In this document: piece by piece, positions 1 to 64,000 of the stretch
Layout: every line of letters starts with the position of its first letter
How positions within the stretch are numbered: position 1 is the first letter of the stretch
Assembly (NCBI GenBank): GCA_964621445.1
Contig: CAZUNO010000006.1
Coordinates: forward strand, 22,011-86,010
Length of the DNA stretch: 64,000 bases
Direction: 5' to 3'
Source of the DNA: Candidatus Hadarchaeota archaeon
GTDB lineage: Archaea > CAYQAE01 > CAYVLA01
Made by a program: the position numbers and the translations under genes
The notes under the pieces: generated by a model
The model's input: the letters and a program-made list of their open reading frames with translations, nothing else
Database searches by the model: none
What the model was told of the DNA's origin: nothing

Positions 1-317
1 TGTTCGTTGCTAAACAGCCAGACCTCGATATCCAGGAGTATCATGTAATCATATTCCAGGAGTTCGGGGTGATTTCGAGGAAAATAGATGCGAACAAATC
101 TCCTCAGCTCCCGAAACGACCAGCCCCTGGCCTTGGATCGGGCTGGGATTACCAAGTACTCGCATGACGGATCGATTCTCAACCAACCCGAAACCAGGAT
201 AATTTGGCTCTGGGCACTGGTTATCAGGACATTCGCCGGTTTCGGGTTGGCCGCCTCGGCCATGGGCCCCAGGAAGCCCAATACCAACAGGACCGTTAAT
301 GCCGGAAACTTCAGCAT
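1..317 (-). CDS. Family A surface protein, N-terminal part (runs off window edge; absent from ORF track)
   Basis: Manual translation from ATG 317: MLKFPALTVLLVLGFLGPMAEAANPKPANVLITS...LRRFVRIYFPRNHPELLEYDYMILLD. Signal peptide plus the RxY[FMT]PR..L..YD motif of the seven other paralogs; TATA-like CTTATTA 25 nt upstream. Confidence 0.85.
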   Translation of the reverse strand, partial: MLKFPALTVLLVLGFLGPMAEAANPKPANVLITSAQSQIILVSGWLRIDPSCEYLVIPARSKARGWSFRELRRFVRIYFPRNHPELLEYDYMILLDIEVWLFSNE

Positions 318-361
318 CGAGTACCTAAGGCCGGGCAATGCCTAATAAGCTTGGCCGGGGA

Positions 362-2251
362 TCAGTCCCGATTAGGGACCACGGGTTTTTGCGGGGCATA
401 GCCGGGTCTCTCGATCTCCAGATCCTCGGTCATGGCCAGCAGGTGTGGTATGTCGAACTCCCGGAGCAGTCCAAAGCAGAATAAGGGGACCGAGTCCTCA
501 TAATTCACCGGCATTTCTATCAATCTCTTGAGGGAGTATTGTAGACCATCGAGATGTAGGTGGTGGAGGAGATCCGGCTCCAGGGCCGCAGCGCAGAGGG
601 CTCCCATGGAGGTGGAGGCTCCGGTGGCGGAGAGCCGAATGGTGGAACCCATATCGCGTGAAAAGCTTACCAATGAAAGTATCTGGCCGGTGAGAATTCC
701 CAGCGGTCTTTCGCCCACGGCGGAGACCATCATCTGGTATCCCGGAGGGCAATAGGACTCCCCGGTGCCAAATACATCGGCTGTGATGACGGTTCTGTTC
801 CGTGAGAGATGGTCCTTTGCGGGATTCATCAAGTCTCTTCGACCCTTATCCGAGATTAGAATCTGTATCTCCGCCATCTCCTGGTGGAAGGAGGTTATGG
901 GAATCGACCAATCATCTCCCAGCCGGAGGACTTCCTGGGAAACTGGCCCGTCCTCTTCCAGGATATCCCTTTCAGTCTGGTAGTGCCTTAGTCGTATGAT
1001 CGTTCTTAGCCTGTCCCTGGAATCTCGGATCCATTTCACCCTGTGGGGATCGTCCATATCCGGGATATCGTGTTCAGGCAGGTCCTTTGCAGCCTCCCTG
1101 GCAATGGATAGCAGGGTTTGGTTCTCCCTTGGAATTCCCACCGATAGTTGGGACTGGCTGAGGAGTTCATCCTCGAAAGGTAGATCTGACTCGGGGGTAT
1201 CCAGTTCAAAGTGCCGGTTCAGGAACCTATAGAGGCGGCCTCGATTGTCCGCCTCGTAGTTGTGGGTTCCGGGATCCGTGTTCTCGTAGAAATCGAGGTT
1301 TTGACCCTCACCCAGGAGCTTGAATAGTGGCAGCACCGGTTCGTAGATGCTTTTCCTGGTCCTTTCCGACCTGAAGCAGCAATCATCCATCTTATTGTAT
1401 ATAAGCAGGGTAGGCCTGGGGGCACAAAGAGCGGTCATGGCATCGTAATCCCCAACCGAACAGAAGTCAACTGGATTCTGCTCAAGGTCCCCGATATCCG
1501 GATCGTGTGATGGCCGCTGCCATATCGGGGAGTGTCCGGCAACCGGTATTATTGCCCTCACCCTCTGGTCCAGGGAGCTCAGAACTATGGTCTGCCACCC
1601 TCCTCCCGAGAGACCGGTGACCGCAACTCTCTGGGGATCACAATTTGGATGGGATAGAAGCACGTCGAGTCCCCTCTTCGCTGCCAGGTAGAGGGCCCCA
1701 ACCCCCGCCATCCCACAGAGATCGATGTGTCCGATCCTATAGTGAGGAAGGTTCATGCTCAGTTCGCCCATCCCTATGAATTCGGTGTTTAGTGCCATCA
1801 TTCCCCTCTTGACCAGATTGATGCACCTGGCCTGCTTGTAGTCCATGGCCTTTCCGCCGATATGGTGCCCGTTGGTGTTCATGACCCCCGGCACCTTGTC
1901 CTCTAGGTCATCCGGTTCGTATAGCAGAGCTGGTATCCACATCCCCGGATAACCCTCGTAGATCAGTTTCCGTATCTTGTAGCCATGGGAGGTTTCGATG
2001 GTTTCCTTCCATTCCACCTTTGGTTCCAGTTCGGATAATTCGCCTGGCAGGCCCTTCATGTATACATCGTTCAGGAACCGCTTTCTTAGATTAGCGGACT
2101 CCCCAAGCCATTCTTTCGAGCTAAGGGGGGTCTTGAACCGGTGGGCCCGCTTGGTAATGAACCGGTGGACCTCTGACTTATCCGGCTTCTCGTGATCGCT
2201 TTCGGGAAGCAACCTTTGTTGCAATGACTGCTTGATCTCCTCATCCTTCAT
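362..2251 (-). CDS. Acetylxylan-esterase-like alpha/beta hydrolase with degenerate second hydrolase domain
   Basis: Nucleophile elbow TGLSGGG, IPALLYEP, NGHH, GTHNY. Start moved to ATG 2251 (MKDEE) behind a GAGGTG Shine-Dalgarno, avoiding overlap with the divergent gene. Confidence 0.8.
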   Translation of the reverse strand: MKDEEIKQSLQQRLLPESDHEKPDKSEVHRFITKRAHRFKTPLSSKEWLGESANLRKRFLNDVYMKGLPGELSELEPKVEWKETIETSHGYKIRKLIYEGYPGMWIPALLYEPDDLEDKVPGVMNTNGHHIGGKAMDYKQARCINLVKRGMMALNTEFIGMGELSMNLPHYRIGHIDLCGMAGVGALYLAAKRGLDVLLSHPNCDPQRVAVTGLSGGGWQTIVLSSLDQRVRAIIPVAGHSPIWQRPSHDPDIGDLEQNPVDFCSVGDYDAMTALCAPRPTLLIYNKMDDCCFRSERTRKSIYEPVLPLFKLLGEGQNLDFYENTDPGTHNYEADNRGRLYRFLNRHFELDTPESDLPFEDELLSQSQLSVGIPRENQTLLSIAREAAKDLPEHDIPDMDDPHRVKWIRDSRDRLRTIIRLRHYQTERDILEEDGPVSQEVLRLGDDWSIPITSFHQEMAEIQILISDKGRRDLMNPAKDHLSRNRTVITADVFGTGESYCPPGYQMMVSAVGERPLGILTGQILSLVSFSRDMGSTIRLSATGASTSMGALCAAALEPDLLHHLHLDGLQYSLKRLIEMPVNYEDSVPLFCFGLLREFDIPHLLAMTEDLEIERPGYAPQKPVVPNRD

Positions 2252-2354
2252 CAAAATGACACCTCGTGGGGAGAATATTGGTGGAAAGAAAAGTATTCCC
2301 TTCGTGTGAAGGGTAATTTTTATTCGACCGGCTACCCGAGAAAATTGTTGGTAG

Positions 2355-3572
2355 ATGGATAGCACAGAAGCAATGGCGTTGATCCTTGCTTTTGCCATAT
2401 GGATATCGGCAATAACTACGGTTCAGGGCACGCGAATTAGCCCTAACGGCAGGATTAGGACCATATGCTTTGGGGATATAATCGATCAGACTGGCGGTTA
2501 CAACAGCTATGTGGTCTTTCGTCAGGACCCATCCATTGAAACCACCTTCGTTCCTACTAGACCGGACTATCTCGGCGGCATTGAAAACGCTCTCCGGAAC
2601 ATGAGGGTATACATGCCCAGGACGTATGGAAGCCTGGTCCGATCCTACGACATAGTGGTAAGTAGCGATGCGGACCGGTCGGTGTTTACCACCGAGTGGA
2701 TAGGCTGGATATCGGATTCGGTGAGGGAGGATGGCCTGGGCATTCTGTGGCTAGGAAGCATAGCCCACGAAAGTTTTGTCTCCTGGGAGGGCACAACGGT
2801 TACCGATGTGCTTCCCTGCACACAGGTGGTCACCTCTCTGGGGAAATTCTGGTTGCATGGAAAGACCCTGAGGGTCAGGATATGGCAACCGGAGGAGCCC
2901 TTGATGAAGGCCTTGCCATGGGAGGAATCACCCCCGCTATCCAACCTTAATCTTCAGACCCCGAAATCGGGGAGCGATGTTTGGGCCCGAGTTGACCAGG
3001 GCAATCATCCCCTGATCAGTTTTTGGAACGTGGGGGACGGCGCGGGTCTAAACTTTGCCAGCAAGTTTCCCGGAGGGGTTTCCAGATGGGCCGAGGATTG
3101 GGAGTATTTCCCTCAGGCCATGATGTACCTGGTTTACCGGGTGGCGGAGAAGGACCTCCCGGACGACCCACATCTCTTCAGAGCGGCCATAACCGGGTTC
3201 ATTGAATTCGAGCAGTTCAACTCAATATTGGTCTCGCTAATTTCCTGGGTGGAGAAATTCGGGGGAAGCACGGTCAGGCTTTCGCAGATGGTTGAGGATT
3301 TGGAGGCCGCCCGGATGGATGCCTATAGCCATTACCTGGAGGGAGACATGCAGGCAACCATCGAATCCCTTCGCGAAACAAGGGAACGCCAAATTGAGAT
3401 CCGGGGGGAAGCGGTGAAGGCAAAGGACAGGGCCTTGCTATGGATCTATGTAATCGAGTGGTTCATACTTATGCCAACTCTGATGATATCCGGTTTTGTT
3501 CTCTGGACGCTCATGGTAGAGAAGAGGCTATACAGGGAGGTAGGCCTGTCCAGGTTTTCGCCCGGTGAATAG
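2355..3572 (+). CDS. Family A single-pass surface protein
   Basis: Signal peptide; RVYMPRTYGSLVRSYD; VEKFGGST; tail ALLWIYVIEW...GFVLWTLMVEKRLYREV. Confidence 0.85.
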   Translation: MDSTEAMALILAFAIWISAITTVQGTRISPNGRIRTICFGDIIDQTGGYNSYVVFRQDPSIETTFVPTRPDYLGGIENALRNMRVYMPRTYGSLVRSYDIVVSSDADRSVFTTEWIGWISDSVREDGLGILWLGSIAHESFVSWEGTTVTDVLPCTQVVTSLGKFWLHGKTLRVRIWQPEEPLMKALPWEESPPLSNLNLQTPKSGSDVWARVDQGNHPLISFWNVGDGAGLNFASKFPGGVSRWAEDWEYFPQAMMYLVYRVAEKDLPDDPHLFRAAITGFIEFEQFNSILVSLISWVEKFGGSTVRLSQMVEDLEAARMDAYSHYLEGDMQATIESLRETRERQIEIRGEAVKAKDRALLWIYVIEWFILMPTLMISGFVLWTLMVEKRLYREVGLSRFSPGE

Positions 3573-3867
3573 GCTAGAGAGTCGGTCGGTTTCCACATAT
3601 CTATTCAGGAAATCTCAAAACTCGACGAGCTGAGCACCTTGGTCTATGATTAATCCCTTGAGCATTCTCGGGAACATCCCTCAGAAGCATGATGTGAAGG
3701 CAGCGAATATCCTTTTCCCGGCCCTAAATCCCAATCAACCCTTTCGAGATGGCCAACCCAGGGCCCGGTAAGCCCTTGCTACACCCACTCAGGAAGGGGG
3801 TTTATGATTAGACTGATGTCAGCGGACCACAAGAGATATGAGATGTTGATCCTCTCCCCACCAACGG

Positions 3868-5721
3868 ATGGGACCCCAGGATGAAGAGGCGGGCGTGGTC
3901 GATTATTCAAACAGCCCTTATGGTGGGATGGCCGGATTGCCACTTCACAAGGTCGACCTGAAGAAGGGTTTCTGGCAGGAACGCGTGGAGGCCGGAAGGA
4001 GAAATGGAATCCCCGGTTACCTCCGGTCCCTGGAGGAACATGGGGTATTGGACAACTTCCGTAGATTATCGGGGAGGGAGGGTGTTGAGAGAAGTGGTCC
4101 CGTCCACATGGATTCCGACCTTTACAAGTGGGTGGAGGCCGCTTCATACAGCCTCAGCACCACCCCCGATAAAAAACTGGAGTCGGAGCTTGAGACCGTA
4201 ATTGACGTCATAAGGTCCGCCCAGGACGAGGACGGGTACCTAAACACCTACTTCGTGGAAGAGAGGGCGGACGACCGTTTCTCTAATCTCAAGGACGACC
4301 ATGAGCTGTACTGTGCCGGACATCTAATACAGGCAGCGGTGGCCCACTATAGATCCACAGGAGAGCGGAAGCTTCTCGAATGTGCCCTTGAATTCGCCGA
4401 TTACCTAGCATCGGTATTCGGCCCCGGGAAACGACGGGGGTTCAGTGGACACCCGGAATTGGAGATGGCCCTCGTCGAGCTCTATCGCACCTCCGGGGAC
4501 GGGAAGTACCTGGACCTCGCCGACTATCTCCTGGACCAATTGGGTTTTTCCCAAAGACGCGAGATGAAGGGCCATGCGGTGAGGGCCTGCTATGCCTGTT
4601 GCGGGGGAGCTGATCTCTATGCCGAGACCGGTCAGGAAGGGATGAGAAGGGCACTGGAATCTCTTTGGAGCGACATGTCAAGTAGAAAGGTGTATGTCAC
4701 CGGGGGAGTTGGTGCCAGGCATGCCGGGGAGAGCTTCGGCCAGGCATATGAACTTCCCAACCTGAGAGCTTACTCGGAGACCTGCGCCGCGATCTCGAAT
4801 GCAATGTGGGACTGGAGAATGTTGCTCCTTACCGGGGAGTGCAGGTATGCGGATATGATGGAAAGGGTGCTATACAATGGATTCTTGTCAGGGGTTTCAC
4901 TGTCGGGGGATCGCTATTTCTACGTGAACCCCCTGGAGAGCTCCAGTGATCCCGAGATGGGTAACTGGGGCCATGAAAGAAGGGAATGGTTTAGCACTCC
5001 CTGTTGCCTTGGAAACGTTCAGCGAATGTTGGCCTCCCTGCCCGGGTATATCTACGGGCGGGAGGACCAAGCCTTGTGGATCAACCTGTATCAGAGCTCG
5101 GATCTGGAAACCAGGATAGGAACCAGTAGGGTTAACCTGGTTCAGCGGACCGATTATCCCTGGTCGGGGAAGGTCAGGATAAAGGTCGAGTGTGATCCAG
5201 GGAGGGATTTCTCCCTCATGGTGCGGATACCATCCTGGAGCCAGGAGACAAGGGTAACCCTGGAAAATGAGGAGCTGAATGCCCGACCGGGAACCTACCT
5301 GGAGATTGAACGGGAGTGGAATGGCGCTGAGCTTGTACTGGAACTCGATATGCAGGCTCGGTTGCTTGGCTCTCACCCCATGGTGAGGGAGGATTTCGGG
5401 TCGGTGGCCATCAGCAGGGGTCCCTTGGTCTATTGTCTGGAGAGCATTGACAACCCGGGAATCGATGTCAGGAGGGTCATGGTTGGCCCGGATGTTGAGC
5501 TTGATTATGAGTTCAAGCCCGATGTCCTGGGAGGCATCGGCACCGTGGCCTTTGAAGGACTAGAGATTCTGGATGCGGGGGATCTGTATGCGAGCAGAGG
5601 TGAAAGGGCCCCGAAGCTGCGTGAATGCCGGGTCCAGGCCATTCCATACTATGCATGGGCGAATAGGGGGAGATCCTCTATGCTGGTTTGGGTGCCGGTA
5701 TGTCCATCAAGGTGGATTTAA
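3868..5721 (+). CDS. Glycoside hydrolase family 127 (beta-L-arabinofuranosidase-like)
   Basis: DSDLYKWVEAA, HELYCAGHLIQA, GHAVRA, YSETCAAI, PCC, IPYYAWANRG are GH127/HypBA1 motifs. No signal peptide. Confidence 0.93.
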   Translation: MGPQDEEAGVVDYSNSPYGGMAGLPLHKVDLKKGFWQERVEAGRRNGIPGYLRSLEEHGVLDNFRRLSGREGVERSGPVHMDSDLYKWVEAASYSLSTTPDKKLESELETVIDVIRSAQDEDGYLNTYFVEERADDRFSNLKDDHELYCAGHLIQAAVAHYRSTGERKLLECALEFADYLASVFGPGKRRGFSGHPELEMALVELYRTSGDGKYLDLADYLLDQLGFSQRREMKGHAVRACYACCGGADLYAETGQEGMRRALESLWSDMSSRKVYVTGGVGARHAGESFGQAYELPNLRAYSETCAAISNAMWDWRMLLLTGECRYADMMERVLYNGFLSGVSLSGDRYFYVNPLESSSDPEMGNWGHERREWFSTPCCLGNVQRMLASLPGYIYGREDQALWINLYQSSDLETRIGTSRVNLVQRTDYPWSGKVRIKVECDPGRDFSLMVRIPSWSQETRVTLENEELNARPGTYLEIEREWNGAELVLELDMQARLLGSHPMVREDFGSVAISRGPLVYCLESIDNPGIDVRRVMVGPDVELDYEFKPDVLGGIGTVAFEGLEILDAGDLYASRGERAPKLRECRVQAIPYYAWANRGRSSMLVWVPVCPSRWI

Positions 5722-5766
5722 TTGCAGTCGGGAGATAGGCAATGGGAAGGCCAGGTCCTTACCTTT

Positions 5767-5772
5767 TTTATA
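5767..5772 (+). promoter_or_regulatory. TATA box, probable leaderless promoter
   Basis: TTTATA ending 22 nt before TTG 5795. Confidence 0.55.
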
Positions 5773-5794
5773 GGTAGGAATAGGATTCAATATA

Positions 5795-7031
5795 TTGAAG
5801 CTTGCTATAATTCTTGCATGCGCGGTAGTTCTCCTAATCCTTACACCCATCTATGGGGAGAACGGTGAGCGGGCTCTGGACTTCTTTCTACTGGGTGATG
5901 TATCGGGGTGGCCCAACCATCTTGGTGATGATGAGCCGGCAGTGGAGCTGACTCTAGTACCCTGCCGGGCATTCGGCCAGGATATCTCGGACGAGTTCCT
6001 GTTCAGGTGGAGCAGGATATATTTTCCCCGGGGGAAGAGCCAACTGCTTGAATATGACGTTTTGTTCCTTGCCCGTCCCAGGTTGAATTTCTTCACCATA
6101 AATCAGCAGGAAATGATGGTCGATTTTATCGGTACGGGCGGGCGGGTTTCAATTGCTTACCCCTTGAGCCATTACAGGGAGGTACAGGAGCCCTGGATGA
6201 ACAGCCCCATATCGGATACCATGCCCATAGATTTCGATCGTTTCGTGATCGCGGTTCGCGAGGGGCTAGGACAGTGGGGGAGCCGGGGAAAGGGTTTTGC
6301 GGAGTTGGAGTTGGTTTCCGGAATGCCCCCGATCTTCAGCCCCTTTGGGAAAACCGAGGCCTTTTCGGGCCATATATACGAGCAGTTCAGGCCTGCATAT
6401 GCCAAACAGGGAGCCAGCGTTTGGATTCGGGCGGTCAACGGTCCCCCGTTGGAGCCAACTGTCCCGGCTTTCATTTCCTGGGAGTATGGGAAACCAAACC
6501 TGGGGATTTGGGATACAGCCTGGAATTGGCAGGAATCACTGGCAAGTAGCGGGAGAATGGTGGGAATTGATGTTCCTAAACCTCTGCTATCACACAAAGG
6601 GCATGGAGACCATGAATTATGACGATGCGCTGATGAAAATCAGCGTCAAGTCGTCCTTCTCGGATTACAGAAATTCCCTTTCAATGTTTCATAATATTGT
6701 GGACTTCGTTTCTCGGGTGGGAGCAAACACTGCGTCGGCTGACGATGTTATCCTGGAGGGTCAGGAGCGGTATCACCAGGCCGAGAATTTCTATCTGGAC
6801 GGGAATTACGACCAGGCTGACGCCAAGATGGCCGATGCCTTGATGGTTATCTCCGAGGCAATGGATAGGGCCACCAGGGCCAAGGACCGGGCCCTGACCT
6901 GGATCTATATATCGGAGTGGATGGCAACCATGGGCGTGGCCTTGTTTTCAGGTATCGTGCTCTGGTGGCTGATGGTCAGGAGGAGATTGTATCATGAGAT
7001 ACCGACCACGGAGCTGGATAGGTCCGGGTGA
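5795..7031 (+). pseudogene. Family A surface protein split by a frameshift near 6488-6500 (pseudogene or sequencing error)
   Basis: ORF 5795.. has the signal peptide, RIYFPRGKSQLLEYD and AFISWEYG. ORF 6297..7031 continues NQTWGFG...VSRVGANT...ALTWIYISEW...LMVRRRLY. Joined, they give a normal family length of about 410 aa. Confidence 0.8.
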
Positions 7032-7111
7032 GAAGAACGGAGAACAATATATTCAATAATGGCTCACTTTTTTCATCATCGATGCCTGCGAGTTTGTTCC
7101 CTGAAATCGTC

Positions 7112-8359
7112 ATGAAGGCTACCGGCAAGATCCTGGGAGCACAAAATCTTGTCCTGATCATGATTCTCATGCTGGCATTCCCAAGTGCGGAGGCCCAGGA
7201 AACTGAAAACAACTTCATTCTGATAGGTCAGGTTTTTCCCCATGAGTGCCCGGTCCCCGGATGGCTCGAGAAACAGCCGGGATTTGAGTTCATATTGATA
7301 CCGACTGATACCGATAAGCTGGCCCTCGATCAGGAGGCCGCCAAGAGATATGTGAGGCAATACTTCCCAAGGACCAAAACCGATCTATTTGCCGTGTATG
7401 ACTTCGTGGTCATGCCCGATACAAACATCCATCCATTCACCACCACCCAGATAGCCTGGATGGAGGAGGGATTCAGGGAGCACGAGATCGGGGCCTTTGT
7501 GACCGTGGGGGCCGATGTGTCGGGTTCCTACGAAAATGACTGGTTGGATTCCCCGCTTCATGATGTTCTTCCCATAAACCTAAAGGACCAGTACCGCGTT
7601 GGCTCCTACTTCACGATCAGGATAAAGAAGGAGGAGCCACCGGTTCTATCCATGTTTCGCGATAAGGATATAGAGAGCTATGAGGGTAGTTGCCCCTGTT
7701 CCCGAAGTTTTCCCAGGCCGGGAGCGACGACCTGGGCCGAAGCGTCCTACACGGGAACCGGCCTTGTTTACCCCTGGTTGGTTTCCTGGAAATTGGGAAC
7801 GGAAGGGGGTCACATATGGACCGCGGCAGACGACCTGGATCATCAGTGGTGGTGGCCTGGTGGGGTTAGAGTTCAGTCCACGAATCCCTACGCGGGGGAT
7901 GTTTTCATGAATATCGTGTTCTACTCCCTGGGCCGCCCTCTTCCCGAGGATATCTCCCTGATACACATGATCCGCGACCGGTTCGACGTCTATAAGACCG
8001 ATAAGCAGCTTATCATCGGGGTGATAAACTGGGCCGACAAGCTGGGTGCCAATACCGATAAGGCCGAGTCCGCACTCGCCAGGGTGGAGGAGATTCACCA
8101 GGACGCGATTCATAAGTACTCTCAGGGCCAGTACGAGGAGTCGCTTGATGCTCTCGACTCGGCTATGGAGGAGGCCAAGAAGGCACTGGAGGTTGCCTAC
8201 GAGACGAAGAGGAATGCCATGTTCTATATCTACCTCGTTGAGTGGCTGGCAACCACGGGCGCCCTTCTTCTCAGCGGGTCCGTGCTGTACACCTTGATGG
8301 TGAGAAGACGGCTCTACCGTTCTATAGAGACCACAAGACTAGCGAGGCAGGAGGAATAG
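7112..8359 (+). CDS. Family A single-pass surface protein
   Basis: Start moved to ATG 7112 (MKATGK..., signal peptide); RQYFPRT; ADKLGANT; YIYLVEW...GSVLYTLMVRRRLY. Confidence 0.85.
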   Translation: MKATGKILGAQNLVLIMILMLAFPSAEAQETENNFILIGQVFPHECPVPGWLEKQPGFEFILIPTDTDKLALDQEAAKRYVRQYFPRTKTDLFAVYDFVVMPDTNIHPFTTTQIAWMEEGFREHEIGAFVTVGADVSGSYENDWLDSPLHDVLPINLKDQYRVGSYFTIRIKKEEPPVLSMFRDKDIESYEGSCPCSRSFPRPGATTWAEASYTGTGLVYPWLVSWKLGTEGGHIWTAADDLDHQWWWPGGVRVQSTNPYAGDVFMNIVFYSLGRPLPEDISLIHMIRDRFDVYKTDKQLIIGVINWADKLGANTDKAESALARVEEIHQDAIHKYSQGQYEESLDALDSAMEEAKKALEVAYETKRNAMFYIYLVEWLATTGALLLSGSVLYTLMVRRRLYRSIETTRLARQEE

Positions 8360-8362
8360 AGG

Positions 8363-9217
8363 ATGGAGGGGAGCAAGCTCCGCAGTTACCTGGCTATCTT
8401 TCTGATAGTAATCGTGATATCTACATCGCTGACCGCAGTCGCCTGGATTTGGAGGGAGGGGGGAATCCGTAAGCTGTCATTGAGCGGGCCAGATTACATA
8501 TTCCAAGCGGCTCAAGGGACGGCCACCTTATCCCTAACCGTCTCACCCCAGAGCAAGCTCGATGTGCTGGAGTTCCGGTTCCGGTCCCTGGTGGAAAGGG
8601 ACATGTCGGAGCTCAACCTAAACGTCTCGATGGTGCGGGACTTGGAGGACCTAAGATACGCCTGGGCCTCGGTGGAGGATCGCCTGAAATATTTTGATCT
8701 CATCGAGGCAGGGGATTACGTCTCGGTCCACAATGTTTCAATCACAAATGAGGAGGACCTGAGGATGGTTCTTTTCGACTTCGGGAAGTTGTACTCCTGT
8801 CTTTACGATTCAAGGCATGACAATGAGTCCCTGACCTCCTATGCATTCCTGCTTAACTCGACCAACCACATAGTTGGTTGCTTCGAGGGGTATTCGGATT
8901 TCGTGGCCGTGAGGAAGAAGAGAGGGGTCCTGCTGACCAGGAATGACGTCCTGAGGCTAGTCCGCGTCCAATCGGGGGAAGAGGTGGAGGAGTACTACGG
9001 AGATGCTGATGCGGAACCCTCCACTGAGGACCTTTCCCCTTGGGGACAGATAGCCTTTGAACAGGTGGAGACCGATGAACCGTACGGGGTGACCTTGATC
9101 ATCAAGGAGGGAAAGCTATCCACGGGAAGGTTGATTCTTTGTGCGGAGACCTTTGGGGATGGTAGATGGTATCCGGAGTGCTCCGGGTACTGGCTGGTTA
9201 AAACGGAGTTGGACTAG
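8363..9217 (+). CDS. Family B membrane-anchored protein (N-terminal TM), paralog of 55132..55977
   Basis: N-terminal hydrophobic helix; blocks TLSL..., YAFLL...EGYSDF and GQIAFEQV are shared with the paralog. Confidence 0.8.
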   Translation: MEGSKLRSYLAIFLIVIVISTSLTAVAWIWREGGIRKLSLSGPDYIFQAAQGTATLSLTVSPQSKLDVLEFRFRSLVERDMSELNLNVSMVRDLEDLRYAWASVEDRLKYFDLIEAGDYVSVHNVSITNEEDLRMVLFDFGKLYSCLYDSRHDNESLTSYAFLLNSTNHIVGCFEGYSDFVAVRKKRGVLLTRNDVLRLVRVQSGEEVEEYYGDADAEPSTEDLSPWGQIAFEQVETDEPYGVTLIIKEGKLSTGRLILCAETFGDGRWYPECSGYWLVKTELD

Positions 9218-10252
9218 ATGCGTAGGCTCATTATACTGATGGCGATCATTCTCCTGTTTCCGGTGGTTCACTCCGGCTCCGATCCTCTCGTGCTCGTCGG
9301 GTGTTTTGACGGTCAGAGATACCCTCCCATGTTCTGCCCCAATTACACGGGGGAGATAGCTGAGATATCGAGAGAGGCCATAAACGCCGAGCACGGCGAT
9401 GGAATTCAGGTGATGGAGGTGGGCGACTGGTTCTTTCTTCTGGACTCCCTCAACCAGCCCAACGTGATAGGAGCCGTAATCTCGGCCCGGGAGGGTCGCT
9501 ACAATCTTTCGGATCTTAAGCAAGAGGAGCTGATCGAATCATTCAAGGAAGGTCTGGGTTTGGTGGGGTTACATGCTGTTGGTCACTACACCTTCACGGA
9601 GAGAGTTGCCGAAGAGGTCTTTCCCCTAAACGGAACCAAGATCGGCACCGGTGTAATCCACCGAAATGATGTGATTACATCCAGGCATACCCATTCGAAA
9701 TATACCGAGCATCCGGTAAATGAGGGTTCGCCTGATGAGATGGAGATACCCGATTCTGGCCTGGTGTACCATGACCCGGTTCCCGACCAGGGGTGGTGGC
9801 TTCCTGACTCGGGGGAGGTAACAGTTCTCTACACCGCAACCACGGTGAGGGGAGAGGACCAGTTACCATCGATAATTGCCTATCAACATGGATCCGGGAG
9901 GTCGGTCACCTTTGGGGGACTTCGTCATATTGATGCACCAGGCCGCTACAGGCGGGACCCCGGATGGTACAACCACTCGTTAGCCATTCCCGAGGTCAGG
10001 AATCTCATTGCTAGTTCCTTGGTTTACGTGCTGGAACCATTTGCCACTGAGGATGCCCTCCAGGATCAAAGGGATGAAACCGAGCAGTATCTGGAGGAAA
10101 AGCTGGGTGATCTTGAGAGTCAGATTCAAAGAGGGCAGGAGGCGGTTAGAAGACGTGAACGTCAGGTTCTGATGCTGACCGTGGCAATAGCACTGGGTGC
10201 GGTTGTTGCTGTCGCTATCCTAGCCTACTTCGGATTTGTTAAGGGGAGTTAA
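9218..10252 (+). CDS. Family C surface protein: ThuA/class I GATase-like domain, coiled coil, C-terminal TM
   Basis: Signal peptide; GLGLVGLHA and YQHGSGRSVTFGG resemble ThuA-like motifs; C-terminal TM; paralog of 54019..54996. Confidence 0.78.
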   Translation: MRRLIILMAIILLFPVVHSGSDPLVLVGCFDGQRYPPMFCPNYTGEIAEISREAINAEHGDGIQVMEVGDWFFLLDSLNQPNVIGAVISAREGRYNLSDLKQEELIESFKEGLGLVGLHAVGHYTFTERVAEEVFPLNGTKIGTGVIHRNDVITSRHTHSKYTEHPVNEGSPDEMEIPDSGLVYHDPVPDQGWWLPDSGEVTVLYTATTVRGEDQLPSIIAYQHGSGRSVTFGGLRHIDAPGRYRRDPGWYNHSLAIPEVRNLIASSLVYVLEPFATEDALQDQRDETEQYLEEKLGDLESQIQRGQEAVRRRERQVLMLTVAIALGAVVAVAILAYFGFVKGS

Positions 10253-10410
10253 GCAGTCCGTTTGGGCTAAAATTCTATTATAAATAATTTGGATTATATG
10301 AGTTATTATATGATCTATATCATTTAAAAAAATAATAATTAAGGAATCAGACTGGATTTACCGGAGCAGGGATCACTTGGGTTCCTGACGGTATCTCGTA
10401 TCTCGAAAAC

Positions 10411-10418
10411 TATTAATA
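10411..10418 (+). promoter_or_regulatory. TATA box, probable leaderless promoter
   Basis: TATTAATA preceded by GAAAAC (BRE-like), 24 nt before GTG 10443. Confidence 0.55.
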
Positions 10419-10442
10419 AACAGGAATGTTCACCACCCGCCC

Positions 10443-11534
10443 GTGAATAGCAGAGGGAGATTTCGGGAGTCATTGAATTTCGGCAATCCTGACAAGGTAT
10501 CCATACCCTACTACCCTTTTGGGGCCAAGCCCTCCCTGGTCAGGAAGTGGCATGAGCAGGGATTACCCAGGGATGACTCGTATGTCAGGATACATGGTCT
10601 TGAGAATTGTGAACGTCTGCCCATCAAGTTGGGCCCCCTTCCGCGGTTCAGGGAGGAGGTTGTAAAGGAATTCGGCGATCACAAACTGGTCCGTAATTGG
10701 AAGGGCCAAATCGTGGAGGTCGAGAAAAACCCGGAGATGAATGACTACTACACCAAGAATTGGCACGATTTCCCGGTCAAGAACAGGGATGATTTTGAGG
10801 GGATGAAGTGGAGATACAACCCCAAGAGCCCGGGAATATACCCTGATTTCTGGGAGGATGTGGTCAGGTCATACGAGAACAGGAGGTACCCGGTTGGCCT
10901 GGTTATGATCTCCATGTTCTGGAAGGTCAGGGAATGGACTGGATTGAAAGGACTCTCGATCATGTTCCATAGGGATCCGGATTTGGTCCAGGATATGATG
11001 GATTTTTGGACCAGATACGTGATAATCGCCACCGAGAAAGCTCTCAGAGATATCGATGTTGATTACGTACTGATGAGTGATGACATGGCCTACAAGGGAA
11101 GGTCCATGATATCCCCGGATATGATGAGGGAGTTCATGCTTGATAACTACAGGAAATGGACCAAGCACTTCAGGGACCATGGTGTGGATATCATTATGAT
11201 GGATTCCGATGGGTATATCCACCAGATAGCTCCTGTTTGGGAAGAAGCGGGGATCAATGTCATCTGCCCCATGGAGGTTAATGCCGGAAACGACATGCTC
11301 GAGCTGCGAGAGGAGATGGGGCATGGTATGGCTTTCTTTGGCGGCATAGACAAGATGAAGATCGCCCTTGGAGGCCGAGCCCTCCGCAAGGAGTTCGAGT
11401 CCAAGGTTCCCCAGTTGACCCAGGACGGGGGTTATATACCCAACTGTGATCACCACCTGCCGCCCAACATAACCTACCCAAGGTATTGCGAGTACATCTC
11501 GCTTTTGAAGGAATACTGTGGTTGGGAGTCCTGA
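10443..11534 (+). CDS. Uroporphyrinogen decarboxylase / MtaA-CmuA methyltransferase family protein
   Basis: MNSRGRF...PDK, SDDMAYKGRSMISP, MDSDG, FFGGIDK, GGYIPNCDH. Confidence 0.88.
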   Translation: MNSRGRFRESLNFGNPDKVSIPYYPFGAKPSLVRKWHEQGLPRDDSYVRIHGLENCERLPIKLGPLPRFREEVVKEFGDHKLVRNWKGQIVEVEKNPEMNDYYTKNWHDFPVKNRDDFEGMKWRYNPKSPGIYPDFWEDVVRSYENRRYPVGLVMISMFWKVREWTGLKGLSIMFHRDPDLVQDMMDFWTRYVIIATEKALRDIDVDYVLMSDDMAYKGRSMISPDMMREFMLDNYRKWTKHFRDHGVDIIMMDSDGYIHQIAPVWEEAGINVICPMEVNAGNDMLELREEMGHGMAFFGGIDKMKIALGGRALRKEFESKVPQLTQDGGYIPNCDHHLPPNITYPRYCEYISLLKEYCGWES

Positions 11535-11965
11535 TTGACCTAATCCCCATTTGGGTGTCCATTATTGGTAGGGATTTGGAGATCACCCGGGAAATGCATG
11601 GATATGAGTTTCGGGTTTTCCTTCCACCTATAATGGTTCAGATGCGATTTGAGATAGGGCGGGCTTTCTGGCATATCATGTCATTTTAAATTAAATTTTC
11701 CTCTTTCTGATCAAACGTTAAGATAACATCGAAAAACGACAAAACCACTTTATTTTCATAACAAAATAGTATTTACAGATCCCAAGAAAGTTGCGGTCGG
11801 CTTTCAATATAGGACATATCATAGGGGAATATGGGGTTCTTCTCAGGCAACCTCTTTTTTGCCGTTCTTCTTGGGATCTATTTTCCCTTCACGGGTCATT
11901 ACTTTTCGGGGCCATGGACAATATAAAATAATGAATCAAGTGGTAGGTTTCCCTAGCGTGGTTCG

Positions 11966-14068
11966 TTGACGGGAGAATATCCGGATTTTGAAACCTACCT
12001 GGTTCGGTGGTGGGGAACCAAGGGATCCAAGATGAGCAGACCCATCTACAGGGTAGCAGATATCTATAACGGGAGTGCCAAGATACGTTTTGCGGCCATC
12101 CCCGGTCGTCCCCTGGGCAACTACTCCCTTCCCTACTGGCCCGTAAGGAGCTTCATTTCCTGCATCAATCCACCCGCCGAACTTCCCCAGGTCATTACCC
12201 TGGGTACGAAGGAAAGGCAGGAAAGGATATATTTCCGTAATGGGAGCAAGGCACATTCCCATTCCCTGAGGGAGGATTGGGATGGTATTGATTTTGAGGT
12301 GGCGAGAGGGGAGGATACGGTTGCCCTGAAGGCCACCAATTACGGGAGCGAGAGCCCCATTCTAATCGAAAACTTCCTTTCCCTTGAGGGAGACAGCCCG
12401 AGGGCGGTTTTTCACACCCGTGCGACCAATAAAACTGAGGAGACGATTCCGGGCGCCAGGATGGCGACCAGATTTTGCCAGGATTTCAACTGGAGCCATT
12501 TCGGCCAGTCCTCGGGGGATTATTACTGGGAACTCAAATCAGGTGCCGGCGAATCCAGGTCATTCTACGCGTTTTCCTCCGGAATGAAGCGAGGATTTGA
12601 GTTCCTATCTGCCAAGGATTGCCAGCTAGCATACGAAGTGGAAGGTCCAGGGCACGAGTGGTCGGTTGAACTTTCCCATACCGCCATGGACCTGGCTCCA
12701 GGTGAGTCCATAGGGTATCGATACACGATCTCCTGGCTGGATAGGATTCCAGAATCAGTGAGCAACCGACCTGGCCCGACATCCATCGACCCGGCGGTCC
12801 TCAATTACCGGCGGAAAAGACCAGGGGTTTACAGGAAACCGGAATTGGTTGAGCAGGGGATCGGCATTCAAAACATGTTTGCCGAAATTTGGGTGCCCAA
12901 GGCGAGGGGGCTCAATTTGAGATACGATTTCCCGGAGGGGTTGGAGGACCTGGAAACCCTGGCTGGGTGGGGGTGCAATCTCCTGATAACCGATTTGGGT
13001 GAGGCGGAACAGACCCGGACCATGATCCGTAAGGCACATGAATTAGGAATGAAGGCCTATGTGCAAGGGCGAGGCAATTTTGCATCGGGCCCTCCCCATT
13101 TCGATGAATTAAGAAAGGGCGGATTGAAATCCCCGGAAATTCCGGACGGGTTTGGCCAGGATGAGGATCACTATTACTGGTCCTCGGTTGATCCCCTGTT
13201 TGATTTCAAGGATATTTTCGAAAAAAAGAGGAGTGCAGCGACCCAGGAGGAAAGCGTAAGGTATTGGAGCAGGTGCTTCTTACAGAAGTGGAGGATGATT
13301 CGGGAGGAGGTTAGGGACATAAATCCGGAACCAGGCGTGTGGTTCTACACCCCCACCCCGGGCATCGCCCACGTGGACCCTCTGGATTACTATGACGTAT
13401 TTATGGATGAGGTCGGAAAGCTGGGAGAGGACCTGACCGTATTTCCATTTTATTACGGCGTGGAATACGATCAAGTCCAGTACATGATACGAAGATGGAA
13501 GGACCACGGCCTACCCATGGTGGTATTTCTGCCCATGCGGGATTTCATGACCAGGCCTGGCCAGTTTTTCAGATCCATAACGGCAGCCAGGAGGGGTGGA
13601 GCAGATGGCACCTGTGGATTCTCTTTCAGCGTTAGTGCCTGCGACCCAGGACAGGATTGGCAGTGGAAATCTGTTATGCTGGCGGCGCAGGCCAACTTCC
13701 CGACCCCGGAGATGAGGGCCCTAGTAAATATCGAGGAACCGGCCCGCCTGGTTGAGGCACTCGCAGCAAGGAGATTGGTTTTAGATCGCCGGTTTCCGGA
13801 AAAGGTAGAGACCAGACTGGATGAACTACTGCCAAATGGTGCTGAGAAGAAAGATCACCGGGTTAAGGGCGGGCTTGAGGTCAAGATAAAGGAGGAGGAC
13901 CCGGGTACTCGCATTCCTGCAATTGATTCTGGAAAAGGGATGATCGCCATGAAGGGAGAATCAGTAGTTCTCAGTGGCGGTAGTCAGTGTGCCCTGGACG
14001 CCTCCTACCGCTTACTGGTGAGGTATGCCCTGTTAGCGGAAGCTGAGCTCAGTGGAATCTATTCTTGA
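11966..14068 (+). CDS. Large hypothetical protein, possibly glycoside-hydrolase-like (start may be ATG 12032)
   Basis: 700-aa ORF. Central RGLNL...LAGWGCNLLI...IRKAHELGMKAYV resembles the start of a GH TIM barrel; beta-rich N-terminus. Confidence 0.6.
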   Translation: MTGEYPDFETYLVRWWGTKGSKMSRPIYRVADIYNGSAKIRFAAIPGRPLGNYSLPYWPVRSFISCINPPAELPQVITLGTKERQERIYFRNGSKAHSHSLREDWDGIDFEVARGEDTVALKATNYGSESPILIENFLSLEGDSPRAVFHTRATNKTEETIPGARMATRFCQDFNWSHFGQSSGDYYWELKSGAGESRSFYAFSSGMKRGFEFLSAKDCQLAYEVEGPGHEWSVELSHTAMDLAPGESIGYRYTISWLDRIPESVSNRPGPTSIDPAVLNYRRKRPGVYRKPELVEQGIGIQNMFAEIWVPKARGLNLRYDFPEGLEDLETLAGWGCNLLITDLGEAEQTRTMIRKAHELGMKAYVQGRGNFASGPPHFDELRKGGLKSPEIPDGFGQDEDHYYWSSVDPLFDFKDIFEKKRSAATQEESVRYWSRCFLQKWRMIREEVRDINPEPGVWFYTPTPGIAHVDPLDYYDVFMDEVGKLGEDLTVFPFYYGVEYDQVQYMIRRWKDHGLPMVVFLPMRDFMTRPGQFFRSITAARRGGADGTCGFSFSVSACDPGQDWQWKSVMLAAQANFPTPEMRALVNIEEPARLVEALAARRLVLDRRFPEKVETRLDELLPNGAEKKDHRVKGGLEVKIKEEDPGTRIPAIDSGKGMIAMKGESVVLSGGSQCALDASYRLLVRYALLAEAELSGIYS

Positions 14069-14110
14069 CCCCAGTTGGGGTGTAAACTAGGTTGTTGCTC
14101 CAATCGAGCT

Positions 14111-14755
14111 CTAGTACTTGTCGGCGCCCTTAAGGGGAAGCTCAACGAGCCAGACATTTCGGTACTTCACCGGGTTTCCGTGGTCCTGAAGGAGCAGTGG
14201 ACCTGGTTCGTCTATCCTATCATCGATTGCTCCGCCGGTTGGCCCCTGAACCTCGGTGTTGTTCTGTATAACCACGCCGTTTTGAAGGACGCTCACCCGG
14301 GCCTGACTCTCGACATTGCCCGAATCGGCCAATCGGGGTGCCTTGAAAATGATGTCGTAGGTCTGCCACTTTAGAGGTGGCTTGCAGGCGTTAACTAGGG
14401 GTGCAAATTGATCGTATACTGCGCCACAATCTCCCCTGCCCGGGACCTCAATGCCGTATGAGTCGAGAACCTGAATCTCGTAACGTCCCTGTAGATAGAC
14501 CCCGCTGTTCCCCTTAGCCTGACCGGTGGCCTCGGGCATGTCCGGTTCCATCCATTCAAGATGAAGTCTGAAATCGGCAAATTTATCCTCGGTAACTATA
14601 TCTCCGGTACCCTTGACCACTGTCATCGTTTCATCGGAGATCTTCCATCCGGCGGCTTCCCCTTCTCGGGTGTGCCAGTTGTCCAAATCCTTTCCGTTAA
14701 ACAGGACCTTTGCCTCCGCGGGAGGCTTCAGGCCCAGCGACATGTCGGAAACCAT
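14111..14755 (-). CDS. DUF1080 / 3-keto-disaccharide hydrolase family protein
   Basis: LFNGKDLDNW, DFRLHLEW, GNSGVY, YEIQVLD, LQDHGNPVKYRNVW. Confidence 0.92.
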   Translation of the reverse strand: MVSDMSLGLKPPAEAKVLFNGKDLDNWHTREGEAAGWKISDETMTVVKGTGDIVTEDKFADFRLHLEWMEPDMPEATGQAKGNSGVYLQGRYEIQVLDSYGIEVPGRGDCGAVYDQFAPLVNACKPPLKWQTYDIIFKAPRLADSGNVESQARVSVLQNGVVIQNNTEVQGPTGGAIDDRIDEPGPLLLQDHGNPVKYRNVWLVELPLKGADKY

Positions 14756-14865
14756 AACTATCCCGGATTGGTGGGTTGGTAGGCTTTCTTAAATGTGAAT
14801 GGCGTTCAGATCTGGGAAAAAGGTTAAGAGCATTACCAAGTGGTTTGGAAGGGAGACAGGTATCA

Positions 14866-16302
14866 ATGCCAAAAACGGTTCGAGAGTCGACGCGGGATAT
14901 CCAGGTCCTGGATCAATGCGATGTGTTGGTTGCCGGTGGCGGCGTCTCCGGATGTGCGGCTGCAATTTCATCAGCTAGGGCCGGGGCGGACACCGTATTG
15001 GTGGAGAGGAATGGGTGCCTTGGCGGAGTGGCCACGGCAACCCTGATGGCCAACATCGGCAACCTCTTCCTGACAGGGAGTGGCAAAAGGGTGATCAGGG
15101 GTTTCGCGGGGGAACTCGTCGATAGATTGGTAGAGGTGGGTGCCGCATCTCCGGGATGGGAACACCGGGATGTACCCGGGTGCGTGATCGATTCCGAACG
15201 GCTCAAGATAGTCCTCTCCGAGATGCTTGAATCCGAGGGGGTCAGGATTCTAACCCATTCACTGGCCACACGTCCCCTTATGGAAGGGAGATCAGTAAAG
15301 GGCGTCTTTGTGGAGAGCAAGTCCGGTAGACATGCCATTCTTTCCGGATGCACGGTTGACGCCTCGGGGGAGGCCGACCTGGCCTTCAGATCCGGTGCGG
15401 AGGTTACCATGGACGGGGGTAGCGCCAGCATTCTGTTCAAGATGGGGAGGGTTGATATCGATGCCTTGGTTGATTTCCTCTCTAGGGACTCGGATGGCTT
15501 CCCTGACGGGAAGGACTGGGTAAAGGACCTTGAAACCTTCGTTTCTAACTGGAAGGAGAGGGGGGTACTATTCTTTCCTCACGGTGGTGGTCAGGAATGG
15601 AGGTTTCTCCAGGATGTCATATCCTCCTCCGGATTCCAGACCCAGGATGGTCCAGCCTATTCACTGGACGCGGTAGGCATGTATGCCCCACGGGGAGATG
15701 GCTGTGTGGTAATCAATTCGAACTTCTACAAAATCGAGAGGCTGGAGATAACCGAGCTTTCGGATTTTGAGCTTCATGCCCAGAAGATGTGCTACAAGGT
15801 GGGGGATTTTCTCAAACGAAATGTTCCGGGGTTCTCGGACAGCTATGTTTCGCATGTGGGAGTGGACCTGGGCATAAGGACCAGCAGAGCAATTGTGGGC
15901 CGTAAATCTCTTCACCAGGACCAGGTCCGGGATACGGATGGCCCGTGGCTCTGTGATGATGCCATGGGGGTGATGCCGGTGCGGGACCCGGAAAGGAAGA
16001 GCGGCGAATTTTTCCGTGACTACACCCATGACGTACCGTTCGGGATCACAGTTCCAATTGGCGTGGATAATCTATTGGTGGGAAGCGCCAAAAGTGTTGA
16101 TACTCAACCAAGAGGCTTGATAAGGGGAATGACCGGGTGCATGATATGTGGGCAAGCCACGGGAACGGCCTGCGCATTGGCCGCTCTCAGCGACGAAAGC
16201 CCGGGTGAGGTGGAGATCAGGGATCTTCAGGAAGCCCTCCTGAAACAGGGAGTCTATCTCGGTGGCCAGGAGAGATTAATGGACCTGGGTCTTGGCGCCT
16301 GA
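14866..16302 (+). CDS. FAD-dependent oxidoreductase (FAD_oxidored family)
   Basis: DVLVAGGGVSGCAAAISSARAG, VERNGCLGG, DASGEADLA, CMICGQATGTACAL. Start moved to ATG 14866. Confidence 0.88.
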   Translation: MPKTVRESTRDIQVLDQCDVLVAGGGVSGCAAAISSARAGADTVLVERNGCLGGVATATLMANIGNLFLTGSGKRVIRGFAGELVDRLVEVGAASPGWEHRDVPGCVIDSERLKIVLSEMLESEGVRILTHSLATRPLMEGRSVKGVFVESKSGRHAILSGCTVDASGEADLAFRSGAEVTMDGGSASILFKMGRVDIDALVDFLSRDSDGFPDGKDWVKDLETFVSNWKERGVLFFPHGGGQEWRFLQDVISSSGFQTQDGPAYSLDAVGMYAPRGDGCVVINSNFYKIERLEITELSDFELHAQKMCYKVGDFLKRNVPGFSDSYVSHVGVDLGIRTSRAIVGRKSLHQDQVRDTDGPWLCDDAMGVMPVRDPERKSGEFFRDYTHDVPFGITVPIGVDNLLVGSAKSVDTQPRGLIRGMTGCMICGQATGTACALAALSDESPGEVEIRDLQEALLKQGVYLGGQERLMDLGLGA

Positions 16303-16309
16303 ATCGGGC

Positions 16310-18172
16310 TCAGTCAACGGGCTCTATTCGGAGAATTAGAGAGGCCTGGCCGTCCTGGACGGGCACGCTGAATAGGCTTCTTTTCACCGGTTGTGAGAAA
16401 TGATCATCCTCCACATCCCTCTCCTCGGTCTTGATTTCGACCTCGCCCTGGGATTCGACCTTAAGGATCCTGCTACCCTCGTCTATAAGTATTGATTTGC
16501 CCGGGGTCTTGGATATATTGCAGAAGCTGTGAACTGGTATTACCATACTTCCCTTCTGACTCTTGGAGAGCAGTTTGTCATGGATAACGATGGACCCCTT
16601 ATCGGTGCTCCTTCGGAAGGATAGCTTCCTGACCAGCCTCTCGATGCCTGCCTCTTCCGGGTAGGCCCGCGTCAAATTCATTGATAGCACGTCCTCATGG
16701 TTTGTGAAGCTCTGCTCCAGGATGGTGGCCCGATGGTCCCTGCCCCTTTCCTGCTGGCATCCGTTTACATGGGGAACATTGTGGAAAGCGGACATTATGA
16801 CCGGCTTTTGATATCTTCCCTCGCCGAAATAGTCCTTGGTGTAGGTTCCCTTGCCAAGGTCGATTATCATTGCCTTGTCATCAAGGGCCACGATGAAGTT
16901 ACCCACATCATTGTGGTTATGGCTCTCGCCGTTATTTCCTCCCTTGGCAGCTAGAACCAAACCTGGTTTTTTAGAGGACTTGGCCCTGCTTATCATCCAT
17001 TGACGACCAGAAAGGTAGACACGTCTCTCGGGCTTCCAGGTTTCCGGGGATGTCTCGGCGGGCATCCAGATTAGATCCCGTATATTGGTAACGTATCTAA
17101 ATGGCTCCAGGTCGTATTGGTACTCCGCGAATCCACGTACGTCAGCGGCACCGGTCTTCTTGGAGAGGTAATGGAGGAGGGGAACGTGGTATCCTACCTG
17201 TTGTGGACAATCGGAGAAGTTAGCAACCGTTTTCCCGGAAAAAGTCACCCTTTGGGGAAATCTGGCTATTCCCCTGAGTTCATCTGCCCTCAGAAGGGAC
17301 AATTTCCCGCCCGTTGCAGATTCCAGTAGATAAGATAGCCAGGCGAAGTTAACCATACCGTAGTTCCAGTAGCTTGCGCCCTCGTCACAGCCGCCGTCAT
17401 TCCCGAAGGAGTCCAGGAAGAGGTTCATGGACTGCATTGATTTCTCGATCATTCTTGCCAATCTATCCCGGTCCCTTAGAAGGATCAGGGCCGAACCCAC
17501 GACCCCGCAGTTACAAACGGCGGCCCAATTGTTGACCTCGCCGTTTCTGCCCTGGCCGAATAGCCAGGGGAAATCATCCCTCTCCAGAAATGGTTTCCAG
17601 CATCTTCTTTTGATCTCGTCCACGACCCTTTCCCTGATCATGGGATGTTCTTCGCAGAGAACTGGGTCCATGACGTGCAGACACTCGGCAAGGGTCAGGG
17701 CCGTTCCGGCTGACACCAGATCTACCCACTGGATGTTCTTGTATTTAGGCAGTTTCGTCCGGCTATGAGCGGGTATCACCCAGCTGCTTTCCTCGCATAT
17801 TGCCCATATTCGATCCATAATGGAGTCAAGAAAAGTGCCGTCTCGACCGGAACACTCGGCCATTACCAGGGTGCGCAAATTCCCGCGTCTCTTTCCGGCC
17901 ATTCCGTCGTGGGGTTGCCTGTTTCCGGTGCGAAAGTAGGAGAGATAGGAGGTTACCGGTATCATCTCAAGGGGTTCTTCAAGCAACCCTTCTGCCCTGG
18001 CCTGAAGGCGATCTCTCTGCAGATCCAAACGCGGGTTATCCAGGAGCAGGTTCCATCCATGTTCATCCGTATAACGGGGTATGGGATCCGAAGGTTCGGT
18101 TTCATTCAGGATCTGGCTTACCTGAGCCTTGTCCGGTTCCTCTAGCATGGAAAAACCAACCTGTGCCCACAT
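16310..18172 (-). CDS. Heparinase II/III-like polysaccharide lyase
   Basis: ICEESSWVIPAH, NNWAAVCN, DGGCDEGASYWNY, KGGNNGESHNHNDVG, SAFHNVP. Confidence 0.87.
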   Translation of the reverse strand: MWAQVGFSMLEEPDKAQVSQILNETEPSDPIPRYTDEHGWNLLLDNPRLDLQRDRLQARAEGLLEEPLEMIPVTSYLSYFRTGNRQPHDGMAGKRRGNLRTLVMAECSGRDGTFLDSIMDRIWAICEESSWVIPAHSRTKLPKYKNIQWVDLVSAGTALTLAECLHVMDPVLCEEHPMIRERVVDEIKRRCWKPFLERDDFPWLFGQGRNGEVNNWAAVCNCGVVGSALILLRDRDRLARMIEKSMQSMNLFLDSFGNDGGCDEGASYWNYGMVNFAWLSYLLESATGGKLSLLRADELRGIARFPQRVTFSGKTVANFSDCPQQVGYHVPLLHYLSKKTGAADVRGFAEYQYDLEPFRYVTNIRDLIWMPAETSPETWKPERRVYLSGRQWMISRAKSSKKPGLVLAAKGGNNGESHNHNDVGNFIVALDDKAMIIDLGKGTYTKDYFGEGRYQKPVIMSAFHNVPHVNGCQQERGRDHRATILEQSFTNHEDVLSMNLTRAYPEEAGIERLVRKLSFRRSTDKGSIVIHDKLLSKSQKGSMVIPVHSFCNISKTPGKSILIDEGSRILKVESQGEVEIKTEERDVEDDHFSQPVKRSLFSVPVQDGQASLILRIEPVD

Positions 18173-18290
18173 GGCGAAGTATATAACAGTTAGGGCCGAG
18201 GAGGGGGCTTCGGGAGCATGGTGGAGGTACTGCCTGAACTCGGGGGAAAGAACATGCTATCAGGTTAGGAATGATTCGAGGTGAGATGGA

Positions 18291-19364
18291 ATGGCGGAAG
18301 AATTCAATTTATGGGTTAGCGGATGTTCCCACGTGGGCACTGATCTCAAATCGGGGGGTCGGAGGAGTCTTTGCCAGGCCATATGCCAGAGCGAAAGGGG
18401 AGGGAGCGAGGGCGGTCCTAGCTTCAAGTGGGACATTGCCCTCCATTTGGGGGATTTCTCCGGTTCTCAGACCTCTCCAGATGACGATGAGGGGCTTGAG
18501 GTGGTGAATCAATTTGGATGTTTAAGGGATCACCTCAGGGAGGATTTCTACTGTCTAGCCGGGAACCACGACGCCAGTGGACCTGGGGAGGAATGCCAAT
18601 GGTGGTTCAGGAAATGGGTCGATCCTGAAGGAAGGAACACGGAATTCTCTAAGGTAGACCCATCCAGGAGGCCCTACGAGCTGGAGGGTACCTGGGAGAT
18701 GTACTCGGTCCGGATAGGGAATATAATTCTATTGATTATGAGCGATAGGAACGATGGCGGCCCCCCGGTGGGCAGGGGATTGAGGGGTGGATACCCTGCA
18801 GGCGCCGTCAGTGCGGAGACCTTCAACTGGTGGAGGAGATTGGTGGAGAAGAATCGGGATGGGATAGTCATTAGCGCCCATCATCACATGCTACGTGAAA
18901 CCACCGTGGCCTCAGGTCCCTGGGAGGGCTTCGAAAAGGCTGAGGACGGGACCTGGCAATCGAAGTACCATGGATACTTCCCTGATGGTGGACCAAAGGG
19001 AGCCTCATATCTCTATTTTGTTGGTGGAAAGCCGGACGCGAACTCCTTTGAAACCTTTCTCAAGGAAAATCCGGGGGCCGTTGATATCTGGTTGGGCGGA
19101 CATACCCATACAAATCCTGAAGATAGGACTGGTGGTAGATCCCATGTCGAGAACAAATGGGGTGCTACATTTGTCAACGCAGCGGCCTTGACGAAATATC
19201 ATGTGGGAAATTGTTCCGTTCCCATGAGTAGGTTAATAACATTTGTGGAGGGAAGCAGTAGAGCAACGGTTAGATGCTACCTACACACCTCCCAATTTCG
19301 GAAGCAGGGTTGGTATTTACCTGCAAAAAGAGTTATTGAACTGGGGTCCCCATTCGAGCGGTAA
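18291..19364 (+). CDS. Calcineurin-like metallophosphoesterase
   Basis: LGDF, GNHD, AHHH and GGHTH motifs; the first motif reads GCSH instead of SDxH. Confidence 0.8.
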   Translation: MAEEFNLWVSGCSHVGTDLKSGGRRSLCQAICQSERGGSEGGPSFKWDIALHLGDFSGSQTSPDDDEGLEVVNQFGCLRDHLREDFYCLAGNHDASGPGEECQWWFRKWVDPEGRNTEFSKVDPSRRPYELEGTWEMYSVRIGNIILLIMSDRNDGGPPVGRGLRGGYPAGAVSAETFNWWRRLVEKNRDGIVISAHHHMLRETTVASGPWEGFEKAEDGTWQSKYHGYFPDGGPKGASYLYFVGGKPDANSFETFLKENPGAVDIWLGGHTHTNPEDRTGGRSHVENKWGATFVNAAALTKYHVGNCSVPMSRLITFVEGSSRATVRCYLHTSQFRKQGWYLPAKRVIELGSPFER

Positions 19365-19393
19365 AAAAAGAAAGAATGGGGCGTTTTGTTTTC

Positions 19394-19720
19394 CTACCAC
19401 CGGCCTCTTCCACGGGCTCCACGCCCGCGACCGAAGCCTCCGCCCCTTCCGAAGCCCATACCCAAGCCCATTCTGGGGTATCCCCAGGCCGGACGCGCAT
19501 AGGGTCTCGGATAAGGTGCTACGGGAGCTCCATATGGGGAGGGGTAACCATAGGACCCTTGGTAGGGAAATCTATATGGACCATAGGCTGGGTAATTCGA
19601 TCGATTGTATGTGGCGGGATTCGGTGCCCCATAGACCGGATAGGACCCAGAACATGGTCCTCTCATTCCGCCTGTCATTTGACCCATTCCCCTTGGCCCT
19701 GTTCCATCAAATCCTGGCAA
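19394..19720 (-). CDS. DUF5320-like Gly/Tyr/Pro/Arg-rich small protein
   Basis: N-terminus MPGFDGTGPRGMGQMTGG...C and GMGFGRGGGFGRGRG tail match the family pattern; GAGGTGA SD upstream. Confidence 0.78.
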   Translation of the reverse strand: MPGFDGTGPRGMGQMTGGMRGPCSGSYPVYGAPNPATYNRSNYPAYGPYRFPYQGSYGYPSPYGAPVAPYPRPYARPAWGYPRMGLGMGFGRGGGFGRGRGARGRGRW

Positions 19721-19738
19721 TAATTTTCACCTCGGCAT

Positions 19739-19756
19739 TATGTGCATAAGCACATA
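19739..19756. promoter_or_regulatory. Palindromic operator-like site upstream of the DUF5320-like gene
   Basis: TATGTGC-ATAA-GCACATA inverted repeat abutting a minus-strand TTAATATA TATA box. Confidence 0.65.
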
Positions 19757-19805
19757 TATTAATGTTTCGAACTCAATCCAAGTTGCCCTTGGTGGTAAAC
19801 GGATG

Positions 19806-20291
19806 CTAGTCCGCGGTGACGGATGGAGATTTCAGACCGATCTCCTCGGTTATGGAAACTAGCTTGACCATAAGGAGGTCCTGTTTGGAGTCCAGAGAGG
19901 ACCATCCGTCCCTGGGATCAATGCCATGCGCAGCCAAAAAGTTACTGGATAGTCTGCTTCGTCCCTGCTCTACCATCCTTCCGATGACCTCCTCCCTCTC
20001 ACGGGGATCAGTAACGTAATCAAGACTGCCCCTTAGCACCACGAATTTATAGTCCGAGAGATCCGGAGCATACTCCTCGATCTCCACGCATACCCTTTTA
20101 TCCCTGTCTAAGAGCTTCATCTTCTTGCCATAGTGAGTGAAATGAAAATAGAGCATCCCATTATGGTAGACATACTGAAAGGGAGCCATGTAGGGATAGT
20201 CGTCCTCCTTGAAGGCTATGCGGCACAGGTTGTTCTCCTTAATCAGATTCAATATCTCGCTTTTTGTCATTCTAGGTAGCTTGAATACCAT
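19806..20291 (-). CDS. Pyridoxamine 5'-phosphate oxidase-like (NimA-like) flavin-binding protein
   Basis: LCRIAF...YPYMAPFQYVY...LYFHF...GKKM...VCVEIE. Confidence 0.87.
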   Translation of the reverse strand: MVFKLPRMTKSEILNLIKENNLCRIAFKEDDYPYMAPFQYVYHNGMLYFHFTHYGKKMKLLDRDKRVCVEIEEYAPDLSDYKFVVLRGSLDYVTDPREREEVIGRMVEQGRSRLSSNFLAAHGIDPRDGWSSLDSKQDLLMVKLVSITEEIGLKSPSVTAD

Positions 20292-20450
20292 AGCATCTCG
20301 CTACATACTTCCTTTTGCGTCTCATAAACTTATCCTAGAATCGCAGGCTGAGGTGTTACGAGATCTGTCTTCCTTGGTCAATGAACCCCAAATTTATAAG
20401 AAGCGAATACAATTCGATATATAGCGAAGTGAAATATGAGGCATTGAATT

Positions 20451-21026
20451 ATGTCAGATGAATCAGAACCGGATTTGGAGACATTGAAAAAGCAGATCGA
20501 ATCTCTACAAAAATCAGTGGAGATGCTTGAGGAGAAATCTGGGAAAAAGAAGTCCAAGGAGGAGAGCAAGCCCAAGTTGAGGGGAATTGAGGGCCTCTTC
20601 GTCTCCAGAAGCGAGGATGGAAAGAAGATAGTAGTGGACCTTGGCTCCATGGGGGAGTTTGTGGATGAAGTGGTCAATGGTATCCGGGGAGAGATAGAGA
20701 AATCCGTATTCATTGACCGGAACGGCATTGCCATCCGAAATCCCATGGTCAAGCCGGACGCGGAGATAGACGAGGTCGTTTCAGCTGAAGTATTTGCTGC
20801 CCTGGGGAATGAACACAGGGTACGGATACTGAAGGAATTGGAGACCGGTGGAATGTACGCCAATGAACTGGAGGAGGAAATACCGGTATCAGCAAGCACT
20901 CTTTCCAAGCACCTAAAGACCCTCGAGGAACAGGGACTTGTCCATCAGGAGGCCAGCCGGGGGAGGTACCTGATCACCCTGTCGGGAAGAAAGGCCCTCA
21001 TGGCGGCCAAAAAGTTTTCGTCCTAG
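20451..21026 (+). CDS. ArsR-family winged-helix regulator with N-terminal extension
   Basis: FAALGNEHRVRILKEL...STLSKHLKTLEEQGLV...RGRYLITLSG. Confidence 0.88.
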   Translation: MSDESEPDLETLKKQIESLQKSVEMLEEKSGKKKSKEESKPKLRGIEGLFVSRSEDGKKIVVDLGSMGEFVDEVVNGIRGEIEKSVFIDRNGIAIRNPMVKPDAEIDEVVSAEVFAALGNEHRVRILKELETGGMYANELEEEIPVSASTLSKHLKTLEEQGLVHQEASRGRYLITLSGRKALMAAKKFSS

Positions 21027-21061
21027 ACCCGCCCCGCACCTTTTCACAGGGGCAAACCGCT

Positions 21062-22219
21062 TCACTTACTGGGCGGTGGCTCCAGGCGATCCAGGGAGAT
21101 CCTGGCGGCTCCAATGATTGCCAGGATTAGGCCGACAAGAAGTGCGACTGGAATCAAGACCTCTGAAAACCCGAATCTTGGTGAGGATGCCATTCGACCC
21201 AGTATCTTAACCAGATTTAGATTTCCCAGGAATTGCCAGGGTCCGGGGTTTGAAAATCCCACGAACAGGGGAAATACGACCATGATTATCAGCAAGGTCA
21301 GGTACAGGTTGCTCTCCCTTGACGATTTCGATTTGGCAGAAACCAGGAGGGAGGAGGCGATTATGGCCAGAGCGCCCAGATTTAACACCAGGATGATGGG
21401 CAGTTTGTTATAGACCACGATTGATCCCATTACATTGAATTCAAGGAGAAAAATCCAGGCAACGAACTGCACATTTGCCAATAGAAGTATGGGAAGGGTC
21501 TTTCCCATTATTAGTTCAAGCTTTGATACCGGGGATGCCATCAGTATACCAAGGGTCCCCGTTTCCTTCTCACCCACGATGGAGTCCGCCATCATATTGG
21601 CGGATATCAATATGGGGAAGAGCAGTATGAGAGGGACGACCATGAGGTACATGGCCTCGGCAAAATCCGGGGAGTCAATTGGGAGTATCTCACGGCCTAG
21701 CGTGTTAATTTTCAGGGGCATTTCTACCCGATTACCGTAGCCGAGAAGATCAAAACGCTGGCTTGAGATAATAACATTGGCCGACTTGATGGCTGATTGA
21801 AGCCGAGCCTCTGCAACCCCGGAATAGAAGCTTGTCTCGTCCACCATCAGGTCGACCTCAATTTTCCACCTTTCGCTCTGGTTGATGTAGAGACCACCCA
21901 GGATCTCTCCTTGTTCGATCATATTCTGCATCCGGTCTCTGGTTTCCACTTGTTGGAGTAAGACCTGCTTGCTTGACAGGTTTTCCAGGAGAATTCTGGA
22001 CTGATTGGTCAAGTTTCCCGAATAGGCCAGTTCTAGCTTAAGATCAGGAGAGTTGGCTGCCGCCTGCATGGGATTGTTTATGGCGGCGAAGGCAATTCCC
22101 AGTATGATAACCCCCAGCACAATAATCAGCTCCAGAGTAAAGGTGAACCAATAGACCTTCTTGCTCAGCAGGTCCCGTATTTCCTTTGCCGATATCAGGA
22201 TTACGAGCCGGTGATCCAA
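21062..22219 (-). CDS. ABC-2 type transporter permease (NatB-like)
   Basis: KEIRDLL, DSIVGEKETGTLGILMASPVSKLELIMGK, multiple TM helices. Confidence 0.88.
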   Translation of the reverse strand: MDHRLVILISAKEIRDLLSKKVYWFTFTLELIIVLGVIILGIAFAAINNPMQAAANSPDLKLELAYSGNLTNQSRILLENLSSKQVLLQQVETRDRMQNMIEQGEILGGLYINQSERWKIEVDLMVDETSFYSGVAEARLQSAIKSANVIISSQRFDLLGYGNRVEMPLKINTLGREILPIDSPDFAEAMYLMVVPLILLFPILISANMMADSIVGEKETGTLGILMASPVSKLELIMGKTLPILLLANVQFVAWIFLLEFNVMGSIVVYNKLPIILVLNLGALAIIASSLLVSAKSKSSRESNLYLTLLIIMVVFPLFVGFSNPGPWQFLGNLNLVKILGRMASSPRFGFSEVLIPVALLVGLILAIIGAARISLDRLEPPPSK

Positions 22220-24013
22220 CTACATCATCACCCAGAATATGATGATATTGTATGAGAAATGAAGGGCTGAGGCGACCCCGAGGGTCAAAAGCCGGGCCTC
22301 GTCACCTTTCCAGAATCCGTAGGACACCATGGCCGTCAATCCGCAGTGGATAACCGGGGCAATGATGTATCTCAGGACCAAAATCCGCCCGTTAACCATG
22401 CCGGTGCCCACTAGTGCGGCCGTGAACATGCCGTTCTCGACCAGGGCAAATGCTAGACCCGAAAGAAGGCCCATTTGGACGGCCTCGTTCCGGGTTATCT
22501 CGTTCTCGAGGATATAAACCGCATATGGTTTGAAGTATTCCTCAATCAATGCCGCTCCGGCCAGGGCAACAGGAAGCGACCACATTCCCAGGAGTGCGAA
22601 GGAGGGAATCGCGATGATTAGTGGAAGGAAAATTGAGGGCAGACTAGATAATGCGCCAAATCCCAGGGCCAACAGGTTTTTTGATCTGTGGCTTCTCGAG
22701 CGGGCGACGAGGATATCCCGTAGAAGGCTCCTGATGGAAGGTCTGGGGCCGAAAAGGATACCGTCCTTTCCAAACAGACGAATGGATATCCAAAGGGAAA
22801 CCACGGAGAAGATGATGCACGACAATAAGGTGGTGGAGGCGCTTACCGGATCAACGGGTTTGCCTGCCGCAAACCTCACCAGCGGGGTAAAGGGGCTTAT
22901 CCAGGCCAGGGTTCCGGGCAGGACCAGCGGGCCGAATAGGATAACGAATATGAAGACGTAGATTATGGTTATGGCCAGTTGGGCCTCCTTCTCGTTCTTT
23001 GAGATTATGGAGACCAGAGAAGCGGCGGATACTATCGATCCGGCACTAACCACCAGGCAGAATGCAACTGCCGGCATGTTTTTAATTTCCATTATTGCTC
23101 CCAGGACAAGGAGCAGTACCAGGGCCTGGATCGTGGAAACCGCATAGACTGAGGTTACCTTACCGATCACTATCTGTCCCCGGGTTGCCACGGTGCCAAG
23201 TAGTCCCTCGATAGTCCCGAGTTCCCTTTCCCCGGTCAGTGACTGGATTGCCATTCCCGACCCGGAAAGCAGTGGGAAACAGAGGCCAAATGAAAGAAAA
23301 ACCATCTTCAGGAAATCCGGTGTTCCACCAACTCCCGGGGATGGTTTATCATCTTTATTTCCAGTTTTCCCAGTACTATCGCCGGAGCCATTACCCTCGT
23401 TTTCCTTCTTCTGTTCCCGGGCGGGAACTATGTTCAGCTCAAGGGGTTCCAGAAAGGAATGCGCCCTCTCCTCAATCATGTCCTCCAGCTCTTCATCGGT
23501 GAGGGATTGAGGATCCTGAATACTGGATGATACGATGTCTCTGGCCGCCGATATCCTTGAACTTCTCTCCTGCCTGTTCTTTGCAACATCGATCATCTCC
23601 CGGGCCGAAGCCGATCTTGGGTCTTTCGAGTTAATGATAACCTCAATACTTTGGGTTTGGTTATCCGGAATCCCCACCATAGCGCAGAACTTACCTGACC
23701 TCAAGCCCAGGTTGGCTTCACGCCTGGAAACGACGTGCTCGACATCCAGCCTGTCTATTTTTGAAAGCGTTCTCTCAAATTCGGAGCCTCGCACGCCCCA
23801 GACGGCAATGGGGGAAAATCCGAGGGCTCTATCGGAAAGCACGTCCTGTCCACCTCCGAGTTCCGTGGCGTAGTTGGCCAGAAGAGGCACTAGTAGGGAG
23901 ACCAGGATTATCTGAAGGATTAGGCCCATGACGAATCTGGAGTCGTCCGCAACCCGGGCGAGTTCAAACCTCAGAATCTCCAGAAGAGGTCTACCTGTCA
24001 ACTTGCTGATCAC
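22220..24013 (-). CDS. ABC-2 permease fused to C-terminal PrsW-family intramembrane protease
   Basis: GERELGTIEGLL...IVIGK permease motif; C-terminal IEEYFKP, GLAFALVEN, IHCGLT and LHFSYN are PrsW motifs. Confidence 0.85.
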   Translation of the reverse strand: MISKLTGRPLLEILRFELARVADDSRFVMGLILQIILVSLLVPLLANYATELGGGQDVLSDRALGFSPIAVWGVRGSEFERTLSKIDRLDVEHVVSRREANLGLRSGKFCAMVGIPDNQTQSIEVIINSKDPRSASAREMIDVAKNRQERSSRISAARDIVSSSIQDPQSLTDEELEDMIEERAHSFLEPLELNIVPAREQKKENEGNGSGDSTGKTGNKDDKPSPGVGGTPDFLKMVFLSFGLCFPLLSGSGMAIQSLTGERELGTIEGLLGTVATRGQIVIGKVTSVYAVSTIQALVLLLVLGAIMEIKNMPAVAFCLVVSAGSIVSAASLVSIISKNEKEAQLAITIIYVFIFVILFGPLVLPGTLAWISPFTPLVRFAAGKPVDPVSASTTLLSCIIFSVVSLWISIRLFGKDGILFGPRPSIRSLLRDILVARSRSHRSKNLLALGFGALSSLPSIFLPLIIAIPSFALLGMWSLPVALAGAALIEEYFKPYAVYILENEITRNEAVQMGLLSGLAFALVENGMFTAALVGTGMVNGRILVLRYIIAPVIHCGLTAMVSYGFWKGDEARLLTLGVASALHFSYNIIIFWVMM

Positions 24014-24899
24014 CCTGGGTAAGGCGGATGAAGCTGTCCTTTAACGTGGGCCGGACCTCCCTCAAGTTGGTGATTTCATTTTCCTTGAGGGCCCGGAAAG
24101 CTTCCTCCAGAGTGGCCTGACCTATAATTCCTCGGGGAGTAACCCGGTAACCATCAAATATTGACAGCTGGCTTGCCCTGAATTGGGTGTTTCTTACCTC
24201 TACCTCGACCAGCCCGGTTTCACCTGCCCCTAATTCCTTTACCTCCTCCACCGGCCCCAAGGCTAGTATATTTCCCTGGTCGATGATGGCTACCCGATCG
24301 CAGAGAAGTTCCGCTTCCTCCATGTAGTGGGTGCAGATCATGATCGTTCTCTGGAGTTCTCGTTGATCGGAGATGAACTTCCTCACCCGATCGGCCGTTG
24401 CTGGATCCAATCCCATTGTAGGTTCGTCCAGCAAAAGGAAATCCGGTCTATGTATCAAGGCACGGGCTATGGCGAGTCGCTGTCTCATTCCTTTTGAAAA
24501 GGCCTCTACACGGTCGTTGGCCCGATCCTGTAGCCCGACCAGTTTCAGGGTTTCATCAACCCGCTCCTCGACACCGTCTCTCACCCCATATATCCTAAGA
24601 AAGTACTTCAAGAGATCCCGCGCTCTGGGGCGGCTGTATAGGCTGGGCTCTTCAGGGAGATATCCGGTTCTTTGCTTGATTTGCTTTGAGTGGATCCTGA
24701 TATCGAGGTTGAATATCTCTGCCTGGCCACCAAATCTAGTCAGAATTCCGGCCGCTATCCTCATCAGGGTTGATTTGCCGGCTCCATTGGGCCCGATTAG
24801 CCCGAAGCACTCACCGGCCTTTACGTCAAGGTTTACCTCATCTAGGGCCACGAAATCCCCGTATCGCTTGGAGATTCCTCTGAAATCTAGAACGCTCAC
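23991..24899 (-). CDS. ABC transporter ATP-binding protein
   Basis: Walker A GPNGAGKST, signature FSKGMRQR, Walker B LLLDEPT, THYMEEAE. Confidence 0.96.
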   Translation of the reverse strand: MSVLDFRGISKRYGDFVALDEVNLDVKAGECFGLIGPNGAGKSTLMRIAAGILTRFGGQAEIFNLDIRIHSKQIKQRTGYLPEEPSLYSRPRARDLLKYFLRIYGVRDGVEERVDETLKLVGLQDRANDRVEAFSKGMRQRLAIARALIHRPDFLLLDEPTMGLDPATADRVRKFISDQRELQRTIMICTHYMEEAELLCDRVAIIDQGNILALGPVEEVKELGAGETGLVEVEVRNTQFRASQLSIFDGYRVTPRGIIGQATLEEAFRALKENEITNLREVRPTLKDSFIRLTQGDQQVDR

Positions 24900-24978
24900 G
24901 GAGGGTTTTTGTCATCCAATTCTAAATTGGTTTTTACCCTCAATTCACATTTCTTGTAGATTTCCGAATTAAGGGGGT

Positions 24979-26058
24979 TTAGGAGTCCCTTTTCCCGATC
25001 TCGTATAAATGAACTACTTCCTGACATCCCAGAACCCTGCTTTTCCTGGATATGGTCCAGTCCTCGGTTATGGTTAGTTTCTCCCGGTCGATTTGGTTAC
25101 TCAGCCTGGTAATGGATCCGTCGCCGGTAATCTCGGATATATTCGAGTAAAGAAGGTAGAGTCGTCCACCAGCTTTCATATATCGAGGTGCCTGGGCCAG
25201 AAACCTGAGCAATGTCCTCTGCTCGGGATCATATATACCAACATCGTAGGGCGTTTCCGGACAACCAATTATCCAGGGAGGATTGAACACGATAACATCG
25301 AAGTCCCGTTGCTCGACTGGAAGAAATAGATCCCCGGGACCCTTCACATTGATCTTCTCACGCATTCCCAATATTCGTGCGTTTTCCCTGGCGTTCTCCA
25401 CTGAGTTCCTGGAGAGGTCGGTGGCGACCACGTTTCTTGCCCCCTTTCTTGCCGCCACCAGCGCCAGCACCCCGGTTCCCGTGCCCATATCCAGGACTCT
25501 ATCTCCGGGCTCTATCCTCATCCTCCTCTGGACAAGGTCAATAATGCTCTGGTCAAAGGGCACATATACATGGGGTTTTATGGTGATCCTGGCCCCAAGA
25601 GCGTTGATGTAGATGCCCTCCCTGGATCGCCTGATATCGGTTAGAATCCTTTGAAAGCGCCTGAGGGGGACAAGGTATTTGCGTCCCTCTTCCATTTCCC
25701 AGGAAGTCCAGTCCCCCAGGTTCCGTATTCCCGGTGGGTTGGTGATGTCCGATAGTCCCTCGGTGGTAACCGGTACCATCAACCTGTGGACGATGTTCAT
25801 TATCTCCCTGTTCTGTTTGGGTTTTGGGAGCAGGCCATCACGGTATCTCATCACATACCATATGACGACCCTGACATCTGCATAATCACCGTATAGTACA
25901 ACAACCGAGCCGGCCTTGAGGTGCTGGAACACCCGGTCAGCTCTGGAACTGTTAGCTTCAAGGAGATGTATCCTTGACCCGTCCTTCAAAACCGGTTCCA
26001 GATGGGCGGGTATGCTTACGGTACCCAGTTTTCCAAGCTCAATTTTCTTCTCCTTCAT
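24979..26058 (-). CDS. Class I SAM-dependent N-methyltransferase (HemK/PrmC/RsmC-like) with N-terminal extension
   Basis: VLDMGTGTG, GDLF, FDVIVFNPPW. Confidence 0.85.
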   Translation of the reverse strand: MKEKKIELGKLGTVSIPAHLEPVLKDGSRIHLLEANSSRADRVFQHLKAGSVVVLYGDYADVRVVIWYVMRYRDGLLPKPKQNREIMNIVHRLMVPVTTEGLSDITNPPGIRNLGDWTSWEMEEGRKYLVPLRRFQRILTDIRRSREGIYINALGARITIKPHVYVPFDQSIIDLVQRRMRIEPGDRVLDMGTGTGVLALVAARKGARNVVATDLSRNSVENARENARILGMREKINVKGPGDLFLPVEQRDFDVIVFNPPWIIGCPETPYDVGIYDPEQRTLLRFLAQAPRYMKAGGRLYLLYSNISEITGDGSITRLSNQIDREKLTITEDWTISRKSRVLGCQEVVHLYEIGKRDS

Positions 26059-26096
26059 TTCTGATCATCGTGAGGAGGGACATACCAAATTGGTCA

Positions 26097-27161
26097 TCAT
26101 AGTCTATAAGCCCGGGTCTCATTCACCATCGCCAGGTAGTTTTTGACCGGCACATAGTTGGCAACCGAATTCCCGGACCCCACGGCAAATCCTTTGCCAC
26201 CGCAAGCATCTATAACGCTTCTGACGTAACGCCTGATGTATTCCTCCGAGCGCCTTGCGAGGACGTCCATATCTATACCTCCCAGGAGGGCTATATCGTC
26301 TCCCCACAGCTCCTTGGCTTCTGTTATCGGCGTGTGGGAGTCCTTGAAGGAATGTTTTGCATCATATCCGCAGTAATCGATTATCTCATCCATGACCTGG
26401 TGTAGGTTACCACAGGAGTGAAGTATAGCTGGTTTACCCTGGGAATGGACCGCCCTGACCATCTTCCTGTGCCACGGCAATATGAATTCCTTCAGATGTT
26501 TAGGTGAAAGGAGCGTCCCGCTCTGATAACCGAAGTCGTCGCAACAGTTCACGGCACCCACCTCGTCCACCCCGGCTGCCGCCCTGGCAGCAGCGACCAC
26601 TGGTTCCCCTAACTTGGCACAAACGTCCCTCACCAAACCTGGATTTCGGTATAGATTACGACTAAGCGCCTTGACACCCATTATCCTCTCCGCGAGGGGC
26701 TCTTGCAGCCCCACCGTGGAGGCGATGATTTTCATCCCCTCGGGGAGGAACTTGGACATGGAGCTGATCCTTTCCAGCTCGGGGGAACCGGGGTCCGCCC
26801 ACCCAAAGTTCTCGTAGTCCTCCCTGGTCTTAACGACTCCATCCATTGGTGCCCAGCTTCTATACTCCCTGGGAAGGCCTGCCGTGTCGGCGGCCTTCCT
26901 GCCGGGCATACCGCTTCCCTCCTGATGACAGCGGACGCCGGCCGGGACGTAGTCATAACCGAGATTCTTGTAGAAGCGAGCCGTCCTCTCGCTCTGCTTA
27001 TCGATGAGATCCCGGTCATCGTTCTCCGGTATCTCTCCCTCTACGGACTCCACAATTAGTTCATCGATCCCGATTTCGAAAAGGGGGACCCGGCCGGTGT
27101 AGCTCCGGTTGCGAATTGCTCTCAGTAGATGTTCAAATGCCGGTGGTGGGGGACAGGACAT
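26097..27161 (-). CDS. Uroporphyrinogen decarboxylase / MtaA-CmuA family protein
   Basis: DDFGYQSGTLLSP, ILHSCGN, LLGGIDMD, GSGNSV. Confidence 0.88.
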   Translation of the reverse strand: MSCPPPPAFEHLLRAIRNRSYTGRVPLFEIGIDELIVESVEGEIPENDDRDLIDKQSERTARFYKNLGYDYVPAGVRCHQEGSGMPGRKAADTAGLPREYRSWAPMDGVVKTREDYENFGWADPGSPELERISSMSKFLPEGMKIIASTVGLQEPLAERIMGVKALSRNLYRNPGLVRDVCAKLGEPVVAAARAAAGVDEVGAVNCCDDFGYQSGTLLSPKHLKEFILPWHRKMVRAVHSQGKPAILHSCGNLHQVMDEIIDYCGYDAKHSFKDSHTPITEAKELWGDDIALLGGIDMDVLARRSEEYIRRYVRSVIDACGGKGFAVGSGNSVANYVPVKNYLAMVNETRAYRL

Positions 27162-27164
27162 GGT

Positions 27165-29813
27165 CTAACTCCTGCTTATGACTATCACGGCTTTAGGTAC
27201 CTGGAGAGTTTCCACGGTTGCCCCATGGGAGACCCATCTTGATTCAATCTCGATATCCTCCTTGGTTATGGCTCCCTCGCTCCCGTCTGGAAGTTCTATT
27301 ATCCATTCCCCATTCTCCTCCAGCTGATCCAGAATCTCCTTTGGTTCCCGGTTTTCTATCTGTTCGATGACGTATCCGGTGTTCGACCTGAATCTTGGTC
27401 CAATTCTGGAATGGACCGGTCTAATATCCTGGGGCTCCTGGTGTAGGGTGGGGTCCTCCTCCACGATAACCAGTTCCTCGGCCCCAGCTGCGGCCTTGAT
27501 ATCTTCAGACGCCTCTTCCGCACCCTGGATCTCGGCAATTATCTCCACGGATTTAAGGGGAGAGTTCAATGAAAGGCCATTATCGGATTTCCAGGAGCGT
27601 ATCTCGGAGGCGACATCCTTGGCGAATTCGCCGACCTCCCTGGCCTCGGGAAACCTCCATTCGGCCTCTGGGAAATGGGCAAGGTGTATGCTGTCCTGGT
27701 CTTCCCGTTCCCTGTAGAGCTTTTGATAGACCTCTTCCGTGATGTGGGGGAACATAGGGGCCAAAAGCTTGGTAGTTGCCAGCCCGACATTTCTGAGGGT
27801 GATAAAGACCCCTGGATTCTCTCCCGAGTAAACCCGTGATTTGACGAGCTCGATATAATGATCCGCGAATTCGTGCCAGACGAAGTCCTGGACCTTCCTT
27901 AGAACCGGGGCGAAATCAAATCGATCATAATCTGCCTTGACATCTTCAACCAATGATGTCAGGCGGTCCAGAATCCATCTGTCCAGGACCGATTGGGGCT
28001 CCTCCACCTCGCTTTCGCCCTGCCGGTTCTCAAGGGCGAGCCGCGTGAACTGTTGAATATTCCAGAATTTCTCCATAAATCTTCTGCCCCTGACCAGGTC
28101 CTGGGGCCTGAAGTTGTTGTCCTGTCCCAGTGCGCATAGCGCGGCCAGGTAGCGCATGACATCCGCACCATAGTTCTCCAGGGTCTCCAGAGGGTCTATG
28201 ACATTTCCCAGGGAGGCGTGCATGGGAGTTCCGTCCGGCGAGAGAATGAAACCATCTATCATGACCTCCTTCCAGGGCTTGGAATCAAAGAGCAGGTGGG
28301 AGCGAAGCAGGGAGTAATATGCCCAGGTTCTTATTATGTCATGGGCCTGGGGGCGCAACCCCGTGGGGAAATAGTGTTTGAACTTATTTTCATCACGTTT
28401 CCAGAAGGATATATAGGCTGGGGAGATCGAACTGTCCATCCAGGTATCAAAAACGTCCTCACATCCCTTCAGCTGACCCCCGCATTCGGGACATTCATCA
28501 ACCGGAGGATCGTCTTTGGTGGGGTCCACATAGCATTGCTCCTCCTCAGCGATCACCACCTCGCCGCACTCGCATTCCCATAGGGGGATTGGGGTCCCGA
28601 AGTACCTCTGCCTGGATATCACCCAGTCCCATTCGAGGGAATTGACCCAGTCCTCGAGACGTTGCCTCATGTGCTCCGGGTGCCAGTTCAGTTCCCGGGC
28701 ATGTTCCAGAACGCAATCAGCGAATTCAGTTGATTTCAGGAACCACTGGGGTTTTCGGAGGTATTCCACCGTGGTCTTACACCTCCAGCAGGAGCCAACC
28801 GATTGTATGGTCGGAGCCTGGCCACGTAGGAGGTTTGCTTCCTTCAGATCCTGGATGATGGCCTCTCTCGCTTCCTTGGCCTTCATTCCCCGGTACTTTC
28901 CGGCCTTTTGGGTCATCCTTCCCTCCTCATCAATGGCCATCTCGAATTCCAGGTCGTGCTTTAGTATCCACTGGAGATCCTCCTTATCACCTATGGAGCA
29001 TATCATCACTATCCCGGTTCCCTTCTCGGGGTCAACGGCGGCGTCGGCCACCACCGGAACCTCTCTCTCGTAGAGGGGGGTGATCATGTGCTTACCGGCA
29101 AGTTCTGAGGTCCTTTCATCCGATGGATGTAAGGCAACCATCTGGCAAGTACAGAGCAGCTCCGGTCGGGTGGTGGCGATGATGATCTCTTCCCCGGTTT
29201 CGGAGATCCGAAATACCAGATTATTGAATTTGCTCTCCCTATCTTTGTACTCGACCTCGGCGTCGGCAAGTGCGGTTAGACACCTGGGACACCAGTTGAC
29301 TGGGAAGGTGCCCTTGTAGACCAATCCACGTCTATACATCTCGATGAAGCTGAGCTGGGTAATTCTACGATAGTAGGGCGCATCGGTCTGGTAATAGACC
29401 GAGCGGTCCATGGAGAAACCTAGAATCTCGAATTCTCGGGTCATGTCCTCGATATTTCGATCCGCAAACTCCCTGCACATCTCGATAAATTCGTGTCGGT
29501 CGAGGTCAAGACGTGTTACTCCCAGCTTTCTCTCCACTCTCTCCTCTATGGGAATTCCATTGGTGTCGAAGCACAGGGGAAACATGACGTTGTACCCGCG
29601 CATTCTCTTATACCGGGCCGCCATGTCAATATGGGTATAGTGAACGGCGTGTCCAACGTGAAGGCCGCCCGAGGCGTATCTCGGGGGATTATCAATGAGG
29701 TAGGAGCGATCAGCGGCAGCTTGGCTTTGGTCAAACTCGTATACTCCCTTCTCCCGCCACCATTCCTGCCACTTGGGCTCGACCTCTCGCCAATCGTAAC
29801 CTGCCATCATCAA
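27165..29813 (-). CDS. valS: Valine--tRNA ligase (archaeal type)
   Basis: DNPPRYASGGLHVGH (HIGH), WCPRCLTALADAEVEY, IATTRPELL, DWVISRQRYFG, DTWMDSS, RPQAHDIIRTW. Confidence 0.96.
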   Translation of the reverse strand: MMMAGYDWREVEPKWQEWWREKGVYEFDQSQAAADRSYLIDNPPRYASGGLHVGHAVHYTHIDMAARYKRMRGYNVMFPLCFDTNGIPIEERVERKLGVTRLDLDRHEFIEMCREFADRNIEDMTREFEILGFSMDRSVYYQTDAPYYRRITQLSFIEMYRRGLVYKGTFPVNWCPRCLTALADAEVEYKDRESKFNNLVFRISETGEEIIIATTRPELLCTCQMVALHPSDERTSELAGKHMITPLYEREVPVVADAAVDPEKGTGIVMICSIGDKEDLQWILKHDLEFEMAIDEEGRMTQKAGKYRGMKAKEAREAIIQDLKEANLLRGQAPTIQSVGSCWRCKTTVEYLRKPQWFLKSTEFADCVLEHARELNWHPEHMRQRLEDWVNSLEWDWVISRQRYFGTPIPLWECECGEVVIAEEEQCYVDPTKDDPPVDECPECGGQLKGCEDVFDTWMDSSISPAYISFWKRDENKFKHYFPTGLRPQAHDIIRTWAYYSLLRSHLLFDSKPWKEVMIDGFILSPDGTPMHASLGNVIDPLETLENYGADVMRYLAALCALGQDNNFRPQDLVRGRRFMEKFWNIQQFTRLALENRQGESEVEEPQSVLDRWILDRLTSLVEDVKADYDRFDFAPVLRKVQDFVWHEFADHYIELVKSRVYSGENPGVFITLRNVGLATTKLLAPMFPHITEEVYQKLYREREDQDSIHLAHFPEAEWRFPEAREVGEFAKDVASEIRSWKSDNGLSLNSPLKSVEIIAEIQGAEEASEDIKAAAGAEELVIVEEDPTLHQEPQDIRPVHSRIGPRFRSNTGYVIEQIENREPKEILDQLEENGEWIIELPDGSEGAITKEDIEIESRWVSHGATVETLQVPKAVIVISRS

Positions 29814-29852
29814 ACCTCTGGTAGGCTTTTTTCTTCACAGTCAACGGGTTTC

Positions 29853-31280
29853 TTAACGCTTTTCTCCCTGGGGAGACGAGATCAACCTTTCAGGGAAAAG
29901 CTCATCTAGAAGCTTCACCGATCTATTTACAACCATCTCCAGGGAGCCCGGGGCAAAACGTGACCAGTTCCCGGTCCGGGTCTCGTGGCCGCCTCTTGCG
30001 AAAGCCTCTCTTGTGGGGAGATAGCCGGCATAGTGGCCTACGTCATGGGCTGCATAGGTAAATTGGGCAGGGGACTCCCGTTTAATCCTCAACTGTCCCT
30101 CGACAAAGGGTTCACCGGGAAGACCGACCAATCCAGAACTACCTATTCGAAAGGCCTGGATCTGGTAATCGAAGTAACTAGACTTCCTACGGAGGCGGTG
30201 GAGATCCAACAAGCCGGCAGCCATCACCCACTTTTGGTCAACTCCATCGCCCCTGGGGTTCCATTTGGGACTGGGTTCCCTTTCTAACAGATCTCTGGCT
30301 GCCTGGAGTTCGTTTCCATCGATTTCCCTGAGGGGCAGTGGGGCTATATTGTTTTCATGATCCAGTTCTGGATCATTCGAGAACTCCAGTGTTGGAATTA
30401 TGGAACGAACCCTGTTGGATAGCACCCTTCCCATTCTTTCGTGGCTCTCAAAATAATCGGGTTCGAAGGGGGGCCAGGGGTTTATGTTTCCGCAGCATCC
30501 ATTGAGGATGATAGGTATGCATTGATTTCCCAGGTCCAGTCGCAATCTTCTGGCCAGATTTCCTGGCCAGTCCGCTGAGACCACTGGCTTTGGAAAAATA
30601 TGTACGGGATGGCATGTATAGTTTGTAATTATGGAGGTCAAGTTGGAGGAAGAGTTCCTAAATGCAATCAGACCGAGTTCGGGGTCGATCGGGCCTTCCA
30701 GGTGTAATATGTCAGTGGGTCCCAGGGAATCTGTCCATCTCCTCCCCGGCATGAAAACCGAGCCATCCCTCCTCACCGCTCGTCTGTTGAAGGCCACGGT
30801 GCCCTCAATTCCCCTCCCGTAGGCAACCTGAACTGGCTCGAGACGATTATGGGCCCTTCTCACCGACTCCTTGATCTGCTCGGTGGCAAAAGAGCTGTAC
30901 TCGGGGTCGCTTCCCCTGAGCCAGCTGAATTCATCGGGAAGGTCAAACTCTGGGCTCAGCATGAAACCCCCAATGGCCGGGGCTGAATGGGTTTGGGTAG
31001 CATGAATCATCACCGCCCCGGCATCCAGGCCAAATTTCCTCCCTAAGTCCTGGCGTATCCGATTGGTGTAAACACGCGTGATTATGGTGACATCGACGGA
31101 TACCAGGCACAGGAGCTGACCGTCAGATTCCAGCAATAGGGCTGAAGCATATAGCGGGTCCTCGATGGATCGGGCCGGTCTGTAATCGGCTATGGATCCC
31201 GCGAGGTGGGTTCCCCTTTCCGGGGTGATTTCTACCCGTGCCGCACCAACTTGAAGTTGATGGTTATTTTCCCCTTCCAT
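29853..31280 (-). CDS. Neutral/alkaline ceramidase-like metallohydrolase
   Basis: VGAARVEITP, DPLYASAL, HATQTHSAP, FNRR, NYTCHP, SADWPG, LPGEPF, GYLPT. Confidence 0.85.
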   Translation of the reverse strand: MEGENNHQLQVGAARVEITPERGTHLAGSIADYRPARSIEDPLYASALLLESDGQLLCLVSVDVTIITRVYTNRIRQDLGRKFGLDAGAVMIHATQTHSAPAIGGFMLSPEFDLPDEFSWLRGSDPEYSSFATEQIKESVRRAHNRLEPVQVAYGRGIEGTVAFNRRAVRRDGSVFMPGRRWTDSLGPTDILHLEGPIDPELGLIAFRNSSSNLTSIITNYTCHPVHIFPKPVVSADWPGNLARRLRLDLGNQCIPIILNGCCGNINPWPPFEPDYFESHERMGRVLSNRVRSIIPTLEFSNDPELDHENNIAPLPLREIDGNELQAARDLLEREPSPKWNPRGDGVDQKWVMAAGLLDLHRLRRKSSYFDYQIQAFRIGSSGLVGLPGEPFVEGQLRIKRESPAQFTYAAHDVGHYAGYLPTREAFARGGHETRTGNWSRFAPGSLEMVVNRSVKLLDELFPERLISSPQGEKR

Positions 31281-31312
31281 GGTCCTCGATTAGATCGGTT
31301 TGTTCTCGGGAG

Positions 31313-32077
31313 TTAAAGCCTGACCGGAACCCCCCGTTCGTCCAGATAGCGCTTTACCTGGCCAATTGTGAACTCCCCGAAGTGGAATACCGAGGCCGCT
31401 AAGACGGCCTGTGCGTGTCCCTCAACCACCGCCTCGTAGAAATGCTCCAGCTTTCCCGCTCCACCACTGGCTATCACAGGTAATCCGGTGGCGTCAGCGA
31501 TCGATCGAGTGAGCTCCAGGTCATAACCCTCCTTGGTTCCGTCGGTAGCCCTGCTGGTTGGTAGAAGACGGCCAACCCCTATCTCTGCCATCTCCTTGGC
31601 AAATTCCACCGCGTCCTTTCCGGTGGGGGTCCTCCCGCCATCAATATATACCTCTCGACCGGAGGGGCAGGCATCATTTACATCGGCATCAATGGCAACC
31701 ACCAATCTCTGGGATCCAAAACGAGCCACGGCCCTCCTAATCATCTCTGGATCGCGGTAGGCGGCGCTGGAGATCGAGATGCAATCGGCCCCGGAGTCAA
31801 ACGCGTCCTCCATATCCTGGCAGCTCTTGATACCGCCACCTAGGGTCAGGGGCACATCGACAACATCTGCCACCTTCTCTAAAACATCAAGCATCGTCTT
31901 GCGTTTCTCGACGGTGGCCGTTATGTCCAGAAATGCTATCTCGTCCGCTCCCCCTTCCGAATACGCCCTGGCAGCTTGCACGGGGTCGGCCGCGTCGCGT
32001 AGGTCAACGAAATGTACCCCCTTGACCACCCGGCCTTCCTTCATGTCCAGGCAGGGGACTATGCTTACCGGTTCCAT
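31313..32077 (-). CDS. hisF: Imidazole glycerol phosphate synthase cyclase subunit, stand-alone copy
   Basis: IVPCLDMKEGRVVKGVHF, GADEIAFLDITA, DGTKEGYD, PVIASGGAG, LAASVFHF. Start moved to ATG 32077. Confidence 0.92.
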   Translation of the reverse strand: MEPVSIVPCLDMKEGRVVKGVHFVDLRDAADPVQAARAYSEGGADEIAFLDITATVEKRKTMLDVLEKVADVVDVPLTLGGGIKSCQDMEDAFDSGADCISISSAAYRDPEMIRRAVARFGSQRLVVAIDADVNDACPSGREVYIDGGRTPTGKDAVEFAKEMAEIGVGRLLPTSRATDGTKEGYDLELTRSIADATGLPVIASGGAGKLEHFYEAVVEGHAQAVLAASVFHFGEFTIGQVKRYLDERGVPVRL

Positions 32078-32187
32078 ATTTTCAATTCTCCTGGGTTTAG
32101 GTCCTGATTTCAAGTGCTTATTTGTTTTGCCGGTTCGGGGGGTTGGGGGCACAAGAGATATAACAGTATTGTGGGCTCGTCTAGCCC

Positions 32188-33207
32188 ATGATGAAGTCGC
32201 CAATCAAGGTAGGAGTAATCGGAGCGGGAGCGATTGGAAATTCCCACCTCAAGACATACAGTGAGGCTGACGAGGCTGATCCAATCGCGGTTGCCGACGT
32301 GAATAGGGAGAGGGCCAGGAAGGAGGCCAAGAAGTTTGGAATCGACGAGGTGTTTACCGATTATCACGAATTATTGGAGATTCCGGAACTGGAAGCTGTC
32401 AGCATCTGTATTCCAAACGTTTTCCATGCACCGGCATCGATTGCGGCTCTGGAGGCTGGTAAGCATGTTCTATGCGAGAAGCCTCTGGCCGTGAACGCGG
32501 ACCAGGCCGAGCTCATGGTTAGAAAGTCCAGAGAAACGGGAAAGAGGCTTGCCATGTCCCTAAACCTACGTCACAAGGGTAGTTCGTTGATGCTCAAAAA
32601 GGCAGCGGAGGATGGCCAACTTGGAGAGATATACTACGGAAGAGGAGGCATGCTAAGGGATAATGCCATACCTAGAGGATGGTTTCATAGAAAGGAGTTC
32701 GCAGGTGGGGGCCCTCTTGTCGACCTCGCTTCCCACATATTGGACTTGACCTGGTGGATAATGGGTAGGCCGGACCCGGTGTCGGCATTTGGTTCCACCT
32801 TTGCCAAATTCGGCCCCAGAGGGCTTGGAATGGGTAGCTGGGGGGTCGGACACCAGGATGGCCCCTTCGACGTTGAGGATCTCGGAGTGGGAATGATCAA
32901 ATTCGAGGGAGGCCAGACCCTTATCGTGGAAGCAAGCTGGGTGGTGAACATTGAGACTAGGACCTATAGCGAGGTGTCGGGAACCGAGGCCGGGGGATCA
33001 CTTCTTCCCGATCTGAACGTTAAAAAAACGGATGGAACCCCTCTGCAAATGGAGGCCGAGGAGGACCAGGACCCCAGGCTCAGGTTCCTGAAGGACCTAA
33101 TCCATGGCAACCCAGCACTTGGCCCGGGTGAGGATGGTCTAATGGTTACCAGGATGCTGGATGCCATCTACGACTCGGCTGAAACCGGCAAAGAGGTAGA
33201 GCTGTAA
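32188..33207 (+). CDS. Gfo/Idh/MocA family oxidoreductase
   Basis: VGVIGAGAIG, GKHVLCEKP, GGGPLVDLASHILD, DVED. Confidence 0.94.
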   Translation: MMKSPIKVGVIGAGAIGNSHLKTYSEADEADPIAVADVNRERARKEAKKFGIDEVFTDYHELLEIPELEAVSICIPNVFHAPASIAALEAGKHVLCEKPLAVNADQAELMVRKSRETGKRLAMSLNLRHKGSSLMLKKAAEDGQLGEIYYGRGGMLRDNAIPRGWFHRKEFAGGGPLVDLASHILDLTWWIMGRPDPVSAFGSTFAKFGPRGLGMGSWGVGHQDGPFDVEDLGVGMIKFEGGQTLIVEASWVVNIETRTYSEVSGTEAGGSLLPDLNVKKTDGTPLQMEAEEDQDPRLRFLKDLIHGNPALGPGEDGLMVTRMLDAIYDSAETGKEVEL

Positions 33208-33228
33208 TCAACGAACAGGTGCGTCGGT

Positions 33229-34470
33229 TCAGCTCTCCGCCATCTTGGTGGCCTTAACGGTCCTGTACAATCTCCTCCTGACCATCAGGGACCAGAGGAT
33301 GAACCCGGATATGAAGAGCGTGGATACCGAGACCAGCCATTCCACAATGTAGACCCAGATTAGCGCCTGGTTCTTGACCTCGGTGGCCACCCGTTTTGCC
33401 TGGGGAAAGCGATCCAAGGCAGATGCCATGACTTCTTCGCACTTCGGGAAATCCTGTTCCATGTATTGTTCGATGGCCTGTTCGTAGAAATCCTCGATTT
33501 CCCATATTTCATCCCTGATTCTCTGGGTATTGGCACCGAATTTGTCCACGAAGTCCTTTACCGAATAGAGAACTGCGATACGGTTCCTGTACTCGATGAA
33601 ATACGCCTTAAGTCTGTGGAAAACCTCGACGTCCTCTATGAGATCCCTCTTGGTGGAGTACAGGAAGATGTTCACCAGCATGTCAGGGCCATAACGGTGT
33701 GAAGTTGGGCTCTTCGAGTATTGTATCAGGGGCCCGGGTACAAAGCCGCCACAGGTCAGGGTTCTCCCGCTCCCGTAATCCCAGGCTATGAGGAAGGGGA
33801 CCCTTCCCTTTCCGGGGAAGTTCCCGATTTGCCAGGCCATGGTCCGGGCCGTTTCCCGGGGTATCACCAAACGGGAGGCGGCCGTATACTGTTTCTCGAC
33901 ATCGAAGGGGATGAAGGGGGTGAGAACGGGATCCGGGAAATCGGGATCTATGACCACCTTAAAGGTGTTGGTTGCGCTTTCTCCTCCCGCCTTTTCGGCG
34001 ACGGCCGGAGCGTCATTTGGGAAAGCCTTTTGAGTCTGGGAGTTGGCCCAGGCTCCGTGGATCTGGGAAACTATGCTGAAAACGCTTCCATCATTTAGCC
34101 CTCCAGCCCCGCCCTCTATGGCATCGTGCATCCATTTATCCTGGGTGGAGCTGAAGAGGTTGTATTCGGTTGCGGTAAGGTAGAGGAAGTCGTATTGGCG
34201 AAGGTCCTGGTAACTTCGGGGGAAATAGAGCCTGATGAATTTCTTTGCATCCTCCCGGCTGACTATACCTGTATCCCTGGATGGCACGGTGATATATTCC
34301 ACTAATGGTTCGTTGTCCAGGTAAAACTGGGCGGCTCGGAGCTGTCCAAAATGCCCGGTTATCAGAATATTGATCTTCTCATTGGAGCCAACCCCACTGG
34401 GAACGAGGAGGTGGAGGGCTAGCACTGATAATAGTGTCAGGAAAAGGGCCCTTCTGCCCATGTTTTCCAT
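33229..34470 (-). CDS. Family A single-pass surface protein (start may be ATG 34461)
   Basis: Signal peptide; RLYFPRSYQDLRQYD; VDKFGANT; ALIWVYIVEW...GFILWSLMVRRRLY. Confidence 0.86.
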   Translation of the reverse strand: MENMGRRALFLTLLSVLALHLLVPSGVGSNEKINILITGHFGQLRAAQFYLDNEPLVEYITVPSRDTGIVSREDAKKFIRLYFPRSYQDLRQYDFLYLTATEYNLFSSTQDKWMHDAIEGGAGGLNDGSVFSIVSQIHGAWANSQTQKAFPNDAPAVAEKAGGESATNTFKVVIDPDFPDPVLTPFIPFDVEKQYTAASRLVIPRETARTMAWQIGNFPGKGRVPFLIAWDYGSGRTLTCGGFVPGPLIQYSKSPTSHRYGPDMLVNIFLYSTKRDLIEDVEVFHRLKAYFIEYRNRIAVLYSVKDFVDKFGANTQRIRDEIWEIEDFYEQAIEQYMEQDFPKCEEVMASALDRFPQAKRVATEVKNQALIWVYIVEWLVSVSTLFISGFILWSLMVRRRLYRTVKATKMAES

Positions 34471-34524
34471 TACTTCTCTATTGGCATATAAAGATTGTTG
34501 AACCTTGGATTTTCATAACTCAGA

Positions 34525-35676
34525 TCAGGCCGGCCGGAAAATGGAGACACCGGCCAGTTCCCTTCCGGCTTCCGCGATGTAAATGGTGCCGTCGGCAGAG
34601 ATTGCAGCTCCCTTGGCGCCCTCTATAGTATCGGTTTGTTCAATTGTGCGGAATCGGGTAACCAGCTTGCCGTTGTTGTTATACTTGTCGATGCTGGGCT
34701 GGTAGTTATTGCTATTATCCCTGGCCATGAGGTATATATTACCAAGATCATCCGAGGCCATGGCGTGGTACCTGTAGTGCCCGTGGGTGGCGTCCTTGGT
34801 GGAGCCGGGGTTGGCGAACTGGAAAAGAAAATTTCCCTTGGAATCGAATTTCTGGCACCTGCCGTCGAATTCAGCAACGAAGACATCTCCATTGGGATCG
34901 GTGCATATCCCATGGGGGGCCAGGAATTCACCATGTCCCGTTCCCCGAGCTCCCCAGCAACGGATTTGGGTTCCTTGCCCATCAAAGACGATGACCCTGT
35001 TGTTCCCTACATCTGCAACATGTACCAGTCCGTCCCTGGATATGGCCAGGGAGTGGGGTCTCATCATTTCACACCTGCCCTCCCCCTCCCCGCCCCAGCA
35101 CCTTAGAAATCTGCCACTGGAATCAAAGACCTTGACCTGGCAGAGGTTGCCGTCAATAACGTATACCTCCCCATTTTCATGGACCTTCAAATCTCTGGGT
35201 CCATCCAGGCCTCCCGGCTGGTTTTTCTTTCCCTTCCCGATCTCCCCCAGATATTTTCCAGAGGGCGAGAAACGGATAATCCTGGCGGTTAAAGGGTCGG
35301 CGACTAGAAGGTTCCCGGAGGACTCAAGGGCAATTCCGTGGGCTTCCGCCATCTCATCGGGGCCTTCTCCCTTTCTATTCCAGAAGGTCACGCATTCGTA
35401 AAGGGGGCCTGGGCCTTCCAGGATCACGGTGGCCCATGAACTCAGATGTTTTCCCTCCCCCACTCTAGCCTCTATCACATGCTCTCGCCTGGGGGGGTCG
35501 ACAGGCGCCCTGTATACGCCGTTGGAGTCTATGGTTCCTACCTGATGGTTACCATCCGGGATGCCGTCGACCGACCACTGCGCGGGTGAACTAGCAGGTT
35601 GGAGTGAAAATTTCTGTACCGAATCCGGCTTCAAACGTATCATGCCGGGCCGGATAATGGACCGAGAGAATCTCAT
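34525..35676 (-). CDS. NHL-repeat beta-propeller with N-terminal Ig-like domain
   Basis: Repeated PHG/PRD-x-x-D...VYV-x-D-x-N-x-R units and WGxxGxGxGEF; N-terminal WSVDG...GTIDSNGVYRAP. Confidence 0.88.
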   Translation of the reverse strand: MRFSRSIIRPGMIRLKPDSVQKFSLQPASSPAQWSVDGIPDGNHQVGTIDSNGVYRAPVDPPRREHVIEARVGEGKHLSSWATVILEGPGPLYECVTFWNRKGEGPDEMAEAHGIALESSGNLLVADPLTARIIRFSPSGKYLGEIGKGKKNQPGGLDGPRDLKVHENGEVYVIDGNLCQVKVFDSSGRFLRCWGGEGEGRCEMMRPHSLAISRDGLVHVADVGNNRVIVFDGQGTQIRCWGARGTGHGEFLAPHGICTDPNGDVFVAEFDGRCQKFDSKGNFLFQFANPGSTKDATHGHYRYHAMASDDLGNIYLMARDNSNNYQPSIDKYNNNGKLVTRFRTIEQTDTIEGAKGAAISADGTIYIAEAGRELAGVSIFRPA

Positions 35677-35743
35677 GGGCAGGAAACCTGCAACCGGTCC
35701 TAATAAATGGGAACAGTTTTAGGATTTAGAGGAGTTTTGACAG

Positions 35744-37186
35744 GTGGTTGTTTCTATGGACGGAAGGGATCTATGCGGGCATGGAGTCGATTTTGCTCTT
35801 CAAATGGGCGCTGAATACGCCGAGGCGAGGTACGAGAAAATTTTGACGGAGGGATACTCGATGAGGAATGGTGAGATCCTTTCCGCCGGGAAGAAGGAGC
35901 AGGAGGGTATCGGGATAAGGATCATAGTTGAAGGGAGTCTAGGTTTCTGCTCGATCGACGGTTTGGACAAGGGGGAGTTGGAGCAGTCCATAGAGGAGGC
36001 CCACAGGATGGCAAGTTCTTACACCCGCAGGGAACCAGTCCGGTTCTCTAAGGAGGATGTCCACGAGGATAGCTGGGAAACCAGGGTTGCCATTCCATTC
36101 CATGATGTTGATCAAGAAACCAAGGTCGATTTCCTTACCGACATCGATAAATCAATGGACCCGGAAGAGAACGGGTTGGCTTTGAGAAACCTCAGCCTTA
36201 AAACCGTGAATAGAATTAAGCATCTTACCACCAGCGAGGGATGCGATATTCAGGGGTCCAAATCACTCTTCTCCCTGGGAGTTATGTTTCAGGCCGAACA
36301 CAACGGCCATTCGGAACAGAGGCACTTCAGCATCGGTGGAGCAGGAGGCTGGGAATGGGCGGAGGATGAGGATCTACGGGAGAGAATAGCCGATGATGCG
36401 ACCAGGACCTCGCGCGTCGTCTCCGAGGCCAAATCCATGGAACTGGGAGAGATCGATGTGGTTGTGGGGCCGGAGGTGGCGGGAATAATGGCCCACGAGA
36501 ACTGTGGCCACCCCTCGGAGGGCGATAGAATAAAGGGCAGGGAGGCTGCCCAGGCAGGAGAGTCCTGGTATTCGGACCTGGTTATCGGCGAATCCCAGAT
36601 TGGCAGTGAGGCCCTGACCATAATTGATGATCCTACCATTAGGGGGAGCGCTGGGTTCTACCCCTATGATGATGAAGGGGTGAGGGCCAGACCGAGATAT
36701 CTCATAAAGAAGGGTATCCTTAACGAGCTTCTACTTAACAGGGAATTCGCATATAGGTTCGACACCAAATCGACCGCCGCCGCCCGTTCAACCGGTTATG
36801 AACGGGAACCGATCATAAGAATGGCCAACACCTACATTGCACCTGGTGATCATTCCCAGGAAGAGCTGGTAGAGGATATCGATAAGGGTATATTCATGAG
36901 CAGTTTCACGGAATGGAATATAGATGACAGGAGGTTTCAATCAAAATACGTGGGGTCCCATGCCCTTCTCATAGAGAATGGAAATCTTACCGAGAAGCTG
37001 GTGAGGAGGCCGGTGCTGGAGCTGACGACCCGTAGATTATTCCGATCCATAGATGCCTGTGGAACCGGTTTTAAAGCCGACCTGGCAACCTGCGGAAAAT
37101 CGGATCCAATGCAAGGAATACCGGTTTGGACCGGCGGCCCCTGTGCGGTTAGATTGAGGAATGTCAGAGTGGGGGTGGGCATTTGA
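35744..37186 (+). CDS. tldD: TldD-family metalloprotease, catalytic subunit
   Basis: HENCGHPSEGD, DDEGV, PIIRMANTY, CGK. Confidence 0.92.
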   Translation: MVVSMDGRDLCGHGVDFALQMGAEYAEARYEKILTEGYSMRNGEILSAGKKEQEGIGIRIIVEGSLGFCSIDGLDKGELEQSIEEAHRMASSYTRREPVRFSKEDVHEDSWETRVAIPFHDVDQETKVDFLTDIDKSMDPEENGLALRNLSLKTVNRIKHLTTSEGCDIQGSKSLFSLGVMFQAEHNGHSEQRHFSIGGAGGWEWAEDEDLRERIADDATRTSRVVSEAKSMELGEIDVVVGPEVAGIMAHENCGHPSEGDRIKGREAAQAGESWYSDLVIGESQIGSEALTIIDDPTIRGSAGFYPYDDEGVRARPRYLIKKGILNELLLNREFAYRFDTKSTAAARSTGYEREPIIRMANTYIAPGDHSQEELVEDIDKGIFMSSFTEWNIDDRRFQSKYVGSHALLIENGNLTEKLVRRPVLELTTRRLFRSIDACGTGFKADLATCGKSDPMQGIPVWTGGPCAVRLRNVRVGVGI

Positions 37187-38547
37187 ATAGGGAACGCGAG
37201 ATGGTCGAACTAGCTCTCGAGGCATCCGAACCGGCCAGCGATGCCGTGGTTCGGTACGTGATAAGCGAGGGCAGTCAGATAAGATTCTCCAACGGTCAGA
37301 TAGACATCAGCAAGATCTGGAAATCCCGAAAAATGGATGTCTTCCTGGCCCTTGGCAAAAGGGTGGGGAGCACGGAAATAGAAAACCCGACTGCCGATAA
37401 GATATCATCTCGCGTGAGCAGGCTCATTTCCCAAACTGGGAAGATGAGGGAGAGCGAACTTTTTGGGGGAATATCCCATGAAGGCCGGGTTCAGGGAAGT
37501 GAGAGGGGAGTGATCGACCCCGATATCGAGGGATTTGGCTCGGTCGCACCGGGACTGGTTAAGGAAGCAATTGCTTCCGCGGAGGAAAAGGGAGCCAGGA
37601 GGGTGGCCGGGTCCCTGGTTTTCGGTAAGGACCGCATCGTAAACGGAACCAACTACAGTGAAGGTGGGGAATATGATAGATCGTATTACGAGCTCACCGT
37701 CAGAAGCTTTATCGATAACGAGACCTCCGGGCAGGGCCTGGCCTGTGGAAGGGACCTTTCCCGGGCCGAGGATCGTTTTACAAGGGCAGGACGGGAATCG
37801 GCAGAGATAGCAAGAATGGCCGAAGGGGGAGTCCAGGGCAAGGCTGGTGTCTATGACCTAATCGCATCTCCCACAGTTTCCGCAAATCTTCTCGGGGGCC
37901 TGGCTTCGAGCGCGAATCCCTTGATGATGATGTTGGGTTTTAGCCCCTTGGATAATCGTTTAGGACAGGAACTGGGCCCCAGGGAACTGTCCATCCGCGA
38001 CGACCCAGACGTGGAGGAGGGTTTGGGATCCAGGCCGTGGGATGTCGAAGGCGTTCCCAGTAGACGGGTTGATATATTTGAGGAGGGGAGGTTCGTGGGC
38101 ATGGTCCATAACACCAGTACCGCAGAGCTATTCGAGGCAGATAACACCGGGTCCAGTTGCCTGGTAAACATGGGTGGGAATAAGAGTCTGGCTCCCTGGG
38201 CCAGCAATCTAGTATTCGAGCCGGGAGACGAGGGCCTCCAGGAGATGATCAAGGGATCCAGAAAACCAACCATATACGTGACTTCGAATTGGTATACCCG
38301 ATTTTCAAATTACTCCGAGGGCACCTTTTCCACCATTCCCAGGGACGGCATATTCCTCATAGAGGACGGGGAGATAAAGAGACCGGTCAGGAAGATAAGG
38401 ATCTCGGATAACATCGTGGACATGATTTCGAGGATTGAGAGCATAGGTAATGATGTCAAACAGGTCCACTGGTGGGAGGTGGATACCCCCACTTTCATTC
38501 CCCATGTCAAGTTTAACGAGGTAAATATCACCGCTGCAAGGATATAG
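37183..38547 (+). CDS. pmbA: PmbA/TldE family subunit
   Basis: 4-nt overlap with tldD; IRFSNGQI, SRPWDVEG, WYTRFSN; lacks HExxGH. Confidence 0.88.
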   Translation: MNREREMVELALEASEPASDAVVRYVISEGSQIRFSNGQIDISKIWKSRKMDVFLALGKRVGSTEIENPTADKISSRVSRLISQTGKMRESELFGGISHEGRVQGSERGVIDPDIEGFGSVAPGLVKEAIASAEEKGARRVAGSLVFGKDRIVNGTNYSEGGEYDRSYYELTVRSFIDNETSGQGLACGRDLSRAEDRFTRAGRESAEIARMAEGGVQGKAGVYDLIASPTVSANLLGGLASSANPLMMMLGFSPLDNRLGQELGPRELSIRDDPDVEEGLGSRPWDVEGVPSRRVDIFEEGRFVGMVHNTSTAELFEADNTGSSCLVNMGGNKSLAPWASNLVFEPGDEGLQEMIKGSRKPTIYVTSNWYTRFSNYSEGTFSTIPRDGIFLIEDGEIKRPVRKIRISDNIVDMISRIESIGNDVKQVHWWEVDTPTFIPHVKFNEVNITAARI

Positions 38548-38550
38548 GAA

Positions 38551-39213
38551 GTGAGTTTTTCCTTGGTTTCCAGGAGCGATCGGGAAGCGGCCGAAAGGGC
38601 CAGGTCAAGCTACAATATCATGAGTGATTGGTACGATATCCTGGCCGGTCCCTGGGAGGAGGAGATGAGGAACTCTCTTCTCCAGGGTATGAACCCAGGC
38701 GGGGTTGAAAGGCTGCTGGAGATCGGTTGCGGAACCGGAGGCACCCTTCTGTGGCTGACCGAAATCGACGGCCCGCTTCCAGTGGGACTGGACGTCTCGG
38801 AGGGCATGTTGGACGTCGCCCGGGACAGGCTAGAGGCAGCGGAAGTAAAGGAAACTAAACTCGTTCATGGCGACGCCTTGACCCTTCCATTTGCCAGTGC
38901 GGTATTCGGTGCCGTGCTTATGGTTTTCACGCTGGAGCTATTCTCGAACGAGAACATCTCCCAGGCTCTTTCCGAGTGTAAGAGGACCCTGGCCGAAGAT
39001 GGGGATCTGTATATCGTTTCACTTGGGGTTAATGGTGGTGGCCCAGCGTTTACCATATATGGCTGGTTGCACCGATTATTTCCCAAGTTCGTGGACTGTA
39101 GACCGATTGACCTACCCAAGATAGTTGAAAGGGCCGGGTTCGAGGTCAGGGAGAACAAGACCCTGGAAGAATGGGGTTTCCCGGTTCAAATGGTTCGTGC
39201 TGGACCGATGTAG
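38551..39213 (+). CDS. UbiE-like class I SAM-dependent methyltransferase
   Basis: LLEIGCGTG, GLDVSEGML, GDALTLPF, DCRPI. Confidence 0.88.
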   Translation: MSFSLVSRSDREAAERARSSYNIMSDWYDILAGPWEEEMRNSLLQGMNPGGVERLLEIGCGTGGTLLWLTEIDGPLPVGLDVSEGMLDVARDRLEAAEVKETKLVHGDALTLPFASAVFGAVLMVFTLELFSNENISQALSECKRTLAEDGDLYIVSLGVNGGGPAFTIYGWLHRLFPKFVDCRPIDLPKIVERAGFEVRENKTLEEWGFPVQMVRAGPM

Positions 39214-39227
39214 GCCCTAAGGGGCGA

Positions 39228-41681
39228 TCATAAGGGCCTTAGACGCAGGGAGTCGAGATCTATGGGTTTGGAGAAAAGCATATCGATGTCCAAAGACGAA
39301 GGCGGAATTTCAACTGTATGGGACGTCCACTCCTTTGATTGGGGCAACATGACTTGTTTGTCCCATCTTGAATTGGAGAGGGTGATGGTGAGCTTCTCCG
39401 GTGCCCTGTAACTCAGGGTCAACTCAACTCCGTTTTCGCTGAGCATTGATTGAATCTCTGCCACCGCTCCTGATTCTCCGTTTCTGTAGGTGATTGCTGG
39501 GCTGGAATCATCAGTTCTTTGAGCGCTCCAACCGCTTTTTAGGAATGCTCCAGGGCGATGTCGGAGAGGATTGGTATCCCAGGAGGTGCCGACATTGGTA
39601 AGGAAACTGGAAGGTGTTAGGAAGGCGTTGCGTATCTCGATTGAATTATCAAGGCTGAGAAGTATTTGGCTAGAGCCCATGTGGGGAGGTATTGTGAATG
39701 CGTGGATCGTCCAATTCTGAGATTCCTCCACCTTGGCGAATTGAACGGTAAAGGAGTTTGAAACGTCGATAACGGCTCCATTTTCTGATCTGTACTCCAT
39801 GGTAACCACCCATGGAATGCGCGTGTCCACATTATTGATGATGACCGGGTTATTTTTGCCGATCTGCCAGGTCCCGTTATTTCCCCTCCTCTCAGCGTAT
39901 ATGCCGGGGCGAGCCCTGGCCCGGGCATCGTCCTGAATTTCAAATATCGTCTCATCCGTATATATGCAGATGTCCGAGACCCAGGCGACCTCCGTGAGTT
40001 GTGCTTCCAGAATCTTGATCCTGGTGCCCGAAAGGGGCAATTTCCAGTGACCAACCTTCCAAGCTCCCTGGGCTTCGAGTCCCCCCACCTCCTTCCAGCC
40101 GGTCTTGGTTTTCATGGAAACCGTGCCGGGGTGATAGGTAAGATATCGGATGGCCAGGATGTAGTCCTTGGAGTTGTCAACCCCCTGCAGAGATATCGTT
40201 GCTCCGGGAGGTGCAAGCCGGCATGATTCATCATATACGGTGTCTACCGGCCCCCAGGAACCGGACTCCATCTTGATTGGCGAGTCCGATGTCCGGTTTG
40301 AAACATCCAGATGTATTATTGAGGGAACCGGGTGGTGTCTGTCCTTCACGAAACGTCCCAACACCTCATAGCTTTGGCGAACAACCGAGTTCTCACTGCG
40401 GAACATTTCTGCCGGGAAAACGTAGTAGGCAAGAGGTTTCCTCATGTAGAGGTGAAAAAGACCTCCGTCAAGGTAGTGGTAGAAGTTGTTTATTGCACTC
40501 ATATCTCCGGTTAAAAGACGTCCGGGGTCCAGTTCTATCTCTATGGATACCCCCAGATCCTTAGCAGCTTCCGCTATGCGATCCAAATCGCGTCTTTCCC
40601 TCCATTTACCGGTAACCCGGTCCCTGAAGGCATGGTTGGGCTGGATCCAGACGTAATCAAAAAGGAGATCTCCCGACCGGTAGTCCTCCAGATCTTCAAG
40701 GTTCTTTTCGGAATTGTAGGGTATCCAGTAGAGGTCGAGGTCCCGGGATTCCAGTTGACCTGAGAGAGCGTTAACTAGCTCCCTGTCCCCCTGAAACAGT
40801 TCCTCCCTTATCCAGTAGAAGCCTATGAGCTCCAGATTTCTGTATTGTTCCATCTTCCAACGTTTTATCACCTGATCGGTGAACCATTGACATGCACTGA
40901 GTCGAGCGTCAAGGTAGGGTTTCCCATTGGGTGATCGGAAGCTTATCCTTTCTTCGGAATCGTCTTCTGGATTGAAGTCCGTGACCCTGGGATCTGGATA
41001 GGGTATTGAGATAATTACTCCCTTCTTCGAGGGTCGGCCGAGCTCCTTTTCGGCGGCATATATCTCGCTATTTAAGGCATCCATTTGCTGTTCCTGGGCG
41101 AACAGCTTATCTATCCACCATTGCCATTCCTGATTTCGGGATTGACCTCGGAAGTTTGTCTTCGAGGCTGATGACAGGGAGAGGAAGAGATAGGAGTCAA
41201 AAAGCCATTCCCGGCTGCGGCCGTCCTTGTCAAGATAGGATACGTAGGGTGCCAGGTAATCCTGATCAACCGTGTATTTTCCCTTTTGACTGGGAACGAA
41301 AACCAGGGCGAGGTCGTTTATGCCCTCGAATGAAGTGGGGGAAGCTGGTGCCTGGCTCATTTTTACGGCGACCAGGGATAGAGTGAAGAGGAGCAGAAGG
41401 AGCGAAATTGCTAAGCTTCGTATGGAGACCGGCCTTGACCTATCGGCCCGGTTCAATGTCTGATGGAGGTTTTTCATTGGGTTTAGGGATAGACCAGTTT
41501 GGGAAGTGGAGTGCATGGTCTCGGTACAGTTCCTGCAAAGAACCTCCCGTGGGTGCGTTCCTGTAAAATCAAGGGAACCGCTCTGGTCTTCGAAGAGGGG
41601 ACCACCACAGCGTGTACAGTAGGTGAAACTGCGGTCCCCTAGCTGTCTTTCGGGAGATACCCACACGGATTTGCGTTCCAC
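39228..41681 (-). CDS. Membrane-anchored DUF4855-like protein with N-terminal zinc ribbon and C-terminal beta-rich domains
   Basis: CTRC...CRNC, TM helix, then PYVSYLD...WLFDSYLFL, IPYP, LELIGFYW, LYWIPY, QPN, IEIE, YLDGG. Confidence 0.8.
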   Translation of the reverse strand: MERKSVWVSPERQLGDRSFTYCTRCGGPLFEDQSGSLDFTGTHPREVLCRNCTETMHSTSQTGLSLNPMKNLHQTLNRADRSRPVSIRSLAISLLLLLFTLSLVAVKMSQAPASPTSFEGINDLALVFVPSQKGKYTVDQDYLAPYVSYLDKDGRSREWLFDSYLFLSLSSASKTNFRGQSRNQEWQWWIDKLFAQEQQMDALNSEIYAAEKELGRPSKKGVIISIPYPDPRVTDFNPEDDSEERISFRSPNGKPYLDARLSACQWFTDQVIKRWKMEQYRNLELIGFYWIREELFQGDRELVNALSGQLESRDLDLYWIPYNSEKNLEDLEDYRSGDLLFDYVWIQPNHAFRDRVTGKWRERRDLDRIAEAAKDLGVSIEIELDPGRLLTGDMSAINNFYHYLDGGLFHLYMRKPLAYYVFPAEMFRSENSVVRQSYEVLGRFVKDRHHPVPSIIHLDVSNRTSDSPIKMESGSWGPVDTVYDESCRLAPPGATISLQGVDNSKDYILAIRYLTYHPGTVSMKTKTGWKEVGGLEAQGAWKVGHWKLPLSGTRIKILEAQLTEVAWVSDICIYTDETIFEIQDDARARARPGIYAERRGNNGTWQIGKNNPVIINNVDTRIPWVVTMEYRSENGAVIDVSNSFTVQFAKVEESQNWTIHAFTIPPHMGSSQILLSLDNSIEIRNAFLTPSSFLTNVGTSWDTNPLRHRPGAFLKSGWSAQRTDDSSPAITYRNGESGAVAEIQSMLSENGVELTLSYRAPEKLTITLSNSRWDKQVMLPQSKEWTSHTVEIPPSSLDIDMLFSKPIDLDSLRLRPL

Positions 41682-41790
41682 TAACTAGCCGGAGAATTTC
41701 GGGTTAAGAATGATTACGTACAGCCCCTTTGTGTCTGGATATGGCACTAAAATATAAGTCCGGGGCTCATGGCATTGGTGGAGAAGACCC

Positions 41791-43722
41791 ATGGTTTATT
41801 TGCTCGAACCCGATGGTCCTGGCCCTCTAGTTGAGGATGTCTGGCCCAGCCTTTTCTACTCCGAGGAACGTCTGCCTGAGATGAAGAGGAAGATCAACGA
41901 ACTGAAATGGGCCAAGAAAACATTTCGTAAAATGTTGAGGGAAGCGGATTCCCTCCTGGACGAGGAACCGGTTCTGGCAGATGGAAGGCCTGGATGGCGG
42001 CACGATTTCTACTCTCCAGTTTCCGCTGAACATCTCCTGTTCGATTCTCGGAGAAATGGAGGGTTCAAGGACCCGATCACGGGGACAAAATCTTATAGCC
42101 AGGATCAATACTCGGCTTGGGTTCTACTCCAGCACGAACGCACATATCGTATTATGCGAAGCCTTTCCTTCCTGTACAGGTTAACCGGGAAGGGACAATA
42201 CCTGTCCTGGGTCATCAAAGGTTTGGATGAGGCGGTTAGATTCTTTGACAATCCGCCAAGAAACCACGAGAGATACGGGGCAATTTACTTCCAACCCCTC
42301 TACGATGCACAGATTATGCTTCTCCTTTCCAATATATATCGCCTCGTCGGTGACCAATATCAGGAGGATCGGCGGGAATCCATAGAGAGGGTTTTTGAGA
42401 GTGGATCCGTCAGTCTCCTCAGGTATGTAAAAGGCGCCAGGGTGCATAATATTACCTGTTACGTTTCGGCGGCCATTGGCACCCTTGGAATAATTCTGGG
42501 GAGGGAGGACTGGATTGATATGGTCCTTTCGGAGAAGGATGTGGGGCTTAGAGGTCTTCTAGGGAAGGGATTGAGGAGAAGAGAGGAAAAGGAGCCGGAT
42601 GGATTCTGGTATGAGGGGACCACCTTCTACCACCTATATGCCATGTTCCCTCTCATATCCCTGTTTGAGATGGCTAAAGCCAAGGACATCGACGGTGAGG
42701 AGCTGGAAAATATGAAAAGGTCCTTGAGGGTCATGTTCTGGGCGTTAATTAGAATTGCTGGGCCGGACTTCGAACTGCCATCCCTGGGGGATCTGGGGTC
42801 TTCCACCATAAATGATCTCCGTCGGTGGCATCACCTTTACGAGTACGGGGCCGGAATGCTCGATTCCGGACTCTCCGGGTATCTTTCTGCCTTTCTTCAA
42901 AGCCAACAGGACCGTGGAATGTCGGCGTTGGCCTTTGGACCCGATGATCTATCGCCGCCGGCCTCCCCGGAGTTCAGGGGAGTGATGAAGGACAGCGGCC
43001 TTGCGGTTTTAGGATCCGACAGCAATGACGGAGATTTCCGCGTATTATTCAAACCTGGACCTCATGGAGGCGGACATGACCACCTGGATAAGCTCCAAGT
43101 GATCCTTAATACCTTTGGTAGTGGAATAGCCCCCGATATAGGTACATCCGGATACTCTCTAAGAAAATTCAAGAAATATTGCGTAAGCACTCTGGCCCAT
43201 AATACGCTTATGGTTGATGATGCCAACCAGGATAGGGTATCGGATTCCGATATCCGGTTGGGCAGGGATGGGTGCCCGGTCGGAATTGTACGTGACGCCT
43301 ACCCCGGAGTAGAGATGAAACGGGTTGTTTGCCTTGATCCGCCACACCTATATCTTGAGGACAGCTTAAGGTCAGAGGATAGCCACATCTACTCCTGGAT
43401 ATTTCACGCCAGGGGATCATTGGAGATGACTGGTGGGGAGAACAATGCTTCCCATAACTCGTCACTGCCCAAGGATGGAATTTTTTCATTTCTAACCGAA
43501 CGCCGTTCGTTTGGACCGCTGAGGAAGGCGGAGGCATTTTGGCACTCGTCAGAGGGCATCGATCTTAGTCTGAGGATGTCCTGGGATTCGGATTTCGAGG
43601 TGATCACCGCTAAAAGTCCAAATAATCCTCTAGATGGCTACCTGGGAACTCTGATAGCACGAGGGAGGGCCGAGAAAGTCGGTATCAAATCCGTATTCAC
43701 CGTTAGCAGGGACGGCAACTGA
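41791..43722 (+). CDS. Heparinase II/III / oligo-alginate lyase-like protein
   Basis: HNIT, DGFWYEG...YHLY, GPHGGGHDHLDKL, PDIGTSGY, STLAHNT. Confidence 0.87.
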   Translation: MVYLLEPDGPGPLVEDVWPSLFYSEERLPEMKRKINELKWAKKTFRKMLREADSLLDEEPVLADGRPGWRHDFYSPVSAEHLLFDSRRNGGFKDPITGTKSYSQDQYSAWVLLQHERTYRIMRSLSFLYRLTGKGQYLSWVIKGLDEAVRFFDNPPRNHERYGAIYFQPLYDAQIMLLLSNIYRLVGDQYQEDRRESIERVFESGSVSLLRYVKGARVHNITCYVSAAIGTLGIILGREDWIDMVLSEKDVGLRGLLGKGLRRREEKEPDGFWYEGTTFYHLYAMFPLISLFEMAKAKDIDGEELENMKRSLRVMFWALIRIAGPDFELPSLGDLGSSTINDLRRWHHLYEYGAGMLDSGLSGYLSAFLQSQQDRGMSALAFGPDDLSPPASPEFRGVMKDSGLAVLGSDSNDGDFRVLFKPGPHGGGHDHLDKLQVILNTFGSGIAPDIGTSGYSLRKFKKYCVSTLAHNTLMVDDANQDRVSDSDIRLGRDGCPVGIVRDAYPGVEMKRVVCLDPPHLYLEDSLRSEDSHIYSWIFHARGSLEMTGGENNASHNSSLPKDGIFSFLTERRSFGPLRKAEAFWHSSEGIDLSLRMSWDSDFEVITAKSPNNPLDGYLGTLIARGRAEKVGIKSVFTVSRDGN

Positions 43723-43730
43723 TTTATTAA
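43723..43730 (+). promoter_or_regulatory. TATA box, probable leaderless promoter
   Basis: TTTATTAA 22 nt before TTG 43753. Confidence 0.5.
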
Positions 43731-43752
43731 GGAGAAGGGGGGTGAACCCACA

Positions 43753-44946
43753 TTGCTGGGGAGAGTTTCAGGCATTCTTTGCATCCTGCCACTCCTCCTA
43801 ACCCCTTTGTGCCTAGGGAGGGTGGGTCCTGGTGGAGTGATTCGAACAATCTGTTTTGGGGATGTGGTGGATCAGTACGGTGGCTTCAATTCCTATGTGG
43901 TCGTAAGAAATGATCCGGCAATTGACACTACCCTGGTGCCCACCAGGCCAGGGTACCTGGGTTCGGTTGAGGCGGCACTGAGGAATATGCGGATCTACAT
44001 GCCAAGGAGCTATCAGAACCTAATCGATGAACAGGACCTGATAGTTACCAGCGACACTGATCGCGGCGTGTTTAGTAGCCAATGGATCGACTGGCTTGCA
44101 AGATCGGTAACTGATGGTGGGCTTTCTCTTGAGTGGCTTGGTAGCATTAAAAGCAATAATTTCGAGAGCTGGGAGGGAACCACCCTCGCCAACATAGCAC
44201 CGGTCAGGCCGGGAGGACAGCTGGATCTAAGGGGGTCTTTCAAGCTAATCATCCAGGACAGGGATGAGGAGCTGATGAACGCCTTGCCCTGGGACAAGGC
44301 ACCCCCACTCCTCAGGCTCAACACGCAAATACCGAGGGGAGAGGGAGAGGAGGTATGGGCAACGTCAAACACTCCGAGAGATTATCCTTTCCTCACCTAT
44401 TGGGAGATTGGTCAGGGATCTGTGCTATGTTTCGCGACCAAATTCCCAAACGGACTCGATCTGTGGGTTAGGGATTGGCCATATTTCCAACAGTCAATGA
44501 TCTATATGGTTTACAGGGCCTCCGGAAAGGACCTGCCCAGCGATCCTTCCCTAATGCAGCACATATACTCCCTCTTCTTCGAATACGGGGAAACGGAATC
44601 CACAGTGTTCTCGGTCATCTCATTCGTGGAGGATTTTGGTGGGCAGGTTCAGGGACTTCACCGCAGAATGGATGAGATGAGCGATATGAAAATTAGGGCA
44701 GATAGGGCATACATGGAAGCAAGATATGATGAGTGCGTTGAAATAATGACTGAGATTGGAGCCGAGCAAAATTCAATAATGGAGGCGGCCCTGGAGGCGA
44801 GGGATTCTGCCCTCCTCTGGGTTTATATAATAGAATGGTGTGCGGTCAGTGGGGCTTTACTGATGGCCGGATTCTTCCTATGGGCGGTCATGATCCGTCG
44901 CAGGCTCTACAGGGAGGTCCGCACAACGAAAACTCACGAACGATGA
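43753..44946 (+). CDS. Family A single-pass surface protein, closest paralog of 2355..3572
   Basis: IRTICFGD...VPTRPGYLG...ALRNMRIYMPRSY; ALLWVYIIEW...GFFLWAVMIRRRLYREV. Confidence 0.86.
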   Translation: MLGRVSGILCILPLLLTPLCLGRVGPGGVIRTICFGDVVDQYGGFNSYVVVRNDPAIDTTLVPTRPGYLGSVEAALRNMRIYMPRSYQNLIDEQDLIVTSDTDRGVFSSQWIDWLARSVTDGGLSLEWLGSIKSNNFESWEGTTLANIAPVRPGGQLDLRGSFKLIIQDRDEELMNALPWDKAPPLLRLNTQIPRGEGEEVWATSNTPRDYPFLTYWEIGQGSVLCFATKFPNGLDLWVRDWPYFQQSMIYMVYRASGKDLPSDPSLMQHIYSLFFEYGETESTVFSVISFVEDFGGQVQGLHRRMDEMSDMKIRADRAYMEARYDECVEIMTEIGAEQNSIMEAALEARDSALLWVYIIEWCAVSGALLMAGFFLWAVMIRRRLYREVRTTKTHER

Positions 44947-44993
44947 GATCTCCGCAGGGCTCTGTTCCAGTACTAATTGGAGATTTAGGTTAT

Positions 44994-45884
44994 CTATTCC
45001 TCGATGAAAAGTGGATTGGACCAGGCCTTCCTCCCCTTATCGTCTACGATTTCGATCCTTACGTAGCCCCGAGGAGAGAACCATTGGGGAAGGCGGGATT
45101 TAGTGAGAAGTTGCTGGCTGTTGGAGTATTCCACATGGCCACATGGACCCCTGGTTCTCCATCGAATCGATTTAACCGGGGTGCATTCTATTTCGATACC
45201 TGAATCGTTGGCCTCTATGGACGTGAATTTGGGGCCACAAGTTGAGTAGAAACGGCCCTGCTTGAGGGAATCGAGAACGTGTGCTGGGCTGCGTTCTCTG
45301 GTCCAGATTTCGACCCAGGCCCTTCCAGCACTTGAAAAGTAGCGCTTCTCGGGATTGAGATGGGCATCATCCGAGGCTACTCCCCAGATTCTCCTTCCAC
45401 TCCCCAGGAGCATATCCCACAGTTCGGTGGAGATTCCGTTTCCATAGGCCTCCTCGCAATAGGCGTTGTATATCTCGAGTGCCATCAAGTGGCCGCAATC
45501 AAGGTACACCTCTGGCAGGGCGGCGGAGTAGGTCGGGTGGGCCCCGATTGTGAATGCGCCCTGATCAGATAGAATCCTGGCCTTTCTATAAAAGGGAAAA
45601 GATGGGTCCGGAGTGTCGGTTACCCCGATGCCAAGTATGTCCGGCTGACCCCCCACCTCCACTCCATCAATTGTAATCATGGACCCCGTCGTGATGTTCC
45701 CTATGGGGGTAACCATCCTGTGATCGGTTATCGCCACACATTGAAATCCCTGGCTGCGATATTCTTCAACCGTATTCTCCGGGGATAGACCGCCGTCGGA
45801 ATGATCGCTGTGACAGTGAAGTCCGGTCTTTACCCAGACACCATCCCCACCAAGTGTAAGGGATTCGAATTTATTGGAGCACAA
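44994..45884 (-). CDS. PHP-domain metallohydrolase (CehA/McbA-like)
   Basis: LHCHSDHSDG, AITDH, AHP, LEIYN, ASDDAH, AWSNP. Confidence 0.9.
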   Translation of the reverse strand: MCSNKFESLTLGGDGVWVKTGLHCHSDHSDGGLSPENTVEEYRSQGFQCVAITDHRMVTPIGNITTGSMITIDGVEVGGQPDILGIGVTDTPDPSFPFYRKARILSDQGAFTIGAHPTYSAALPEVYLDCGHLMALEIYNAYCEEAYGNGISTELWDMLLGSGRRIWGVASDDAHLNPEKRYFSSAGRAWVEIWTRERSPAHVLDSLKQGRFYSTCGPKFTSIEANDSGIEIECTPVKSIRWRTRGPCGHVEYSNSQQLLTKSRLPQWFSPRGYVRIEIVDDKGRKAWSNPLFIEE

Positions 45885-46024
45885 GGAAACACACCCTGGT
45901 TAGAAGTAATATCTCCCGTAAATGTGTTCTCCAGATGGCAGTGAGATTATTTTTATCAATGCGGTATACCGCCGGTTCCGGTTCGTTTCAGTCAACACAT
46001 AAGAAGCGTTCCGGGTATTAGTTA

Positions 46025-46939
46025 ATGGTGTTGGACTTGAGGTCAAAAAGGAGTTTATTGATAATTCTATTAGCCGTTCTGGCAGTAAGCATACCATTGG
46101 CAGTTCTGGGACAGGAATTGCTCGAGGGCGAGGAAACTGCTGAAGATGAGTCAACTGAATTAATGCTGATGGTCGAGAATAAAGAAGAGAAGGGCGAAGG
46201 TCCTCCCATGAGGCCTCCTTTACAGCCCAGGAAAAGGCGATGGCGTGAAGGCAAAGGGGGTATTTTGCCGGCCGAAAGGGTAGATGAGATTGTGGAAGAA
46301 CTTGACCTTACGGAACAGGAGAAGGCGAGATTGGAGGAGCTGATGGACGATATCGAGGTTCTTCATGATGAACTTGAGGAAAAGAGGACGGAAATATGGG
46401 AGATCCTAAAGCCAAAACTGAAGGAGAGAGCGGAGCAGGAACGGGATGAATGTCAGGAAGCGTCCGATGAAGTAAAGGATATGGCTGACGAGATAAAGGA
46501 ACTGTACGAGAAGCTCAAGGAAGCCATAGCTGACGGAGAGGATTCTGAAGCGGAGGAGATAAAGGAGGAAATCGCTGAGAAAAGGGAGGCTCTCAGGGAT
46601 ATGTTCAGGGAACGGGTTGATGAATGCCGGGGTCCCTGGCAACGCAGAATTCGCGAGAAAGTTGAAAAGGTGAGATCAAGGAGAGATCTAGGGGAAATCG
46701 TCAGGAAAGCGTTGAGTGAAATCAAGGAATCAGACGATGAGGATTCTATCTCGCCCATAAAACAACGAATCTCGGATATTCGAGAGGGAATTCAACAGGC
46801 AATGAAGAGTGGTGATGAGGAATCATTGGATGAACTTCGGAATAGAATCAGGGAAATTGCGAATGATATACGTTCCTATTTGGATGATAGAGGACTACGT
46901 TGCCCCTTCGCTGAGTGTACGGAGTCCGCTGGTGACTGA
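46025..46939 (+). CDS. Exported highly charged coiled-coil protein
   Basis: N-terminal signal/TM followed by E/K/R-rich helices. Confidence 0.75.
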   Translation: MVLDLRSKRSLLIILLAVLAVSIPLAVLGQELLEGEETAEDESTELMLMVENKEEKGEGPPMRPPLQPRKRRWREGKGGILPAERVDEIVEELDLTEQEKARLEELMDDIEVLHDELEEKRTEIWEILKPKLKERAEQERDECQEASDEVKDMADEIKELYEKLKEAIADGEDSEAEEIKEEIAEKREALRDMFRERVDECRGPWQRRIREKVEKVRSRRDLGEIVRKALSEIKESDDEDSISPIKQRISDIREGIQQAMKSGDEESLDELRNRIREIANDIRSYLDDRGLRCPFAECTESAGD

Positions 46940-46958
46940 TGATCGAGATGGGTAAATA

Positions 46959-47615
46959 ATGGAAAAGAAAAAGCGATTGGCGATCATAGTAACCATTCTT
47001 GCGATCCTCCTGATTACAATGGCAATATTTGCCATAAGGAACATCAGGAGTAGGGATAAGGACCTATCCGATTTTCTCGCGGATATATCCGAGGGAGATG
47101 GAGATATGTCGATGGCCGGCGCACCCGCGGTCTTACTTGAGAAGGAATCCGAGAAAGGTTACGAATCACCTCCCGAGGAGGGCAAGGTGTTTATCGTGAA
47201 CCGTAAATATGCGGATCCCGTAACCGTGCGGAGAGCGATGAAGGCAAGAGGTGAAAGGTTTTGGTCCAGGGTAGCAGATGGTGTGAGGAGAGGTGCCCGG
47301 GGTTTCATATGGGTTGGGGGAGAGCCATATCTGCTAGGTCCTTTCAGCTTGGAGGACGGGAGTGGAAGGGCTCATCTTTTGAAAATCGGAACCCAGAAGC
47401 CGGTTGTAGCCGGGGAGATCAACATTAATTCCGTGCAGGGAGAGGTTATAAGCGCTACCCTTCGATTAAAAGACAGGGGATCCTATGACGTATTCATAGC
47501 CCGAGAACATCCCAATGTGACGCTGCTTTTCGAGGAAGTAAGGGAAAGAAACCCGAGTGATAGGAATGATGCGCTTAAAGCGATCTTAGCCTCCTACGGG
47601 AAAGAGTCAGGATAA
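46959..47615 (+). CDS. Membrane-anchored hypothetical protein
   Basis: MEKKKR plus a hydrophobic helix; starts 19 nt after the previous gene. Confidence 0.72.
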   Translation: MEKKKRLAIIVTILAILLITMAIFAIRNIRSRDKDLSDFLADISEGDGDMSMAGAPAVLLEKESEKGYESPPEEGKVFIVNRKYADPVTVRRAMKARGERFWSRVADGVRRGARGFIWVGGEPYLLGPFSLEDGSGRAHLLKIGTQKPVVAGEININSVQGEVISATLRLKDRGSYDVFIAREHPNVTLLFEEVRERNPSDRNDALKAILASYGKESG

Positions 47616-47720
47616 GCTGCTTCCGCAAATAGACTTAAGCCATTGGTAACGATGATCAGCCTGGGGGGCTCATATCTGGTAGAGAGCTTTACGTGAGCCA
47701 GGAAACCTGGTTATGAAATC

Positions 47721-47912
47721 ATGGAAATAAAACTAGAGGTGGATGGACGCGAGCTGGTGATGAATAGGTTTGTTAGGGAAATACTAACTTCAATGGTCAC
47801 CTGCGCTGTTTTCAATCTCCAGAGAGCGAAGGAAAATGCTGAGAGCAAAGAGATGATCGGTGATAATTGGATGAGCATAGAACTGGAAATATGCAAACAG
47901 TCTGATAATTAA
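47721..47912 (+). CDS. Small protein resembling the C-terminal extension of MobB proteins
   Basis: IKLEVDGRELVMNRFVREIL...IELEI recalls the L-x-V[DN]G-x-x-I-x-[LM]N-x-FV pattern; recognised from memory only. Confidence 0.55.
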   Translation: MEIKLEVDGRELVMNRFVREILTSMVTCAVFNLQRAKENAESKEMIGDNWMSIELEICKQSDN

Positions 47913-47995
47913 TTTCTGAAAGAATATCTCCCTTCATGCAGAGATTCCATTTTGTAGTGGATAAACTTAAACGGTTGATCGCATATGGGTGATCG

Positions 47996-48604
47996 ATGAA
48001 ACCGTCCATTGGCATCCTTGACTGTGGCTCGGGCAACCTAAGAAGCGTTGAAAAGGCGTTTCGTCATCAAGGCTCAAAGCCTGAGGTGTCAGGAAAGATT
48101 GAACTGGAATGGGATGGACTGGTCCTGCCAGGTGTTGGAGCCTTCGGACATGCCATGGCCAACTTGGAAAAGGTTAGAGATGACATCATAACCTATGTGG
48201 AGACTGGAAAACCCTTCCTGGGAATATGTCTTGGTCTGCAGGTTCTTTTTGAGAGCAGCGAAGAGGACCCCGATTCCTCTGGGCTCGGTCTCATCAAGGG
48301 CCAAGTGGTAAGGATCAGGGGGAATAAGGTACCTCATATGGGCTGGAATTCGTTAGATATTAAAATAAAATCTAAAATATTGAATGAAATAAAAACTGGA
48401 GAGTATTTATATTTTGTCCATTCCTATCACGGTGAGCCCGAGGAGGAAGTAACGGTTGCCTCCTGCAGGTACCAGGGCCAGGATTTGACGGCATGTCTGG
48501 AGAGGGATAACATCCACGCTTGTCAGTTTCATCCCGAAAAGAGTGGGGTCCTGGGGCTCCGGATTATTAGCAATTTCGTGGAGATATCCTCTGGAGGGTG
48601 CTGA
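47996..48604 (+). CDS. hisH: Imidazole glycerol phosphate synthase glutamine amidotransferase subunit
   Basis: [41 protein letters not shown]. Confidence 0.96.
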
Positions 48605-49440
48605 TGGGTCTAGCAAAGAGGATAATTCCCTGTCTTGACTGCGACTTGGCGGTTCCAGGGGGCAGAGTGATCAAAGGCGTGAAGTTCAAGAGACATGTGT
48701 ATGCTGGGAACCCCGTGGAGAGGGCCAAGATGTATGACGATCAGGGAGCCGATGAGATCACTTTCCTGGATGTAACGGCCTCGCACGAGAGGAGGAGGAC
48801 AATGAGCGATGTCGTTGAGCGTACCACCGATCATGTGTTCATCCCAGTGACCGTTGGGGGAGGTATACGCAAGGTGGAGGATTTCGTCAGAATGCTAAGG
48901 GCGGGTGCGGACAAGTGTTCGATTAACACCGCTGCGATTGAAAATCCCCAGATTTTAGGGAAGGCGGCGGAGGTAGTTGGATCTCAGGCCGTGGTTATTT
49001 CAATTGATGCCCAGAGACGCCCGGCGGAGACCGGCAGCCCGGACACAACGGTCATAGACACCCAATGGGGACCAAGCTGGTATGAGTGCATTACCTATGG
49101 GGGCCGAAAGGAGACCGGTATTGATGCCATATCCTGGGCCGGGCAGGCGGAGGACCTGGGTGCAGGGGAGATTTTGCTAAACAGCATAGAGACCGATGGA
49201 ATGCAATCCGGATACGATTGGGCATTAACAAGGGAGGTATCGGAGCTGGTCGATATACCGGTGATAGCCTCCGGGGGGTGCGGCAAACCCGATGATTTCT
49301 ACCAGGCATTTGACAGGGGAAAGGCCCATGCAGCCCTGGCTGCTAGCATCTTCCATTTCGATAAATACACGGTCGGAGATATCAAGAGGTACCTGGAGGA
49401 AAAAGGTGTTAGTGTCAGGCCTCCGGAACCCGGGAACTAG
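48604..49440 (+). CDS. hisF: Imidazole glycerol phosphate synthase cyclase subunit
   Basis: [41 protein letters not shown]; TGATG overlap with hisH. Confidence 0.95.
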
Positions 49441-50573
49441 GGAAGCGATTTTATGAAACTGTCGAACAGAAACATGGAGTCGTGGGGACCTGGAGTGGCC
49501 TCGGGGTGGAATTGGATGGTTACGATCTGGTAGTCCTGATGGACAAGCCCCTCGATACTGCCGTCATTCAGGTTCTTCATGGTTATTCTAAGTCCCGTGT
49601 TCTCCAGCGATTCTGGGTCAATGCTGAAGCCGTGGTTCTGAGTGGTGATATAGACCTTGTTCCGGACCATGTCCTTAACAGGGTGGTTACCGCCCCTGTG
49701 ACCGAATCTCATCTTGTAGGTAGTGGCACCCAGGGCCATGGCGGTTAATTGATGGCCCATGCAGATGCTCATGATTGGGAAATCGGGAGCAAGGTCCTTG
49801 ATCGTTTCTATGGTCACCTTTACTCTAGAGGGGTCCCCTGGTCCGTTGCTCACCATTACAAAATCCGGTTCGTAAGAGGCGACCTGATCCGGCGTTGAGT
49901 CGTAGGGTAGGACAACGACATCCGCGCCCCGCTTGGCAATTCTGGTAACTATGCTCCTTTTCATGCCGCAATCGATGATGGCACACCTTTTTCCTGCCTT
50001 GAGGTCAACGACCCCGGTTACTTTTTTGCAGTCCCCAACCCGGTAAAATTGGGGTCTATCGGGTGATACAAGCGGTACGAAATCAAAATCCGAAAGGGGA
50101 GGTCTTTCCTCGGCATCTTTCACCAGCTCCTGGGCGTCGATTGCCTTATCTGAGACCTCGAGCGCCGCGTTCATGACCCCTTTATCCCGGATATTGATGG
50201 TTATCTCTCTGGTGTCAACTCCTTGAATACCCGGAACCCCGTTCTTCTCAAGGTATTCATGGATGGTCATGGATTTGTGCCTATGACTAGGGTGTTCACA
50301 TGCCTCTCTCACGATAAAGCCGGAAGGCTGTATATGGTCGGACTCAAATCTATCAGGATGGGATTCTGGATCGGCTACGCCGTAGTTACCGATCATTGGA
50401 TAGGTCATCATCAGGAGCTGACCGACAAAGCTGGGGTCAGTAAGCGTTTCCTCATATCCAGTCATGGTTGTATCAAAGACAAGTTCGCCTACTGCTCTTC
50501 CCATAGCGCCAAACCCCTTTCCCTTGTATATTGATCCATCAGCCAGGGCCAGGACAGCGTTGAGCTCTTCCAT
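49437..50573 (-). CDS. carA: Carbamoyl phosphate synthase small subunit
   Basis: [54 protein letters not shown]. Confidence 0.96.
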
Positions 50574-50658
50574 GTTAATTCCACTGCCGACTAATCCGGA
50601 TGTGCTTATTTGTCTTTCCCGGAGAGCTCCTCATCGCTAACCTGAGGTAGGTGGCCCT

Positions 50659-51321
50659 CTATTCATTGAGTCTAAAATCAAGGAGAGATTCTATTTCCCT
50701 GCTCTTCTTAGGGCCCAATCCCTCGATTTCGGATATTTCCTCGCCCGAGATGTGGAAGAGGTTTCTAAGACATTTGATTTTTTCGAGAATTCTTCCTGCG
50801 AGAACCGGTCCGATGCCGGGAAACGATGCCAGTATGGCCAATGCGTACTCCTTTTTGGTGTAAGACCTGCACCTGGGTATGGCTATTCCCAAGGTGGGTC
50901 CCTGTGACCAATTCCTTTTGGCGAGTAGGGAGATCAAAAGAGCGGACCGGCGTACATCCGGGGTGTGCAGGACCTTTACAGGGGAGGAGAGGGTGATTTT
51001 GGATAGGTAGCCATAATAAGATTTAATGTTGAACTCCCTGGGAAATCCCATTGTCCTGCCTTCAATGAGCAGAATCGGGATCTCATGCATTTCGGCCATG
51101 TATTTGAGCTGGCGATCGAGCCTTCCCGAATACATGGAGGATAAAAAGTCCGAGAGGGTCTTCCTCTCAATGCATGCCGAATCGGATATAACATAATCGC
51201 CGCATGTTAATGCTCTACATTCAGGGTTTACACCCAGTCTGTTCAGAGCCCTTCTCATCTGGGGCGGTTCATAGGTATCAATGACCAGATTCCGTTCAGG
51301 GCAGGTTGGGGAGCTGCGCAC
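50659..51321 (-). CDS. Short XPF/ERCC4 structure-specific endonuclease (nuclease plus HhH2, no helicase)
   Basis: GDYVIS...IERKT..DF..S...GRL..Q; HhH motifs FPGIGP and IEGLGPKK. Confidence 0.9.
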   Translation of the reverse strand: MRSSPTCPERNLVIDTYEPPQMRRALNRLGVNPECRALTCGDYVISDSACIERKTLSDFLSSMYSGRLDRQLKYMAEMHEIPILLIEGRTMGFPREFNIKSYYGYLSKITLSSPVKVLHTPDVRRSALLISLLAKRNWSQGPTLGIAIPRCRSYTKKEYALAILASFPGIGPVLAGRILEKIKCLRNLFHISGEEISEIEGLGPKKSREIESLLDFRLNE

Positions 51322-51437
51322 ACCACGATATCCAATTGCCGAAATGTAATATGAAATTTTTCCAGAGTTGAGTTTAAGGATGTTTAAGCTTTAGTTGGAT
51401 GAGGGTAAATAAGGACCAGGATTGGTGAGCATTAATA

Positions 51438-52757
51438 TTGGTTCAGCAACCGGCAATACCCATGCCAATGCCTAAGGGAGACATGCAGCTGATGATCGGC
51501 ATGGGGGAACCACCTACGAGGTCAGTTGAAATGATAAGGAGGGCCGGGGAAAGTTTGGGATTGGATGAACGAATAATCACAGAGCTAGTAAGTCCCCAGG
51601 AGGTAAAGATATTCAGGGTACCAACCAAGACCCTGGGAAGGGTAATCATTCACTGGGGATGTATGTCCCTCCACAATAATGCAAGGGGCCCCTATAAGGG
51701 AGGTATAAGGTTAACCGAGAATGTTACCCTGTGGGAAACGGTTGAGCTTTCTCGCCTAATGACCCTGAAGACGGCGGTCAATGACATCGAATTGGGAGGG
51801 GGTAAGACCGGTATCAGGGTTGATATGCCCAAGATGTACCGGATTTTCAATCGACGGCCCCGGGACCCGGATTTTGAGAGGATAATTCGTATTGATGTGA
51901 TGGAGTACTTCGCATACCATTTCCGAGAGATCTTTGCCAGTCACGAATACGTACCAGCCCCGGATGTGAACACCGGCGGGGAAGAGATGGCCGTGATCTT
52001 CAACCAGACCATGGACCCGGCCTCGGTTACCGGGAAGCCATCAGGCGTCCACGGGTGGCTCCCGGGTAGAAGAGAGGCCACAGGAAGGGGGTGTTTTGAG
52101 GTTTGCCGGTTGGCCTCTGAGCATCAATTGGATAAGGACCTATCGGAGTGCAGAGTAGCAATTCAGGGATTCGGCAACGTCGGGGGCTGGGCGGCAAGGT
52201 TCCTATATGAGAATGGAGCGGATATAATAGCAGTTACCGATTCGCGCGGGGGTGCATATGATAAGGATGGTCTTGATATCCCAGGGCTCAAGGAATACAA
52301 GAAGGAGCAGGGAATGGTGTCCGGTTTCTCGGGAGAGATCGGAAATGAGGACCTATTCAAGCTAGACACCGATATCACCATACCGGCCGCGCTTGGCGGG
52401 GCAATTAACAAGGGAAACGCCGGGGATATCAACTCGGACATAGTTGTGGAGGGCGCAAACATGCCGGTGACCTGCGAGGGAATGAGAATCCTGGAAAGGA
52501 AAGGGGTGCGCGTGGTCCCCGATATCATTGCCAATGCGGGCGGGGTCATAGCTTCCATGGAGGAGTATTCGGGATCGCTTTCAGCGGTTAAGACCCCGAA
52601 GTCCAAGGTTTTCGATGTCATAGGTGACAGAATCGAGAGTAGCTACCTCGACGCCCTGGATTTTGCGGAAAGCGAGGATATTGAGTTGGCTGATGCAGCC
52701 GTACAGATAGCCACTGAGCGGGTTTATGAGGTCATGAAGAAGAGAAGCCTGATCTGA
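51438..52757 (+). CDS. Glu/Leu/Phe/Val dehydrogenase, probably glutamate dehydrogenase
   Basis: HNNARGPYKGGIR, MTLK, GGGKTG, PAPDVNT, IQGFGNVG, EGANMP, PDIIANAGGV. Confidence 0.92.
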   Translation: MVQQPAIPMPMPKGDMQLMIGMGEPPTRSVEMIRRAGESLGLDERIITELVSPQEVKIFRVPTKTLGRVIIHWGCMSLHNNARGPYKGGIRLTENVTLWETVELSRLMTLKTAVNDIELGGGKTGIRVDMPKMYRIFNRRPRDPDFERIIRIDVMEYFAYHFREIFASHEYVPAPDVNTGGEEMAVIFNQTMDPASVTGKPSGVHGWLPGRREATGRGCFEVCRLASEHQLDKDLSECRVAIQGFGNVGGWAARFLYENGADIIAVTDSRGGAYDKDGLDIPGLKEYKKEQGMVSGFSGEIGNEDLFKLDTDITIPAALGGAINKGNAGDINSDIVVEGANMPVTCEGMRILERKGVRVVPDIIANAGGVIASMEEYSGSLSAVKTPKSKVFDVIGDRIESSYLDALDFAESEDIELADAAVQIATERVYEVMKKRSLI

Positions 52758-52810
52758 AATTTTAAAAGGGAACATTATTTTGATACCGACCTAATGGTTA
52801 GGTGATAAAC

Positions 52811-53914
52811 ATGGAGTACAAGACTCTTGGTAGTACAGGACTTGAGGTTTCGGTAATCGGATTTGGTTCCATAAAGCTCCCAATGCTGACCCAGGGAAAG
52901 GCCACCGAGGTAATTAACAGGGAGCTCGATCTTGGTGTAAATTTCATCGACACGGCTAGAGCCTACGGTGATAGCGAGAGAAAGGTGGGAGTTGCCACCA
53001 AGGGAAGAAGGGATGATTTCTACCTGGCCACTAAGACGAATCAGAGAACTGTGGAGGAGGCTAAAAAGGACCTCCGGACCAGCCTATCCGAACTAGATAT
53101 GAACAAGATCGACCTCTGGCAACTTCACACGGTGAGCGACCGTGATCTCTGGAAGAAGGTTATGGGGCCTGGCGGAGCACTGGAGGCAGCCAAATGGGCC
53201 AAGAAAGAGGGATATGTGGATCATATAGGAATCACCATACATCGTGACCTCAGCGTCATGCGAGATGCTATCGAGTCCGGGGAATTCGAGACCATCATGG
53301 TTGCCTACTCCATAATTGACCAGGAGGGAGTTGAGGATGAGATACTTCCCCTGGCAAAGGACCATGACATGGGGGTAATAGTCATGAAACCACTCTCGGG
53401 GGGAATGATGGTAACCCCCACCGAGGAGGATGAACCCAAGCCGGAATATGATCCCATAGTTAGAGGAAACCTCAGGTACATAATCTCCAATCCTGCAGTA
53501 ACCACCACGATACCGGGGATCCGTCGGCTGTCAGAGGTGGAGGAGAACTGTGCAGTGGGGGAGAGTACCGAACCTTTGAGCGAAGAGGAACACGCCGAGC
53601 TTATGAAGAAGATCGGTCAAATGGGAATGTCCTTTAGATACGAGCAGACGTGCCTGGGCTGCGGGTATTGCCTGCCCTGCCCAAACGGGATAAACATTCC
53701 CGAGGTTTTCAAAGCCCTCCAGGAGTACCAGGGGTACCCGGACAATCTCAAGTACATGGGGCTGGAGACCTACAAGTCCCTTGAAGTCACCCCCGAGGTC
53801 TGTACAGAGTGCAGGCAATGCATGGAGAAGTGCCCCACCGGTTTTGATATCCCGGCAAGACTACAAGAGGCAAAAAAAGTGCTTGAGCAGGCAATCGAGG
53901 AGGAAGGCGGGTAG
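52811..53914 (+). CDS. Aldo/keto reductase with C-terminal 4Fe-4S dicluster domain
   Basis: LGSTGLEVS, FIDTARAYG, LATK, MKPLSGG; CLGCGYCLPCP and CTECRQCMEKCP; GGTGA SD before ATG 52811. Confidence 0.93.
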   Translation: MEYKTLGSTGLEVSVIGFGSIKLPMLTQGKATEVINRELDLGVNFIDTARAYGDSERKVGVATKGRRDDFYLATKTNQRTVEEAKKDLRTSLSELDMNKIDLWQLHTVSDRDLWKKVMGPGGALEAAKWAKKEGYVDHIGITIHRDLSVMRDAIESGEFETIMVAYSIIDQEGVEDEILPLAKDHDMGVIVMKPLSGGMMVTPTEEDEPKPEYDPIVRGNLRYIISNPAVTTTIPGIRRLSEVEENCAVGESTEPLSEEEHAELMKKIGQMGMSFRYEQTCLGCGYCLPCPNGINIPEVFKALQEYQGYPDNLKYMGLETYKSLEVTPEVCTECRQCMEKCPTGFDIPARLQEAKKVLEQAIEEEGG

Positions 53915-54018
53915 AGTCCAAGGTCCAGATTGATGGACTTTTTAAGTTAATGAGCCCGATTTAGGGGAAGAACCACGCGGAATATCTTGGTGGGACTTCA
54001 GGAAGCGATCTTGAACCC

Positions 54019-54996
54019 CTACGGGTTCGGATTTCGGAGAAAGGTGGCCCAATAAATGATAATGCAACCGATAGCGGCGCCCAGTATGGCCGATACGTTC
54101 TTGATCAGATCGGTATTCTCCGCTTTCCGTTCCCTTCTATCGGCCGCCTCCTGCAGTTCATTCAGGTGTTCCTTCCTGTTCTGGTAAAACTGGCTCGCCT
54201 GGTCGATGCTGTTTTCATACCTCTGTTCGGAGTTCCAAACCCACTCCAAGGAGTTGGTGAATAGGGTCTTGAATTCCAAATCATCCACGAAAAGACCATA
54301 GTAACTGGGCGCCCTGTGGAAATCATCGCCTCCGAAGGTAGCAAATGTGATGGAGAACCCCTCGTCAAGATACTTTACCATTGCCGGGGCGCCGGTGCTC
54401 TTCTCTGAAAATAGTATCTTATACTCGCCCGATTCCGGTTTCCTGGTCTGGATCTCATTGGCGGTCGTGTTGAAGTAAACGATTACCTTGTGCTGGGGTA
54501 TGCTGAAGGTTGAAACCCCCTCGGATATTTCGTCCTCTTCTTGCTTGATGAGCGTCATTATGAATTTTCTTTCCTCGGGGTTGTATTTTGGTGATCTATA
54601 TACATTTCCGAATATGGGGAACACGTTCTCGGAGGCGTTTTTGCTGGCAAGCTTTGATCCTGCAAAGCCCATCCCTATGAGACCTCCTCCACTCCCGAAG
54701 AAGGACTGTAAGGTGAGGTTCAGATCCTGTTGTATGTCGCTAGCAAGGGTTACCACCCCGACCTTGACGTCGGGGAAATACATGCTGACCTTGAAATCCT
54801 CGAGGGTATGGCATAGCCGTACCCGGGCTGGGTCAAATCTATCGTCCCCCTCGATCATTTCCTTAAGAGTATTCCCGTATTCTGGCGATTTTGGGGAGTA
54901 TATGAGAATAACGGGTTGAGTCTCATTGTCGACCTGGGCTGCGCAGATATTGGTGAAGATGATCATTGCCAAAAGAATGATGATGTTCTTGCGCAT
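54019..54996 (-). CDS. Family C surface protein (GATase/ThuA-like, coiled coil, C-terminal TM)
   Basis: Signal peptide; GGGLIGMG, ENVFPIFG, SGEYKILF, TFGG, RRERK plus TM align with 9218..10252. Confidence 0.8.
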   Translation of the reverse strand: MRKNIIILLAMIIFTNICAAQVDNETQPVILIYSPKSPEYGNTLKEMIEGDDRFDPARVRLCHTLEDFKVSMYFPDVKVGVVTLASDIQQDLNLTLQSFFGSGGGLIGMGFAGSKLASKNASENVFPIFGNVYRSPKYNPEERKFIMTLIKQEEDEISEGVSTFSIPQHKVIVYFNTTANEIQTRKPESGEYKILFSEKSTGAPAMVKYLDEGFSITFATFGGDDFHRAPSYYGLFVDDLEFKTLFTNSLEWVWNSEQRYENSIDQASQFYQNRKEHLNELQEAADRRERKAENTDLIKNVSAILGAAIGCIIIYWATFLRNPNP

Positions 54997-55131
54997 TGAC
55001 TTAGATCTGCTTATGCTCTCTGATAAGTATTTCGAGTTGATTGGGCTCCTGGCTTAATGGGGTATCGTTTTACGTGGAAAAGTACTTATAAGGTGGTAAT
55101 CAAGTTCCAAGTCCGGATGAGATGTTGAGCC

Positions 55132-55977
55132 TTGTTGGATAGGAGGCTTATTGGACTACTGGGCATGGCGGTACTGGTCTCGACCGCGTTCGCGGTCATA
55201 TTCTTCGTTGATACCACGGAGGAGGATATTGAGATAATCAGGAACTATTGGCAGGCCCCAAGTCTGGAAGGTTGGAAACGTCTTCCCCTATCAGAGGAAA
55301 TGGTGCCTTACACCCTCAGTCTGGTGGCAAGAAAGCCGCTCGAGGAACTATCCATCCGGTTTGGTATTCTGAGAAACAATACCCTGGATGTTAACTATAC
55401 AGGATGGCAGGACCTGAGCATCAAGCAGAAAGCCCTGAGGGTTGGTAGCCTGGACTATCTGGATTCCCGGGCCACCGATATCTCGGAGGGCCTGGATGTG
55501 GAACCGATTGAACAGGAATTTGAACTAGTTCTCCGGGAAGAGGAGTACCGAGTCTATATTATAGATTATCATCCCTGCATTGCACCCCTGGCTAGCCCAA
55601 TCGCGTCAATTGATGTTCCATACATCTTTGCGTTTCTGTTCGATGGAGAAGGGAACATCTCCCAGTATTATTCGGGATATTGGGACTTCTTTGAGAAGCG
55701 AGAGCTGAGCATTCAGGACATGACCATCCAGCTGAATGAAAATGCAACCAGATATGCCAATGATCAGAACATGGGCGAGGGAGATCTCCCCCTTAACAGG
55801 ACCTTGGAAATGCTGGGAAAGATCACCTTCAATGAATTGAAGCCCGATGATCGGGTGTTCATCACATATAGGGTCAATGGTGGGGCAGTGTTGGGGGAGG
55901 AAGCATTCATGCAGATAATCCGCCTAAACGTTAATGGGGAATATCGAACACCCCTCATCAATATACTGAAGAGATAG
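55132..55977 (+). CDS. Family B membrane-anchored protein
   Basis: N-terminal TM; TLSLVARKPLEELSIRF, FAFLF...SGYWDF and GKITFNEL align with 8363..9217. Confidence 0.8.
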   Translation: MLDRRLIGLLGMAVLVSTAFAVIFFVDTTEEDIEIIRNYWQAPSLEGWKRLPLSEEMVPYTLSLVARKPLEELSIRFGILRNNTLDVNYTGWQDLSIKQKALRVGSLDYLDSRATDISEGLDVEPIEQEFELVLREEEYRVYIIDYHPCIAPLASPIASIDVPYIFAFLFDGEGNISQYYSGYWDFFEKRELSIQDMTIQLNENATRYANDQNMGEGDLPLNRTLEMLGKITFNELKPDDRVFITYRVNGGAVLGEEAFMQIIRLNVNGEYRTPLINILKR

Positions 55978-55994
55978 CTTGTCTTCCCCGGATG

Positions 55995-57209
55995 CTAGTT
56001 TTCTTTCATTTTGGTCATCGATACCTCGCTGTAGAGGCGTCTTTTCACCATCAGGCTGTAAATCACGAATCCGGCCAGGATGGCCGTGCCGGTCACTGCG
56101 GTCCATTCGGTGAGGTAGACCCAGAACAGGGCATTTTCCTTCATCTCTATCGCTTTCTTATTAAGCTCCGAAAGCTTGTCTATCATGTCCTGAATCTCTT
56201 CGAGGGAGGCTTCATACTCCCCTTCCAGATAGAGGTCCCGAGCAATGGATCGACCATCATCTGCTTGCGCGATCTCCTCTTCGAGCTCGCCGGTGCTGGT
56301 GCCGAAGGAGTCAACAAAATCGATCATGGAATAAATCAGGTTCTTTTCGATGTTGTAATTATTGAAGGAATCTCTCAGATCGTGGATCAGGAATATATTG
56401 GATGGGAGATCCTTGCCCACCGAGTAGTAAATCATGTTTAGCATCAGATCACCGCCGTATTCGTTATCGTTCCTTCTCCTGAACCAGGACTCGTCCGCGT
56501 CTATTCCTATGACCCAGTTCTCTGCATCATTTTCCCCGTAAGTCCAGGAGATGACGAATTCCTCCTTTGGAACGTTTGAAAAACTCGGCTTAATGGCCCA
56601 GGCCCAGGTGGTGCTCCCGGCCTTGGGGTACATCGCTCTGGCCTTTTCGCCCTGGATTTTCTCGATGCCCAGCGGGACGAACATGGTAAACACCGGCGGG
56701 TTGTCCTCGACGACATCAACTTTGAAGGGAGCGAGCTCGGGTTTTTTGAAAATCTGGGTAAATTTTTGGGGGAATACCTCGGCAAGTGGCGATTGGGTCA
56801 GGGAATAATAGCCCTCGATATCCGGCCATAGAGTTAGCATTGAGGAGACGCCGGCGTCAACGGAATCCCTGAACCTGTTCATCTCCTTTCCGCTGAACCA
56901 TTCCATCCTTGGTTCAAGAAGAAGCAAAATATCATATTCATCCAACAGTCTTTCCAGGGTTCGCGGGGTATATATTCGAGTGATCTTCTTGGCCTCGGAA
57001 GCGCTGAGAAATCCGACATCGGTTGGTAGTTCCTGCCACTGTATGGCGAAATCCAGGGAAAGCCACCCGAGAATGGGGGATTCTCCGAAACTGGTATCAC
57101 CGATGCACAGTACTCCGATTCTATTTGTTGAGTCAAAGTGTTGCGCGCAGTTACCTGCGGTTAACATCACAGAGAAAATTAATACTAGCAGAGGATACCG
57201 GAAGTACAT
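55995..57209 (-). CDS. Family A single-pass surface protein
   Basis: Signal peptide; RIYTPRTLERLLDEYD; VDSFGTST; ALFWVYLTEW...GFVIYSLMVKRRLY. Confidence 0.86.
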   Translation of the reverse strand: MYFRYPLLVLIFSVMLTAGNCAQHFDSTNRIGVLCIGDTSFGESPILGWLSLDFAIQWQELPTDVGFLSASEAKKITRIYTPRTLERLLDEYDILLLLEPRMEWFSGKEMNRFRDSVDAGVSSMLTLWPDIEGYYSLTQSPLAEVFPQKFTQIFKKPELAPFKVDVVEDNPPVFTMFVPLGIEKIQGEKARAMYPKAGSTTWAWAIKPSFSNVPKEEFVISWTYGENDAENWVIGIDADESWFRRRNDNEYGGDLMLNMIYYSVGKDLPSNIFLIHDLRDSFNNYNIEKNLIYSMIDFVDSFGTSTGELEEEIAQADDGRSIARDLYLEGEYEASLEEIQDMIDKLSELNKKAIEMKENALFWVYLTEWTAVTGTAILAGFVIYSLMVKRRLYSEVSMTKMKEN

Positions 57210-57289
57210 TATTGGCCCTTCCCTGTTTGCGCCCCCGATTATTGGTTAAAACTCTTATCCAGAGAATTGTATATCCAGGATATTGTCCT

Positions 57290-58534
57290 TTACCTTCCAC
57301 GTGTTGTCTTAACCCTGCGATATAGCCGTCTTCTCACCATCAGGGTCCAGGTTAAAAAACCGGCCATAGTAATTATCCCGGTTACGGTAAGCCACTCCAC
57401 CATGTATACCCAGAGCAGTGTGCTTTTCTTCATCTCCACGGCCTTCGATTCCAGCCGTTTTATCATATTGAAAATCTGGCTCATCTCGGCTGATGAAATC
57501 TCAAATTTCTGTGAAAGGTAGTTCTCCTCGGCCTTGGATCGCATGGACTCGATTTCCCCGATTTCGTCCTGGAGCTTCCGACTGCTGGCTCCGAACTTCT
57601 CGATAAAATCCAGTAGAGAGTATAGGCTGGAGAATCTTAGTTTATATTCCGTAAATTGATTTCTCAATCGGTGGACCACCAGGGGGTCCTGGGGCAGCTC
57701 CCAGCGACAGCTATACCACGCTATGTTAACGAAAATGTCTAGGGAAAAACGCTGCTTTCCGTCTGCTCCCCACCAGGACCCCCACATTGGGCTGACGAAC
57801 TGGTCGCCCGTTGCCCAGATCCTCGAACTTTCGTCCCCGTATTCCCAGGATAAAAGGAGGGGGCAGTTGATAAACCCCATATTTGCAAAGGACTGGATAT
57901 CCCTGGCCCTGGCCCACACGGTGGAGCCTTCCTTCTCGTGCAAGGCCCGCGTGTAGCCAAAGGGCTTAACCCTCTCTATTCCCAATTCCTTATATGGCCG
58001 GATCACTGGAGGCAGGGATTTGTCATCATTGATCTCCAGGGTATAGGGTTCAATTCCTTTATTGACTCCCTCCAGGAATCTCTCCTGGTCGTGGGGAAAA
58101 GCCCGGGGAAGCTTGGAATTCATCCACGGGCCGTATACCTCCTCATTTTGGCTCTGGGTAAATGCGAGAGATCCCTTTCCCTCATCCATGAGCATCTGGT
58201 AGAGCCATTCCACGTGCCGATTCTCAAAGTGGCCAAGAACCGGCTGGTCGAAAAGGAAATAATCATACTCAAGGAGATCCTCATAGCTCCGGGGAAAATA
58301 TATCCTTATGAATCTACGTAACTCGCTATTGCTAAATATGGCAGCGTGAATGGATCTGGATACCACGAGAGTTGAGGTCATGGAGGGCTCTATGCTGGTA
58401 AAAGCTGAAATCGGGCTATAGCTCGGATCAACCTGTCCAATGGCCAGGGTCTCTATTCGAATCCCGGATGCAATAGTCGACGGAAGGAATAGGAATAGAA
58501 TTATGAAGGTTTGCAGACAGGTCCTGGAACTCAT
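57290..58534 (-). CDS. Family A single-pass surface protein
   Basis: Signal peptide; RIYFPRSYEDLLEYD; IEKFGASS; LLWVYMVEW...GFLTWTLMVRRRLY. Confidence 0.86.
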   Translation of the reverse strand: MSSRTCLQTFIILFLFLPSTIASGIRIETLAIGQVDPSYSPISAFTSIEPSMTSTLVVSRSIHAAIFSNSELRRFIRIYFPRSYEDLLEYDYFLFDQPVLGHFENRHVEWLYQMLMDEGKGSLAFTQSQNEEVYGPWMNSKLPRAFPHDQERFLEGVNKGIEPYTLEINDDKSLPPVIRPYKELGIERVKPFGYTRALHEKEGSTVWARARDIQSFANMGFINCPLLLSWEYGDESSRIWATGDQFVSPMWGSWWGADGKQRFSLDIFVNIAWYSCRWELPQDPLVVHRLRNQFTEYKLRFSSLYSLLDFIEKFGASSRKLQDEIGEIESMRSKAEENYLSQKFEISSAEMSQIFNMIKRLESKAVEMKKSTLLWVYMVEWLTVTGIITMAGFLTWTLMVRRRLYRRVKTTRGR

Positions 58535-58605
58535 TCGTTCTGTGTATTACCGGGGCGACCACTTATTTCTATTCCGGTCTCTATGACTAAAGTAGAGCCA
58601 AGCTT

Positions 58606-59902
58606 TCAGGTCAGGGAATCATGGCTGTTAATTACCTTTCTGAAGGCATCTATGAACTGGTCCAGGAAACCGGGCTGGGGATCTATATAGCAGGGAATTC
58701 TGAGAACGCTTTGATGAAGTTCCTCCGATATGGGGAAATCCCCCTTGCTATAGGGCTGGTATCGGGGGAGCCGCATGAACGGGCCTCCCAGTGGGCCTCT
58801 GCCCCGGCCCCATAGATCGAATCCATTGGTAAAAAGCGGTTTGAGATGCTGGAGGTGATCGAAACCTATACCCCTTATGTGAGCTCCTTCGGCCTTTACC
58901 GCGTCTACGAATCTATGGATAGGTAAATCATCCAGCTGGCCGGGATGGTATATGATTTGGAGGCCCCCGTAAAGCTGGATTCTCCCTGCTTTGGGGTAAG
59001 AGTGTTCGGCTTCAAGGCCTGCGAGCTCGTTCAGCTGGCTGAATATCCTCCTCCGGACCGGTTCGCTCTTTCTAATCCTTTCATCAAGGTTATCAAGCGA
59101 AACCCTGGCGATTGCCAGGGCCAAGGGATGGGCTCTCCATTTCAGACCCAGGACCTCCTTCTCAAGCATATGGTATTTTGTGTTGGCGAGTTCCTCTCCA
59201 ATACCTTTTCTGTGCAGGTGACAGTAAATCAGCTGTCTCTCATAGAACTCCTTGTTATTGGTAGTGACTATACCCCCTTCACCCCCGGATACCGGCTTTC
59301 CCCCGGTCCCCGATCCCTGAATGCTAAAACAGGTGATATCCCCCACATTGCCGATCTTCTCCTCACCCCATTCCGCCCCGTGAGCATGAGCCGCATCCTC
59401 GATTATGGTCAGATCGTGATTACTGCCAATTTCCATCAGGGAGTCCATATCGCAGGGATTACCTCGATAGTGAATGGGAACTATAGCACGGGTGCGCCGG
59501 GTGATTCTTTTCTCGGCGTCCTGGGGATCTATAAGAAGGGTTTTCGGATCAATCTCGCAGAAAACGGGCCTGGCTCCCATGTGAAGTGCCCCAGCATAGG
59601 AACCTATGTATCCCACGGCGGGGACGATTACCTCGTCCCCCGGTCCTACACCCGCTGCATAGAAGGCGCTGGCCAGGGCGGATGATCCGTGATCCGTTGT
59701 AAGGCAGTACTCTGCCCCCACATACTCACGAAACTTTTCCTCGAATTTTTTTTGGAAGTCCTTTCCCGGAACCGGATAGGAAGCCCTTCTCCAAAAGATC
59801 TCGAACGATTTCGATCTCCTGATCAATAGGCCGCTTCCACATTTCCGAATCCTCGATGGTTACCGCTGGGTCCCCGCCATTTATCGCTAAATCATTTTCC
59901 AA
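58606..59902 (-). CDS. DegT/DnrJ/EryC1/StrS PLP-dependent aminotransferase, frameshifted in an A8 run (59746-59753)
   Basis: GVGPGDEVIVP, IIEDAAHAHGA, KPVSGGEGG. The family-typical N-terminus MENDLAINGGDPAV...GLPKK is in another frame from TTG 59902. Confidence 0.85.
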
Positions 59903-60134
59903 TTTTCATGCACCAACATGATGGCAAAGATGAGAGAGCAACAAGCGGTTGCTCCACTGGCTATTAATTGTCTTTGGGGGGATTGCTCCAAATCTAATCA
60001 ACTACGGATTGTAATGGACCTTCTTTCATGCGGGATTCAGATAGCCCAGGTTTCCTCTTCTATAAAGCAGGGAATATGGACTGCGTACGGGGAGGACAAG
60101 GGCGGAATCCATATAGAACAGGAGGGAAGCCCTT

Positions 60135-61717
60135 TCATTTCTTCCTGGAAAGGTAATCCTCCCAAGATATGGCAAATTGTTTCATCTTGGCCTCTCTGGT
60201 AGTCAGCCCGTTGGAGGTCACTATGCCGGAATTGATGATGCAGAATGACATCAGGGAACCATCCGGATAGGCCTGGTGAATGCCACATCTCCTGGTCCTC
60301 TGGAAATCTATATTGTTGGGGTCCTGGAAGTGCATGCTTCCCACAAACAACACCCTTCGGTTCCCGAATAGCTCCTTGATCGAGCTGTATGTCTTTTCCT
60401 CCATGATTTCCTCGATCGCGTCACGGAGAAACGGCTCGGTTTCCTCCAGGCTCTGCTTGAATTTCCTGTATTCCTGTAACACTTTGATCTTACCCACCGT
60501 GCCGAGGGAACCTTCCTCGGGAACTGTCTCGGCGATACTGGTTATGGCCTGGTATAGCTTGTCTATATCTATCAATTTTGGCAGTGGTTTCCACTCTCCT
60601 TTCGTTTCCACCAAAATCGTCGCCGCTCCGCAATGGGGGTGGACTGTGAAGGCCGGCAGGGGTTGCTGGGAGTAGTATTCCGCGATATCAAATAGAGGGG
60701 CGACGGAAGGAACTGGATACCAGTCCTCCCTATCGATAAATCCGCTTTCCTCCTCTATGCGAAGGATGAGATCCGGAATAGTGGCTCTCATCTTGACCCC
60801 GCCCCTTCCACCGAAGGAGATGGGCTGGAAGTTGACGCCCCTGATGACTTCCCCACGATTCATGGCGTATTCCAGGATGGGCCATACCTGATCGATATTG
60901 TTCATCCCTATGGTCGGAACCAGTACCGCGCAGGCATCAGCGGCATCTATATTGTCGATTGCCTGCTTCTTGATATTTATCAGGTCCTTTCCGGTCATTG
61001 TCTGGACTTTCTTGCTCTTTGTATCCGGGTCGTAGATTCCGTGTCCCCTGAAGCGGTCATAGACTCCGGGATTATTTTCTGTGTCGTATGATACGTAAAA
61101 GGTTACGGGGAGTAGATCCCTCAGGAAATCCTGATCTTGAGCCAATCTAACGGAGTTGGTATTGACCTCCACGTGGTTGAAATGCTCCCTGGCTCTCTTT
61201 GCTATCTCCGGCAGGTCATCCCTTACGGTTGGTTCCCCCCCGGTAAGCTGAACTGCTCGCCCTGCATCGGCCTCGATGGCCTGGAACGCATTGTCCAGTT
61301 GATCTAGCCTTGGCTCATAGATATAGTCCACGGCGCCGGCATTGGCAAAACAGGTCGGGCATCTGAGGTTGCATCGGTTTGTAACATCGACGATTCCGAG
61401 GCAAGTCCTGGTGAGGTGATAGCCACATAGTCCGGTTAGAGGTTCAACACAGTCCTGTGGGCACCGATAGTAATCCTTCTCTATCCTAGGGTTGGTTGGT
61501 CCTTTTCCTTCCCACTTGAATTTTTCGGCTCTTTTGTATAGGTCACTGTTGGACCAGTAGATATCCTCAAACTTGCCATGCTTTTCGCACTCTTTTTCAT
61601 AAAGTATCTTGCCGTCCGATTCCACTATCCTCGCCGGTATCACGTTGAGTTTTCCTTCCCTAACGCATTCGGGGCAAACACTTGTGGTCTTTTTCAGGAT
61701 GCTCCTCGTGGTACCAT
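60135..61717 (-). CDS. Tetraether lipid synthase (Tes/GDGT-MAS, MJ0619-like) family radical SAM enzyme; start ambiguous
   Basis: In-frame upstream KKTTSVCPEC...CEKHG...DIYW; CPQDC...GLC..H; radical SAM CNLRCPTCFANA; RGVNFQP, HPHCG, MHFQD, RRCGIH, FC. Confidence 0.85.
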
Positions 61718-61957
61718 CACCTTTGGAAGCTTGAGGGAGGTTATTGATATATAATATTGTTATGTTGACAATCTGGAGTATATTATACCTCTATATTGAG
61801 TCAGGAAAGTAATTAGAATTTAATCTGGTCACCAGGGTCCCGGCCATGATTCTGAGTTGGATTACAGAACATTGATATTTTTAGATGACCAAAGCTACCT
61901 GAGGTCCCTCTTTCCAGAAAGATTCATAGGCGGGTCCTGACTTATGGGCGGGTTGAA

Positions 61958-63058
61958 TTGAATCCAAGGGAAAGATTCCTGGAAATAATGAACTTCGGGC
62001 AAACTGACCGCATACCCCTTGTTGATCTCGAGGGTTTCATAGAGGAAACGATAAGGCTCTGGTGCGGGCAGGGATTTCCGGCCAACATGAAGGTAGAGGA
62101 TTACTTCGGATTTGAGATCAGGGGGATGTATCATGGGAGCATCGATATCGATTTTGGGCCCATTCCCAGATTTGTGGAGAAAACCCTTCAGGTTGATTCC
62201 AATTATGTGACCAGGATCAATCGCTTTGGATACACCGAGAGGCGTTCCAGGGAATACCCAATGCGTTCATATGGCTATACCTCATTTCCGATCACCAATC
62301 GTGAGGACTGGCAGGAGATGAAAGGAAGGTATGACCCGCACGACATCAGGAGATATCCAAAGGACTGGGGAAAGGAGCTATTCGAATACTGTGATGAATC
62401 TGAAACGCCGGTTGGGCTCGGCCTGGTTTGGGGTCCAGGTAGGGGACCCAAGGGTGGTTACGGTATGGGCGTGGAGCGTTTCCTTCGTACCTTTGTTAGG
62501 GACCCGGGAATGATCCACGACATGTTCAGTACCTATGCCGATTTCGTTATTGAGATTTCAAAGCCCATCCTGGAGAGAATTGATTTGGATTATGTCCTCA
62601 TTGGGGAGGATGGAATAGCCTACAAGAACGGGCCTCTGGTATCCCCGGATCTATATAGGGGGTTTTACCTGCCCTATGTCAAGAGGGTCCTCGACTTCTT
62701 CAAGGATCACGGCGTGGGGATACTTGGAGAATCTGCTAGCGGGGACATAGATCAACTGGTGCCCCTTTTCTTGGAGGCTGGATACAACCTTCTGTGCCCT
62801 CTGGAGAGCGCATGTGGGATGGATGCCTTGGAGTTGAGAAAGGAATATGGAAGGGACCTGCTGTTGATGGGGAATATCAGTCGGCAGTCCTTGATGGACG
62901 GCAAGGAGGCCGTAGAGGAGGAGTTCAACTCCAAGGTCCCTGATCTTGTGGAGTGGGGCGGGTTTATTCCAACCGTTGATGATATGATTCTACCGGATAT
63001 CTCATTTCAGAGCTATAAGCACTATGTGGATTTGGTAAAGAATTTCCAGGCGAAATGA
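61958..63058 (+). CDS. Uroporphyrinogen decarboxylase / MtaA-CmuA family protein
   Basis: MNPRERF...DRIP, EDGIAYKNGPLVSP, PLESACGMD, MGNI, GGFIPTVDD; similar to 10443..11534. Confidence 0.87.
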   Translation: MNPRERFLEIMNFGQTDRIPLVDLEGFIEETIRLWCGQGFPANMKVEDYFGFEIRGMYHGSIDIDFGPIPRFVEKTLQVDSNYVTRINRFGYTERRSREYPMRSYGYTSFPITNREDWQEMKGRYDPHDIRRYPKDWGKELFEYCDESETPVGLGLVWGPGRGPKGGYGMGVERFLRTFVRDPGMIHDMFSTYADFVIEISKPILERIDLDYVLIGEDGIAYKNGPLVSPDLYRGFYLPYVKRVLDFFKDHGVGILGESASGDIDQLVPLFLEAGYNLLCPLESACGMDALELRKEYGRDLLLMGNISRQSLMDGKEAVEEEFNSKVPDLVEWGGFIPTVDDMILPDISFQSYKHYVDLVKNFQAK

Positions 63059-63202
63059 TATCCCCCTCAGGGTGGAAAGATGAGAAGCCCTCGTGAAAAT
63101 GTGAACACCCTAATTGATACTTGGGGTAGGGTCGGGCAGGGCCTTATGTCTAGCAGGGAGGTAATACGCATTTTACTCCTTTTCATGGAGTGATCTATGA
63201 TC

Positions 63203-64000
63203 CTAGATTAATTCGAGATCATATTTTGAGATCTGGGATACTTCAGCTAGCTCTGTGGTGTAATCTCCATATACCATTGCCAGGTGGTGTCCGTAGTCGA
63301 CCTGCCTGTGTATGAATTTCTCCGCATCCGGGATCTCAATACTCACGCTCAAGGAGCAGCCGATGCTATCAAATCCACCGCCATCGATTATCTGGCCCTT
63401 GGTTGCAAGAACTCTGGTTCCCTTGGGGTTGAATCTTGCCAAGGTGACCTCGCGTACTTTGTCCCTGGAGAAATCATACCTGATGGTAACTCCCCATTTT
63501 CCTTTGGTGAACGGTCTTATATTGAAGGGTAAATCGGGTTCCTTTAAACCCTTCATCTTCAAACCAGGAACATCGTGAGTGACTTGCAGGATGCTTCCCC
63601 CTTTATCCTTGAGAATTGGATTGCCCATAAACGCGGACTTTCTTGCGCAGTTCATCAGGACTATCATGGCCATTAACGCGTTTAGATCACCCTCACAGGA
63701 GGAGGGAATTCCTTGGTCCTTCAGTAAAGTGTGGGTTAGGCAGGGAGTGAATCTCTTTTTGGCAGGTAGCTTGCTGGTACATAGGGTGAAACATGGAATG
63801 GTGAAAGCATTACACTGGTGTTTCTGCAAAAGATGCTTTGCCGCTAGATAGGGAATGATTGATTTGATTATATCATCCTTCTCCATGAGAACTTCACCCG
63901 CATTTTCAATCAGGTCCCGAGCCATGCTTGCCGCCTTGTCTTGTTCCTCGTGCTCAACGCGGTTCATTTCCTGGAAGAAATCCTCGAAGGTAATAACCGA
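63203..64000 (-). CDS. L-fucose/L-arabinose isomerase-like protein, C-terminal part (starts outside window)
   Basis: AFTIPCF, PCL, GIPSSCEGD, FMGN, VTLARF, GHHLAMVYGDY. Confidence 0.8.
   Translation of the reverse strand, partial: SVITFEDFFQEMNRVEHEEQDKAASMARDLIENAGEVLMEKDDIIKSIIPYLAAKHLLQKHQCNAFTIPCFTLCTSKLPAKKRFTPCLTHTLLKDQGIPSSCEGDLNALMAMIVLMNCARKSAFMGNPILKDKGGSILQVTHDVPGLKMKGLKEPDLPFNIRPFTKGKWGVTIRYDFSRDKVREVTLARFNPKGTRVLATKGQIIDGGGFDSIGCSLSVSIEIPDAEKFIHRQVDYGHHLAMVYGDYTTELAEVSQISKYDLELI

Follow-up and report, generated by a model that had tools for sequence, protein, structure and literature searches.

The closest described relatives of the proteins analysed here are the members of Pfam PF07090 (GATase1_like), with solved structures from Planctomyces limnophilus (3rht) and Salmonella (2gk3, STM3548; 3soz, STM1381). 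The solved proteins have chains of about 250 residues, and two carry the title of cytoplasmic protein; we know of no PF07090/GATase1_like member with a known function. ThuA-like proteins (PF06283; 1t0b, 4e5v, 4jqs) are related in fold, and the partners of ThuA are GFO/IDH/MocA oxidoreductases. GldG/ABC_transp_aux (PF09822) and archaeal DUF4350/IFT52_GIFT proteins are membrane-anchored and belong to the same fold superfamily, and GldG-type proteins pair one to one with an ABC-2 transporter. GATase1-like domains also act as oligomerisation domains in several glycoside hydrolases, GH42 being an example. Wbp1, as presented in an excerpt of its published description (PMC7226087), has a GIFT domain and a sole membrane helix that is enclosed by the helices of Ost2 and Swp1, and its proposed role is the recruitment of lipid-linked oligosaccharide or that of a docking platform.

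Here we describe family A, in which a GATase1_like domain occurs in a fixed design of signal peptide, head, stalk and membrane helix in four examined genomes of one archaeal family. The host is an uncultured sediment archaeon, and its genome is labelled Hadarchaeota/Theionarchaea. The window, that is, the whole 64-kb stretch of DNA analysed, holds all eight copies reported by a first-pass annotation (Table 1). Seven had been counted as complete; the complete copies are six, because the copy at 5795-7031 is split by a frameshift. Of its two reading frames, 5795-6622 covers family HMM positions 9-247 and 6297-7031 covers positions 232-410. On this copy, a contig of run X1 (6205-6888) has 0 differences and one of run X2 (6770-7803) has 2, with no indel listed for either, and a relative, X3 (about 94% identical), carries 1-base insertions at 6489 and 6493. 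The copy at the window edge, whose minus-strand translation at 1..338 opens MLKFPALTVLL..., is itself split in the genome (ORFs G000:C6:21063-21875 and 21875-22348). The six intact copies measure 397-415 aa, close to the 400-415 aa given earlier, with pairwise identities of 24-44%. The minus-strand ORF at 58606-59826 was considered as a further member and rejected, being the DegT aminotransferase that adjoins the last copy. A separate family, B, is also found in the window, and its member at 8363..9217 combines an N-terminal membrane helix with a sequon-rich beta-sandwich.

Table 1. Family A copies, parts of the modelled copy and family B members in the window.
Feature	Position	Strand	Remark
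Family A copy, N-terminal part	1..338	-	start at 317 or 338; gene continues beyond window edge
Family A copy, intact, 405 aa	2355..3572	+	sub-threshold PF07090 match, 23.7 bits vs cut-off 27
Family A copy, frameshifted	5795..7031	+	ORFs 5795-6622 and 6297-7031
Family A copy, intact, 415 aa	7112..8359	+	longest ORF start at 7028
Family B member, 284 aa	8363..9217	+	3 bp behind copy 7112-8359
Family A copy, intact, 413 aa; used for modelling	33229..34470	-	AF2
Signal peptide of modelled copy, residues 1-28 (helix 3-22)	34387..34470	-	AF2 model
Alpha/beta head, residues 30-275, PF07090-type GATase1-like fold without triad	33646..34383	-	
Linker and three-helix stalk, residues 276-365	33376..33645	-	helices 281-310, 316-337, 341-
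Membrane helix (about 366-398), basic tail RRRLYR..T.. (399-413), stop codon	33229..33375	-	
Family A copy, intact, 397 aa	43753..44946	+	directly behind heparinase II/III-like gene 41791-43722
Second family B member, 281 aa	55132..55977	+	convergent with family A copy 55995-57209
Family A copy, intact, 404 aa	55995..57209	-	tandem with 57290-58534
Family A copy, intact, 414 aa	57290..58534	-	behind DegT aminotransferase gene 58606-59826

The window copies had suggested a larger expansion, and the genome indeed contains 166 ORF matches, equal to 149 loci. These comprise 114 intact copies, 4 that are nearly full-length, 16 broken into 2-3 ORFs, 5 short remnants and 10 truncated at contig ends, and they occupy 176,919 bp, or 5.5% of the 3.2 Mb genome, on 50 of its 89 contigs. 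Within the GTDB family of the host, three further genomes have from 115 to at least 150 matches each and the sole other genome of the phylum examined has none, a contrast that involves a single family-free genome and kin that are not independent. Family A thus consists of type I single-pass surface proteins that are restricted to one lineage and massively expanded there. Among the 114 copies, median pairwise identity is 27%; a copy and its nearest paralog share 52% at the median and 77% at most. Thirty-nine of them are closer to one of only 85 copies sampled from other MAGs than to their own paralogs. Many paralogs predate the split between genera, which indicates long retention and not rapid turnover, and on these sequence comparisons the repertoire looks old and retained.

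The design is well defined in the AF2 model of the 33229-34470 copy (pLDDT 94.1, pTM 0.87), in which the third stalk helix runs unbroken into the membrane helix. A hydrophobic 12-mer lies ahead of the head in 111 of the 114 intact copies, and the cytoplasmic tail, of 13-29 residues (median 16 aa), has a mean net charge of +3.9. The motifs read in the first-pass annotation hold across the 114 copies, in the head (R80 96%, Y82 98%, P84 100%, R85 99%, D94 82%, W230 85%), in the LPxD linker (D280 83%) and in the stalk (F307 89%, F311 89%, G312 96%, A313 85%), where Y336 is also conserved. The earlier description of variable heads on a constant anchor agrees with the column entropy, which amounts to 1.43-1.47 bits for the membrane helix and tail and to 2.1-3.4 for the head. 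The membrane helix with its flanks is the most conserved segment of the family, and K366, A369, W372, E377, W378, G389, W393, M396, R399, Y402 and T408 are nearly invariant. The heads had also been called interchangeable; they are variable, but as diverged paralogs of one fold, with no domain swapping. Separate HMMs of the head, the stalk and the membrane helix plus tail recover the same genes, with one 78-aa ORF added by the membrane-helix HMM, and a search with stalk and membrane helix alone returned no protein beyond the same family of about 400 aa. At the thresholds used, no columns were kept within subfamilies and variable between them. The copies were also considered as archaeosortase/exosortase substrates (PGF-CTERM and similar), a candidate that was rejected: 13-29 residues run from the start of the basic cluster to the end, and the only such NCBIfam signal in the six copies was PVV_CTERM in one of them (E 0.075; 12.8 bits, cut-off 27). 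The genome has two Exosortase_EpsH genes, one of which adjoins a broken family A copy.

A class I glutamine-amidotransferase-like fold had been inferred for the head, and the AF2 model with VIA and Foldseek searches supports it. VIA placed 3rht (Z 22.7) and 2gk3 (Z 22.6), with 207-217 residues aligned at 2.3-2.9 A, ahead of the next group at 15.1, and the best Foldseek matches were 2gk3, 3soz and 3rht (E 4.8e-9 to 1.1e-7). The ThuA-like proteins form the next-closest fold group (Z 14.5-15.1), clearly below PF07090, with a weak ThuA match in 1 of 94 family A members; the IFT52 N-terminal domain follows at Z 14.4. Atlas names the related clusters [quoted passage not shown], and its next-nearest clusters, GldG/ABC_transp_aux and DUF4350/IFT52_GIFT, have scores of 0.83 and 0.76 and count as leads only. 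No named family had been recognised at first, and this needs correction: by fold, and for some members by sequence, the head corresponds to PF07090, itself uncharacterised. The PF07090 HMM matches 27 of the 94 genomic members at E<=0.01 (best 3.6e-18); among the six intact window copies, one falls short of the cut-off of 27 with 23.7 bits and the other five are unmatched. The catalytic Cys, already noted as missing, is absent as a conserved residue, since across the 114 copies no position of the head exceeds 12% Cys or 18% His. A catalytic class I glutamine amidotransferase was rejected because the Cys-His-Glu triad, with its elbow nucleophile after the fourth strand, is not conserved. A GldG-type ABC accessory protein was rejected as well, with no PF09822 match in the 94 members at E<=0.01 and an ABC-2 permease in 1 of 66 operon-like neighbours. 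Judged from the model, the head is a divergent, non-catalytic PF07090 GATase1_like domain.

The outer part of family A is almost free of N-glycosylation sequons (N-x-S/T), an observation that is new here. In the 114 copies, 19 sequons are found against 145.3+-11.7 in shuffled sequences (ratio 0.13), and control patterns in the same test give ratios of 0.64-1.26. The depletion spans head and stalk alike, and it recurs in the 85 copies from three other MAGs, with 8 sequons observed and 86.6 expected. In the same genome, 66 other putatively secreted proteins are 1.7-fold enriched (193 against 110.8 expected), and 709 putatively cytoplasmic proteins have 842 against 937. The genome contains two STT3/AglB genes. 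Selection against sequons implies that the glycosylation machinery has access to the outer part, and, because sequons are purged there, that this part has to stay free of N-glycans. Archaeal binding proteins known so far are usually glycosylated, and so ligand capture alone fails to explain the purge.

The copies had been described as scattered among glycan-catabolic genes, which is true in part. By our own sorting of the Pfam tables, about 22 of the 66 operon-like neighbours are carbohydrate-active, but the others are diverse or unannotated, and housekeeping genes (ribosomal protein L21e, ThiC, PdxS) occur among the 66. No constant partner gene was found among the 219 non-family neighbours, which divide into numerous small groups of no more than 7 members. 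Near family A, there is a modest, about twofold enrichment of sulfatase, GFO and URO-D genes, and this may only reflect shared accessory regions; of the 44 sulfatase paralogs, for example, 7 are neighbours, compared with 219 of all 2879 genes. The four family-bearing genomes have 47, 19, 22 and 36 sulfatase matches and the family-free genome has 0. The 47 sulfatases of the host are mostly cytoplasmic, an N-terminal hydrophobic segment being absent from 42 of 44 paralogs. Canonical binding-protein importers are few (BPD_transp_1 6, BPD_transp_2 4, SBP_bac_8 0, SBP_bac_5 1, SBP_bac_1 1 weak). None of the RNA runs searched for the locus contains it.

We tentatively read family A as a set of diversified, unglycosylated recognition modules with a common membrane docking module, a predicted role that we consider possible, if short of probable. 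The head paralogs would form a repertoire of extracellular recognition modules, and their ligands would probably be glycans, or else other polymers of the surface or the environment. Every copy would couple to a common membrane partner or site through one invariant module, made of the juxtamembrane loop FGANT, the membrane helix YxxEW...G...W..M and the tail RRRLY....T, and the outer part would be kept bare of N-glycans. Ligand binding, the existence or identity of the shared partner and the tie to glycan use are what we infer in this proposal. That the membrane helix is so strongly conserved would be in keeping with a shared partner complex, and such a helix could also serve self-assembly, lipid contact or sorting. 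A further-reaching version is set beside the 47 mostly cytoplasmic sulfatases and the near-lack of classical sugar-binding proteins. Family A would here be the outer half of a new archaeal system for nutrient acquisition or sensing, with more than 100 sequon-free GATase1/GIFT-fold receptors, each for a different (sulfated) glycan, plugging by one invariant membrane helix and tail into one putative uptake or signalling machine. We hold this to be unlikely; if true, it would be a counterpart of the bacterial SusD/binding-protein repertoires from a different fold, and might be related by evolution to the OST48/Wbp1 design.

Other explanations have to be weighed against recognition modules. Structural envelope proteins, an unlikely reading, would be closely packed among themselves or against the surface layer, under which they would act as spacers or anchors, and glycans would be excluded because most of the surface is buried in protein contacts. 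The purge over head and stalk, the rigid stalk that passes straight into the membrane helix, the conserved juxtamembrane module and the fold match to GATase1-like domains of glycoside hydrolases such as GH42 all suit this packing. A scaffold, however, does not need 114 paralogs at 27% median identity that vary mostly in the head, and the copies are dispersed as single genes next to catabolic genes. These glycan-catabolic neighbours would suit extracellular enzymes with a non-GATase active site, for example on glycans, with one substrate per paralog. The hairpin 226-240 and the stretch 120-133, where true amidotransferases have their "nucleophile elbow", show entropies of about 1.0-1.1 bits within subfamilies against 1.8-2.0 between them, and Ser occupies position 132 in 60% of copies. 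We still regard enzymes as decidedly unlikely: the head has no family-wide conserved nucleophile or acid/base residue, the invariant R80, Y82, P84 and R85 seem, from secondary structure, to lie at the sheet end opposite the canonical active site, and the solved PF07090 members are without known activity, judging by their structure titles. The most doubtful reading is a surface-diversity repertoire, in which many bare surfaces on one anchor would serve kin or partner recognition or virus evasion. The very high copy number, variable heads and constant anchor would be expected of it, and about 21 of 149 loci are internally broken, which suggests turnover; but near-identical copies (maximum 77% identity) and cassette-like structure are lacking, and many paralogs predate the genus split, which speaks for retention over turnover.

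The copies could also be non-catalytic adaptors of the Wbp1/OST48 kind, whose membrane helix docks into a membrane glycosyltransferase or glycan-export machine, such as AglB or the unusual GT-C/ABC systems of the host. The heads would recruit lipid-linked sugars or particular acceptor proteins, and the sequon-free state would prevent glycosylation by the enzyme served, so the purge is compatible with this role. Like Wbp1/OST48, family A has a signal peptide, an outer domain of the GATase1/GIFT superfamily, and a lone C-terminal membrane helix followed by a short basic tail. Chains 6s7o_G (Z 13.8, 215 aligned) and 6c26_B (Z 12.1), which we take from their lengths to be OST48 and Wbp1, match the modelled head, and the genome offers two STT3 genes. 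However, PF07090 members are far closer in fold (Z 22.7), ThuA matches are also higher, and the OST48 model has no match among the 94 members at E<=0.01. The STT3 pair (C32:7184-9560) is about 13 kb from the nearest family copy (C32:22416-23597), and glycosyltransferases make up only 2 of the 66 operon-like neighbours (GT2, PMT_2). A set of over 100 adaptors serving only a few enzymes would be unprecedented, and we find this reading quite unlikely.

The scale of family A, its conserved membrane helix and the sequon purge point to a central, undescribed trait of how these sediment and microbial-mat archaea face their surroundings. The purge is a clear, testable signature of an outer part that is exposed and yet bare. 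If the heads bind glycans, recognition modules would explain how substrates are recognised in an archaeon that has few classical importers but whose cytoplasmic sulfatases and glycosidases number in the dozens. They would also be the first large natural set of specificity variants for the GIFT/GATase1-like superfamily, to which OST48/Wbp1 and IFT52 of eukaryotes belong.

Among known systems, the SusD-like and solute-binding proteins of polysaccharide-utilisation loci offer a functional analogy only, as large, diverged sets of surface-recognition paralogs among glycan-catabolic genes. Family A differs from them in its unrelated fold, in having no adjoining transporter gene and in its loose catabolic linkage (about one third of operon-like neighbours). 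GFO/IDH/MocA-type oxidoreductases are common neighbours of family A and echo the partners of ThuA, whereas ThuA-like proteins are without a membrane stalk. Wbp1/OST48 proteins, in the same excerpted account (PMC7226087), are type I and non-catalytic, with a GIFT-type outer domain, a helix docked among partner helices and a short tail. Unlike family A, they have a second luminal domain in place of the helical stalk and a single-copy gene, and no linkage of family A to STT3 genes is seen in this genome. The solved PF07090 members have their fold in common with the family A head, and neither group has a known function. Unlike these members, family A proteins also possess a signal peptide, a stalk of three helices, a conserved membrane helix and a basic tail, and they are sequon-depleted and present in about 150 copies per genome.

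Family A (signal peptide, GATase1-like head, three-helix stalk, membrane helix and basic tail) extends far beyond the window, bearing out the larger genome-wide expansion that the first-pass annotation had suspected. The genome to which the window belongs (G000) has 3.21 Mb in 89 contigs, and a profile of six window copies gave 150 scored matches among 177 candidates in it. A six-frame hmmsearch of this genome returned 166 ORF matches, which resolve into 149 loci. Intact loci number 114 and a further 4 approach full length; 16 are broken up into two or three ORFs, 5 survive as short remnants and 10 are truncated by contig ends. Together the family ORFs take up 176,919 bp, or 5.5% of the genome, and occur on 50 of the 89 contigs; most are solitary, with 89 singles, 27 pairs and a few longer runs when fragments are counted separately.

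The GTDB phylum consists of five species genomes, four of which belong to one family. Family A matches number 115, 148, at least 150 and at least 150 in the four genomes of that family, while the fifth genome, 98% complete, has no match. Among 36 other archaeal genomes sampled, 33 had no match and the remaining three had one or two weak ones (E 2e-5 to 2e-4). A 94-member profile run against 1.84 billion cluster representatives found 334 at E<=1e-30, 952 at E<=1e-10 and 4896 at E<=1e-3. From these few strong matches and the genome sampling, the core family is evidently narrow, roughly this lineage's own repertoire. The public relatives are labelled Candidatus Hadarchaeota, uncultured Thermococci or Theionarchaea, and the named matches are all "hypothetical" or "uncharacterized membrane protein". 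No published account of family A was found in the accessible portions of the literature on Hadarchaeota, Theionarchaea and PF07090/DUF1355/GATase1-like proteins, including PMC9258230.

Pairwise identity among the 114 intact copies has a median of 27%; identity to the nearest paralog, 52% in the median, reaches 77% at most. Moreover, 39 of the 114 are closer to one of 85 copies sampled from three other MAGs than to any paralog of their own genome. The copies form an old and retained repertoire, neither a recent burst nor a cassette system.

All eight places named in the first-pass annotation hold members of the family, but only six copies are intact, as one is frameshifted and another is the start of a split gene running past the window edge (see the table). 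The six intact copies are 397-415 aa long with 24-44% mutual identity, and have 27 invariant columns in common. These include the head's R..Y.PR, L..YD and W..G, the stalk's F and G, and the anchor's Y..EW, G, M and RLY. Two metagenome runs of the same population supply contigs that overlie the frameshifted copy with 0-2 differences, no indel being listed, while a relative of about 94% identity carries single-base insertions at 6489 and 6493, within the overlap of the two ORFs. The break thus seems genuine in this population and absent from that relative. Contigs of several metagenome runs end or branch inside family A copies, at about 3107-3144 and 6878-6991, the latter being the conserved stretch that encodes the membrane helix, and so the family's repeats break assemblies. 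A family ORF lies within 1.5 kb of 20 of the 178 contig ends. Five metagenome runs match positions 1-10000, all of them DNA (microbial mat, hypersaline lake); no RNA run covers this part among the runs listed.

Positions of family A and family B members and of other genes discussed (window coordinates unless a contig, C, of G000 is named)
Feature	Position	Strand	Detail
Family A, intact	2355-3572	+	ORF listing, translation
Family A, intact	7112-8359	+	ORF listing, translation
Family A, intact	33229-34470	-	ORF listing, translation
Family A, intact	43753-44946	+	ORF listing, translation
Family A, intact	55995-57209	-	ORF listing, translation
Family A, intact	57290-58534	-	ORF listing, translation
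Family A, frameshifted	5795-7031		ORFs 5795-6622 and 6297-7031
Family A, gene start	1-317	-	runs past window edge, itself split
Family B	8363-9217	+	
Family B	55132-55977	+	
Family B	G000:C13:43274-44101		example of 15 outside window
Family B	C32:23622-24512		example of 15 outside window
Family B	C5:142989-143816		example of 15 outside window
URO-D-like	10443-11534	+	
URO-D-like	26097-27161	-	
URO-D-like	61958-63058	+	
ABC-2 type transporter operon	21062-24899	-	one ATPase, two ABC2_membrane_3 permeases (one 597 aa)
3-keto-disaccharide hydrolase, PF12831 FAD oxidoreductase, GFO/IDH/MocA oxidoreductase	14111-16302 and 32188-33207		
STT3/AglB-type pair	G000:C32:7184-9560		divergent, head to head
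Exosortase_EpsH (archaeosortase)	G000:C19:25941-28000 (locus L097)		directly upstream of broken family A copy
Heliorhodopsin	G000:C40, locus L125:7339-8130		81 bp upstream of family A copy, same strand

Structurally, an AlphaFold2 model of the copy at 33229-34470(-), built on a 110-row alignment (mean pLDDT 94.1, pTM 0.87), has an N-terminal hydrophobic helix (residues 3-22), an alpha/beta head (33-272) and three long helices (281-310, 316-337 and 341-398), the third continuing unbroken into the membrane segment. On this model the head is a PF07090-type GATase1-like domain. In a VIA-align search of 48,161 chains its top matches are 3rht (Z 22.7) and 2gk3 (Z 22.6), followed at lower scores by ThuA-like chains (about 15), the IFT52 N-terminal domain (14.4), a GH42 domain (14.2) and two oligosaccharyltransferase chains (13.8/12.1), and Foldseek agrees with this ranking. 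By sequence, 27 of 94 members match PF07090 at E<=0.01 (best 3.6e-18), while among the six window copies one matches, below the cut-off. The amidotransferase triad is absent, since no head column of the 114 copies exceeds 12% Cys or 18% His; a GATase-like fold without catalytic Cys had been proposed from the window sequence, and the proposal holds. The family profile against solved structures gave only insignificant matches (3rht E 0.093, 2gk3 E 0.14, IpaD E about 0.07-0.2, RIO1 E 0.06), the stalk alone is best matched by designed three-helix bundles at Z about 10-10.8, below the meaningful level for helical folds, an archaeosortase sorting signal at the C-terminus is unsupported, and an NCBIfam scan of the window copies yielded nothing meaningful. 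A two-copy complex prediction for residues 24-413, run without controls, scored 0.00 and speaks neither for nor against self-association.

Head, stalk and anchor always occur together, as separate HMMs for the parts retrieve the same genes in this genome, with a single 78-aa ORF beyond the family, and residues 276-413 find 137 matches in the public collection, all of the same family and about 230-460 aa long. These 137 matches include no other head on the same anchor, and a search for longer proteins, which is weak evidence, found no fused forms of 724-2065 aa.

Across the 114 copies, variability is lowest in the anchor (KDRALLWVYvIEWLaVTGT.lisGFvLWTLMVRRRLYREV.TTRL), with a column entropy of 1.43-1.47 bits versus 2.1-3.4 bits in the head. 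Residues conserved at 90% or more are P55, R80, Y82, P84, R85, W141 and P151 in the head, G312 and Y336 in the stalk, and K366, A369, W372, E377, W378, G389, W393, M396, Y402 and T408 in the anchor and tail; for F311 and R399 the figure is 89%, rising to 90% or more in the 94-row alignment. Judging from the fold topology, the R80-R85 motif would lie at the opposite end of the sheet from the canonical active site, and the secondary structure would place Y336 at the head end of the stalk and the FGANT loop at its membrane end. These positions lead us to suspect that two elements are conserved, one a joint between head and stalk, the other a module of juxtamembrane part, membrane helix and tail. 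No specificity-determining columns (within-group entropy <0.45 bits, between-group >2.3 bits) were found with groups formed by single linkage at 42% identity, which are too broad, one having n=139.

The avoidance of sequons (N-x-S/T) in family A is a new finding. The outer parts of the 114 own copies (38,191 residues) hold 19 sequons against 145.3+-11.7 after shuffling (ratio 0.13), 13 of them at one alignment position (233/234), and the 85 copies of the three other MAGs hold 8 against 86.6 (0.09). For comparison, 66 other proteins of this genome whose only hydrophobic segment is N-terminal have 193 against 110.8 (1.74), 709 proteins without any hydrophobic segment have 842 against 937 (0.90), and seven control patterns range from 0.64 to 1.26. 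The genome encodes two STT3/AglB genes, which form a head-to-head pair of oligosaccharyltransferase type. Together with this depletion, the hydrophobic segment at the N-terminus of 111 of 114 copies and a tail charge of +3.9 support an outside topology. Read most simply, these data mean that N-glycosylation can reach the outer part, with selection acting against glycans over nearly all of it.

A second, smaller paralog family, family B, has 17 members in the genome. Each is about 280 aa long and carries a membrane helix at its N-terminus; the sequon density is 1.35 per 100 aa, versus 0.05 in family A. Its model has a beta-sandwich body, with a best fold match of Z 8.8, no clear relative and no Pfam match. 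For eight of the 17, a family A copy is listed as the gene next door, and in six of these cases the family B gene follows immediately downstream on the same strand.

A Pfam scan of the 219 non-family genes directly flanking family ORFs found them diverse; the largest similarity groups have 7, 6, 5 and 4 members, so no constant partner gene emerges among them. Within the 66 operon-like neighbours (same strand, no more than 100 bp away), we read the Pfam tables as assigning a carbohydrate-active or glycan-catabolic role to about 22, including sulfatases, GH38, GH95, GH116, GH127, heparinase-like proteins, esterases, FAD and GFO oxidoreductases and sugar isomerase-like proteins. The scattering among glycan-catabolic genes described earlier thus applies to part of the neighbourhood only, as 21 of the 66 lack any Pfam match and the others are mixed, with some housekeeping genes. 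Genes preceding family A copies in the window are AXE1-like, GH127, heparinase II/III-like, NHL-repeat and DegT. The window also holds, spread over two sites, genes for a 3-keto-disaccharide hydrolase, a FAD oxidoreductase and a GFO oxidoreductase, which are typical parts of oxidative (3-keto) glycoside cleavage routes, and an ABC-2 operon that adjoins no family A copy. Elsewhere, two Exosortase_EpsH genes occur, one beside a broken copy, and a heliorhodopsin gene precedes another copy. The URO-D-like (uroporphyrinogen decarboxylase fold) family is expanded to 16-23 paralogs and accounts for 8 of the 219 flanking genes.

Sulfatase matches number 47, 19, 22 and 36 in the four family A genomes versus 0 in the family-free genome, a single comparison among kin. 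As 42 of the 44 sulfatase paralogs of this genome have no N-terminal hydrophobic segment, degradation of sulfated glycans seems to be intracellular in this organism. It also has many apparently cytoplasmic glycosidases. Classical importers are few (BPD_transp_1 6, BPD_transp_2 4, SBP_bac_5 1, one weak SBP_bac_1, MFS about 7), with no SBP_bac_8 match.

Family A may, tentatively, be read as a set of diversified recognition modules, non-catalytic and unglycosylated, that share one membrane docking module. The many variable heads would serve recognition, and a single common docking module would serve all copies. Tightly packed envelope components, a view that the scarcity of sequons would also fit, we hold to be unlikely. 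Enzymes with a new active site are quite improbable, and we find it very doubtful that the variable heads form a surface-diversity repertoire.

Adaptors of membrane glycosyltransferases, akin to Wbp1/OST48, are rather improbable, because the structural score of the head to the putative oligosaccharyltransferase chains is far below its PF07090 score. The parallel between these subunits and family A is architectural. In the review PMC7226087, Wbp1 is a GIFT-domain protein whose sole membrane helix is surrounded by partner helices, and it is a possible docking or recruiting subunit.

Follow-up and report, generated by a model that had tools for sequence, protein, structure and literature searches.

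Catalytic class I glutamine amidotransferases use a Cys-His-Glu triad, and rhizobial ThuA acts together with ThuB inside the cell. Among characterised folds, those nearest to the family C head described here belong to non-catalytic glycan binders, the levan surface glycan-binding protein (SGBP) Bt1761 and CBM87. Bt1761, from the levan utilisome of Bacteroides thetaiotaomicron (PDB 8aa2 chain G), is a single lipoprotein chain of the bacterial outer membrane that joins Ig-like domains to a ThuA-like head and is docked on SusC. CBM87 is a domain of Agd3, a secreted fungal deacetylase of Aspergillus fumigatus (PDB 6nwz), and has no stalk, anchor or Ig-like partner; according to the published description, this N-terminal domain is most similar to 3RHT and 4JQS (PMC7229062). 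The PF07090 GATase1_like proteins (STM3548, 2gk3; STM1381, 3soz; and 3rht), whose solved members are labelled cytoplasmic or uncharacterised, are sequence-level relatives of the family A head. The remaining systems considered are ThuA and ThuA-like proteins (PF06283; 1t0b, 4jqs/4pxy, 4e5v) and GIFT-domain proteins (the IFT52 N-terminal domain, 5fmr/5fms; GldG of the GldAFG ABC system; OST48). A literature search on PF07090/DUF1355/GATase1-like proteins listed no paper about an archaeal family, and a search on ThuA-like archaeal surface proteins found nothing relevant.

The locus lies in a 64,000-nucleotide stretch of DNA, here called the window, from an uncultured archaeon of hypersaline mats, and encodes members of three protein families, A, B and C. 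B and C together combine an Ig-like part with a ThuA-like head, as Bt1761 does, but B and its head protein (C or A) are encoded as separate chains, each with a TM anchor, in an archaeon that lacks SusC/D; the sequences are not similar, and glycan binding by the archaeal heads is putative. Unlike the solved PF07090 members, A proteins also carry a signal peptide, a helical stalk and a C-terminal TM segment and tail that are near-invariant; each genome encodes ~150 paralogs. In contrast to the ThuA and ThuA-like proteins, C is predicted to be extracellular and anchored in the membrane by its stalk helix. A and C are set apart from GldG/GIFT-type ABC accessory proteins by sequence and gene position: GldG-type Pfam models matched none of 25 A and 10 C proteins, and only one of 15 ABC-2 permease matches lies beside an A gene. 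Our preferred reading, to which we give a probability of roughly 45%, is that the conserved unit is a small operon encoding B with one or two head-stalk-anchor proteins (A and/or C), whose products would form heteromeric, probably glycan-binding complexes at the cell surface.

Organisation of the cassettes

In copy 1 (5795-10252) all genes are on the forward strand. The preliminary description placed two A genes ahead of B. Both loci are present, but the first, A1 (5795..7031), which has a GATase1-like head, helical stalk, C-terminal TM and RRRLY tail, contains a frameshift that splits it into two ORFs, 5795-6622 and 6297-7031. Comparison of DNA contigs from four runs (X1-X4) located the break at 6489..6493, where the window has two bases fewer than a related, ~95%-identical population: the X3 and X4 contigs carry one additional base behind 6489 and another behind 6493, which by coordinate arithmetic bring both halves into one frame, while X1 and X2 have the window sequence. 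Programmed frameshifting in A1 is rejected because the related population has an open, unbroken frame. The nearest A1 paralogs within the genome are 50-68% identical, and the corresponding cassette of G001, a genome of another genus, contains no A1 ortholog (best 26%). On these comparisons A1 is an addition specific to this lineage, and a frameshifted one.

The second gene, A2 (7112..8359), is intact; its longest ORF is 7028-8359 and its likely start is the ATG at 7082 or 7112, ahead of the signal peptide. A 1-nt indel at 7067 in related strains lies upstream of both ATGs. B1 (8363..9217) follows after 3 nt and encodes an N-terminal TM anchor (residues ~5-31) and an Ig-like beta-sandwich ectodomain with four N-glycosylation sequons. 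C1 (9218..10252) follows B1 with a gap of 0 nt and encodes a signal peptide, a ThuA-fold head (~21-275) and a long helix (278-341) that comprises the stalk and C-terminal TM. This spacing bears out the earlier proposal of an A2-B1-C1 operon, and GGAGG/GGAG motifs precede the B1 and C1 starts. An AT-rich spacer (10253..10442) can be read in the sequence behind C1, and the transcription unit likely ends there.

The three families were also said to recur at 54-58.5 kb. They do, as C2 (54019..54996, reverse strand), B2 (55132..55977, forward), A3 (55995..57209, reverse) and A4 (57290..58534, reverse), but this second copy is not a single operon because B2 runs opposite to its neighbours, diverging from C2 and converging on A3. 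The sister of B2 in the B tree is in the G001 locus L023, and the layout C(-) B(+) A(-) is found in both. L023 also contains the orthologs of C2 (52% identity) and A4 (61%); the A next to its B is a paralog other than A3, whose ortholog (60%) is on a different G001 contig. Further family A genes in the window are at 2355..3572 (forward), just upstream of copy 1, with a PF07090 match of E 4e-5 and tblastn matches; at 33229..34470 (reverse), matched by tblastn with A queries at C6:55242-56414; and at 43753..44946 (forward), with a tblastn match at C6:65832-66941.

Within the window, BLASTP gives mutual matches among A2, A3 and A4 (E 1e-49 to 1e-62) and links B1 to B2 (E 5e-4) and C1 to C2 (E 2e-8), memberships made solid by genome-wide HMMs, which find 153 A, 17 B and 10 C ORFs in the source genome, G000. 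The three families are restricted to one taxonomic family (f1), with 129 cluster representatives among 1.84 billion. Pfam and NCBIfam give nothing above cut-off for A, B and C apart from a weak ThuA signal.

The heads of families A and C

Hydropathy agrees with the topologies first assigned to all three products, the bulk of each being predicted to lie outside the cell; in A and C a signal-like segment lies at the N-terminus and a TM at the C-terminus. The A profile matches 2gk3 (E 1.5e-16), 3rht (2.8e-15) and 3soz (5e-15), and PF07090 matches 7 of 25 A proteins (best 3.6e-18), although A2 singly gives no match. Family C has a ThuA-type alpha/beta fold, and the fold of the Agd3 N-terminal domain (CBM87) was likewise recovered. 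At the sequence level the relationship to ThuA is weaker: C1 scores 23.1 bits against PF06283, under the gathering cut-off of 33.4, and only two of ten C members match at E<=0.1 (best 7.6e-7). Distant homology also links the head of C to that of A (hhalign 95.9% and 95.3%), so that the three families are not independent of one another.

The conserved columns include G39, P56, R82, P86, R87, D97, W116 and P154 in A, and in C are P23, P81, F109, G112, G117, F135, P217 and G227. No Cys or His is found among the invariant or near-invariant columns of either family, which leaves no amidotransferase triad, and no Cys, His or acidic candidate residue is conserved family-wide. As judged from the alignments, the A and C heads are non-catalytic, lacking catalytic residues. 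Outside the heads, column identity is 0.48 for the A TM and tail but 0.21 for the C TM, which is not conserved; the proteins thus show no obvious shared rule of TM docking.

These properties bear on the idea that C (and A) are enzymes or subunits of a ThuA/ThuB-type extracellular sugar oxidation that works with nearby Gfo/Idh/MocA and TIM-barrel enzymes. The ThuA fold of C agrees with it, as do Gfo/Idh/MocA genes directly beside B at C13:28293 and C13:69958, TIM-barrel genes near two loci and a 3-keto-disaccharide hydrolase gene in the window (14111-14755). However, the ThuA score below the Pfam cut-off and the missing family-wide candidate residues speak against it, and the Gfo/Idh/MocA Rossmann domains begin at residues 5-10, and these enzymes are therefore without signal peptide and cytoplasmic while C is outside. 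Since enrichment of these enzymes near the cassettes is also not significant (see below), we consider such a system very unlikely. A literature search on ThuA, ThuB and 3-ketotrehalose found nothing usable.

Family B

B has a single N-terminal TM by hydropathy, followed by an Ig-like beta-sandwich. Its sequon density is 1.35 per 100 aa (expected 0.53), against 0.07 in A (expected 0.36) and 0.79 in C (expected 0.44); A is thus depleted in N-glycosylation sequons and B is rich in them, and B is probably N-glycosylated. The ESM Atlas returned best scores of 0.76-0.77 for B, under the useful range.

An N-terminal hydrophobic helix ahead of a beta-sandwich could also suggest a type IV pilin-like or archaellin-like subunit, cleaved by prepilin peptidase and assembled into a filament carrying A or C. 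Foldseek does list the archaellins 8cwm (prob 0.95) and 8qx4 (prob 0.91), matches that arise because B is a long N-terminal hydrophobic helix and then a beta-sandwich, but the TM-scores are just 0.23-0.24 and Pfam pilin models match none of the 17 B proteins. In class III signal peptides a basic residue stands directly before the Gly/Ala cleavage site. The aligned B consensus is D-R-x-L-x-G followed by the hydrophobic helix, so that the residue before the Gly is hydrophobic and the basic residue lies several positions ahead of it; B does not have the class III signal of archaeal type IV pilins and archaellins. A filament of this kind is the least probable of the explanations considered and would be most surprising.

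Linkage, conservation and duplication

B directly adjoins A in 10 of 17 cases in G000, whereas other genes do so in 204 of 2762 (7.4%; binomial p 6e-8). C adjoins B in 10 of 10 cases and directly adjoins A in none of the 10. In two genomes, 46 B genes comprise 18 with only A beside them, 12 with only C, 11 with both and 5 with neither. B is thus the partner that A and C have in common, the hub of three recurring arrangements of which A-B-C is one. Gene order is also regular. In three related genomes B lies within 300 nt of 44 of 55 C matches, 37 of these in the order B>C, and where A and B adjoin in G000 and G001 (29 cases), the two run in the same direction as A>B in 20, separated by -8 to +59 nt or with overlapping ORFs.

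The preliminary description saw in copy 1 a three-component surface system, and an obligate machine of this kind, with A, B and C as distinct parts and an energising partner encoded elsewhere, would account for the A>B>C order with its minimal gaps and for the 11 B genes that have both neighbours. The A2-B1-C1 triple does behave as a unit: it has a same-order ortholog in the other genus (L033:13739-16998) with 57, 45 and 48% identity for A2, B1 and C1, and a second, paralogous A-B-C triple on the same G001 contig indicates duplication as a triple. An obligate trio is nevertheless argued against by the 30 of 46 B genes with only A or only C, and by the lack in G000 of any C beside A without an intervening B. 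Moreover, C, as a homolog of A, does not represent a third type of component. Within four genes of the 17 B loci, no gene for an ATPase or a multi-pass membrane protein (channel) recurs, in agreement with the earlier remark that the cassette encodes neither. We regard the obligate machine as distinctly unlikely.

A stronger competitor, though still an unlikely one, is that the genes encode co-regulated but independent surface proteins, such as a variable cell coat or a virus-facing or predator-facing repertoire, which form no specific complex. A genes are found everywhere, and 31% of all genes have a member of the three families no more than 5 kb away; the paralogs are strongly diverged (15-25% identity) and, as noted, the families are lineage-restricted. 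Against such independence stand the tight or overlapping gene junctions and the survival of the cassette without any common flanking ORF in 7 of 13 G000-G001 locus pairs. A one-to-one G001 sister with the same partner context exists for 13 of the 17 G000 B genes; A-B, B-C and A-B-C units are all conserved one-to-one across genera and duplicate as units. The distance matrices of B and its neighbours are correlated (r 0.58 for C, r 0.66 for A; none of 2000 shuffles as high), correlated trees and common synteny being expected from shared descent alone as well. The best-conserved region of B is its TM segment (0.28 vs 0.18-0.22), which also argues against independent proteins. So does P0047 (639 aa), a natural C-then-B fusion with a short basic loop between two TM helices, a topology that fits the membrane arrangement proposed below. 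C and B are joined in only 1 of 129 B representatives; P0047 is a single sequence on a 3.7-kb contig and could be an error.

A B gene adjoins just 10 of the 151 A genes, and most A proteins would therefore act without a dedicated B or share one. The B-adjacent A genes do not form a clade but are scattered in a 120-row FastTree tree that omits 33 A ORFs of <330 aa (8 changes, 27 of 1000 shuffles as low).

Carbohydrate context

A search for a fourth component, by all-vs-all BLAST of the 108 non-family ORFs within four genes of the 17 B loci, gave six small groups: xylose-isomerase-like TIM barrels (4), Gfo/Idh/MocA (4), URO-D-like proteins (3), sulfatases (2), a tandem pair of ABC-2 permeases (2) and a 779-aa protein with a weak GH20b signal (2). 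The whole genome has 47 sulfatase, 35 Gfo/Idh/MocA and 32 xylose-isomerase-like TIM matches, and the window encodes GH127 and heparinase II/III-like genes as well as the 3-keto-disaccharide hydrolase. Of 46 sulfatase genes, 22 have a member of family A, B or C within 5 kb, against the 31% background (p 0.01, uncorrected). Within the same distance neither Gfo (14 of 34, p 0.12) nor TIM (p 0.38) genes are significantly enriched, nor are URO-D and ABC genes. As enrichment is weak or absent, the cassettes are not called part of defined polysaccharide-utilisation loci. A literature search on Hadarchaeota, sulfatases and polysaccharide found nothing.

A proposed arrangement

In the preferred reading of small operons that pair B with head proteins, A and C would be head-stalk-anchor proteins of class-I-glutamine-amidotransferase-like fold, with a GATase1_like head in A and a ThuA-like head in C. 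B, oriented N-in, C-out, would pair with A or C, oriented N-out, C-in, both in the membrane and at the surface, and would thereby serve as the common subunit of heteromeric complexes that display a non-catalytic binding head. Glycans would be the likeliest class of ligand, because the closest functionally characterised folds are glycan binders and because an Ig-like part with a ThuA-like part is also the build of the Bacteroides SGBP. The single lipoprotein chain of the Bacteroidota proteins would here be split over two, with Ig-like B and ThuA-like C encoded by separate genes.

A more ambitious version, which we think doubtful, is that the families form an archaeal counterpart, of different build, to the front end with which bacteria bind glycans at their surface, and that this logic of polysaccharide utilisation arose independently of Sus-like systems. 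Each head, on its own stalk and anchor, might be combined with B through a two-helix membrane hairpin, giving a combinatorial repertoire of ~150 sequon-free GATase1-like heads, 10-25 ThuA-like heads and 17-41 glycosylated Ig-like B subunits that may capture (sulfated) polysaccharides in hypersaline mats.

To our knowledge, little has been established about how archaea that have no outer membrane recognise polymeric substrates and keep them at the cell surface. This lineage gives several percent of its genome to a single family whose stalked heads are enzyme-like yet non-catalytic. The new elements are a conserved Ig-like partner, B, for this stalked head family, and a second, ThuA-like head family, C, in stable operons. 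If the pairing and glycan binding are true, the cassettes would offer defined sets of two or three genes for expression and testing, and a 150-copy orphan family would become a tractable system. They would also document a convergent Ig-plus-ThuA-like design in Bacteroidota and Archaea.

Layout of the window cassettes

Copy 1 consists of four genes running in one direction: A1 (5795-7031, + strand), split into two ORFs that overlap (5795-6622 and 6297-7031); A2 (ORF 7028-8359, +), for which ATG 7082 or ATG 7112, both before the signal peptide, are plausible starts; and, by ORF reading, B1 (8363-9217, +) and C1 (9218-10252, +), the last being followed by an AT-rich spacer of 190 nt. The tight spacing of A2, B1 and C1 noted in the preliminary description is borne out, with gaps of 3 nt between A2 and B1 and 0 nt between B1 and C1, and GGAGG and GGAG motifs lie directly 5' of the B1 and C1 starts. 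The recurrence reported at 54-58.5 kb holds for the families but not for the layout, since the order in copy 2 is C2(-), B2(+), A3(-), A4(-). The genome that carries both copies comprises 3.2 Mb in 89 contigs and includes a full-length match to the archaeal SSU model (1462 bits).

Contigs from two sequencing runs of one study (X1 and X2) agree with the window over A1. Those from a second study (X3 and X4, about 95% identical) carry one additional base behind 6489 and another behind 6493, and by coordinate arithmetic these two bases join the frame of 5795 to that of 6297; at 6159, one base is missing in X3 and present in X4. Because the extra bases restore a single reading frame, A1 is taken to have been recently frameshifted in the window's strain, and a programmed frameshift within A1 is ruled out by the same bases at 6489 and 6493. 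Paralogs elsewhere in the genome share 50-68% identity with A1 and form a young subgroup with it, and the cassette's ortholog in genus g2 has no A1 ortholog next to it (best match 26%), so that the conserved unit is A2-B1-C1. The divergence of X3 and X4 from the window is uneven, being about 1% over A2 (7379-8033) and about 4-5% over A1, B1 and C1, on few contigs.

B as the common element

Family HMMs seeded from the window copies and iterated over all ORFs of at least 90 aa in the window's genome collect 153 ORFs for A, 17 for B and 10 for C. When this genome is mapped crudely into 2940 ORF genes, C directly adjoins B in 10 of 10 cases and B directly adjoins A in 10 of 17, compared with 204 among the 2762 other genes (p 6e-8), and none of the 10 C genes directly adjoins an A. 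Three relatives in the same family, f1, hold 23-41 B and 13-25 C matches per genome. There, a B lies no more than 300 nt from 44 of the 55 C matches (37 as B>C, 5 as C>B and 2 divergent) and 355-1703 nt from a further five; most of the rest are fragmentary or sit at the end of a contig.

All B loci of one of these relatives, G001 (genus g2), were retrieved and mapped with the HMMs from the window's genome. Among the 46 full-length B genes of the two genomes, 18 neighbour A only, 12 C only, 11 both and 5 neither, and in 20 of the 29 cases where A and B are neighbours the two run in the same direction as A>B, overlapping or separated by a short gap. From these neighbour and orientation counts A>B>C is the canonical order, yet two-gene units, A>B and B>C, occur most often, and B is the element common to both. 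The earlier reading of the cassette as a three-part machine is therefore not upheld, 30 of the 46 B genes adjoining A only or C only; the cassettes are surface units of two or three genes that form a family centred on B. Only 10 of 151 A genes have an adjacent B of their own, so that B would be shared unless most A proteins work by themselves. Sharing is conceivable, if speculative, as the A anchor is invariant and the B helix is conserved.

At one locus of the window's genome (L004, G000:C13:43274-48384), and at the orthologous G001 locus (L016), an A>B pair follows directly after genes for an ABC ATPase and for two ABC-2 permeases, all on one strand, a layout that recalls the GldA/F/G arrangement with its GIFT-fold accessory protein. 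Only 1 of the 15 ABC-2 permease matches in the window's genome adjoins an A.

Inheritance and range of the cassettes

In a quick IQ-TREE phylogeny of B (46 rows), 13 of the 17 B genes of the window's genome each have just one sister in G001, and the partner context of the two agrees; B1 pairs with L033:15073-15936 and B2 with the B of locus L023. In 7 of the 13 locus pairs, both window cassettes among them, the cassette genes match in G001 and the flanking non-family ORFs do not, as judged from crude ORF calls and G001 loci reaching only about 4 kb per side. One G001 contig carries two A-B-C triples whose A, B and C members are each other's closest relatives, so the triple duplicates as a unit. 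Distances among B genes correlate with those among the neighbouring C genes (r 0.58) and the neighbouring A genes (r 0.66), with 0 of 2000 shuffles as high, which shows co-inheritance and by itself not contact. The B-adjacent A genes form no clade. A4 is orthologous to its G001 counterpart at L023, and the ortholog of A3 (55995-57209, beside B2) lies on a different G001 contig, the A beside B at L023 not being orthologous to it; the A slot adjoining B can thus be refilled by another paralog.

All three families were found only in family f1, in four of the five genomes of the phylum in the collection. The sole genome of the sister family has no B or C match, and a search for A in 16 other archaeal genomes gave none. 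Among 1.84 billion proteins, the B profile finds 129 cluster representatives. One of these, P0047 (639 aa), contains C followed by B in one protein, with the C-terminal TM of C linked to B's N-terminal TM by a short basic loop, the topology that would be expected if C ends and B starts inside the cell; as a single sequence on a 3.7-kb contig, the fusion is only a hint. Another single sequence, P0063 (13.6-kb contig), joins B to a C-terminal part of ~240 aa that on sequence reading is a candidate glycerophosphodiester phosphodiesterase-like domain.

Structure of the three families

The A profile matches PDB entries 2gk3, 3rht and 3soz (E 1.5e-16 to 5e-15), and the Pfam model PF07090 recognises 7 of 25 A proteins. 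Mean column identity is highest in the TM and tail (0.48) and is 0.24 in the head, which spans about residues 29-250 in A2; the conserved aromatics of A include a Trp (W116) that is almost invariant. Sequons are scarce, at 0.07 per 100 aa where shuffled sequences would give 0.36.

C consists of a signal peptide and an alpha/beta head (21-275 in C1), then a single long helix, spanning 278-341 in C1, within which the C-terminal TM lies, and a short tail. A structure model of C1 (26-sequence alignment, pLDDT 89.5, pTM 0.83) was compared with solved structures, Foldseek included. The ThuA-like structures score highest (1t0b 18.5, rmsd 3.1 over 205 aligned residues; 4pxy and 4jqs 17.2; 4e5v 16.7), followed by GATase1-like 3rht (16.2), 3soz (16.1) and 2gk3 (15.9), the IFT52 N-terminal domain (14.8), Agd3 (6nwz, 14.3) and the levan-utilisome chain 8aa2_G (13.9). 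The C1 sequence does not reach the Pfam ThuA cut-off (23.1 against 33.4 bits). Profile-profile comparison aligns the C head to the A head at 95.9% probability (E 5.6e-9, 187 columns), and at 95.3% (E 2.2e-8) with independent alignments that include genus g2. C is thus a ThuA-like cousin of family A, its head being, by these profiles, a distant homolog of the A head. The conserved columns of A and of C include no Cys and no His, so glutaminase-type activity is not expected. Sequons are moderately rich in C (0.79 per 100 aa against 0.44 expected); a semi-conserved G-N-x-T lies near residue 140 of C1 in 16-20 of 26 sequences.

B has a short basic N-terminus, a hydrophobic helix of ~24 residues with a conserved D-R...G...S-T pattern, and an ectodomain of ~250 residues. 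Conservation peaks in the TM region, at 0.28 compared with 0.18-0.22 elsewhere in the protein. B has no assignment in Pfam, NCBIfam or Atlas and shows no relationship to A or C in profile-profile comparison. Its Foldseek matches to archaellins reach TM-scores of only 0.23-0.24, and its N-terminus departs from the class III signal pattern. Sequons are abundant, at 1.35 per 100 aa where 0.53 are expected; semi-conserved ones lie near B1 residues 165 and 207 in 29 and 20 of 46 sequences (6-column bins). Gene order, topology, conservation and the one fusion together suggest that the products pair physically.

Carbohydrate context and likely role

The window encodes GH127, acetyl-xylan-esterase-like, heparinase II/III-like (16310-18172 and 41791-43722), DUF4855 and 3-keto-disaccharide hydrolase proteins. 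URO-D-like genes lie at 10443-11534, directly after C1, and at 26097-27161 and 61958-63058; others flank two further B loci (L005 and L013). A 700-aa ORF with no Pfam match (11966-14068) is adjoined, at 14111-16302, by one gene for a 3-keto-disaccharide hydrolase (PF06439) and another for an FAD oxidoreductase of PF12831. The genome as a whole has 47 sulfatase, 41 URO-D-like, 35 Gfo/Idh/MocA and 32 xylose-isomerase-like TIM-barrel matches, a strong expansion of carbohydrate-related families for a 3.2-Mb archaeon. Matching DNA comes from metagenomes described as microbial mat and hypersaline lake.

No clear enrichment of these four families is seen around the A, B or C genes, and the Gfo/Idh/MocA proteins neighbouring the cassettes leave no space for a signal peptide. 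On these grounds, an extracellular enzyme system of the ThuA/ThuB kind is rejected, and with enrichment so weak a role in glycan capture is proposed only modestly. According to the Agd3 report (PMC7229062), the N-terminal domain of that protein, the founder of CBM87, is closest to 3RHT and 4JQS, and Agd3/CBM87 ties the fold to glycan binding. The B and C pair has the same two building blocks as a surface glycan-binding protein (SGBP), but here they are two TM-anchored chains. The known kinds behind the cassettes are GATase1/ThuA-fold binding modules and an SGBP-like design, and the capture of glycans is, with modest confidence, the most likely role of the A and C heads.
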